Source: Deltaproteobacteria bacterium TL4 (GTDB lineage Bacteria > SAR324 > NAC60-12). Taken from it: a stretch of DNA of 22,520 nucleotides. The position numbers were made by a program, and so were the translations under genes. The stretch is taken from positions 1-22,520 of the forward strand of contig JBBCAX010000437.1 of the NCBI GenBank assembly GCA_051382335.1, in the 5' to 3' direction. The notes below the pieces were generated by a model. The model made no database searches. It had not been told where the DNA came from and was given only the letters and a program-made list of their open reading frames with translations. Positions 1 through 22,520 of this stretch are shown here, one piece after another (positions within the stretch are counted from its first letter, which is position 1; each line of letters opens with the position of its first letter).

Positions 1-162
1 GATGACGAACAATCCGCCAAAGAAGAAGGTGGTGGCGAAGGCGACAAAAAAGAAGGTGGAAAAGAAGGCGGGAAAAGCGAAAAGAAAGAAAAGACCACCG
101 CAAAATCCGCCGCAGCAGGCGACATTGCCCACATTGAGCAGGTGACTTTTAGAAAAAAATAA
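1..162 (+). pseudogene. Partial, probably IS-truncated host gene; low-complexity G/E/K-rich segment, product unknown
   Basis: Frame 1 is open from the window edge (DDEQSAKEEGGGEGDKKEGGKEGGKSEKKEKTTAKSAAAGDI). It runs into the IS end at 128 and stops at TAA 160-162 inside the IS. Confidence 0.55.
128..144 (+). repeat. IS left terminal inverted repeat
   Basis: cccacattgagcaggtg; exact reverse complement at 1788-1804 and identical copy at 21576-21592. Confidence 0.92.
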
Positions 163-206
163 TTTAGATTTCCTTCATGAATTCACTGAAATCTGGAAGG
201 AGTCGT

Positions 207-1664
207 ATGGAAATTGAGATAAGTCGTTTGGATCATCATGGAGTAGTGGCGGGAGTGATCAAAGATTTGGGTTTGATCGAGCCTATTGATCGGTTACTCG
301 GAGTGCATGAGCAATCGGAGATCAGCCATGAGGAAGCCATTGCCGGGATGATACTCAATGGGTTGGGTTTTACGGATCGTCCGCTGTCCCTGAGTCCTCA
401 GTTTTTTGAAAACAAGGCTCTGGATATTCTGTTTCGAGAAGGAATAGAAGCCTCGTATTTCAATCGGTTCAAGCTGGGTCGGAGCCTGGATCAGGTTTAT
501 GATTACGGCTGTGAACGTCTTTTTGGAGAATTGTCGGTATCGGTCTGTCGTCAAGAGAAGGTGGACACTCGTTTTAATTGTGAAGACACCACGAGTTTTT
601 CATTGACGGGGGAGTATCTGGAAGATGAAGACAGTCACGCTATCTTGATCACTCACGGCTATTCGAAAGATCATCGTCCGGATCTCAAGCAGATGGTTCT
701 GGAAATGATGGTATCCCAGGATGGTGGAGTTCCCCTGTTAATGAAATGTTGGAGTGGAAACAGCGAGGACACGACGATCTTTCAACAACGAGCCAAAGCA
801 TTAATCACAGCGTGGAAAGACATGGAGATCCCCCGATATTTTATCACGGACTGCAAGGGTTATACGAAAGAGAATGCACCGAATTTGAAACACCTTCTGT
901 TTATCACGCGGGTCCCTGAAACGCTGACTCTGGCGCAAGATAAGATTGACGAGGCTTTAGCCCTCAATACATGGGAAATCTGGGACGACCGCCGAAAGTA
1001 CCATCGTTTTGAAGTGAATCATTACGATATTGATCAACGTTGGTTGGTGGTCTTTTCTCAACCGGCCATGGAACGGGCTCAACAAACAGTCAAACGGGCG
1101 GTGATCAAAGAAAGTGAGAAGATTTCCACAGCGAACTATCACCTGCAAGCTCAGCGCTTTGAGAGCAAAAACCAGGCGCGCAAGGCTTTGGAAAAACTTC
1201 AAAAGACGTGGAAGTTTCATACCTTGAAGGACAGTACAATCACGGGACATAAGCATTTTCTTCAACAGGGACGCCCCACCAAAGACAGTTCATTTGAGTT
1301 GGAATTCCAGATTCAATTTCAGGTGGAGGAAGACCGTCCTGGTATCGAGCAACGGATTCAACAAAAAGCGTGCTTTATTGTGACCAGTAATGCGACGAAG
1401 GATGAATTGACCGATCTGGAAATATTAGTCGATTATCAAGGACAGGATCATGTAGAAAAAGGCTTTGGTTTTCTCAAAAGTCCGTTGTGCTTTGCCTCGT
1501 CGTTGTTTCTTGACAAACCCCAACGCCTGGAAGGATTGATGATGGTCATGACGTTGGCTCTCCTGGTTTATTCTGTAGCTCAACGGCGTTTGCGAAAGGC
1601 CTTGATTCAGGCAAAGGAGACCCTTCCCAATCAAATCCGGCAACCGATCATCCGCTTTTCTTAA
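207..1664 (+). CDS. IS1634-family DDE transposase (C-terminus possibly degenerate)
   Basis: Family-typical motifs RLDHHGVVAG, MILNGLGF, DTTSFSLTGEY, ITHGYSKDHRPDLKQ, DGGVPL and VEKGFGFLKSP. ATG 207 follows an aaggag RBS; the ORF track starts at 177. Confidence 0.9.
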   Translation: MEIEISRLDHHGVVAGVIKDLGLIEPIDRLLGVHEQSEISHEEAIAGMILNGLGFTDRPLSLSPQFFENKALDILFREGIEASYFNRFKLGRSLDQVYDYGCERLFGELSVSVCRQEKVDTRFNCEDTTSFSLTGEYLEDEDSHAILITHGYSKDHRPDLKQMVLEMMVSQDGGVPLLMKCWSGNSEDTTIFQQRAKALITAWKDMEIPRYFITDCKGYTKENAPNLKHLLFITRVPETLTLAQDKIDEALALNTWEIWDDRRKYHRFEVNHYDIDQRWLVVFSQPAMERAQQTVKRAVIKESEKISTANYHLQAQRFESKNQARKALEKLQKTWKFHTLKDSTITGHKHFLQQGRPTKDSSFELEFQIQFQVEEDRPGIEQRIQQKACFIVTSNATKDELTDLEILVDYQGQDHVEKGFGFLKSPLCFASSLFLDKPQRLEGLMMVMTLALLVYSVAQRRLRKALIQAKETLPNQIRQPIIRFS

Positions 1665-1787
1665 AAAACTAGAAAATGGTTGTCTTCTTTGATTTTAGAC
1701 AGAACTTCCATGGGAATGGTGTGACTCCATGATCGAATGATACATTTTTAAAATTGAGAAAATGATAAAACACTAAAACATCATATC

Positions 1788-1804
1788 CACCTGCTCAATG
1801 TGGG
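1788..1804 (-). repeat. IS right terminal inverted repeat
   Basis: cacctgctcaatgtggg is the reverse complement of 128-144. Confidence 0.92.
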
Positions 1805-1860
1805 TTGATATTTTTTTTACAATTTGAAATGAGTAACATACATTGAAACCAAGAAAAAAA

Positions 1861-2664
1861 ATGAAATCAAAAATATTGAAAATGGATAATCAATTGACAC
1901 ACTTTGGATTTTGTTTTGAACGAGGAGGAGCCCATACCTCACGCACCATGATGCTGAAGGAACTGGGAGGTGTCTTATCGTATGTAGATCGTCCTGAGGC
2001 GATGAAAAAGGATTATCTGAGTGCGATTGATGAAGAAAATTGCCTGGGCAAACGATCTGGAAAAACCCGTATTTTGACGTATCGGCATCTCGTGGAATTG
2101 TATGCTTTGGATCCTTCCCTACTCCTGTTTCGGGCTCTCCTATATTTCTGGAAACGAGATCCTTCTGGCCAACCGTTATCAGGATTCCTTTGCGCCTATG
2201 CACGAGACTCCATTTTGAGATCCTCAGCCTCCTTCATTTTAAAATTTCCACCCGGTGCAGTTATTACAAGAGAGGCCTTGGAAGAAAGAATTGAAGCTCA
2301 GGAACCGGGGCGGTTCAGCAAGGCGACCTTGAAATCCACAGCTCAAAACATCAACTCCACCTGGACCCAATCCGGACATCTGACAGGTCGTAGACGAAAG
2401 ATCCGTTCCGTGGCAAATCCTACCGACGGGAGTGTTTCCTATGCCTTGTTGCTCGGATATCTGGCAGGATTCAGAGGCGAATCTCTTTTTCAAACCGAAT
2501 ATACCCAACTGCTGGATTGTCCCTTCAACCGCCTCCTTGAATTGACAGAAGATGCCTCTCGTAAAGGTTGGTTGATCTTCAAACGGGTTGGAAATGTCAT
2601 GGAAGTCCTCTTCCCCAACCTTCTTACTCCTCAAGAAAGGGAATGGATTCATGAGCAGGGTTAA
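1861..2664 (+). CDS. brxA: BREX BrxA-like protein
   Basis: First gene of the operon, overlapping brxB. The sequence (GAHTSRTMML, ENCLGKRSGKTR, STWTQSGHL) resembles the protein found in the BrxA position of PglZ-B BREX loci. Start uncertain (1861 or 1882). Confidence 0.65.
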   Translation: MKSKILKMDNQLTHFGFCFERGGAHTSRTMMLKELGGVLSYVDRPEAMKKDYLSAIDEENCLGKRSGKTRILTYRHLVELYALDPSLLLFRALLYFWKRDPSGQPLSGFLCAYARDSILRSSASFILKFPPGAVITREALEERIEAQEPGRFSKATLKSTAQNINSTWTQSGHLTGRRRKIRSVANPTDGSVSYALLLGYLAGFRGESLFQTEYTQLLDCPFNRLLELTEDASRKGWLIFKRVGNVMEVLFPNLLTPQEREWIHEQG

Positions 2665-3205
2665 ACGGTTGATTCAATCCTATGGTAAATACATCTCAAT
2701 CCCCTGGAAACTGGATGCTGCCGCTGCCCAACGGGTGATTTTTTGCGTGTATCCGGAAATGGAGGAACTCCGATTACGAGCCAGGATTGATGAATTTGAA
2801 CTTGTCACAAGACAGGCTGGACATGAATGGCTCCTGTTTGATCTGACCGATACCTTTGCCCAATGGCTCTCTCAGGAAGACTATGTGGAAGAATATTTTC
2901 AGGAACCCCAACTTCTGCAAGATTTACTTCCTGAGACGTATTGTGCTTTTCTGACTAAACGGTTTGATCAAAGCCTTCAAAAAGGTTCCATCAACGAACA
3001 AACGGTTGTGGTGTTGATGGGAGTCGGGACTCTTTTTGGGTTTGCCAAGGTCAAAGATCTCATTGATTTGTTTGCTCCCCGCATCAAAGGTCGTCTTTTG
3101 GTTTTGTTCCCTGGGAGTTATGAAAACAACAACTATCGACTTTTAGATGGATACGATGGATGGAATTACCTGGCCGTTCCAATTACTGCGGATAAAGATT
3201 TTTAG
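2651..3205 (+). CDS. brxB: BREX protein BrxB (DUF1788)
   Basis: About 184 aa, with C-terminal GRLLVLFPGSYENNNYRLLDGYDGWNYLAVPI typical of DUF1788; lies upstream of brxC. ATG 2651 overlaps the end of brxA. Confidence 0.85.
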   Translation: MSRVKRLIQSYGKYISIPWKLDAAAAQRVIFCVYPEMEELRLRARIDEFELVTRQAGHEWLLFDLTDTFAQWLSQEDYVEEYFQEPQLLQDLLPETYCAFLTKRFDQSLQKGSINEQTVVVLMGVGTLFGFAKVKDLIDLFAPRIKGRLLVLFPGSYENNNYRLLDGYDGWNYLAVPITADKDF

Positions 3206-3232
3206 TCCACGAACCACACTAAATACACGAAA
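3204..3232 (+). repeat. A-type left arm (3 x ~9 bp) of GxxExxY cassette 1
   Basis: agtccacgaaccacactaaatacacgaaa; 26/29 match to the reverse complement of 3625-3653. Confidence 0.9.
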
Positions 3233-3240
3233 GAGAATGA

Positions 3241-3621
3241 ATGAGTCAGGAAATTTTATATAAAGAAGAGTGCTATCAAATACAGGGTGCTATTTTTGAA
3301 GTGTACAGGGAAATGGGGTGTGGGTTTCTGGAAAGTGTTTACCAGGAATGTCTTGAGAAGGAATTACTTAAACGTGAAATCCCTTTTCTCGCGCAACAGG
3401 AGTTGAAACTTTTCTACAAAGGGGAGGTTTTGAAACAAACTTATAAACCTGACCTGATTTGCTTTGATAAGATCATTGTAGAATTGAAGGCTCTCAGTCA
3501 AGTCACAGGAGACCATAGAGCCCAAGTACTGAATTATCTGAAAGCAACCCGTTTGAGCCTCGGTTTGCTTGTCAATTTTGGACATTATCCGAAAGCAACG
3601 GTAGAAAGGTTGGTCTTATAA
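3241..3621 (+). CDS. GxxExxY protein 1 (PD-(D/E)XK-like nuclease fold)
   Basis: 126 aa; GFLESVY motif, PDL...IVELKA, and QVLNYLKAT..LGLLVNFG. Confidence 0.92.
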   Translation: MSQEILYKEECYQIQGAIFEVYREMGCGFLESVYQECLEKELLKREIPFLAQQELKLFYKGEVLKQTYKPDLICFDKIIVELKALSQVTGDHRAQVLNYLKATRLSLGLLVNFGHYPKATVERLVL

Positions 3622-3624
3622 TTT

Positions 3625-3653
3625 TTTCGTGTGTTTCGTGTGTTTCGTGGACT
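3625..3653 (-). repeat. A-type right arm of GxxExxY cassette 1
   Basis: tttcgtgtgtttcgtgtgtttcgtggact, starting 4 nt after the stop codon. Confidence 0.9.
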
Positions 3654-3671
3654 GTTTTTGAGAGAATCTGA

Positions 3672-6600
3672 ATGAACAATCGTGATATTTACCTGAAAGA
3701 TCCTACCCTCCGGAAATTGGTCAATGAAGGGGTGGCGAGTGTGAATGACCTGAATGAACATGTCCTGCGCTACGAGTTGGAGACGTTTGTCTGTAGTGGC
3801 CAATATCAAAAGGGAATTTCCCACATCCTGCGTACTTACATGGATAATATTCGGGCTTCCCAACAGCCTGGAGTCTGGGTGAGTGGATTTTATGGTTCCG
3901 GTAAATCTCACCTGGTGAAAATGCTTTCGGCGTTATGGACAGACTATCACTTTGAAGATGGAGCCAAAGCCAGAGGCATTGCCATGCTTCCTCAGGATGT
4001 CCGCGACCTGTTGGTGGAACTGGAGAAGGAAGGCAAACGGCATGGAGGTCTTCATAGTATTTCAGGAACCTTGAAAGCCAATGATGACAGTAATAGTGTT
4101 CGTTCCGCGATTTTGGCGATGGTTTTCAAATCCATCGGACTTCCCGCCAAATATCATCTGGCTTCCTTTGTGATGTGGTTGCAGGAAGAAGGTCTTCTGA
4201 AGGAAGTCCGCCAGATTGTGGAAGGCAAGGGCAAAGCCTGGGAGGAGGAAATTACCCGGCTTCATGTTTCCAAAATCATTCGTGAGGCACTCGTCCAATT
4301 AAAACCCCAGATCTTTTTTGATGAAAGAAGTTGTGCGGAAATCCTCAGGAACCAGTTCCCCTCCGGCAAGGATGTTTCCAGTGATGATATGCTCAAGGCC
4401 ATGCGGTTGGCTTTAACCCGAAATGGGAAACTGCCTCTCACCTTGATGGTGCTGGATGAAGTCCAGCAATACATTGGGGAAGACAGCCAGCGATCCATTG
4501 ATGTTCAGGAAGCGGTGGAAGCCTGCTGCAAGAATCTGGGTAGCAAAATCCTCTTTATCGGAACGGGACAAACGGCTGTTACCGGAACCAGTAACCTTAA
4601 AAAACTGGAAGGGCGTTTCACCATTCGAGTCGAACTTTCAGATACCGATGTGGATTCCGTAATTCGTCAGGTGATTCTGGCTAAAAAACCTGAAGCCAAG
4701 GAGCCCATTGAAACCATAATGCAAACCAATCTGGGCGAAATTTCCCGTCATCTTTCAGGAACAACCCTGGGACACCGGCAAGAGGACATCGCCTGGTTTC
4801 CTCAGGATTATCCGATTTTGCCCGTTCGTCGTCGCTTTTGGGAAAACACCCTGCGGGTGCTTGACAGAACGGGAACGGATAGCCAACTCAGAAATCAACT
4901 CAGCATGATTCATAAGGTGATCCAGACCAACCTGAACGCACCCTTGGGTCAGGTGATTCCTGCGGATTATCTTTATTTTGATTCAGCGGAAAAGCTCCTG
5001 CAGTCTCGCATTTTACCCCGCAAGGTCTATGAAAAAACTATGAGCTGGATCAAAGGTTCTGAAGCAGAGCAACTCATGGCTAGAGCCTGTGGTCTGGTGT
5101 TTCTGATCAATAAGCTGAGTGGCAGTAATACCGAAATCGGCATCCGTTGCACCATCCATTCTTTGGCAGACCTGATGGTTGAAAATCTGGCGAGTGGTTC
5201 CGGTTCTTTGAGAGCCAAACTCCCTGCCCTTCTGGATCAATGCGAACTGCTGATGAAGGTGGGAGAGGAATACCGTATTCAGACAGAGGAGAGTTCTGCC
5301 TGGAATGATGAGTTTCTCAGTCAACGGTCGATTTTGGCGAATGAAACCCATCGCATCGAATCAGAACGGGATGATCGTATTCGTAAAAAGTTTGGGGAGA
5401 TTGTCAAAAATCTATCTCTGACGCAGGGAACCTCCAAGGTCACCCGCACCCTCTTTCCCCATTTTGATGCCCAGTTGCCAACGGATGCGGATAAAAAAAT
5501 CTACGTCTGGGTTCGGGATGGGTGGCATATTGATGAAAATTCAGTCCGGATTGATGCCCGTCAGGCGGGGAATCAATCCCCCACCGTGTTTATCTTCATT
5601 CCCAAGCGCTCGGCGGATGATCTGAGGCATCACCTGATTGATTACAAGGCAGCCATTGCCACCCTCGATAAACGGGGAGTTCCTAATACCCCTGAAGGGA
5701 TTGAAGCACGTTCGGCTATGGAAACTACCCGGCAGACGGCTGAAACCAAAATTCGTGAATTGCTGGAGGAGTCTTTTTCAGGAGCGCGTGTGTTCCAAGG
5801 GGGCGGCAATGAGATTCCGGGAGATCATTTGCAGGAGATGGTGCTGGATGCCGCTAATAACTCGCTTCAGCGACTGTATCCCAATTTCTATTGGGCGGAT
5901 CATTTGGGTTGGGCAAAAGTTTATGAAAAGGCTCAGAAAGGAGCCCCGGATGCCTTGAAAGCGGTGGGCGATGAAGGGGAGCCTGCCAAAAATCCCATTT
6001 GTAAAGCCATCCTCGGGTTTATCTCAGGCGGAAAAAGAGGAACCGACATCCGAAATGGGTTTGAAGGAGAAACTTACGGTTGGTCACGGGATGCTGTCGA
6101 TGGGGCGCTTCAGGTGCTGCTGGTTGCAGGAATCCTCCGTGCTCAGGACGAACGTGGACAAACGGTCGATCCCAAAGAACTGGAGCGTAAATCTATCGGC
6201 AAAACGACCTTCAAGGTAGAATCCACTACCCTTACTACCATTCAGAGGATTGCTATCCGAAAATTGCTCCAGAAGGCAGGTCTGCAACCTCAGCAGGGAG
6301 AAGAGTTGGTCTCTGTCCCAAGATTCCTGCAAAAGATGCTGGATCTTGCTGAACAGGCAGGAGGGGAAGCTCCCCAACCCCTCCGTCCTGATAGTTCGCT
6401 TCTGGAAGAAATTCGCTTGCTTTCCGGAAATGAACAACTCCTGGCGGTGTATAATAATCGGGAACCCCTGGCTCAGTTTTTTGACGCCTGGACCCATCTG
6501 GCAGAACGTATTCAACAACGTTGGACGAACTGGATCATCCTTCAAAAATTGCTGAAGCATGTGAGTCAAGAACAGCCACTAGAAGAATTAGAGTCCACCA

Positions 6601-7214
6601 AACACACGAACGACACGAAAAACAAGATTGACAAGAAACAGCCCTTAGCTTCCCTTATTCGCGTTCATTCGCGTTCATTCGCGGTTCCAGACATGCAAAT
6701 CCTCTTCACGCGAATTCAAACCCTGGAACAACAACGTCAATTATTGGCGGAACCGGATTGGATCATCCCTTTGGTCAATAACCTCTCACAACTTCTGAGG
6801 GAGGAACTGAATCGGTTTCATCAGCAGTATACCCAACTCCATCAACAGGGCATGACCCGACTTCATACGGATGGAAATTGGCAAAAGCTGGAACCTGAAC
6901 AACGCAATCAACTCCTCCAGGAACAAAAACTGACGCTCTCCGATGCTCCTGTGATTCAGGTGTCCAACACCCAGGAAATTCTGAATACCCTGGAAAAAAT
7001 CTCGTTGAGCGCCCTCTCCGACCGCATCGCCGCCATGAATTCCCGCTTTGAGGCGGTTTTAACCGGAGCGGCAGAACTGATGGAACCCAAAGCCCAATTT
7101 ATAAAACTCCCAGGTCGAACCCTCAAAACCAGCGCTGAGATGGATTCCTGGCTCAATGAAGTGAAACAACAACTCCTGACAGCCCTGCAACAGGGACCTG
7201 TCGTGATACGATAA
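3672..7214 (+). CDS. brxC: BREX P-loop ATPase BrxC
   Basis: 1180 aa; RYELETFVC, Walker A GVWVSGFYGSGKSH, Walker B LMVLDEVQQY; operon position. Confidence 0.92.
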   Translation: MNNRDIYLKDPTLRKLVNEGVASVNDLNEHVLRYELETFVCSGQYQKGISHILRTYMDNIRASQQPGVWVSGFYGSGKSHLVKMLSALWTDYHFEDGAKARGIAMLPQDVRDLLVELEKEGKRHGGLHSISGTLKANDDSNSVRSAILAMVFKSIGLPAKYHLASFVMWLQEEGLLKEVRQIVEGKGKAWEEEITRLHVSKIIREALVQLKPQIFFDERSCAEILRNQFPSGKDVSSDDMLKAMRLALTRNGKLPLTLMVLDEVQQYIGEDSQRSIDVQEAVEACCKNLGSKILFIGTGQTAVTGTSNLKKLEGRFTIRVELSDTDVDSVIRQVILAKKPEAKEPIETIMQTNLGEISRHLSGTTLGHRQEDIAWFPQDYPILPVRRRFWENTLRVLDRTGTDSQLRNQLSMIHKVIQTNLNAPLGQVIPADYLYFDSAEKLLQSRILPRKVYEKTMSWIKGSEAEQLMARACGLVFLINKLSGSNTEIGIRCTIHSLADLMVENLASGSGSLRAKLPALLDQCELLMKVGEEYRIQTEESSAWNDEFLSQRSILANETHRIESERDDRIRKKFGEIVKNLSLTQGTSKVTRTLFPHFDAQLPTDADKKIYVWVRDGWHIDENSVRIDARQAGNQSPTVFIFIPKRSADDLRHHLIDYKAAIATLDKRGVPNTPEGIEARSAMETTRQTAETKIRELLEESFSGARVFQGGGNEIPGDHLQEMVLDAANNSLQRLYPNFYWADHLGWAKVYEKAQKGAPDALKAVGDEGEPAKNPICKAILGFISGGKRGTDIRNGFEGETYGWSRDAVDGALQVLLVAGILRAQDERGQTVDPKELERKSIGKTTFKVESTTLTTIQRIAIRKLLQKAGLQPQQGEELVSVPRFLQKMLDLAEQAGGEAPQPLRPDSSLLEEIRLLSGNEQLLAVYNNREPLAQFFDAWTHLAERIQQRWTNWIILQKLLKHVSQEQPLEELESTKHTNDTKNKIDKKQPLASLIRVHSRSFAVPDMQILFTRIQTLEQQRQLLAEPDWIIPLVNNLSQLLREELNRFHQQYTQLHQQGMTRLHTDGNWQKLEPEQRNQLLQEQKLTLSDAPVIQVSNTQEILNTLEKISLSALSDRIAAMNSRFEAVLTGAAELMEPKAQFIKLPGRTLKTSAEMDSWLNEVKQQLLTALQQGPVVIR
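6592..6686 (+). repeat. In-frame hybrid repeat insertion in brxC: A-left arm (6592-6620) + spacer + B-right arm (6657-6686)
   Basis: agtccaccaaacacacgaacgacacgaaa ... attcgcgttcattcgcgttcattcgcggtt, translated as STKHTNDTK...IRVHSRSFAV. Confidence 0.88.
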
Positions 7215-7221
7215 AGGTTAT

Positions 7222-8541
7222 ATGCTTACATCTATCACCTTAAGTAACTTTAAGAGCTATCGCCATGCTCAACTTCCTTTGGCAGCATTGACCTTTTTGA
7301 TTGGTCCCAATGCCTCAGGAAAAAGTAATGCGTTGGAGGCTATTCGGCTTCTGAACTGGTTGGCAAAAGGAATGCGTCTGGATGATATTGCTAAAGATAT
7401 TCAGAGTGGTGACTCCGTTGTAAGGGGGCTCGTAAAAGATCTTTTTCTCGGAGACGATCAAAAATTCCAGTTAGGTTGCCATGTTAACGATGCTCCAGAG
7501 GAGTGGGGCGATTTTATGGTCAACATCGGCCAAATCAATGAGCAATTAGTGATCGTTGGAGAAAGTGTCACCCAGAAGGATGAAAAAATACCTCTCTATC
7601 AGGTAGATGCTGAACCTAACCTTCATACGGATGAAATAAGTGTGGCTTACAATAATTTCAGCAAAGGAAAAAACAAGCCTCATATTCCCTGTTCTAATCG
7701 CCAGGCAATCTTTTACCAATTGGGAACGGCAGGGCGTTTTGATAGTGCTCATCAAAAATCTCAAACGCTCATTCCGGATGTAACCAAAATAATAAGGGAG
7801 ACCCTTCAAAATATTGTAGTTCTTGATCCAAGTCCTGCACTGATGCGAGGTTATTCCTATGCCAAGGATAACATCATCAAGGAAAATGGAAAAAACCTTT
7901 CTGCGGTACTCTATAGCCTTTGTGAGCTTGGCGAGGATAACAGACAGGCACTCCTTGCTTTTATTCGTTCACTGCCGGAACAGGATATCACTGATATCAA
8001 ATTTATCAAAAATGAAAGAATGGATGTTATGGTGCGTCTGGAAGAAACTTTTGGTCATCAGAAAAATCTTATAGATGCTCCTCTTTTGTCGGATGGTACC
8101 TTACGTGTTTTAGCTATTGGAGCAACATTGCTCACTGCTCCGCAGGGTGCTCTGGTGATTATTGAGGAAATCGACAGTGGAGTGCATCCCTCACGTGCGG
8201 GTGCATTGGTCCAACAGATCCAGCAAATAGCTACCCAACGTGAATTACGTGTATTGCTAACCTCTCATAATCCCGCTTTACTGGATTCTTTGCCAGACAA
8301 TGCCTTGGGGGATGTTCTTTGTTGTTTCCGTGATCTTGAAGAAGGAGACAGTAAACTGATTCGCTTGGGAGATCTGGATCGCTACTCAGAACTGGTAGCT
8401 CAAGGACCTTTGGGGCAATTGATGACACGCCGGGTTCTTGAGCGATTTCTGAAGGATAACACCTCCTCAGAGCAACGTCAAAAAGAGGCTATGAAATGGC
8501 TACAACAGCTTAAACAAAGCAATGGAGGAGAACAGGGATGA
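7222..8541 (+). CDS. ABC/AAA-family ATPase (AAA_21-like)
   Basis: LSNFKSY, Walker A GPNASGKSN, signature LSDGT, Walker B/D-loop IIEEIDSGVHP, H-loop TSHNP. Confidence 0.88.
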   Translation: MLTSITLSNFKSYRHAQLPLAALTFLIGPNASGKSNALEAIRLLNWLAKGMRLDDIAKDIQSGDSVVRGLVKDLFLGDDQKFQLGCHVNDAPEEWGDFMVNIGQINEQLVIVGESVTQKDEKIPLYQVDAEPNLHTDEISVAYNNFSKGKNKPHIPCSNRQAIFYQLGTAGRFDSAHQKSQTLIPDVTKIIRETLQNIVVLDPSPALMRGYSYAKDNIIKENGKNLSAVLYSLCELGEDNRQALLAFIRSLPEQDITDIKFIKNERMDVMVRLEETFGHQKNLIDAPLLSDGTLRVLAIGATLLTAPQGALVIIEEIDSGVHPSRAGALVQQIQQIATQRELRVLLTSHNPALLDSLPDNALGDVLCCFRDLEEGDSKLIRLGDLDRYSELVAQGPLGQLMTRRVLERFLKDNTSSEQRQKEAMKWLQQLKQSNGGEQG

Positions 8542-9002
8542 ACTCGATCTGTCTGTTGGACACCACGGTCTTTGTAGAGATTCTCAATGTACCCCAGAAG
8601 GCGAATCAGCATGCTCGTATCATTGAATCGCTGGAACAGAAAATAAAAGATAATGAATCTTTGTTTTTGCCTATGGCGACTATCCTCGAAACTGGGAATC
8701 ATATTGGTCAAAACGGAAACGGCAACCAGCGTCGTGACTGTGCAAAGCGTTTTGTTGAGCAGGTCACTCAAGCTATGGAGGGGAAATCCCCCTTTAAGCC
8801 CATTAGCTTTTTAACTCATGAAGCTATGAAAAAATGGTTGGCTGAATTTCCTGATCATGCGAGTCGTGGCAGTGGGTTGGGTGATCTCTCGATTATTCAT
8901 GACTGGAAGCGTCTTTGTGATCAAAATCCTCGTCGTCGTGTCTATATCTGGACACTGGATGAACATCTTGCCAGCTATGATAAACCTACAGGAGAACCCT
9001 GA
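8538..9002 (+). CDS. PIN-domain-like protein
   Basis: 154 aa with PIN-type acidic motifs LLDTTV, ILET, GLGDLSI and WTLDEHL; ATGA overlap with the upstream ATPase. Confidence 0.7.
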   Translation: MNSICLLDTTVFVEILNVPQKANQHARIIESLEQKIKDNESLFLPMATILETGNHIGQNGNGNQRRDCAKRFVEQVTQAMEGKSPFKPISFLTHEAMKKWLAEFPDHASRGSGLGDLSIIHDWKRLCDQNPRRRVYIWTLDEHLASYDKPTGEP

Positions 9003-12000
9003 TGCAACCCCTCGAAAAATCCCTTCGGAACAAACTGGAAAAGACCATCAAGGAGGCTCGTGAAATCTCGGAAGCAGCGGCAAAGGCTGCTCTGGAACAA
9101 CTGGGCGTCGGCGAAGCCAATCCCTTCCCTCATCTTGCGGAGAAGGAACGGGAACTCCGGAGGCAGTTGCGCATTCATGGGCGGCAGTTGGGCGATGTCC
9201 GTCATGCTCAAACCGAAGTGCAGGAACTTGACCGGCTGATTGAAGAAGTCGCTTATGAACACTGGCATCGAATCCTCTTTGCCCGGTTTCTCGCTGAAAA
9301 CAAACTGTTGATGTATCTCGAAGAAAAACCGCAAATAAACGCAAATGGACGCAAATTGAATGAAAACCTTATTAGCGTTCCTTCGCGTTCATTTGCGGTT
9401 GAAGATGCTGTAGCAGTGACGTTGGAAGAATGTGAGGATCTGGCGGTTGAGGAAGGTCTGAAAAACGGCTGGGAGATGGCATCCCGTCTTGCGTCCAGAA
9501 TGCTGCCCCAGGTTTTCCGGATTGATTCGGTGGTGTTTGCCCTCCAGTTTCCTCCAGAGCATCAACAAAAGCTCGAACGCCTGGGTTCCGAGTTGCCACG
9601 GGAGGTTTTTACGGCTTCGGATTCCTTGGGCTGGGTGTATCAATTCTGGCAGGCTAAAAAGAAGGATGAGGTCAACGCTTCTGAAGTCAAAATCGGAGCA
9701 CGAGAACTGCCTGCCGTCACCCAACTCTTCACGGAACCCTACATGGTCAGCTTTCTGCTCGATAATGCCCTGGGAGCCTGGTGGGCTTCCCGTCGGCTAA
9801 GTCTGGAGGTTATCAAACAAGTGTCCGCAGAATCCACAGAAAGCACGGAAATAGAAAAGGAACTAAGGAAAAGGTCTGCAATCCCTGGGGTTCCTCTCGA
9901 CTATCTGCGTTTTGTTCCTTCTTCCGTGTCTTCTGTGTCTTCTGTGTCTTCCGTGGACCTAAAATGGACTCCCGCCGCAGGCTCCTTTGACCATTGGCCC
10001 AAGCATCTGAGTGAATTCAAAGTCCTTGATCCGTGTTGTGGTTCGGGACATTTCCTGGTGGCAGCCTTTTTGATGCTGGTTCCCATGCGGATGGAACTGG
10101 AAAACCTGTCTGCACGGGATGCGGTAGATCGGGTGTTGTCTGAAAACCTGCATGGACTGGAACTCGATCAACGCTGTGTGGAACTGGCGGCTTTTGCGTT
10201 GGCGTTGACCGCCTGGAAATATCCAAATCTCCCCTCGCCCTCTGGGAGAGGGGCTGGGGGTGAGGGGCCGATAGGCTATCGGAAATTACCGGAATTGCAT
10301 CTGGCGTGTTCGGGGCTTTCGGTCAGTGTTGCCAAGGAAGAATGGAAAAAATTTGGGTTGAATCAACACAATCTGCGGATTGCGCTTGGTGATATGTACG
10401 ATGTGTTTCAGGAGGCTCCGGTTTTAGGCAGCCTGCTGAATCCCCAAAAAATCAAACTTCCCGATCAGGTGAACTGGAAATCCCTCTCCCTCTCTCTGGA
10501 ACAAGCGCTCTCCCAGGAAAAAACCGCCGAAGTTCATGAAGTGGGAGTGGTTGCCCAGGGATTGGTGAAAACGACACAACTTCTCCAACAAAAGTACCAC
10601 TGGGTGATCACGAATGTCCCCTACCTTAATCGAGGCAAACAGAACGATATTTTGAAAGATTTTTGTGAAAAACATTACCCTGAAGCCAAGACGGACCTGG
10701 CAACCGTCTTTCTTCAACGCTGCCTGGAATTGACCTCATCCCCCGTCCCCCTCTCCATCAATAGAGAGGGGGGGCTGGGAGGGACAGTCTCGGTGGTGCT
10801 GCCCCAAAACTGGCTCTTCCTCACCTCCTATAAAAAATTTCGTGAAAAATTACTCTGCAACGATCTCTGGCATCTCATTGCCAGGCTGGGACCCGGTGCT
10901 TTTGAAACCATTAGTGGGGAAGTCGTTAAAGCGATTCTGATCACCCTGAGTCGGGGAAATAAAGAGTCCACGAAACACACCCAACACACGAAAAACAAGG
11001 AACTGGATTTGTTTGATTTAGAAACCTCATCCCTAAATCCCCTCTCCATCAATGGAGAAGGGACTTTATCAACCTCATCCCTAAATCCCTTCTCCATGAA
11101 TGGAGAAGGGACTTCCAGCAAATTCTCCCCCTCGCCAGTTATGGAGAGGGGGGCGGGGGGTGAGGTCATTGCCGGTCTGGATGTCTCTGAACCCCGCACC
11201 ACCTCCGAAAAAGCATCCTTGTTGCAAACTGCTGCCATCAAACAGGTGGAGCAAGCCAAACAATTGGAAAATCCGGATGCACGGGTGGCCTTTGATGAAA
11301 TCCAAGGAGATTTACTTGAAAACTTTTCAAGTTCATATCAGGGAATAAAAACAGGAGATGACTCGGCTAAACGACGTTTTTTTTGGGAACAGGAGAATAA
11401 GAATCGGTGGTTACTTTTTTTAAGCACGGTTGATAACACCGTTGATTTTGGGGGATTTGAATCAGTTATTGATTGGTCGAAAAAGGGGAGTGATATGGCT
11501 CGTCTTCAAGGCGTTGGTGGTTGGGGACAGTATGGTATTCTAGTGAGTCAAATGAGACATTTACCAGTTTCACTTTTTAATGGGAGTAAATTTGACAGTA
11601 ACGTTTCTGCATTACCAGTCAGCAACCCCGCCCATATCCCTGCCATCTGGTGTTTCTGTTCCTCCCCAGAATACAACGAAGCTGTGCGGCAGATTGACCA
11701 AAGCCTGAAAGTTACCAATGCCACGTTGGTCAAAGTTCCCTTTGACCTGGAACACTGGAGCAAGGTAGCAGAAGAAAAATATCCTCATGGACTGCCGAAG
11801 CCCTATTCCGATGATCCCACTCAATGGATATTTCATGGGCATCCGGGCGGGTCGGTGGTGTGGAATGAAACCACGAAGAAACTGGAAGTCGCTCCGACCT
11901 TACGAACGGATGACACGGTGTTGCAGGTGGCGGTGGCGAGATTGCTGGGGTATCGCTGGCCTGCGGAATTAGAGTTAGAGTCCACGAAACACACAAAATA

Positions 12001-12898
12001 CACGAAAGAAATAAATGAAAACCTGATTGGCGTTCATTCGCGTTCATTTGCGGTTAATAACACATTGGAACTTTCTGAAGAATCTCGTTTTTGGGTCAAA
12101 CAATGCGAGGAACTAATATCATTTGTGGATGAAGATGGCATTGTGTGTATCCCTCCAGTTCGGGGAGAGGCCGCAGCGGCGGATCGGTTGATCAATCTCC
12201 TCGCTAAAGCTCATGCTCAACATTCTTCTGGATCAGAGGGAGCCTTTCTTTCCTGGACGGAAACCCTCTTAAAAAACTCCGATCACGCTGGAAAATCCCT
12301 GGAAACCTGGTTGCGTGACAAGTTCTTCCTCCAGCACTGCAAACGGTTCCAGCACCGTCCGTTTATCTGGCAAATCTGGGATGGTCTGAGGGATGGATTT
12401 TCCGCGCTGGTGAATTATCACAAACTGGATCACAAACTGCTGGAAACCCTGATTTACACCTATCTGGGCGACTGGATCACCCGTCAGAACGATGACCTCA
12501 AAAGCGGTGTGGATGGCGCTCAGGAAAAGCTGGCGGCTGCGGAACAACTCAAGAAAAAACTGGAAGCGATTCTGGAGGGTGAAGCACCCCTGGATATTTT
12601 TGTCCGCTGGAAACCCTTGTCCCAACAACCCCTTGGCTGGAATCCTGACCTCAACGATGGCGTGCGCCTCAACATCCGCCCCTTCATGACCGCCGGAGTC
12701 CTGCGCTTTAACAAAAAACCCCAACTCAACATTACCTGGGACAAAGACCGTGGCAAAGATGTCGAATCCGCTCCCTGGTTTCATCGCTTCCAGGGCGACC
12801 GCATCAATGACCATCATCTATCTCTGTCTGAAAAATTAAAAGCAAAGGAGTCCACGGAACACACAGAAAACACGGAAAACAGGATAAAAAATGGATAA
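9002..12898 (+). CDS. pglX: BREX adenine DNA methyltransferase PglX (BrxX)
   Basis: 1298 aa; LGWVYQFW, PAVTQLFTEPY, motif I VLDPCCGSGHFL, motif IV ITNVPY, and C-terminal DLNDGVRLNIRPF. Confidence 0.92.
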   Translation: MQPLEKSLRNKLEKTIKEAREISEAAAKAALEQLGVGEANPFPHLAEKERELRRQLRIHGRQLGDVRHAQTEVQELDRLIEEVAYEHWHRILFARFLAENKLLMYLEEKPQINANGRKLNENLISVPSRSFAVEDAVAVTLEECEDLAVEEGLKNGWEMASRLASRMLPQVFRIDSVVFALQFPPEHQQKLERLGSELPREVFTASDSLGWVYQFWQAKKKDEVNASEVKIGARELPAVTQLFTEPYMVSFLLDNALGAWWASRRLSLEVIKQVSAESTESTEIEKELRKRSAIPGVPLDYLRFVPSSVSSVSSVSSVDLKWTPAAGSFDHWPKHLSEFKVLDPCCGSGHFLVAAFLMLVPMRMELENLSARDAVDRVLSENLHGLELDQRCVELAAFALALTAWKYPNLPSPSGRGAGGEGPIGYRKLPELHLACSGLSVSVAKEEWKKFGLNQHNLRIALGDMYDVFQEAPVLGSLLNPQKIKLPDQVNWKSLSLSLEQALSQEKTAEVHEVGVVAQGLVKTTQLLQQKYHWVITNVPYLNRGKQNDILKDFCEKHYPEAKTDLATVFLQRCLELTSSPVPLSINREGGLGGTVSVVLPQNWLFLTSYKKFREKLLCNDLWHLIARLGPGAFETISGEVVKAILITLSRGNKESTKHTQHTKNKELDLFDLETSSLNPLSINGEGTLSTSSLNPFSMNGEGTSSKFSPSPVMERGAGGEVIAGLDVSEPRTTSEKASLLQTAAIKQVEQAKQLENPDARVAFDEIQGDLLENFSSSYQGIKTGDDSAKRRFFWEQENKNRWLLFLSTVDNTVDFGGFESVIDWSKKGSDMARLQGVGGWGQYGILVSQMRHLPVSLFNGSKFDSNVSALPVSNPAHIPAIWCFCSSPEYNEAVRQIDQSLKVTNATLVKVPFDLEHWSKVAEEKYPHGLPKPYSDDPTQWIFHGHPGGSVVWNETTKKLEVAPTLRTDDTVLQVAVARLLGYRWPAELELESTKHTKYTKEINENLIGVHSRSFAVNNTLELSEESRFWVKQCEELISFVDEDGIVCIPPVRGEAAAADRLINLLAKAHAQHSSGSEGAFLSWTETLLKNSDHAGKSLETWLRDKFFLQHCKRFQHRPFIWQIWDGLRDGFSALVNYHKLDHKLLETLIYTYLGDWITRQNDDLKSGVDGAQEKLAAAEQLKKKLEAILEGEAPLDIFVRWKPLSQQPLGWNPDLNDGVRLNIRPFMTAGVLRFNKKPQLNITWDKDRGKDVESAPWFHRFQGDRINDHHLSLSEKLKAKESTEHTENTENRIKNG
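9327..9400. repeat. Empty B-type hairpin in pglX (B-left 9327-9356, 14-nt loop, B-right 9371-9400)
   Basis: aaccgcaaataaacgcaaatggacgcaaat / attagcgttccttcgcgttcatttgcggtt; arms 25/30 complementary; the left arm is 29/30 identical to 18344-18373. Confidence 0.9.
9823..9958. repeat. C-type (A-related) inverted arms in pglX (9823-9850 and 9922-9958)
   Basis: gtccgcagaatccacagaaagcacggaa ... ttccgtgtcttctgtgtcttctgtgtcttccgtggac; translated SAESTESTE and SVSSVSSVSSVD. Confidence 0.82.
10229..10266 (-). repeat. GC-rich REP-like palindrome (D family) in frame in pglX
   Basis: ctcccctcgccctctgggagaggggctgggggtgaggg with stem cccctcgccc/gggagagggg; translated LPSPSGRGAGGEG. Confidence 0.85.
10733..10773 (+). 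repeat. GC-rich REP-like palindrome (D family) in frame in pglX
   Basis: acctcatcccccgtccccctctccatcaatagagagggggg; translated TSSPVPLSINREGG. Confidence 0.82.
10965..10993 (+). repeat. Solo A-left arm in pglX
   Basis: agtccacgaaacacacccaacacacgaaa; translated STKHTQHTK. Confidence 0.88.
11023..11166. repeat. Cluster of three D-family palindromes in pglX: two direct 44-bp copies (11023-11066, 11071-11114) and one inverted copy (11125-11166)
   Basis: aacctcatccctaaatccc(c/t)tctccat(c/g)aatggagaagggactt twice, then ctccccctcgccagttatggagaggggggcggggggtgaggt. Confidence 0.88.
11979..12055 (+). repeat. In-frame hybrid repeat insertion in pglX: A-left (11979-12007) + B-right (12026-12055)
   Basis: agtccacgaaacacacaaaatacacgaaa ... 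attggcgttcattcgcgttcatttgcggtt; translated STKHTKYTK...IGVHSRSFAV. Confidence 0.88.
12850..12878 (+). repeat. C-type left arm of GxxExxY cassette 2 (within the last codons of pglX)
   Basis: gtccacggaacacacagaaaacacggaaa; 25/29 match to the reverse complement of 13293-13321. Confidence 0.88.
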
Positions 12899-13289
12899 GC
12901 TTCCTTCAGAGGATAACAAACTGCTCTTTGAAAAAGAAACGTATGCCCTCCGTGGTGCTGTGTTTGAAGTCTATAGAGAGATGGGGTGTGGCTTTTTGGA
13001 AGCCGTCTATCAGGAATGTCTGGTGAAGGAGTTGACTCGACTGGGTATTCCTTTTGTAGCTCAACAGGAGTTAACGCTCACTTATAAAGGAGAGGCCTTG
13101 AAGCAAACCTACAAACCCGATTTTATTTGTTATAATGCGATTGTAGTGGAACTCAAAGCCTTGTCTGCAACAACAGGTGAGCATAAAGCTCAGGTTCTCA
13201 ATTATCTAAAAGCCACTGGAATGAAGGTTGGACTTTTAGTGAATTTTGGAAGTTATCCCAAAGCTACGGTAGAAAGGTTGGTTTTATGA
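12891..13289 (+). CDS. GxxExxY protein 2
   Basis: 132 aa; GFLEAVY, PDFIC..IVVELKA; close paralogue of 3241-3621 (shares FEVYREMGCGFLE, AQVLNYLKAT, YPKATVERLVL). Confidence 0.92.
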   Translation: MDKLPSEDNKLLFEKETYALRGAVFEVYREMGCGFLEAVYQECLVKELTRLGIPFVAQQELTLTYKGEALKQTYKPDFICYNAIVVELKALSATTGEHKAQVLNYLKATGMKVGLLVNFGSYPKATVERLVL

Positions 13290-13292
13290 TTA

Positions 13293-13321
13293 TTTCAGTG
13301 TTTTCAGTGTTTTCAGTGGAC
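13293..13321 (-). repeat. C-type right arm of GxxExxY cassette 2
   Basis: tttcagtgttttcagtgttttcagtggac, starting 4 nt after the stop codon. Confidence 0.9.
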
Positions 13322-13338
13322 AATAAAAGAGGTATTTC

Positions 13339-14421
13339 ATGAATCAGAATCATTTAACCCGTATTGTTTTGAATGGGTTTAAATCGATCAAGACTTGTGA
13401 TCTGGAACTGAAAGATCTCAATGTTCTGATTGGTCCAAATGGAGCTGGGAAGTCTAATTTCATCAGCTTTTTCAAAATGATCCAGCAGATGTTGGGAGGT
13501 AATCTTCAGCTCCATGTGGGGCGGGAAGGAGGACCTGATGCACTTCTGCACTTTGGTAGAAAAAAGACAGAAAACATCCAGGCTAAACTCTACTTTGGAA
13601 ATAATGGCTATGCCTGTGTTCTTGAACCAACCCAGGATCACCGATTGATGTTTTCAAATGAGTTTTTTGGGTGGGATGTGAGCGGTTTTAAATCGATTGG
13701 TTCCGGACATTTTGAAACCAAAGCTTTTGAAGGAACTAAAACCGGTATTGATCAATATGTCCTGACCGCCATGCAAAACTGGAAAGTCTATCATTTTCAT
13801 GACACCAGCGAAACAGCCAGGGTAAAACAAAGAGATGATATCAATGATAATATGTATTTACGTCCAGATGCCCGAAATCTGGCGGCTTTTCTGAACTTGC
13901 TGAAGATAAAATACAACAATCATTATCAGCGTATTATCAAAACCATCCGACTGGTTGCCCCTTTTTTTGAAGATTTTTGTTTAAGACCCAATTCCGATAA
14001 CCAAGACCGGATTGAATTGGAGTGGATGGAAAAAGGAGAGGATAAGCCATTTAAAGCACACCTTCTTTCGGATGGAACACTGCGTTTTATTTGTATCGCG
14101 ACGGTTTTAATGCAACCGGATCATCTCCAACCTCAAACGATCCTGATTGATGAACCAGAATTGGGACTTCATCCTTTTGCTATTCATTTACTGGCAGGCA
14201 TGCTTCGATCTGCCTCGAAAACAACGCAAATTATTATTTCAACTCAATCCTGTGAGTTATTAAGTGAATTTGAAGTGGAGAATGTAATTGTTGCGGATCG
14301 CACAGAGGGAGGGACTTATCTGCATCGTCTTGATAAAGATTCTCTGGTCAGATGGTTGGAAGACTATTCACTAGGAGAACTCTGGCAAAAAAATATTTTG
14401 GGAGGGAGTCCATCAAAATGA
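13339..14421 (+). CDS. ABC/AAA-family ATPase (AAA_21 / SMC-like)
   Basis: NGFKSI, Walker A GPNGAGKSN, YHFHDTS, LSDGTLRF, IDEPELGLHP, ISTQS, YSLGELWQKN. Confidence 0.88.
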   Translation: MNQNHLTRIVLNGFKSIKTCDLELKDLNVLIGPNGAGKSNFISFFKMIQQMLGGNLQLHVGREGGPDALLHFGRKKTENIQAKLYFGNNGYACVLEPTQDHRLMFSNEFFGWDVSGFKSIGSGHFETKAFEGTKTGIDQYVLTAMQNWKVYHFHDTSETARVKQRDDINDNMYLRPDARNLAAFLNLLKIKYNNHYQRIIKTIRLVAPFFEDFCLRPNSDNQDRIELEWMEKGEDKPFKAHLLSDGTLRFICIATVLMQPDHLQPQTILIDEPELGLHPFAIHLLAGMLRSASKTTQIIISTQSCELLSEFEVENVIVADRTEGGTYLHRLDKDSLVRWLEDYSLGELWQKNILGGSPSK

Positions 14422-15923
14422 AGCAACAGGAAATCATAGAACTTATCGCTCAGGGGGAAAATTCCAGTGTGGAATTCAAACGGGATGATCTTCGACCGGA
14501 GCAATTGGCTAAAGAGGTTGTGGCGATGGCGAATTTGCAAGGGGGCGTCATTCTTCTTGGAGTGGAGGATGACGGGTCCGTGAGTGGGATAAGCCGCAAA
14601 AATCTGGAGGAATGGGTCATGGATACGGTCTTTGGACGCTACATTCATCCAGCCATCATTCCACACTATCAGGAACTCCAATGGAGGGAGGGGCAACGAA
14701 TCGCCCTTATTTCCATTTCTACCGGTACCTCCAAGCCTTACGTGGTCAGACATAATGATCGTGAGGATATTTATGTGAGGATGGGTTCCGTTACACGACT
14801 TGCGACGCGTGAACAGGCACTTCGGTTGTTTGGTTCCGGGGGATTGTTACACACGGAAACCCTGCCTGTTTCTGGTTCCTCTTTCAAACATTTGGACCCA
14901 GTCCGTATTGAGAATTATCTGCGAGATATTTTACAGGAGCAGGATATGCCGGAATCTGAAGCACAATGGGTGGATCGACTCGTGGGACTGGGGTTTTTGA
15001 CCACCGATGCCATGGGGCAAACGGTCTGCACGATAGCAGGGATGGCTTTGTTTGGGATTCGTCCCAGAAGATGGTTGCCTCAAGCGGGTTTGAGAGTCGT
15101 GGTTTTTGATGTGGCTGACAAGCAATATCAGGCGCTCCTGGATGTTGTTCTGGATGGACCGATGGTGGGACGGTGGCATCTTGAAAAAGAAAAACTCAAA
15201 ACATTGGTCGATGATGGACTGGTTGAGAAGTTTATCCGGGCTATCGAGCCCTTTGTTACGGTGGAAGATAACCAGATTGATCAGAATTTTAGAAAGGAAA
15301 AGCGCTGGCTTTATCCGATGGATGCCATTCGTGAAACCGTCTTGAATGCCTTGGCGCATCGGGATTGGACCCGGTCGGTGGATATTGAAATTACCCGTTA
15401 TAGTGATCGGCTGGAAATCATCAGTCCGGGAGCCTTACCGAATTCGATGACTTTGGAAAAAATGAAGGCTGGACGGAGAACTCCCCGTAATCCCATCCTT
15501 ATGGACGTCCTGAGGGATTATGGTTATGTTGAGGCTCGGGGGATGGGAGTTCGTACCAAGGTCATTCCATTGACGCGGCAGTTCACAGGCTCGGAACCTC
15601 TGTTTGAAGCGACCGAGGATTACTTGAAGACGGTCATTGCGGTGGGAACGCCTTCCCCTTCTGTCCCTAAAAAAGAAAAAACGTCCCTGAAAAACGTCCC
15701 TGAAACCCAGGTTTCTTCAAAAAACGTCCCTAAAAATGAGTTTCAGAGACATTTACTGTCCCTGATCAGGGACAATCCCCACCTCACTTATGAGGAATTA
15801 TCCGCTCAGACGCAGTGCAACCGCAAAAAGGTTCAACGTCACCTGAACGCACTCAAGGATTCCGGATTTTTACGCAGGGAAGGCTCGCCCAAGGGAGGGC
15901 ATTGGGAGGTGTTGGAGTTATGA
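14418..15923 (+). CDS. Schlafen/AlbA_2 domain + RecG-C/HATPase_c_4-like domain + C-terminal HTH protein
   Basis: N-terminal GENSSVEFK...AMANLQGGVILLGVEDDG; ETVLNALAHRDW, EIISPGAL, PRNPIL, EARGMG; HTH TYEELSAQ...RREGSPKGGHWEV. ATG 14418 chosen for its ATGA overlap. Confidence 0.85.
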   Translation: MKQQEIIELIAQGENSSVEFKRDDLRPEQLAKEVVAMANLQGGVILLGVEDDGSVSGISRKNLEEWVMDTVFGRYIHPAIIPHYQELQWREGQRIALISISTGTSKPYVVRHNDREDIYVRMGSVTRLATREQALRLFGSGGLLHTETLPVSGSSFKHLDPVRIENYLRDILQEQDMPESEAQWVDRLVGLGFLTTDAMGQTVCTIAGMALFGIRPRRWLPQAGLRVVVFDVADKQYQALLDVVLDGPMVGRWHLEKEKLKTLVDDGLVEKFIRAIEPFVTVEDNQIDQNFRKEKRWLYPMDAIRETVLNALAHRDWTRSVDIEITRYSDRLEIISPGALPNSMTLEKMKAGRRTPRNPILMDVLRDYGYVEARGMGVRTKVIPLTRQFTGSEPLFEATEDYLKTVIAVGTPSPSVPKKEKTSLKNVPETQVSSKNVPKNEFQRHLLSLIRDNPHLTYEELSAQTQCNRKKVQRHLNALKDSGFLRREGSPKGGHWEVLEL

Positions 15924-18355
15924 AAGTGATGGAACACCTCAAGAAAGCGATACGAGATGCTGCGATTTATAACCCTGAAGTCCAGGTAGCTCCTGCCTGT
16001 ATTCTCTGGACAGATCATGACCGACAATGGGAACCCGTGATTCCAAGGCTTCAAATGGAGATGCCGGAATTACTGGTCTTGGGAAACTATAATCCTGAAA
16101 AGCGGACAGGTCCCGCAATCTGGTTACGGTGTGTGCTAGAGGGAAAATTTGTCCACGAAACACACGAACAACACGAAAAAAATAAAAAAATTGAACAACC
16201 GCAAATGGACACAGATGGACGCAAATCAAGTGAAACCAATATTCGCATTGATTCGCATTCATTCGAGGTTCCCATTCTTTACTTACCCGGTGTGAGTCGG
16301 CAGGCTTTGAGAGCGGTTGAAAATTGTCCGGAGTTTCTGAAGCCCTTGGCGGAGTTGCAATACCGTGGAGTGATTTGGTCACAGGTCAATGCCAAAGACT
16401 GGACGGTGATGGCTTTTCTGAAATCCGATCAGGGTGGGTTGGGACTGGATGTCTCCCAGGATAATGATACCCGAAATTCCATGTTGTTGGCTTTAACCGC
16501 CTTGTTGGATGAAAAGGTGACTCATCTCAAAGGAAAACATCTGGATCGGGACTATTTCAATGAGTTGTTGACTGGAGGCGATCCTGTGAAGGATTTGCTC
16601 CAATGGATGGATCAGGAAGAGGCTTTTCAGAAAGGACGGAGTTCCAATGAATGGAAAGCTTTTGTGGAGTTATGCAAATCCAAATTTGCCTTTAATCCTG
16701 TCCAGGAGGGGATTTTGACAGGTGTCTCCAGACTGGCGACGCATGAAGGAGCCTGGAAAGCCGTGTGGGAACGGTTTTGTGAAGCACCTGCCCGGTATTC
16801 CAACATTCCCTCTAAAATGCGTAAGGCATCCATGCCTCCACAGGATCTGTTTTCTGATGAAAGCACCCACGGAGGTTGGCCTCAGTGGAATGACATTCAG
16901 GAAAAAAATCTTCGCCAGGACTTACTGGAGTTGAATAAGATGCCACCTCATGAAGCCCGAAAAAAAATATTGGAGCTGGAAAAAAAGCACTCTCGCAGAC
17001 GGACTTTGGTATGGGCAGAACTGGGAGAATCTCCACTGGTTTTGACTTTAGCACATTTGGCTGTATTGGCAGAAACGACGCAATATAGTCTGACTGCCGG
17101 GACTCTTGAAGACCTGGTTTCGAGTTATTCCACTCAGGGCTGGAAATCCGATGATGCGGTACTGAGTGCTTTGGCTGAAATAGAGCCTGCGGACTTTGAA
17201 ATCATTGTAGCGGTATTGCGTGCGGTTTATCTCCCTTGGGCTGAAGAATCTGCAAGGTATCTGCAGAAAATCTGGAACCCTGAAGGGCCATGCAAAAGAT
17301 CCCATCCTCCTGGAACCCCTGAATGTATTTTGTTTGTGGATGGATTACGGTTTGATTGCGCCAAGCGCCTGTCCGCTATCCTTGAAAAAAAGGGGATCAC
17401 GATTCAGGAAAAAATCTGTTGGGCGGCTCTGCCCAGTGTAACAGGGACCGGTAAACCCGCAGTGGTTCCTCTAGGGTTATCCTCCAGCGTTGCGGAAGAA
17501 GCAGAATCTCAGGATTTTCAGGTGATGACCTCGTATCAGTTTGACAAAGCCATGAACGATTCGGGTTGGTTGATCCTCCGTTCCAAAGACCCCATTCCTG
17601 CCCCTGTTCAGTCCACGGGTTCTGGCTATTTAAACAATTCCATTGTTAATAAACTATGGGTTGAGTTTGGTAATATTGACCATGAAGGGCATGATCGTGG
17701 ATGGAAACTGGCTAAACACCTGGAGGGGTTGCTGGAGGAGATCAGTGACCGGATCCAAATGCTCCTGTCTTCAGGTTGGAAAACAGTTCGGGTGGTTACC
17801 GATCATGGTTGGTTACTCTTGCCGGGTGGACTTCCCAAAGGGGAGTTATCCAATGCCTTGGTAGAAAGTAAATGGGGACGTTGTGCATCCTTGAAAAAGG
17901 GCGTCCATAGTGAAGAAAAACTCTATCCCTGGTATTGGAATCCGATCCAGCATTTTGCTTTGGCAGAGGGGATAAGCTGCTTCCGTAAGGGAGAGGAATA
18001 CACTCATGGGGGATTGAGTCTGCAAGAATGTGTAACCCTTGAATTGGTGGTTTCTGAAGAAAAACGGCAGCAATCCATTTCTCTGGAATTTACCGATGTT
18101 GTATGGAAAGGAATGCGTTGCACCGTAGCCCTTACCGAGAATTTTGAGGGATTATCCCTGGATATTCGTAAGCAACCTGGAAATCCGGAGTCCAGTGTGG
18201 TTGTGGGAGTTAAACCCATAAAGGAAAATGGAACCGCCTCGGTGGTGGTTGAAAATGAAGACTTGCAGGGGCAAGAGGTGACTTTGGTTCTCATGGATGC
18301 AAAGGGAAGTTTGGTAGCACAGATTGCCACAGTAGTAGGAGAAAACCGCAAATGA
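15920..18355 (+). CDS. pglZ: BREX phosphatase PglZ (type B)
   Basis: PACILWTD, RTGPAIWLRC, and alkaline-phosphatase-superfamily motifs FVDGLRFD, ALPSVTGTGKPAV, IDHEGH, VVTDHGW, YTHGGLSLQE. ATG 15920 has an ATGA overlap and ggag RBS. Confidence 0.92.
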   Translation: MKVMEHLKKAIRDAAIYNPEVQVAPACILWTDHDRQWEPVIPRLQMEMPELLVLGNYNPEKRTGPAIWLRCVLEGKFVHETHEQHEKNKKIEQPQMDTDGRKSSETNIRIDSHSFEVPILYLPGVSRQALRAVENCPEFLKPLAELQYRGVIWSQVNAKDWTVMAFLKSDQGGLGLDVSQDNDTRNSMLLALTALLDEKVTHLKGKHLDRDYFNELLTGGDPVKDLLQWMDQEEAFQKGRSSNEWKAFVELCKSKFAFNPVQEGILTGVSRLATHEGAWKAVWERFCEAPARYSNIPSKMRKASMPPQDLFSDESTHGGWPQWNDIQEKNLRQDLLELNKMPPHEARKKILELEKKHSRRRTLVWAELGESPLVLTLAHLAVLAETTQYSLTAGTLEDLVSSYSTQGWKSDDAVLSALAEIEPADFEIIVAVLRAVYLPWAEESARYLQKIWNPEGPCKRSHPPGTPECILFVDGLRFDCAKRLSAILEKKGITIQEKICWAALPSVTGTGKPAVVPLGLSSSVAEEAESQDFQVMTSYQFDKAMNDSGWLILRSKDPIPAPVQSTGSGYLNNSIVNKLWVEFGNIDHEGHDRGWKLAKHLEGLLEEISDRIQMLLSSGWKTVRVVTDHGWLLLPGGLPKGELSNALVESKWGRCASLKKGVHSEEKLYPWYWNPIQHFALAEGISCFRKGEEYTHGGLSLQECVTLELVVSEEKRQQSISLEFTDVVWKGMRCTVALTENFEGLSLDIRKQPGNPESSVVVGVKPIKENGTASVVVENEDLQGQEVTLVLMDAKGSLVAQIATVVGENRK
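16151..16270 (+). repeat. In-frame compound insertion in pglZ: A-left (16151-16178) + B-left (16197-16226) + 14-nt loop + B-right (16241-16270)
   Basis: gtccacgaaacacacgaacaacacgaaa; aaccgcaaatggacacagatggacgcaaat; attcgcattgattcgcattcattcgaggtt. Confidence 0.87.
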
Positions 18356-18373
18356 ACGCAAATGGACGCAAAT
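18344..18373 (+). repeat. B-type left arm (3 x 10 bp) of GxxExxY cassette 3
   Basis: aaccgcaaatgaacgcaaatggacgcaaat; 26/30 match to the reverse complement of 18762-18791; contains the pglZ stop and the GxxExxY start (ATGA 18352-18355). Confidence 0.9.
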
Positions 18374-18753
18374 ATGTTGAAAGTGATTTGGTTTATCGTG
18401 TTGCCGGTTGTGCCATGGCGGTGTTGAATGAGTTGGGTCATGGATTAAGAGAGAAAACCTATGAACGTGCATTATGCGTTGAATTCAGACATCAGGGTGT
18501 TTCCTATAAACAACAGCAGGTTTACCCGGTCTACTACCGAGATGAACATGTGGATGACTACATTCCTGACCTGGAGGTTGAAAGTCGGTTGATTATTGAG
18601 ATTAAAACGGTTGAGAAGATTATTGATGAACATATCGGTCAGGTTCTGAATTATTTACGGATCACGGGACATGAGGCAGGTGTCATCATGAACTTTAAAC
18701 ATGCCAAACTTGAATGGAAAAAAGTTGTTTTACAGGAAAGCCGGAATCCATGA
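18352..18753 (+). CDS. GxxExxY protein 3 (divergent clade)
   Basis: 133 aa; GLREKTY motif, IPDLEV..IIEIK, QVLNYLRITG...IMNF. Confidence 0.92.
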   Translation: MNANGRKYVESDLVYRVAGCAMAVLNELGHGLREKTYERALCVEFRHQGVSYKQQQVYPVYYRDEHVDDYIPDLEVESRLIIEIKTVEKIIDEHIGQVLNYLRITGHEAGVIMNFKHAKLEWKKVVLQESRNP

Positions 18754-18761
18754 TTTTTTTA

Positions 18762-18791
18762 ATTTGCGTTTATTTGCGTCTATTTGCGGTT
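18762..18791 (-). repeat. B-type right arm of GxxExxY cassette 3
   Basis: atttgcgtttatttgcgtctatttgcggtt. Confidence 0.9.
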
Positions 18792-18804
18792 AAAAGGAGT
18801 TCTG

Positions 18805-20853
18805 ATGATTGAGTTGGATGATATAGATCGAAAAGCAGCCGCATCCCTGGAAGGCTATCTGGTTCGAAAAGACCTGGTCAGAACGTTCAGTCGTCAGTTT
18901 CCCGTTCCCACATACGTGGTGGAGTTTCTCCTGGGACGTTACTGCGCAAGTATCCACCAGGAAGAGATCAATGAGGGACTGGAGATTGTGCAACGCCAAC
19001 TTCAGGATCGTACTGTAAAGGCGGGAGAAGAGGAACTCTTTAAGTCACGCGCACGGGAAAAAGGCGAGGTCAAAATTATTGATCTGATTACAGCCAGACT
19101 AGATGCCAAGACTGATTCTTATCTGGCGACCCTTCCAAGTCTCCGGATAACGGACGCAAGAATTGAGGCTGATTTGATCAGTCAGCATGAACGAATGCTG
19201 ACGGGAGGGTTTTATGCTGAAATTTCCCTGGATTATGATTCGATCATTGCCCAGGAAAAAAATGGACGGCCTTTTGGCATTAAAGGATTAAGGGAAATTC
19301 AAATCTCCAAACATGATATTTTAGAGGTGCTGGCTCAGGCTCGGAGCCTGTTTTCGACGGAAGAATGGAAAAATTTCCTGCTTCGTTCGGTAGGGATTGA
19401 ACCCTGTGGAAGCACTGAACGACAAAAAAATGCGCTCCTGTTACGAATGGTTCCCTTTGTGGAACGGAATTACAACATGGTGGAACTGGGACCCCGAGGA
19501 ACCGGTAAAAGCCATCTATTTCAACAGGTCTCCCCTTATGCGCATCTGATCTCAGGAGGAAAAGCCACCGTCGCACGGATGTTTGTCAATAATTCAACGG
19601 GTCAAAGAGGGTTGGTTTGCCAATATGATGTGGTTTGCTTTGATGAAATTTCGGGGATTTCCTTTGATCAGAAAGATGGGGTTAACATCATGAAAGGCTA
19701 CATGGAATCAGGGGAATTCAGCCGTGGGAAAGAAAGCATCCGTGCGGACGGGAGTATTGTTCTGGTTGGAAACTTTGATGTGGATGTGGAGCATCAACAG
19801 AGAATTGGGCATCTCTTTGGACCCATGCCTCCGGAAATGAAGGATGATACGGCCTTTATGGATCGTATCCATTGTTTTCTGCCAGGGTGGGATATTCCTA
19901 AAATTCATAAGGACTTACTCACCTCTCACTTTGGCTTGGTGAGCGACTTTCTTTCAGGATGCTGGAGTCAATTACGGAATCAAAGCCGGATCAATCTTCT
20001 GCAAAATCGGGTCTTTTTTGGCGGAGCATTGTCTGGACGCGATACCACGGCTGTGAACAAGACGGTGAGTGGGTTACTGAAACTCTTGTATCCAGGCGCA
20101 CAGCATGAAGTCCCAGAGGCTGACCTTGAATGGGCGGTACGAATTGCCATGGAATCCAGACGACGTGTCAAGGAACAGCAAAAACGGATTGGTGCGGCAG
20201 AATTCCGCAATACCCATTTCAGCTATGTTATGGGAACAGAGGGTGTTGAAAAATTCGTCTCAACTCCTGAATTGCAAAATGAAAACAGTATTGGGAGTGA
20301 TCCCCTGGAGCCAGGACAAGTCTGGAGTATCAGCCCAGGAGGAGGTGAGGAACCTCCAGGGCTCTATCGGATCGAGGTCAACGAAGGTCCAGGTTCTGGT
20401 GTCAAAATTTTGAATAAACCCGTTCCTCCAGCCTTTAGGGAAAGTATGGGGTATGCGGAGCAAAATCTTTATGCCCGGGCGATGCAACTGGTAGGAGATA
20501 AAGATCCACGACACCATGAGTTTACCGCGCAGCTCCGAGCCTTTGATGCCTCCAAAGCTGGAGCCAAGCTGGGGGTAGGATCCTTGATTGCACTGTGTAC
20601 TTCGCTGTTGAAGAAGAGTGTTCGGGGAGGATTGATTATCGTCGGGGAGATCAATCTGGGAGGTTCCATAGAACCGATTCACAATCCGGTCAATCTTGCA
20701 GAAATTGCCGTCGAAAAAGGGGCTAGTGCTTTATTAATGCCGGTTTCGTGTCGTCGTCAACTGTTTGATCTTTCGGATGACATGGCCACAAAAATCGATA
20801 TACAGTTTTATTCAGATGCCAGAGATGCGTTACTGAAGGCTATGGTGGAGTAA
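18805..20853 (+). CDS. brxL: BREX Lon-related protein BrxL
   Basis: VRKDLV, VPTYVVEFLLG, Walker A ELGPRGTGKSH, VCFDEI, KGYMESGEFSRG, AFMDRIH, and a Lon-like C-terminus (GEINLGG). ATG 18805 follows aaggag. Confidence 0.92.
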   Translation: MIELDDIDRKAAASLEGYLVRKDLVRTFSRQFPVPTYVVEFLLGRYCASIHQEEINEGLEIVQRQLQDRTVKAGEEELFKSRAREKGEVKIIDLITARLDAKTDSYLATLPSLRITDARIEADLISQHERMLTGGFYAEISLDYDSIIAQEKNGRPFGIKGLREIQISKHDILEVLAQARSLFSTEEWKNFLLRSVGIEPCGSTERQKNALLLRMVPFVERNYNMVELGPRGTGKSHLFQQVSPYAHLISGGKATVARMFVNNSTGQRGLVCQYDVVCFDEISGISFDQKDGVNIMKGYMESGEFSRGKESIRADGSIVLVGNFDVDVEHQQRIGHLFGPMPPEMKDDTAFMDRIHCFLPGWDIPKIHKDLLTSHFGLVSDFLSGCWSQLRNQSRINLLQNRVFFGGALSGRDTTAVNKTVSGLLKLLYPGAQHEVPEADLEWAVRIAMESRRRVKEQQKRIGAAEFRNTHFSYVMGTEGVEKFVSTPELQNENSIGSDPLEPGQVWSISPGGGEEPPGLYRIEVNEGPGSGVKILNKPVPPAFRESMGYAEQNLYARAMQLVGDKDPRHHEFTAQLRAFDASKAGAKLGVGSLIALCTSLLKKSVRGGLIIVGEINLGGSIEPIHNPVNLAEIAVEKGASALLMPVSCRRQLFDLSDDMATKIDIQFYSDARDALLKAMVE

Positions 20854-20915
20854 ACCCTGTGAGGTTCTAAACTCTGGCAATAAGATTATCCAAATTCCAG
20901 AAAGTCAGAATTATT

Positions 20916-21083
20916 ATGAAGCAAACAGGAGTCAGAATCACCAAAGCGGATATCAATCAATTGAAGCAAAGAGTGAAAGCTGCAGGTGCTGTATACTGTC
21001 CTTATAAACGAGCATGGATGCTGGAAGAGCAGATACTTAAAAAATTGGGACTTTCTCATCGAATTTTAAGGTTTGAATCATGA
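20916..21083 (+). CDS. Small hypothetical protein (55 aa)
   Basis: MKQTGVRITKADINQLKQRVKAAGAVYCPYKRAWMLEEQILKKLGLSHRILRFES; below the ORF-track cutoff; ATGA overlap with the next ORF. Confidence 0.55.
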   Translation: MKQTGVRITKADINQLKQRVKAAGAVYCPYKRAWMLEEQILKKLGLSHRILRFES

Positions 21084-21343
21084 GAAAGTATTACGAACTT
21101 CGGGAGGGAAACAAGCAAAGGTTTTACCAGATGGAGTTGAGGTGTCTCCTATTGAAAAACAATGTAAAGATCCATTTGCTAAAGACAATTCGAGGGAGAA
21201 TTGGGACGCCCGGACGTGTCTTGTATCATGGATATAGAAGCCAGAAAGAAGCTCTTCAAAAAGTTGAAAAATTGCATCGAACCCGAATCAGACATCACTA
21301 CTTGAAGAAATGGCATCCCCAATTGGATTTTTTCTTGCTGTAA
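21080..21343 (+). CDS. WGR-domain-like protein, C-terminus altered by a MITE
   Basis: NKQRFYQMEL...IRGRIGTPG...KEALQKVEKL...RIRHHY fits the WGR pattern with the Trp replaced. The original end is probably at 21533. Confidence 0.6.
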   Translation: MRKYYELREGNKQRFYQMELRCLLLKNNVKIHLLKTIRGRIGTPGRVLYHGYRSQKEALQKVEKLHRTRIRHHYLKKWHPQLDFFLL

Positions 21344-21494
21344 ATTTTTTGGTGACGGCAACCGATTCAAGCCATCACACGGTGTCATTCCGTGCTTGAC
21401 ACGGAATCCATCGGCGCACTCCTGGATCCCCGTTTTCACGGGGATGACATCGTGGCGGACCACAGGATTTCATCACCAAATTATTTACAGCAGG
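21334..21494. mobile_element. MITE (161 bp) with 22-bp imperfect TIRs and 8-bp target duplication
   Basis: Ends cttgctgtaaattttttggtga / tcaccaaattatttacagcagg (19/22 complementary); gatttttt at 21326-21333 and 21495-21502. Confidence 0.8.
21383..21449. repeat. REP/RPE-like double-hairpin palindrome inside the MITE
   Basis: tgtcattccgtg-cttga-cacggaatcca ... tggatccccg-ttttca-cggggatgaca; two hairpins closed by tgtcat/atgaca. Confidence 0.8.
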
Positions 21495-21575
21495 GATTTT
21501 TTTGATGAACTGGATCAACTGCGATTGTTATAGCAGATCACCTTCTTTATATTTATGAACAAGGAGAGCTAAGAG

Positions 21576-22354
21576 CCCACATTGAGCAGGTGACTTTTAG
21601 AAAAAAATAATTTAGATTTCCTTCATGAATTCACTGAAATCTGGAAGGAGTCGTATGGAAATTGAGATAAGTCGTTTGGATCATCATGGAGTAGTGGCGG
21701 GAGTGTCAAAGATTTGGGTTTGATCGAGCCTATTGATCGGTTACTCGGAGTGCATGAGCAATCGGAGATCAGCCATGGGGAAGCCATTGCCGGGATGATA
21801 CTCAATGGGTTGGGTTTTACGGATCGTCCGCTGTCCCTGAGTCCTCAGTTTTTTGAAAACAAGGCTCTGGATATTCTGTTTCGAGAAGGAATAGAAGCCT
21901 CGTATTTCAATCGGTTCAAGCTGGGTCGGAGCCTGGATCAGGTTTATGATTACGGCTGTGAACGTCTTTTTGGAGAATTGTCGGTATCGGTCTGTCGTCA
22001 AGAGAAGGTGGACACTCGTTTTAATTGTGAAGACACCACGAGTTTTTCATTGACGGGGGAGTATCTGGAAGATGAAGACAGTCACGCTATCTTGATCACT
22101 CACGGCTATTCGAAAGATCATCGTCCGGATCTCAAGCAGATGGTTCTGGAAATGATGGTATCCCAGGATGGTGGAGTTCCCCTGTTAATGAAATGTTGGA
22201 GTGGAAACAGCGAGGACACGACGATCTTTCAACAACGAGCCAAAGCATTAATCACAGCGTGGAAAGACATGGAGATCCCCCGATATTTTATCACGGACTG
22301 CAAGGGTTATACGAAAGAGAATGCACCGAATTTGAAACACCTTCTGTTTATCAC
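21576..22354 (+). mobile_element. Truncated second copy of the IS1634-family element
   Basis: Direct repeat of 128-907. Differences seen: a 1-bp deletion after 21705 and A>G at 21778. No right IR. Confidence 0.93.
21655..22354 (+). pseudogene. IS1634 transposase pseudogene
   Basis: Frameshift (gagtgtcaaa vs gagtgatcaaa) after about 17 codons; homology ends at 22354, before the third catalytic residue. Confidence 0.9.
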
Positions 22355-22520
22355 CCAATCCGCTTTTGCCGCCTCTTTTTGCCAGGAACCCGAGATCATT
22401 AAATCACCAATAACAGGAAACGCTCCAAGGGCTTCCACGAGGGTCGCGCTTTTTCCGGAACGTACCAAAGCCAATACTTCATGTCCTTCTTCAACCAGAC
22501 TACGAAGCACTTCTTTACCA
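22350..22520 (-). pseudogene. Truncated NAD(P)-binding Rossmann protein (epimerase/dehydratase / extended SDR-like), N-terminal part
   Basis: Minus strand reads GKEVLRSLVEEGHEVLALVRS...VIGDL...AAKADWVI and then runs into IS sequence; the start lies beyond the window. Confidence 0.75.

Follow-up and report, generated by a model that had tools for sequence, protein, structure and literature searches.

Results

Three GxxExxY genes lie between inverted arms in a BREX-1 operon

The window analyzed here, a stretch of 22,520 nucleotides from Deltaproteobacteria bacterium TL4 (GCA_051382335.1 JBBCAX010000437.1:1-22520), holds a BREX-1 operon of PglZ type B (1843..20853, plus strand), which was identified by profile searches and is composed of brxA, brxB, brxC, pglX, pglZ, and brxL, with PDC-M07, AAA, and AlbA_2 genes nested within it. 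Three GxxExxY genes, all in the orientation of the operon, are each enclosed by a pair of inverted arms, together forming a cassette. The gene G1 (3241..3621, plus strand, 126 aa) lies at the brxB-brxC junction; its type-A left arm (3204..3232, plus strand, 9-bp unit cacgaaaNN) starts within the brxB stop codon, and its type-A right arm (3625..3653, minus strand) leads into the start region of brxC. G2 (12891..13289, plus strand, 132 aa, 71% identity to G1) has a type-A2 left arm (12849..12878, plus strand, unit cacNgaaaa) inside the final codons of pglX; behind its type-A2 right arm (13293..13321, minus strand) come an AGAGG that resembles a ribosome-binding site and then the next gene. G3 (18352..18753, plus strand, 133 aa, 32% identity to G1 over 104 aa) forms the cassette at the pglZ-brxL junction, where its type-B left arm (18344..18373, plus strand, 10-bp unit acgcaaatga) overlaps both the stop of pglZ and the start of G3; after its type-B right arm (18762..18791, minus strand) come AAAAGGAG and the start of brxL.

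These three pairs had been proposed in an earlier sequence-only reading of the window and were found again at the same places, with complementarities of 90% for G1 (3204-3232/3625-3653, 29 nt), 80% for G2 (12850-12889/13282-13321), and 87% for G3 (18344-18373/18762-18791), and with unit periods of 9, 9, and 10, respectively. The accompanying statement that no other complete gene in the window is so enclosed also held: in equal flank windows, the inverted-repeat scores were 19-21.5 for the three GxxExxY genes and 6-8.5 for the other 12 genes.

The arms share a common design, CC(RCNNAR-linker)x3, with a period of 8-10 bp, and the mismatches between them sit in the unit linkers, as for protein-binding repeats. 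When the six cassette arms were folded by themselves on both strands, the energy was 0 kcal/mol in 11 of 12 cases and -1.7 in one, and no hairpin was formed. As single arms are not hairpins and the consensus has no GTAG-tagged palindrome, the arms are not REP-like in structure, contrary to what had been supposed.

GxxExxY is a predicted nuclease of the PD-(D/E)XK superfamily

All three proteins matched TIGR04256 (127-143 bits, cut-off 35) and PF13366 (120-144 bits, cut-off 22). Across Pfam and NCBIfam, only PDDEXK_3/GxxExxY was found, with no GIY-YIG domain (cd10448) and no Y1 HUH transposase. Among 101 family members, E41, D71, and E81 were conserved in 101 and K83 in 98, a motif that matches the active-site layout of Cas4/RecB-like nucleases, E..D..ExK..QxxxY. 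The predicted model had a pLDDT of 94.9, and its best structural match was 4ic1 (Z 8.3, rmsd 3.7 over 99 residues). By modeled fold and acidic/lysine active site, GxxExxY is a member of the PD-(D/E)XK superfamily and a predicted nuclease. A PDB sequence search with the family profile gave nothing below E 0.6, the ESM Atlas returned only GxxExxY clusters, viral contigs yielded one relative, and PADLOC (2023 library) assigned no family to G1, G2, or G3. PF13366 is very large, with at least 7980 homologs among 8000 candidates scored, and is given as a family of unknown function in the accessible part of PMC3424549.

Twelve further arms lie inside brxC, pglX, and pglZ

The window holds 18 arms in total, every one confirmed; besides the six cassette arms, the 12 intragenic arms that had been reported were all located, two in brxC, seven in pglX, and three in pglZ. 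In brxC, a hybrid in-frame insert (6592..6686) joins a type-A left arm (6592-6620) to a type-B right arm (6657-6686); of seven homologs aligned, six do not have it, and the remaining one (L157) carries, at the identical base, a right arm of its own type. In pglX, a gene-less mini-element (9327..9400) is composed of a type-B left arm (9327-9356), a 14-nt spacer, and a type-B right arm (9371-9400), and stands in place of the native PDPDDP loop. Farther along the gene, a type-A2 left arm (9823-9851) and a right arm of four units (9922-9958) surround native pglX codons (9823..9958), a solo type-A left arm lies in a pglX loop (10965..10993, plus strand), and a hybrid mini-element (11979..12055) combines a type-A left arm (11979-12007) with a type-B right arm (12026-12055) around a spacer related to that of 9327-9400. 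In the in-frame pglZ insert (16150..16270), a type-A left arm (16150-16178) is accompanied by a type-B mini-element with arms at 16197-16226 and, decayed, at 16241-16270. Several intragenic "pairs" are thus hybrids, with left and right arms of different types, or bracket native pglX sequence. The suggestion that the intragenic copies are non-autonomous derivatives was too narrow, in that only part of these arms belong to gene-less mini-elements and the others are solo or hybrid. For all 12, the best match was a cassette of the window (one tie). RAYT- and DUF559-type repeats were found in the same PglX loops as GxxExxY arms.

Inverted arms flank most GxxExxY genes elsewhere

The proposal that GxxExxY genes of other genomes would also have such arms was borne out: an inverted flank pair (score of at least 14) was detected at 81 of 101 GxxExxY loci, ten loci at contig edges being left out, compared to 3 of 153 shifted windows. 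Mismatched flank pairs scored as inverted in 11% of 502 cases, and the control with flanks in the same orientation reached 30%, a high value explained by the several arms in both orientations that many loci hold. The metagenome set was the best 80 of 583 matches, those closest to G1, and is therefore biased toward one clade. Further rows, which include Bacteroides finegoldii, Sphingomonas parapaucimobilis, Bernardetia, Desulfobulbus alkaliphilus, and Rhodopirellula, had an inverted pair in 15 of 22 cases, one being a duplicate and three being cassettes already counted in BREX loci. No scoring pair was present at 20 of the 101 loci, nor in five of eight named plasmid-collection records, and seven of 101 genes had internal stops. 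Arm type clustered on the protein tree (39 changes vs 62 when shuffled), the tree being built by a quick method from 128 columns and 101 rows with arm-type labels set by hand.

Where related cassettes lie in unrelated neighborhoods, homology begins and ends at the arms or a few bases past them, and close cassettes in unrelated neighborhoods indicate that there is no single conserved insertion site per enzyme lineage. Many cassettes are in restriction-modification and BREX operons. The placement at junctions between defense genes that had been emphasized holds in the window but is not a general restriction, since cassettes are equally at home in housekeeping contexts (fabD-fabG, radA, and ade). 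About three quarters of neighbors are co-oriented (66/88 and 63/83); in 45 of 57 cases, no more than 30 nt separate the right arm from the downstream start, and in 24 of 65 the upstream stop lies between -12 and +5 relative to the left arm, all counts of orientation and spacing using crude stop-to-stop calls of neighboring ORFs. No second gene travels with the cassette, as 171 neighbors fell into 136 clusters, and no recombinase accompanies it. In genus g11, one site is occupied by full cassettes, a 3' remnant, a solo arm, or gene-less pairs of another type, and a cassette is kept at one site across several species. Carriage of GxxExxY is patchy (19/61 and 6/41 genomes), with frequent decay and loss.

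Junctions of homologous BREX operons are filled or empty

When 79 homologous BREX loci were compared, the junctions were nearly always empty; window included, GxxExxY was present at 2 of 68 brxB-brxC and 2 of 63 pglZ-brxL junctions. The expected filled and empty sites thus both exist, and cassette positions are not invariant. Among 80 BREX loci, the three with GxxExxY hold 14, 10, and 11 arms, whereas the other 77 have none in 69 cases and at most three. In D. alkaliphilus, the best match of all six satellite arms was one of its own cassettes (one tie). Orthologous sites can carry different arm types. Although the operons are not sisters, the sites held in common with D. alkaliphilus also have derived bases in common next to the arms; we therefore do not claim independent insertion there, and these sites may be old insertions spread by recombination rather than repeated targeting. 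A search with PglZ through the phylum's 87 other genomes did not recover the BREX operon, so empty sites were taken from distant genera with about 70% protein identity. With empty sites so distant, no clear target-site duplication was seen at BREX junctions, and a GGAG-like motif occurs on both sides at pglZ-brxL.

Arms in the TL4 genome and in genomes without a detected gene

The TL4 genome has 174 arms, compared to nine in a shuffled genome, and 32 cognate inverted pairs, compared to none. Twenty-eight of the 32 are gene-less with spacers of at most 100 nt, many of them MITE-borne; the only pairs more than 100 nt apart (4/32) bracket the four GxxExxY genes of the genome, and no other gene lies between cognate arms. 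Excluding MITE-borne copies, arm density is 17 in 22.5 kb in the window versus 15 per Mb elsewhere. The near-identical high-copy arm pairs of TL4 and of genome G009 lie inside a separate MITE with its own 14-bp ends and 8-bp flank duplications. We had considered dozens of such TL4 pairs as GxxExxY-driven REPINs and dropped them on this ground, since the number of arms that ride a MITE is uninformative on GxxExxY.

No GxxExxY gene was detected in several genomes rich in arms, including G009 (31 arms, 95% complete), G011 (19, 93%), G023 (10, 89%), and G082 (57, 88%). Of the observations that the sequence-only reading had named as speaking against it, three did not hold or for the most part did not hold: armless genes in the majority and invariant cassette positions were not found, and abundant arms in gene-negative genomes were found in part, with at least six arms in 6 of 42. 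The median genome-level arm count was 8 versus 1, with a pattern that catches less than half of known arms and among kin that are not independent.

Discussion

Judged from sequence comparison, GxxExxY cassettes and the matching repeats of their neighbors are likely an undescribed kind of selfish mobile element. The mechanism had been thought undescribed, and searches of the openly accessible literature indeed gave no account of repeats around GxxExxY. The PD-(D/E)XK fold is hydrolytic and does not rejoin DNA, and we know of no strand-transfer step for it. Arm-GxxExxY-arm behaves as a unit with respect to its homology limits and its filled and empty sites; the autonomy attributed to it does not stand as such, because a hydrolytic enzyme cannot transpose alone and would require host repair. 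The reading we favor, with a probability of roughly 0.55, is that of a selfish element made of nuclease and repeat, analogous to Ssn/SRM and RAYT/REP: the nuclease would probably cut at its own arms, and through repair by the host, arms and cassettes in the vicinity would be copied or overwritten. GxxExxY would be expressed by read-through from the host operon, and the Cas4-like protein would likely recognize arms of its own type, binding the repeated RCNNAR cores as a duplex, either in genomic dsDNA or in a paired-arm stem in single-stranded DNA. Cleavage may occur near the conserved outer CC end of the arm, and templated host repair would then carry whole cassettes, gene-less arm pairs, or single arms to new or occupied sites, mostly nearby. 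Purifying selection would leave inserts only at junctions and surface loops. A broader proposal is tentative, and we would sooner expect it to fail than to hold: GxxExxY nucleases might write and overwrite their own three-unit arms nearby by templated repair, retyping older arms without a transposase, as one of a guild (RAYT, Ssn, DUF559, and 7-bp tandem types) that competes for operon junctions and protein loops, so remodeling defense enzymes such as PglX.

The lack of rejoining chemistry would also suit an arrangement in which a separate transposase, of the RAYT/IS200-type HUH or the DDE kind, moves the arms and GxxExxY is an arm-recognizing helper or maintenance nuclease, much as TnpB supports its element. 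The MITE-borne arms, the arm-rich genomes without a detected gene, and the PglX loops shared with RAYT- and DUF559-type repeats point the same way, but no second gene accompanies the cassettes, satellite arms follow the local GxxExxY arm type rather than a genome-wide type, and only GxxExxY lies between cognate arms in TL4; we consider this arrangement unlikely. The tight fit of cassettes at co-transcribed junctions recalls instead the intervening sequences of rRNA, a precedent for processed loop-outs: the arms might pair in the polycistronic message and loop out the cassette, which is processed so that insertion is harmless, with the protein acting on or regulated by the stem. Cognate arms resemble each other more closely than they do arms of the same type from other loci (24.8 vs 19.8 of 30, a difference that pair choice biases upward), as such pairing would predict. 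The transcribed strand of the arms, however, has no G.U bias (87 vs 80, p 0.64), the mismatches are located in unit linkers, solo and hybrid arms are retained, and Rfam searches of the window and 20 loci gave nothing beyond a tRNA and two hairpin matches below threshold; RNA pairing would also leave new cognate arms within neighboring genes unexplained, and we hold it to be improbable.

About equally improbable, and compatible with the selfish reading, is a domesticated nuclease that restricts or promotes recombination of arm-carrying incoming DNA and so diversifies defense loci such as BREX. The modulation of transformation by SsnA (described in the accessible part of PMC11893778), the persistence of the g11 cassette in several species, and the many cassettes in restriction-modification and BREX operons would agree with such a role; patchy carriage, frequent decay and loss, the lack of a PADLOC model, and the equal use of housekeeping operons argue against it. 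Finally, the inverted geometry and the tandem units, which can slip, raise the question of whether the arms are inversion (phase variation) sites or slippage products unconnected to the protein. This is largely refuted and very improbable, because all three window cassettes lie in operon orientation, about three quarters of neighbors are co-oriented, no recombinase lies alongside, arm type tracks the protein, and the shuffled genome gives no pairs.

On the selfish nuclease-repeat reading, the arms give PF13366 a named, testable candidate substrate and offer many natural enzyme-repeat pairs of differing specificity, as with Ssn. If it is true, elements made of a small nuclease and its cognate repeat would reach another enzyme fold and a non-palindromic repeat, odd in-frame peptides in annotated proteins (STKHTKYTK, PQMNAD, and SVSSVSSV) would be explained, and there would be a handle on how REP-like repeats spread when the partner enzyme has no strand-transfer chemistry.

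Free-standing homing endonucleases are likewise hydrolytic nucleases that spread by host repair, and they share with the cassettes filled and empty alleles at orthologous positions with a few flanking bases in common; unlike them, GxxExxY has no single conserved target, and its element itself carries the candidate recognition site, of which copies arise in the absence of the gene. IS elements and MITEs resemble the cassettes in having terminal inverted repeats around one ORF and internally deleted derivatives, but GxxExxY has no DDE, HUH, or serine transposase, no clear target-site duplication was seen at the BREX junctions, and its arms are imperfect, periodic, and often solo or hybrid. With Cas4/RecB-like proteins (4ic1, 4r5q), GxxExxY shares the fold and the active-site layout, whereas it has 126 aa and no CRISPR context, and the Z of 8.3 is middling and says nothing on function. 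RAYT/REP systems, as far as the accessible parts of PMC3733652 and bioRxiv 2021.07.10.451892 describe them, also have an enzyme gene within inverted cognate repeats, gene-less inverted pairs, repeat-specific variants, and in-frame intragenic copies; RAYTs, however, are described as non-jumping and vertically inherited, whereas GxxExxY cassettes are at many unrelated sites, and GxxExxY has neither the HUH tyrosine transposase nor the GTAG-tagged palindromic REPs (accessible part of PMC3733652). The Ssn system (NTS/SRM) was compared through the accessible part of PMC11893778 (Chenal et al. 2025), in which SsnA cuts at its own flanking repeats. In both systems, a small single-domain nuclease gene has its own repeat on both sides (42% for Ssn and about 80% for GxxExxY), with variant-specific repeats, gene-less copies elsewhere, and no strand-transfer domain. 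The two differ in that Ssn is a GIY-YIG rather than a PD-(D/E)XK enzyme, with an SRM that is a hairpin alone and an NTS that is rarely intragenic, whereas a GxxExxY arm is a tandem trimer without a palindrome, needs its partner arm to fold, and often lies in frame within a gene.

GxxExxY cassettes in the BREX-1 island

The BREX-1 operon in the window (brxA, brxB, brxC, pglX, pglZ type B and brxL) and its nested accessory genes are flanked by two directly oriented IS1634 copies (127-1664 and 21575-22354), of which the left one is short at its 3ʹ end and the right one carries a frameshift and breaks off. Three window genes were assigned to GxxExxY/PDDEXK_3. As the sequence-only reading had claimed, all three lie inside inverted arms of three tandem units (3204-3232/3625-3653, 12850-12878/13293-13321 and 18344-18373/18762-18791), and the remaining 12 genes lack such flanks. 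Twelve further arms, all in frame, occur in brxC, pglX and pglZ. The loop of PglZ at 17590-17655, which in D. alkaliphilus carries a right arm, has extra residues including AGTCCACGG (17610-17618) that may be a nineteenth arm in decay. Also nested in the operon are a PDC-M07A/B pair, a lone AAA ATPase and an AlbA_2/HATPase_c_4/HTH gene (7222-9002 and 13339-15923), and the cargo at these places varies among homologous BREX operons. A GTCAT-tagged hairpin pair at 21383-21452, which we take to resemble SRM/CGTC repeats, has a similar counterpart in locus L194, at the cassette site of genus g11.

Arms and enzyme across the GxxExxY family

GxxExxY loci were taken from related genomes, one viral contig and metagenomes (best 80 of 583); 111 genes were collected, and 101 were scored after 10 at contig edges had been dropped. 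An inverted flank pair, which the sequence-only reading had proposed to look for across genomes, was present at 81 of the 101. Among shifted windows 3 of 153 scored, and mismatched flanks did so in 11%. Paired arms are missing at about a fifth of the genes. In a second set, 15 of 22 rows scored, with named records from Bacteroides, Sphingomonas, Bernardetia, Desulfobulbus and Rhodopirellula among them, and a scoring pair was absent in five of its eight plasmid-collection records. The association between GxxExxY genes and arms is real and family-wide.

The 76 extracted arm pairs share a constant design of an outer CC, three RCNNAR cores and variable linkers, with a period of 8, 9 or 10; the outer unit is the best conserved, and mismatches fall mainly in the linkers. 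Single arms showed no folding. Arm type groups along the protein tree (39 changes vs 62). Residues E41, D71 and E81, which were not part of the retrieval patterns, are invariant, and K83 is present in 98 of 101 proteins. The structure was modeled with high confidence, and its similarity to Cas4-like nucleases has a middling Z; SSO0001 is a Cas4. The title of structure 4r5q names Cas4.

Insertion sites and mobility

Cassettes are tightly fitted into junctions of co-transcribed genes, and in 53 of 76 the left arm is read through by the open GxxExxY frame. Their neighbors are diverse (171 proteins in 136 clusters), with settings such as fabD-fabG, radA and ade besides restriction-modification genes. 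When close cassettes in unrelated settings were compared, similarity ran from the left arm to just past the right arm, in one pair taking in the ribosome-binding site of the next gene. The comparison of homologous BREX operons suggested by the sequence-only reading yielded both filled and empty sites: GxxExxY occupied 2 of 68 brxB-brxC and 2 of 63 pglZ-brxL junctions (window and D. alkaliphilus), with no clear target-site duplication at the BREX junctions. Locus L116 retains a solo left arm whose position agrees to the base, and the fabD-fabG junction is filled in S. parapaucimobilis and empty in S. paeninsulae. One g11 site shows the whole cycle of cassette states: besides five cassettes, some of them decayed, there are a remnant of the 3ʹ part, a right arm on its own, pairs of a different type that enclose no gene, and one stretch that is masked. 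In Bacteroides finegoldii (L279:1400-1585), an arm pair surrounding another hairpin repeat is inserted after a stop codon and ahead of the native terminator.

Arms across the source genome

The source genome has four GxxExxY genes, three in the window and a fourth (C375) with its own arm type. A relaxed scan found 174 arms and 32 cognate inverted pairs, compared to 9 and 0 in shuffled sequence; 28 of the 32 spacers were up to 100 nt, and the other four (388-427 nt) were the GxxExxY cassettes. Near-identical high-copy pairs (24 near-full copies) belong to a distinct element, a MITE with 14-bp ends (C4:9060-9170 and about 24 copies; L244-L256 in the related genome G009), which we infer to be moved by a DDE transposase. 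The G009 copy has 8-bp AT-rich flank duplications, a related spacer and a different arm type; the MITE copies show a change of arm type inside one conserved frame. MITE-borne arms are passengers and not evidence of GxxExxY-driven spread. With these excluded, 120 arms remain, 17 of them in the window, at a density about fifty times the genomic background of 15 per Mb. Abundant arms in genomes without GxxExxY, which were to count against the association, do occur in some where the gene was not found, partly through the MITE. Among 61 related genomes the median is 8 arms with the gene and 1 without it, and 6 of the 42 gene-negative ones have at least six. Gene-less pairs also form BIME-like tandem arrays beside a cassette or between genes (L163:8498-9440; C114:41529-41708 of the source genome).

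Satellite arms are local and cognate

Among 80 BREX loci, the three bearing GxxExxY hold 14, 10 and 11 arms, and 69 of the 77 others have none. All 12 window satellites are closest to one of the three window cassettes, and all six in D. alkaliphilus are closest to one of the two cassettes there, with a single tie in each set; a 24.8-kb B. finegoldii record likewise has local, cognate satellites. The window and D. alkaliphilus have five arm sites in common, often base-exact, at which arm type may differ and tracks the resident cassette; yet D. alkaliphilus BrxC is 88-92% identical to that of empty operons and 71% to that of the window. Derived bases shared next to these arms allow two readings, repeated targeting, or old inserts spread by short recombination tracts and later retyped. 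On either reading, arms must somehow be rewritten to match the local type.

PglX loops and other enzyme-repeat families

RAYT-type, DUF559-type and 7-bp repeats also occupy the same eight loops among 121 PglX homologs, as assigned to loop peptides from adjoining Pfam domains and our own reading. A single family often occupies several loops of one PglX, sometimes with a whole enzyme domain in frame: RAYT in one loop of P0124, P0128, P0129, P0207 and P0228, and DUF559 in one loop of P0123, P0126, P0145, P0164, P0175 and P0201. Matching repeats occur in up to five further loops of these proteins. Where the inserts lie can be explained by selection for tolerant loops; their supply cannot. In the window, GC-rich hairpin repeats (CCCCTC..GAGGGG) lie in frame in pglX at 10229-10268, 10726-10773 and 11017-11173; other homologs have them too, at times enclosing an entire DUF559 domain, in the loop that elsewhere holds the RAYT domain. 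This suggests a DUF559-repeat element in the same guild as the GxxExxY arms; our literature search found no description of one. Near PglX residues 257-326, P0127, P0144 and P0235 have peptides resembling 7-bp tandem arms (VSGQLS/TDHCTLTTDN), which may be linked to four-helix-bundle genes.

Proposed mechanism and relation to known systems

The observations are explained most parsimoniously by a selfish nuclease-repeat element (probability roughly 0.55), of which we infer every step beyond the anatomy. GxxExxY would be expressed via read-through, and the nuclease would recognize the repeated arm cores, about one helical turn apart, and cut close to the conserved outer end of the arm; host repair might then copy an arm, a mini-element or a whole cassette from a neighboring template. 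Points against this account are that no clear target-site duplication was found, that a fifth of the genes have no arm pair, and that some genomes in which the gene was not found are rich in arms. That another enzyme moves the arms is unlikely though the best-placed alternative, and the genome-wide scan of the source genome found no gene other than GxxExxY between cognate arms. It is improbable that the arms act as an RNA stem: in the extracted pairs, G.U was not biased toward the transcribed strand (87 vs 80). A domesticated role in recombination is just as doubtful, and inversion or slippage as the origin of the arms is very improbable.

For the nuclease-repeat element, no description was found in the literature searched, which covered open papers without their supplements. 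Ssn/SRM (PMC11893778) and RAYT/REP (PMC3733652; bioRxiv 2021.07.10.451892) are similar in working. The GxxExxY-arm element is neither of these, as the fold of its enzyme and the repeat structure of its arms both fall outside what defines the two systems.

Follow-up and report, generated by a model that had tools for sequence, protein, structure and literature searches.

The BREX operon of Deltaproteobacteria bacterium TL4 has nine internal in-frame inserts, of which one is located in brxC, seven in pglX, and one in pglZ. These inserts are likely (probability of about 0.65) remnants of the arms of nuclease cassettes, located at sites where BREX proteins probably tolerate additional residues. 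The arms in the inserts match the ends of intact cassettes. The window refers to the whole stretch of DNA that was analysed (22,520 nucleotides).

The BREX operon and its intact cassettes

The window exhibits the gene order of a Type I BREX system (brxA-brxB-brxC-pglX-pglZ-brxL) where every frame is open. The genes and the intact cassettes are as follows.

1843..2664, + strand: brxA, insert-free (PADLOC BrxA, E 1e-106)
2651..3205, + strand: brxB (Pfam BrxB), whose stop codon is overlapped by the left arm of cassette 1
3204..3653, + strand: intact cassette 1, inverted A arms of three 9-bp units (inverted repeat I16)
3241-3621: GxxExxY PD-(D/E)XK gene inside cassette 1 (TIGR04256, E 5e-42)
3672..7214, + strand: brxC (NF033441), frame open, Walker A at aa 72-79
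7222..9002, + strand: accessory pair PDC-M07A/B (ATPase and PIN-like gene; PADLOC), without arms
9002..12898, + strand: pglX methyltransferase, frame open, with invariant motifs I (aa 343-351) and IV (aa 538-541)
12849..13321, + strand: intact cassette 2, inverted A arms around a GxxExxY gene (12891-13289)
13339..15923, + strand: HEC-01A-like ATPase and Schlafen/AlbA-HATPase-HTH gene, without arms
15920..18355, + strand: pglZ type B (NF033450, E 1e-259), frame open
18344..18791, + strand: intact cassette 3, inverted B arms of three 10-bp units around a GxxExxY gene (18352-18753)
18784..20853, + strand: brxL, insert-free

This layout is consistent with the Type I BREX systems with PglZ type B described in PMC11341690 (PglX structures 8C45 and 8Q56), where the six core genes are in order, the motifs are intact, and the accessory genes are in the usual slots. 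However, the locus differs in its longer PglX and in the three cassettes at gene junctions. The best structural match of PglX is the PglX of 8c45 (Z 15.0, rmsd 14.7 over 671 residues). PglX consists of 1298 aa compared to the homologue median of 1142 aa because of the repeat inserts. The usual partner gene of the HEC-01A-like ATPase is missing, and damaged IS1634 copies are located on both sides of the locus.

An intact unit consists of a nuclease gene between two inverted arms. The cassettes of the window match TIGR04256/PF13366, and three of the four GxxExxY genes of the genome are located in the BREX operon. The C-terminus of pglX is encoded (replaced) by the left arm of cassette 2, and a cassette of a different clade is located at the same pglX-end junction in the homologue locus L091. 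The stop codon of pglZ and the start of the nuclease gene are both supplied by the left arm of cassette 3. The arms that had been listed in an earlier note on this DNA were confirmed, but that list missed the overlaps with the stop codons of brxB (3204) and pglZ (18344).

Three families of inserts were identified. Two correspond to the inverted arms of the three GxxExxY cassettes of the operon, and the third is a DUF559-type hairpin. Within the window, profiles of its own arms identified 10 A arms, 8 B arms, and 5 hairpin sites, compared to 0, 1, and 0 matches (E<1) on the shuffled genome. The arms consist of three 9- or 10-bp units in GxxExxY cassettes, of GC-rich hairpins in DUF559 cassettes, and of REPs in RAYT cassettes. 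Inverted arms surround 18 of 26 GxxExxY loci from relatives and contig C375 of genome G000, compared to 7 of 130 control stretches. The arm type tracks the nuclease tree (29 proteins, judged by eye), which co-inheritance alone would also give. A full cassette of 483 bp (C375) and an empty version of 120 bp with matching ends (C50) are located in the same genome. By eye, the three cassettes, C375, and C50 have no clean target-site duplication, and neither does the pair P0025/P0044 (96% identity); the available empty DNA alleles are too distant for a strict comparison. A single GxxExxY query gave matches in 8 of 72,556 plasmids and 0 of 50,697 phages, and nothing therefore points to transport by phages or plasmids.

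In-frame inserts of brxC, pglX, and pglZ

The nine internal inserts are as follows.

6592..6686, + strand: brxC, chimeric insert of A left arm, spacer, and B right arm, not folding
9327..9400, + strand: pglX, empty B doublet of left arm, 14-bp spacer, and right arm, +25 aa at aa 109
9823..9853, + strand: pglX, solo A arm, +8 aa at aa 277
9927..9958, - strand: pglX, solo inverted A arm, +10 aa at aa 309
10229..10268, + strand: pglX, GC-rich DUF559-type hairpin at aa 409
10733..10785, + strand: pglX, GC-rich hairpin, +12 aa at aa 581
10965..11166, + strand: pglX, composite insert of A left arm, short spacer, and three GC-rich hairpins, net +52 aa
11979..12055, + strand: pglX, chimeric doublet, +28 aa at aa 993
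16150..16270, + strand: pglZ, A left arm in another frame followed by a degenerate B doublet

The inserts were called by alignment to homologues from 79 genome loci. The inserts found only in the window are 38 aa at aa 967 of BrxC (54 homologues), 25, 8, 10, 8, 12, 63, and 28 aa and a C-terminal extension in PglX (63 homologues), and 11+19 aa at one site of PglZ (41 homologues). No such insert was identified in BrxA (52 homologues), BrxB (54 homologues), or BrxL (33 homologues). These alignments support that the peptides are not conserved parts of all homologues. A further indel of 8-10 aa is located in the vicinity of aa 558-568 of PglZ and is not derived from a repeat.

A repeat is present at every coordinate that the earlier note had listed for brxC, pglX, and pglZ. 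The repeats of its "about eight" pglX sites are all there, but only seven are internal because the one at 12849 is the left arm of intact cassette 2. It had rightly described all ORFs as open with catalytic motifs intact. The six core frames are open, and the motif residues of pglX are invariant. None of the arms identified by the profiles is located in brxL, the Schlafen gene, the PIN-like gene, or either ATPase. The reading frame of the A arm differs between brxC/pglX and pglZ, and the arm is inverted at 9927-9958. The conserved object is the DNA rather than the peptide, as had been proposed, because one arm is read in three ways.

Arms of different families are joined at two sites. The chimeric doublet at 11979..12055 consists of an A left arm in register with the spacer and the right arm of the B doublet at 9327. 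The B doublet at 9327..9400 forms a hairpin (z -4.25). However, the inserts are not all palindromes, as only two of seven folded stretches beat their shuffles, and solo and mixed arms do not fold. The chance that nine unselected inserts all keep the frame is about 5e-5, conditional on noticing an intact operon. Each long insert is free of stop codons in just one of three frames. The Hint splicing domain of inteins is absent from the Pfam scan, and the inserts range from 8 to 63 aa.

Insert sites in homologues and in the rest of the genome

None of the seven pglX sites is empty throughout the 120 homologues, and the repeats that fill them there are often unrelated. Intact units, empty doublets, solo arms, and mixed-family doublets were all identified at the same few sites, where repeat families were labelled by eye and with Pfam labels. 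The top 120 homologues were ranked by an insert-bearing query, which favours carriers; among them, the aa 409 site is filled in 9 and the aa 581 site, by several families, in 21. At a threshold of at least six extra residues, ten sites are occupied in 3, 5, 15, 41, 10, 7, 22, 17, 13, and 9 of 121 PglX proteins. The same sites need 3, 4, 11, 27, 6, 6, 18, 12, 13, and 7 changes on a tree that was built without them, where gain and loss are not separable and a mosaic pglX is possible. Filled sites occur in scattered parts of the tree but are concentrated in few proteins (66 of 121 without inserts, 9 with five or more; variance of per-protein occupancy 3.35 compared to a permutation maximum of 1.53). 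Neighbours that are 90-96% identical have differing inserts.

Whole DUF559 or RAYT domains are present in 11 of the 120 homologues, all at the aa 309 loop. Three further RAYT fusions are located at that loop among 158 loci that were fetched by conserved patterns, where in-frame RAYT, DUF559, and GxxExxY were identified in 3, 0, and 1. The RAYT inserts of homologues L076 and L154 carry a GTAG- or CGTC-type tagged end. The earlier note had asked for whole GxxExxY or DUF559 domains at the same sites in homologues. DUF559 was identified in 6 of 120 at one site, but in-frame GxxExxY in none of the 120. Since homologues have different repeats or entire nuclease domains at these positions, the sites are probably tolerated landing sites for selfish DNA rather than a protection from inhibitors made by phages.

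The expectation of tolerant loops is mostly supported, where six of the seven pglX sites are coil in the model of the insert-free homologue P0011 (binomial p 0.036). The loop calls are based on P0011 because the model of the window PglX (aa 1-1190) is poor (pTM 0.46), with many core stretches also below 50 pLDDT. By hand count, coil makes up about 45% of the P0011 model, whereas the sites in use number only about 15.

The flanks of several sites differ between carriers and empty alleles. Valine is present at one flank position of aa 581 in 22 of 22 carriers compared to 4 of 99 empty alleles. On the tree, this holds for 7.6 of 8 independent pairs, and the loci exhibit 6 of 6 compared to 30 of 151. 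Tolerance alone is therefore insufficient as an explanation. A flank residue of aa 409 is present in 10 of 10 carriers compared to 0 of 111, and one of aa 108 in 3 of 3 compared to 0 of 116, with two GIY-YIG-type carriers set aside. The aa 409 insert and three flanking codons are common to L002, where the overall DNA identity is 67%. No co-conversion tract was identified in the 12-codon flanks of five sites, where synonymous sites are near saturation, and a carrier ranked first in 1 of 10 flanks (L091, z 2.4). No close pglX was identified in 40 related genomes, and the nearest allele available for fixing junctions has 74.5% identity; the insert junctions are therefore not fixable at base level.

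Internal inverted repeats were identified in 6 of about 31 DNA-methyltransferase genes of the genome compared to 17 of 3511 other genes (p 2e-8), an excess of roughly 40-fold. Similar inserts are held by other methyltransferase, restriction, and signalling genes of the same genome. The DUF1156 methyltransferase gene on contig C336 has an in-frame RAYT cassette and, at a distance of 1014 bp within that gene, an arm doublet of 95% identity. A-like arms gave 98 pattern matches in the genome and none in shuffled DNA, and many of the matches belong to one repeat of about 150 bp. The 109-bp A-like doublets were considered as independent insertions and rejected, since they have common flanks and form one repeat of about 150 bp. 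The relaxed arm pattern gave twenty in-ORF matches outside the window and 7 matches on shuffled DNA. The sole one that also scored by profile is in HsdR on contig C92 (E 0.57), and the others are likely due to chance. The RAYT-type inserts of C336 and C345 escaped this pattern.

Outside the window, B arms and hairpins are nearly absent from the genome. DUF559 gave two weak partial matches in the genome but no full gene, which is consistent with the DUF559-type hairpins having come with the locus. All 12 Y1_Tnp matches in the genome are located outside the window, and the cassettes of the window are without RAYT. In relatives, the same cassettes are located between housekeeping genes (proS, gatB, valS, pheT, rimO, and cobalamin genes), with one HsdR (42 neighbours).

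Origin of the inserts and comparison with known elements

If the inserts are cassette remnants, the cassette nuclease may cut or nick DNA, and the recombination repair of the host would copy the cassette or a single arm to a new site without target duplication. The nuclease gene would then be lost through deletion between the arms, and in-register recombination of similar units would replace one arm by that of another family. Events that shift the frame or break the fold would be removed by selection, hence survivors in few loops. Defence methyltransferase genes may gather most inserts since they are mobile between hosts and recombining, and a host with an active family could leave marks at several sites together. 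The effect of the inserts on defence is probably close to neutral. A point against this explanation is that the window proteins retain fewer highly conserved residues than their homologues, with 390 of 396 in PglX, 229 of 241 in PglZ, and 554 of 588 in BrxC (the latter two below the homologue minimum), although the window sequence is the outlier of the sets that define those columns.

Each site may instead have been opened once, with the filled allele spreading among pglX genes by a short recombination patch, a homing-like gene conversion, and the resident arms overwritten by the family active in the current host. We regard this as a plausible reading that falls short of even odds and that is compatible with the cassette-remnant explanation. 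The flank residues common to carriers of any repeat family (aa 581, 409, and 108), the in-register junctions of the mixed-family doublets, and the segment common to L002 argue for it. However, the examined flanks hold no co-conversion tract, and the flank residue may be a substitution that compensates for an insert or permits it. The loops could also be docking slots where BREX swaps nuclease domains (DUF559, RAYT, and GIY-YIG) via arms, with an arm alone as the empty state. The confinement of all 11 domains and the three further RAYT fusions to one loop fits such slots, as does the enrichment of PglX and DUF559 proteins among the predicted inversion targets reported in PMC9881135. This reading is unlikely, as the same cassettes adjoin housekeeping genes in relatives, BrxC and PglZ hold only remnants, and no recombinase gene is located in the window. 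It is doubtful, although conceivable, that slots are reusable in PglX and other defence methyltransferases, with at least four cassette families (GxxExxY, DUF559, RAYT, and GIY-YIG) trading arms and cargo. The aa 309 loop would then be a plug-in port switching between plain methyltransferase and nuclease fusion, and the locus an empty port stamped by several past hosts, an undescribed splice-free remodelling of proteins.

The earlier note had proposed that the inserts alter surfaces bound by phage anti-BREX proteins such as Ocr. PglX is the target of Ocr, and six Ocr salt-bridge residues have been reported in Salmonella PglX (PMC11341690). The inserts are concentrated in PglX and are mostly coil, and a homologue site at about aa 1071 is 20 residues from one mapped contact. 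However, the five residues that map by sequence (about aa 545, 1091, 1118, 1131, and 1222) are at least 35 residues in sequence from any internal insert. The stretch of aa 1021-1282, with four of them, is insert-free in the window PglX. The peptide also differs by frame, strand, and family, and similar inserts are present in unrelated genes of the genome. The proposal is unsupported because the mapped contacts lie away from the inserts in sequence, and an adaptive change is very unlikely. A dead operon with inserts as decay is quite unlikely. The lower counts of conserved residues in PglZ and BrxC, the unpartnered HEC-01A-like ATPase, and the damaged IS1634 copies would fit it, but the six core frames are open, all nine inserts are in frame, each long insert has a single stop-free frame, the catalytic motifs are invariant, and the differences are mostly conservative. 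Phase variation by inversion between arms is most improbable. The A arm at 9823 and the one at 9927-9958 point towards each other across about 75 bp of host gene, and PglX is a known inversion target (PMC9881135). However, inversion of 9824-9957, the one pair tested, creates a stop codon in pglX, no invertase or second partial pglX is located in the window, and left-type and right-type arms occur separately at both sites in homologues.

The cassette-remnant explanation was compared with known elements. Rickettsia palindromic elements and other intragenic MITEs are reviewed in PMC10969869. They are likewise short non-coding repeats located in frame in protein genes, translated, and apparently tolerated, and the parallel drawn in the earlier note holds for this outcome. 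However, those elements are described there as palindromes of about 150 bp with a conserved peptide in unrelated metabolic genes, whereas the repeats of the window are 30-75-bp ends of nuclease cassettes, in varied frames, often unpaired or mixed, with several families per site. Intragenic REPs, REPtrons, and TIRtrons have been reported (Di Nocera et al., 2013; PMC3733652), where an enzyme gene is located between inverted repeats that are also found alone and whose ends supply stop codons. Intragenic REPs are often located in genes for DNA processing, and some are present two times in one gene or at an identical position in two species. The RAYT inserts of PglX homologues are REPtron-like by that description, whereas the arms of the window lack the GTAG/CGTC tag, form triple direct-repeat arrays, and surround a PD-(D/E)XK gene rather than a tyrosine transposase. 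ShiLan, a homing insertion in a phage DNA methylase (PMC11855218), is similarly a non-splicing, nuclease-bearing insertion that is read through and predicted to form a harmless loop. However, it has an out-of-frame HNH at one site, and its abstract mentions neither terminal arrays of arms nor remnants in the form of solo arms.

The literature search, which covered article text, gave no account of such cassettes, and the main text of the 2026 BREX survey (PMC12839542) does not mention DUF559, transposase, GIY-YIG, or Vsr. The shared slots, the arm chimeras, and the methyltransferase enrichment are new here. One operon exhibits all stages of the element (intact cassette, empty doublet, solo arm, and mixed-family doublet), and such a full life cycle was not found in print. 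The operon is thus a compact test bed for the movement of the element and for the role of GxxExxY (PDDEXK_3), whose function is given as unknown in PMC3424549. The roughly 40-fold methyltransferase excess suggests that small selfish DNA finds refuge preferentially in defence genes. The shared slots map where PglX accepts 8-200 extra residues, which is of use when BREX methyltransferases are to be tagged or fused. An intact PglX can be hidden behind the annotation of a 1400-aa protein as, for example, 'DUF559 protein' or 'RayT transposase'.

Repeat insertions in the BREX operon

The window is contig C437 of a 6.6-Mb genome (G000; C-numbers denote its contigs and L-numbers denote fetched genome loci). 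The core BREX genes are arranged in the order brxA, brxB, brxC, pglX, pglZ (type B), and brxL, and all frames are open. Alongside them are three GxxExxY genes and the accessory genes, namely PDC-M07A/B, a gene for an HEC-01A-like ATPase, and a Schlafen/AlbA gene. The features are as follows:

127-1664 and 21575-22520: a near-identical pair of IS1634 copies with matching orientation, on either side of the operon
brxB/brxC, pglX-end, and pglZ/brxL junctions: three GxxExxY cassettes
6592: brxC insert, with the A-left/B-right make-up found at 11979
9327: empty B doublet (both arms, no cargo gene) inside pglX
9823 and 9927: solo A arms inside pglX
10229, 10733, and 11024-11166: GC-rich hairpins, resembling those around DUF559 domains in homologues
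11979: mixed doublet, with the A left arm in register with the spacer and the right arm as at 9327

The earlier note described in-frame repeat insertions in brxC, pglX, and pglZ, and homologue alignments, arm profiles, and reading frames show that they are real. In alignments with homologues taken from 79 genome loci, BrxC of the window has an extra segment at one site, PglX at seven internal sites and the C-terminus, and PglZ at one site; BrxA, BrxB, and BrxL have none. Larger homologue sets (120 PglX, 119 PglZ, and 119 BrxC) give the same picture. Profiles built from the window copies retrieve 10 A arms, 8 B arms, and 5 hairpin sites within the window, compared with 0, 1, and 0 matches at E<1 in shuffled DNA. 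One arm occurs in both orientations and is read in two different frames. Each long insert has a single stop-free frame of three, which is the frame in use. Position 12849, previously counted as an internal pglX insert, lies at one end of an intact cassette. The description of the inserts as palindromes applies in part: two of the seven folded stretches beat shuffles and the remaining ones do not, so the term does not fit every insert.

The right IS1634 copy shows a one-base gap close to its start, and its sequence diverges beyond ~780 bp. The HEC-01A-like ATPase (13339-14421) has no partner gene downstream; in related loci, a gene of ~200-240 aa often comes after an ATPase-sized one (DUF4276 in L065). 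A small WGR-domain gene lies past brxL (21080-21343). Two or three tandem pglX genes are found in L143, L144, L146, L148, L152, and L045.

GxxExxY cassettes and the proposed origin of the inserts

The A arm consists of three 9-bp units and the B arm consists of three 10-bp units. Both are the inverted ends of the three ~450-bp cassettes, each with one GxxExxY PD-(D/E)XK gene. A 9-10-bp period would place the units on one face of the DNA, as in protein-binding arrays. Three of the four GxxExxY genes in the genome are in the window, and 13 of 40 related genomes have a match. Inverted arms surround 18 of the 26 GxxExxY loci examined (window copies left out, some loci truncated) compared with 7 of 130 control stretches. 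The named neighbours of these loci in relatives are mostly housekeeping genes (42 neighbours scanned). Arm unit and period track the nuclease tree (29 proteins, by eye), which indicates that the gene and its arms travel together. A full cassette of 483 bp (C375) and an empty version of 120 bp (C50) are both present in this genome. For PDDEXK_3, an unknown function and multiple transfers are listed in PMC3424549.

The inserts are probably intragenic selfish repeats. The analysis shows the identity of the arms, the build of the cassettes, the empty and mixed doublets, site occupancy that is both shared and scattered, and the open frames. We estimate a probability of roughly 65% that they originated by nuclease-initiated copying, cargo loss, arm exchange, and selection for frame and fold acting together. 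The nuclease would start the copying of the cassette and recombination would finish it, without target duplication. The cargo gene would be lost between the arms, arms would be exchanged between similar units, and selection would act on frame and fold. Decay of the operon is an unlikely source of the inserts. An inversion switch fails for the arm pair tested. RPEs and intragenic REPs (PMC10969869, PMC3733652) and the ShiLan insertion (PMC11855218) work like the window inserts. The inserts belong to none of these systems because the window elements have no GTAG/CGTC tag, RAYT, Hint domain, or visible target duplication. No account of these cassettes was found in the literature searched. New here are a complete set of remnants within a single operon, the mixed-family arms, the slot map for PglX, and the excess of repeats in methyltransferases within one genome.

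A ~150-bp repeat with a 109-bp A-like arm doublet has many near-identical intergenic copies in G000 (C4, C13, C33, C46, C87, C90, C132, C148, C152, C159, C207, C279, C324, and C326).

Insert sites in PglX homologues and in the structure

The top 120 PglX homologues, a set biased towards insert carriers, include DUF559 in six (one of them also with GIY-YIG) and RAYT (Y1_Tnp) in five. All 11 of the DUF559 and RAYT domains are in the loop matching window aa 309. Of the two nuclease domains suggested as whole occupants of the insert sites in homologues, DUF559 was found there and GxxExxY was not (0/120). Among 158 pattern-fetched loci, PglX carries RAYT in three, DUF559 in none, and GxxExxY in one. 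The seven PglX sites, in order, are occupied in 4, 14, 40, 9, 21, 16, and 12 homologues, where at least six extra residues count as occupied and some non-repeat indels are thereby included. The same slots are often occupied by visibly unrelated repeats (by eye). The PglZ site has inserts in 9 of 119 homologues and the BrxC position is occupied in 1 of 119. At the corresponding junction after pglX, L091 has a GxxExxY cassette that belongs to a different clade.

Carriers are scattered over the PglX tree (FastTree, 585 columns, insert sites and variable recognition domain removed), with 18 changes for 22 carriers and 13 changes for 13. Inserts differ between neighbours at 90-96% identity. Occupancy is clumped by protein (none in 66/121, five or more in 9/121), which exceeds all 10,000 permutations. 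The flank residue at aa 581 is common to carriers whatever the repeat family (22/22 compared with 4/99 others), with 7.6 of 8 independent pairs concordant and a weaker contrast in fetched loci (6/6 compared with 30/151). Tolerance of the sites leaves such shared residues unexplained. They could stem from the transfer of a patch or from compensation. At the DNA level, no co-conversion tract was found around the inserts.

The window's own PglX model is poor, and its best structural match is Salmonella PglX. In the model of the insert-free homologue P0011 (pLDDT 85.7, pTM 0.74), six of the seven sites are coil or hairpin tips (p 0.036, taking ~45% coil by hand count), which agrees with the proposed location in loops. 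The seventh (523) is a helix-to-strand turn, assigned as strand by DSSP. The loop rule is not strict, since several homologue-only sites (620, 896, 928, and 1014) are within helices, close to helix ends. Six salt bridges are described at the Ocr-PglX interface in PMC11341690. Five align to ~aa 545, 1091, 1118, 1131, and 1222 (partly hand-counted, with the E. coli chain used to place the last), and the sixth could not be placed. None of the mapped contacts is <35 residues along the sequence from an internal insert, which gives no support to the suggestion that the inserts alter surfaces bound by anti-BREX proteins. The inserts are probably neutral for BREX defence.

Inserts elsewhere in the genome

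An unbiased scan identified inverted repeats inside 23 of 3542 ORFs of at least 200 aa, compared with 4 in codon-shuffled controls. Nineteen of the 23 were Pfam-scanned and three were identified otherwise, which leaves one, on C89. Six are DNA methyltransferases:

Window pglX
C13 (L209, C13:1701-4013): second PglX-like gene with an in-frame triple-arm doublet; brxB on the same contig
C336 (L201:1349-4927, minus strand): DUF1156 methyltransferase whose gene contains a RAYT cassette in frame, with arms at 3031-3057 and 3681-3707, and also, 1014 bp away, an arm doublet of 95% identity
C345 (L204, C345:8706-10424): N6/N4 methyltransferase; inverted arms of 34 bp enclose an in-frame RAYT-like cassette
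Two similar Eco57I-family fragments: weak 15-bp repeat

The methyltransferase total of ~31 was hand-merged and may include fragments and non-DNA enzymes. The excess has an odds ratio of 49 (p 2e-8), and leaving out the two weak Eco57I-family cases lowers it to 30 (p 3e-5); both values come from ORFs that are not length-matched. The type I HsdR on C92 has an in-frame solo A-like arm (L200:2948-2973). In-frame inserts of hairpin or heptamer-array type are also present in two ~1850-aa kinase-AAA-GAF-histidine kinase genes (C142; L202, L203) and an FGE-sulfatase gene (C302; L207), so genes outside defence are affected too.

A search of the genome found no full DUF559 gene, and profile and pattern scans place B arms and hairpins almost only in the window. 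This fits a locus that arrived already marked with inserts, as we infer for the BREX operon.

The NOV_C-domain gene upstream of the C336 DUF1156 gene has related arms, and ~15 tandem 36-bp repeats (L201:728-1365) lie beside a free-standing RAYT gene. On C135 (17985-23786; L205, L206), a reverse transcriptase with a MutS_I-like tail adjoins an Lcl_C-domain gene, a locus that presumably resembles a diversity-generating retroelement.

Follow-up and report, generated by a model that had tools for sequence, protein, structure and literature searches.

The described systems closest to the element reported here are the REPINs, for which excision footprints have been shown (PMC3116915), and the Ssn nucleases with their NTS/SRM repeats, which have been shown to cut their own flanking repeats as single-stranded DNA (PMC11893778). 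Palindromic DNA can also be carried in frame, as by Rickettsia palindromic elements (RPEs) and in-frame MITEs, and then adds a short peptide to host proteins (reviewed in PMC10969869). GxxExxY proteins (TIGR04256) form a widespread family. In the literature searched, with supplements and subscription papers outside its scope, neither a functional study of these proteins nor a description of a GxxExxY hairpin-cassette family was found, and the main text of a BREX survey leaves DUF559, GIY, HUH and Vsr unmentioned (PMC12839542). In the BREX locus analysed here, GxxExxY genes lie between inverted arms, and a gene-less pair of such arms is read in frame within pglX. What is new is a fixed orthologous codon at which the arm type changed with the resident cassette.

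The window, that is, the whole stretch of 22,520 nucleotides analysed, is a BREX-1-type locus with the gene order brxA-like, brxB, GxxExxY-1, brxC, AAA ATPase, 154-aa ORF, pglX, GxxExxY-2, second AAA ATPase, AlbA/RecG-like, pglZ, GxxExxY-3 and brxL; the brxA-like gene, for which a family match is absent, was named by position and relatives. Two IS1634 copies (window 127-1664 and 21575-22520), identical over the compared stretches except for a 1-nt offset, bracket the whole locus in direct orientation like a composite transposon, and arms are absent at both of them. Short direct repeats (family D20) lie near the end of the AlbA/RecG-like gene (window 15676-15754). The cassette cargo belongs to the PDDEXK_3 family (PF13366/TIGR04256), with PD...ExK intact in 3/3 GxxExxY proteins of the window. 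Each of their genes is flanked by inverted arms composed of three 9-10-nt words, and the fourth GxxExxY copy in the genome likewise lies between inverted arms, of its own type (4/4 in the genome). Elsewhere, a flanking inverted pair scoring at least 12 was found at 21 of 25 GxxExxY loci, as against control medians of 6.5-10.5; all rows of this survey were kept, and two of its loci are from Desulfobulbus alkaliphilus. No relatives of GxxExxY-3 were found in viral contigs. The hairpin at 9327-9400, which like a MITE has terminal inverted repeats without coding cargo, belongs to the inverted arms found on either side of GxxExxY nuclease genes but encloses no gene (Table 1); its ends are thus shared with GxxExxY cassettes, not with a DDE or other known transposase element.

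Table 1. Cassettes, in-frame arms and host gene features (positions are those of the window).
Feature	Positions	Strand	Remarks
Filled cassette 1: A arms around GxxExxY-1 (3241-3621)	3205-3652	+	between brxB and brxC
In-frame hybrid pair in brxC, A left + B right	6593-6686	+	
pglX/brxX-type adenine methyltransferase, 1298 aa, open frame	9002-12898	+	has Eco57I and N6_Mtase domains; NF033452 E 1e-101, with 341 bits against a cut-off of 500
PglX loop, residues 106-136, 31 aa	9317-9409	+	9 aa in hairpin-free allele, 2-6 aa in most relatives; low pLDDT between confident elements
Left arm of hairpin, B type	9327-9356	+	three 10-nt words; PglX-frame translation KPQINANGRK; 29/30 vs 18344-18373
Loop of hairpin, 14 nt, A/T-rich	9357-9370	.	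in common with sister hairpin loop 12012-12025, unlike cassette 3
Right arm of hairpin, B type	9371-9400	-	translation ISVPSRSFAV; 25/30 complementary to 9327-9356
A-variant left arm and right arm, each in one of two adjacent PglX loops	9823-9958	+	conserved host coding stretch enclosed
Lone in-frame A left arm in pglX	10966-10995	+	
In-frame hybrid pair in pglX, A left + B right	11980-12055	+	loop and right arm = closest sister of 9327-9400 (40/44)
Filled cassette 2: A-variant arms around GxxExxY-2 (12891-13289)	12850-13321	+	left arm in frame at pglX end
In-frame array in pglZ: A left arm, then decayed B hairpin 16197-16270, 14-nt loop	16151-16270	+	
Filled cassette 3: B arms around GxxExxY-3 (18352-18753)	18344-18791	+	between pglZ and brxL; TIGR04256 E 5e-37; PD...ExK intact

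In an alignment of the window PglX with its 120 best full-length homologues, the loop between LMY and VAVTL has 2-8 residues in 116 of 121 proteins, as against 31 in the window protein. A 9-residue hairpin-free allele sharing the downstream WEMA patch is present in P0149, P0151 and P0161, from a second set of 120 shorter homologues, and its comparison with the 31 residues therefore gives a net gain of about 22 residues, in frame. On these alignments the hairpin is shown to be an insertion relative to relatives that has kept the reading frame. The motif GAAGA, a candidate target-site duplication, stands 2 nt 5′ of the left arm and immediately 3′ of the right arm, but at the protein level the hairpin-free allele already has E-D and E-N there. 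In a predicted model of PglX residues 1-500 (mean pLDDT 75.5, pTM 0.66), the insert appears as a loop of low confidence that connects two short strands; pLDDT is below 50 at residues 122-128, and helices flank it at 77-99 and 141-151; the model thus places the in-frame insertion at what appears to be a structurally tolerated site. About a dozen insertion-tolerant loops were mapped in this PglX subtype. The methyltransferase motifs at residues 343 and 538 are present; PglX bearing the insert would still work, the added peptide may be a neutral passenger, and the hairpin alone is probably one too. A close homologue of the N-terminal 300 aa of PglX was absent among 40 relatives (one weak match), which fits a horizontally acquired locus, and 7 of 305 plasmid records cover at least 80% of PglX.

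Palindrome-coded peptides of other families are also found in PglX-type genes. A second palindrome family, with PSPSGRGAGGEG / SPLNPLSINGEG peptides, is in frame in pglX of the window (10726-11173, PglX residues about 410-422). These peptides bracket in-frame DUF559 domains in P0003, P0006, P0025, P0044, P0055 and P0081, and a DUF559 gene is absent from the window. In-frame Y1/RAYT transposase domains with palindrome peptides on either side lie at residues 306-320 of P0004, P0008, P0009, P0087 and P0108, and the same peptides occur empty in other PglX loops. Repeat peptides of the VSGQLS/TDHCTL type are in frame in PglX of the L001 locus (D. alkaliphilus) and in several homologues. The same locus has a small gene with arms of its own between brxC and pglX (L001:5324-5740), whose product we take to be four-helix-bundle-like.

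At residue 106 the arm types are B/B in the window, A/A in Desulfobulbus alkaliphilus and B2/B2 in the metagenome locus L002, and each of these three loci holds a filled GxxExxY cassette of the same arm type in its own operon. The L002 cassette was predicted beforehand and then found. The sites in pglZ and brxC switch arm type likewise. Of the 31 in-frame arms in the three loci, 26 are nearest to a cassette arm of their own locus, with 2 ties and 3 arms nearer to one elsewhere. Shuffling of arm labels gave a mean of 9.6 and a maximum of 20, the arms within one locus not being independent of each other, and a test at the level of loci allows six permutations only (26, 13, 8, 7, 2, 0), so that it cannot reach significance alone. 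In an out-of-sample set of 8 other cassettes, 17 of 24 arms are nearer to their own cassette, as against 7 that are not; a single locus contributes 14 of the 17. One hairpin of L002 (2 arms) has no matching cassette within the 10 kb examined, and in the genome G303, which has arms in pglX, the sole GxxExxY gene found is of another arm type and on another contig. Where the sequence read from a BREX locus contains no GxxExxY gene, an arm pair is missing too in 12 of 13 cases. By sequence comparison, orthologous loops are thus shown to carry arm types that match their own cassettes, and A-left/B-right hybrids to exist.

Two such hybrids are present in the window, and neither folds (z 0.17 and 0.47). 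The loop and right arm of the residue-106 hairpin agree at 40/44 positions with 12012-12055 in pglX, at 32/44 with the brxC copy, at 31/44 with the pglZ copy and at 26/44 with cassette 3; the left half of the hairpin follows cassette 3 and the right half follows the sister hairpin in pglX. Arms in general resemble sisters of the same orientation more than their own pairing partners. From the hybrids and from the match of loop and right arm to one sister, exchange seems to proceed by single arms rather than by doublets. In three loci, and in three arm types, a conserved part of pglX lies between a left arm in one loop and a right arm in the next (window 9823-9958, L002:5539-5679 and L021:1401-1577).

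GxxExxY-type hairpins at residue 106 are present in 3 of 6 carriers of a rare WEM/WEMA allele and in 0 of 229 others scored (6 of 241 PglX proteins could not be scored). Since all three hairpins at the site share this one rare allele, a single origin of the residue-106 hairpin seems indicated. A single clade for the three hairpin-bearing PglX proteins was rejected, as FastTree on 386 N-terminal columns scatters them; they are alike mainly at residues 137-200 and 600-650, and such scatter is expected for a mosaic gene. Two generalisations about the arms were rejected as well. Arms are not always read in one frame, the pglZ site using different frames, and they are not BREX-specific, the same design being present at a two-component system in L083 (G498:C5). 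There, a GxxExxY cassette separates the sensor kinase from its response regulator, and of the 14 arms that match it within 10 kb, several lie in long open frames.

The residue-106 hairpin is probably the outcome of one insertion of an arm pair into a tolerant loop, followed by arm-by-arm rewriting through local recombination. A gene-less pair of GxxExxY-cassette arms would have entered the PglX loop once, would have survived because the frame was kept, and would later have undergone conversion by other arms nearby in the operon, gene conversion between arms of the same orientation being the likely rewriting step. The copying might be started by the GxxExxY protein, if it recognises and cuts its own arm type; such cutting is proposed by analogy with the Ssn nucleases. 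A broader proposal is tentative: GxxExxY proteins may be the PD-(D/E)XK counterpart of Ssn, hairpin nucleases specific for an arm type, which by cutting their own arms overwrite all arms of the operon, including those in BREX protein loops. If so, the in-frame hairpins would keep track of the cassette resident in the locus, and an uncharacterised nuclease family would have ready substrates in its matched protein/arm pairs (A, B, B2).

The foremost alternative is movement of the REPIN/MITE type, by which the whole 74-nt hairpin would be mobile, would have landed independently in each lineage and would have been mobilised in trans by the local cassette. We regard this as unlikely. Independent entry does occur at this loop, as unrelated palindrome-coded peptides lie in the residue-106 loop of P0122, P0025 and P0044; that of P0122 is of the kind bracketing Y1-transposase domains in P0004, and those of P0025 and P0044 are of the kind bracketing a GIY-YIG domain in P0025. 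Also in favour of repeated landing, P0005 and P0010 bear a similar peptide at another PglX loop, a 70-nt span recurs among B-type hairpins elsewhere, and an A-like 107-nt hairpin has 15 near-identical copies dispersed in the genome. The last belongs to an element of about 150 nt in which outer inverted repeats enclose A-like arms and a 49-nt loop (e.g. G000 C33:70970-71120 and C4:9040-9190). Its 15 intact pairs are accompanied by many half copies, also dispersed, and it looks like a recent MITE burst carrying GxxExxY-type arms; it has, however, outer inverted repeats of its own, so another mover may explain it. Against landing of whole units, a search of the 6.6-Mb genome at up to 22 mismatches gave the residue-106 hairpin just one relative, which lies in this locus; hybrid A/B pairs and lone arms are incomplete as units, and the three GxxExxY-type inserts sit in one rare allele. 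B arms at up to 4 mismatches number seven in the genome, all within the window locus; single-arm counts in the genome are unreliable, with 248 matches as against 106 in a reversed control. An exact B-hairpin pattern was found in none of 88 genomes of the source phylum; in the class to which D. alkaliphilus belongs, a wider pattern matched 1 of 301 genomes. Rfam gave four sub-threshold matches only, all judged to be chance. The view of the initial annotation, that the hairpin is an empty sister of cassette 3 comparable to REPINs and MITEs, stands as an analogy (shared arms, no cargo, inserted when compared with relatives), but the subtype is confined to one locus and intragenic, unlike REPINs.

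The 14-nt loop, to which that annotation gave weight, turned out to be a partial constraint. Among 11 B-type hairpins from other sources, obtained with search patterns that allowed loops of up to 30 nt, spans are 63-80 nt, and the 70-nt span, with its 14-nt loop, is the commonest (4/11, three of the four being from maybe related samples). In this genome, however, the 27 short arm pairs span 53-132 nt (107 nt in 15), so a loop fixed at 14 nt was rejected for the family. Four long arm pairs each enclose one of the four GxxExxY genes. In the three BREX loci, 9 of 10 short in-frame pairs span 64-73 nt and one spans 90. A 14-nt loop is typical of the B subtype, with no strict rule.

Less likely again is the collapse of a filled cassette, in which a complete GxxExxY cassette would once have stood at the residue-106 codon and then lost its cargo. 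Our comparison confirms the reported 29/30 identity of the left arm to the arm preceding GxxExxY-3, the 25/30 pairing across a 14-nt spacer, as against 388 nt in cassette 3, and the 14-nt loop of the pglZ hairpin (16227-16240). The left arm moreover shares the frame of the GxxExxY-3 start, reading KPQINANGRK in the hairpin and KPQMNANGRK in the gene, and its sole mismatch (position 9336) turns the start ATG into ATA. The pglZ copy of the left arm retains this ATG. A filled GxxExxY form in frame is possible in principle, since the L002 cassette is open from arm to arm and since a different PglX loop (residues 306-320) occurs both filled and empty, with DUF559 and Y1-transposase cargo and other arm types. 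However, neither the PF13366 domain nor the GxxExxY motif was found in 240 PglX homologues (the best 120 of 8000 and the best 120 of 913), and the in-frame GxxExxY domain that was suggested for pglX homologues at the equivalent site is present in 0 of 241 PglX proteins and in neither of two collection scans. These scans used a pattern of conserved pglX flank followed by arm, which, being exact, misses divergent flanks; the two matches obtained, D. alkaliphilus from the genome collection and L002 from metagenomes, are both empty hairpins, and a weak search for long GxxExxY fusions found none. The stronger form of this reading, that the hairpin is the direct excision product of cassette 3, did not hold up and is very improbable: cassette 3 is intact, the loop is unlike either of its inner ends, the right arm is just 24/30 identical to the cassette 3 right arm, and loop plus right arm (26/44) follow the pglX sister instead. 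A collapse of older date, since masked by arm rewriting, may nevertheless have taken place.

It is improbable that the in-frame hairpins are functional control sites, maintained by selection because GxxExxY proteins or RNase III bind or cleave them and so tune or process the BREX message. The arm type does track the local cassette, and RNase III excises ORF-bearing hairpins in 23S rRNA, as described in PMC4990558. The sequence 9327-9400 also folds stably, with -28.9 kcal/mol on the mRNA strand; z was -4.56 (+) and -6.42 (-) for RNA and -3.97 and -6.32 for the two strands as DNA, and on each strand 0 of 200 shuffles were equal or better. Folding of this kind is not general, however, as 3 of 4 in-frame B-containing pairs fold no better than shuffles; the pglZ hairpin has decayed (z -1.52, equalled or bettered by 17 of 200 shuffles). 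Most BREX loci of the subtype have neither arms nor cassettes, arms are closer to same-orientation sisters than to the partners with which they would pair, and the same arms are also read in frame next to a two-component system and a TonB receptor, which are unrelated genes. Excision from an mRNA, moreover, breaks the coding frame unless the ends are re-ligated, which also counts against a control site.

Programmed inversion or phase variation of pglX, with the arms as recombination sites, is extremely improbable, for although pglX is enriched among the predicted programmed-inversion targets in PMC9881135 and alternating + and - arms bracket host coding stretches, no recombinase family was matched by the 15 window proteins scanned, the locus has no second, inverted pglX copy, and flipping a 14-nt loop would change little.

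The value of the hairpin lies in the turnover that it records: defence proteins carry repeat-coded loops that change type at fixed sites. The window and its two relatives provide matched enzyme/sequence pairs together with mismatched controls, and the function of GxxExxY proteins is thereby directly testable.

Compared with known systems, the GxxExxY cassettes resemble Ssn with its NTS/SRM repeats in that a small single-domain nuclease gene is flanked by its own hairpin repeats, in that repeat variants differ between homologues and in that gene-less copies occur elsewhere (PMC11893778). They differ from the Ssn systems described there as follows. First, Ssn is a GIY-YIG nuclease, whereas the GxxExxY cargo is PD-(D/E)XK (PF13366/TIGR04256). 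Second, a single SRM already forms a short palindrome, whereas the triple word of a GxxExxY arm is non-palindromic and needs a second arm for pairing. Third, the NTS of that report rarely lie in genes (2%), whereas the arms here are in frame (PMC11893778). With REPINs the hairpin shares the inverted doublet with a short spacer, of 71 nt in one REPIN class and 70 here, and the tie between type and a nearby gene (PMC3116915). In contrast to REPIN/RAYT systems, the window lacks a RAYT/Y1 transposase (Y1_Tnp, 0 of 15 window proteins), the linked gene being PF13366, and the REPINs of that study are extragenic, number hundreds and are rarely mixed, whereas the B subtype amounts to seven arms in one locus, with hybrids (PMC3116915). 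Like RPEs and in-frame MITEs, the hairpin is in-frame palindromic DNA that adds a short peptide to its host protein; RPEs, however, are about 150 nt long and dispersed, with no partner gene named in the review, whereas the element here has a nuclease-filled form and changes type at a fixed site (PMC10969869). The filled cassettes, like the four-helix-bundle-like gene with its own arms in the D. alkaliphilus locus, recall ORF-bearing intervening sequences (IVSs) of 23S rRNA, with a small ORF inside a long hairpin, but IVSs are in rRNA and are removed by RNase III, whereas the element in the pglX coding frame is predicted to be translated (PMC4990558). ShiLan, in phage methylases, is likewise a selfish, frame-preserving insertion in a DNA methylase that is predicted to loop out, but it hides an HNH gene in another frame and homes, whereas the present insert is 74 nt long and cargo-free (PMC11855218). 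In its behaviour the element is akin to a population of REPINs or SRMs, and in appearance to a coding palindrome, yet it departs from REPIN/RAYT and from Ssn in the features that define them.
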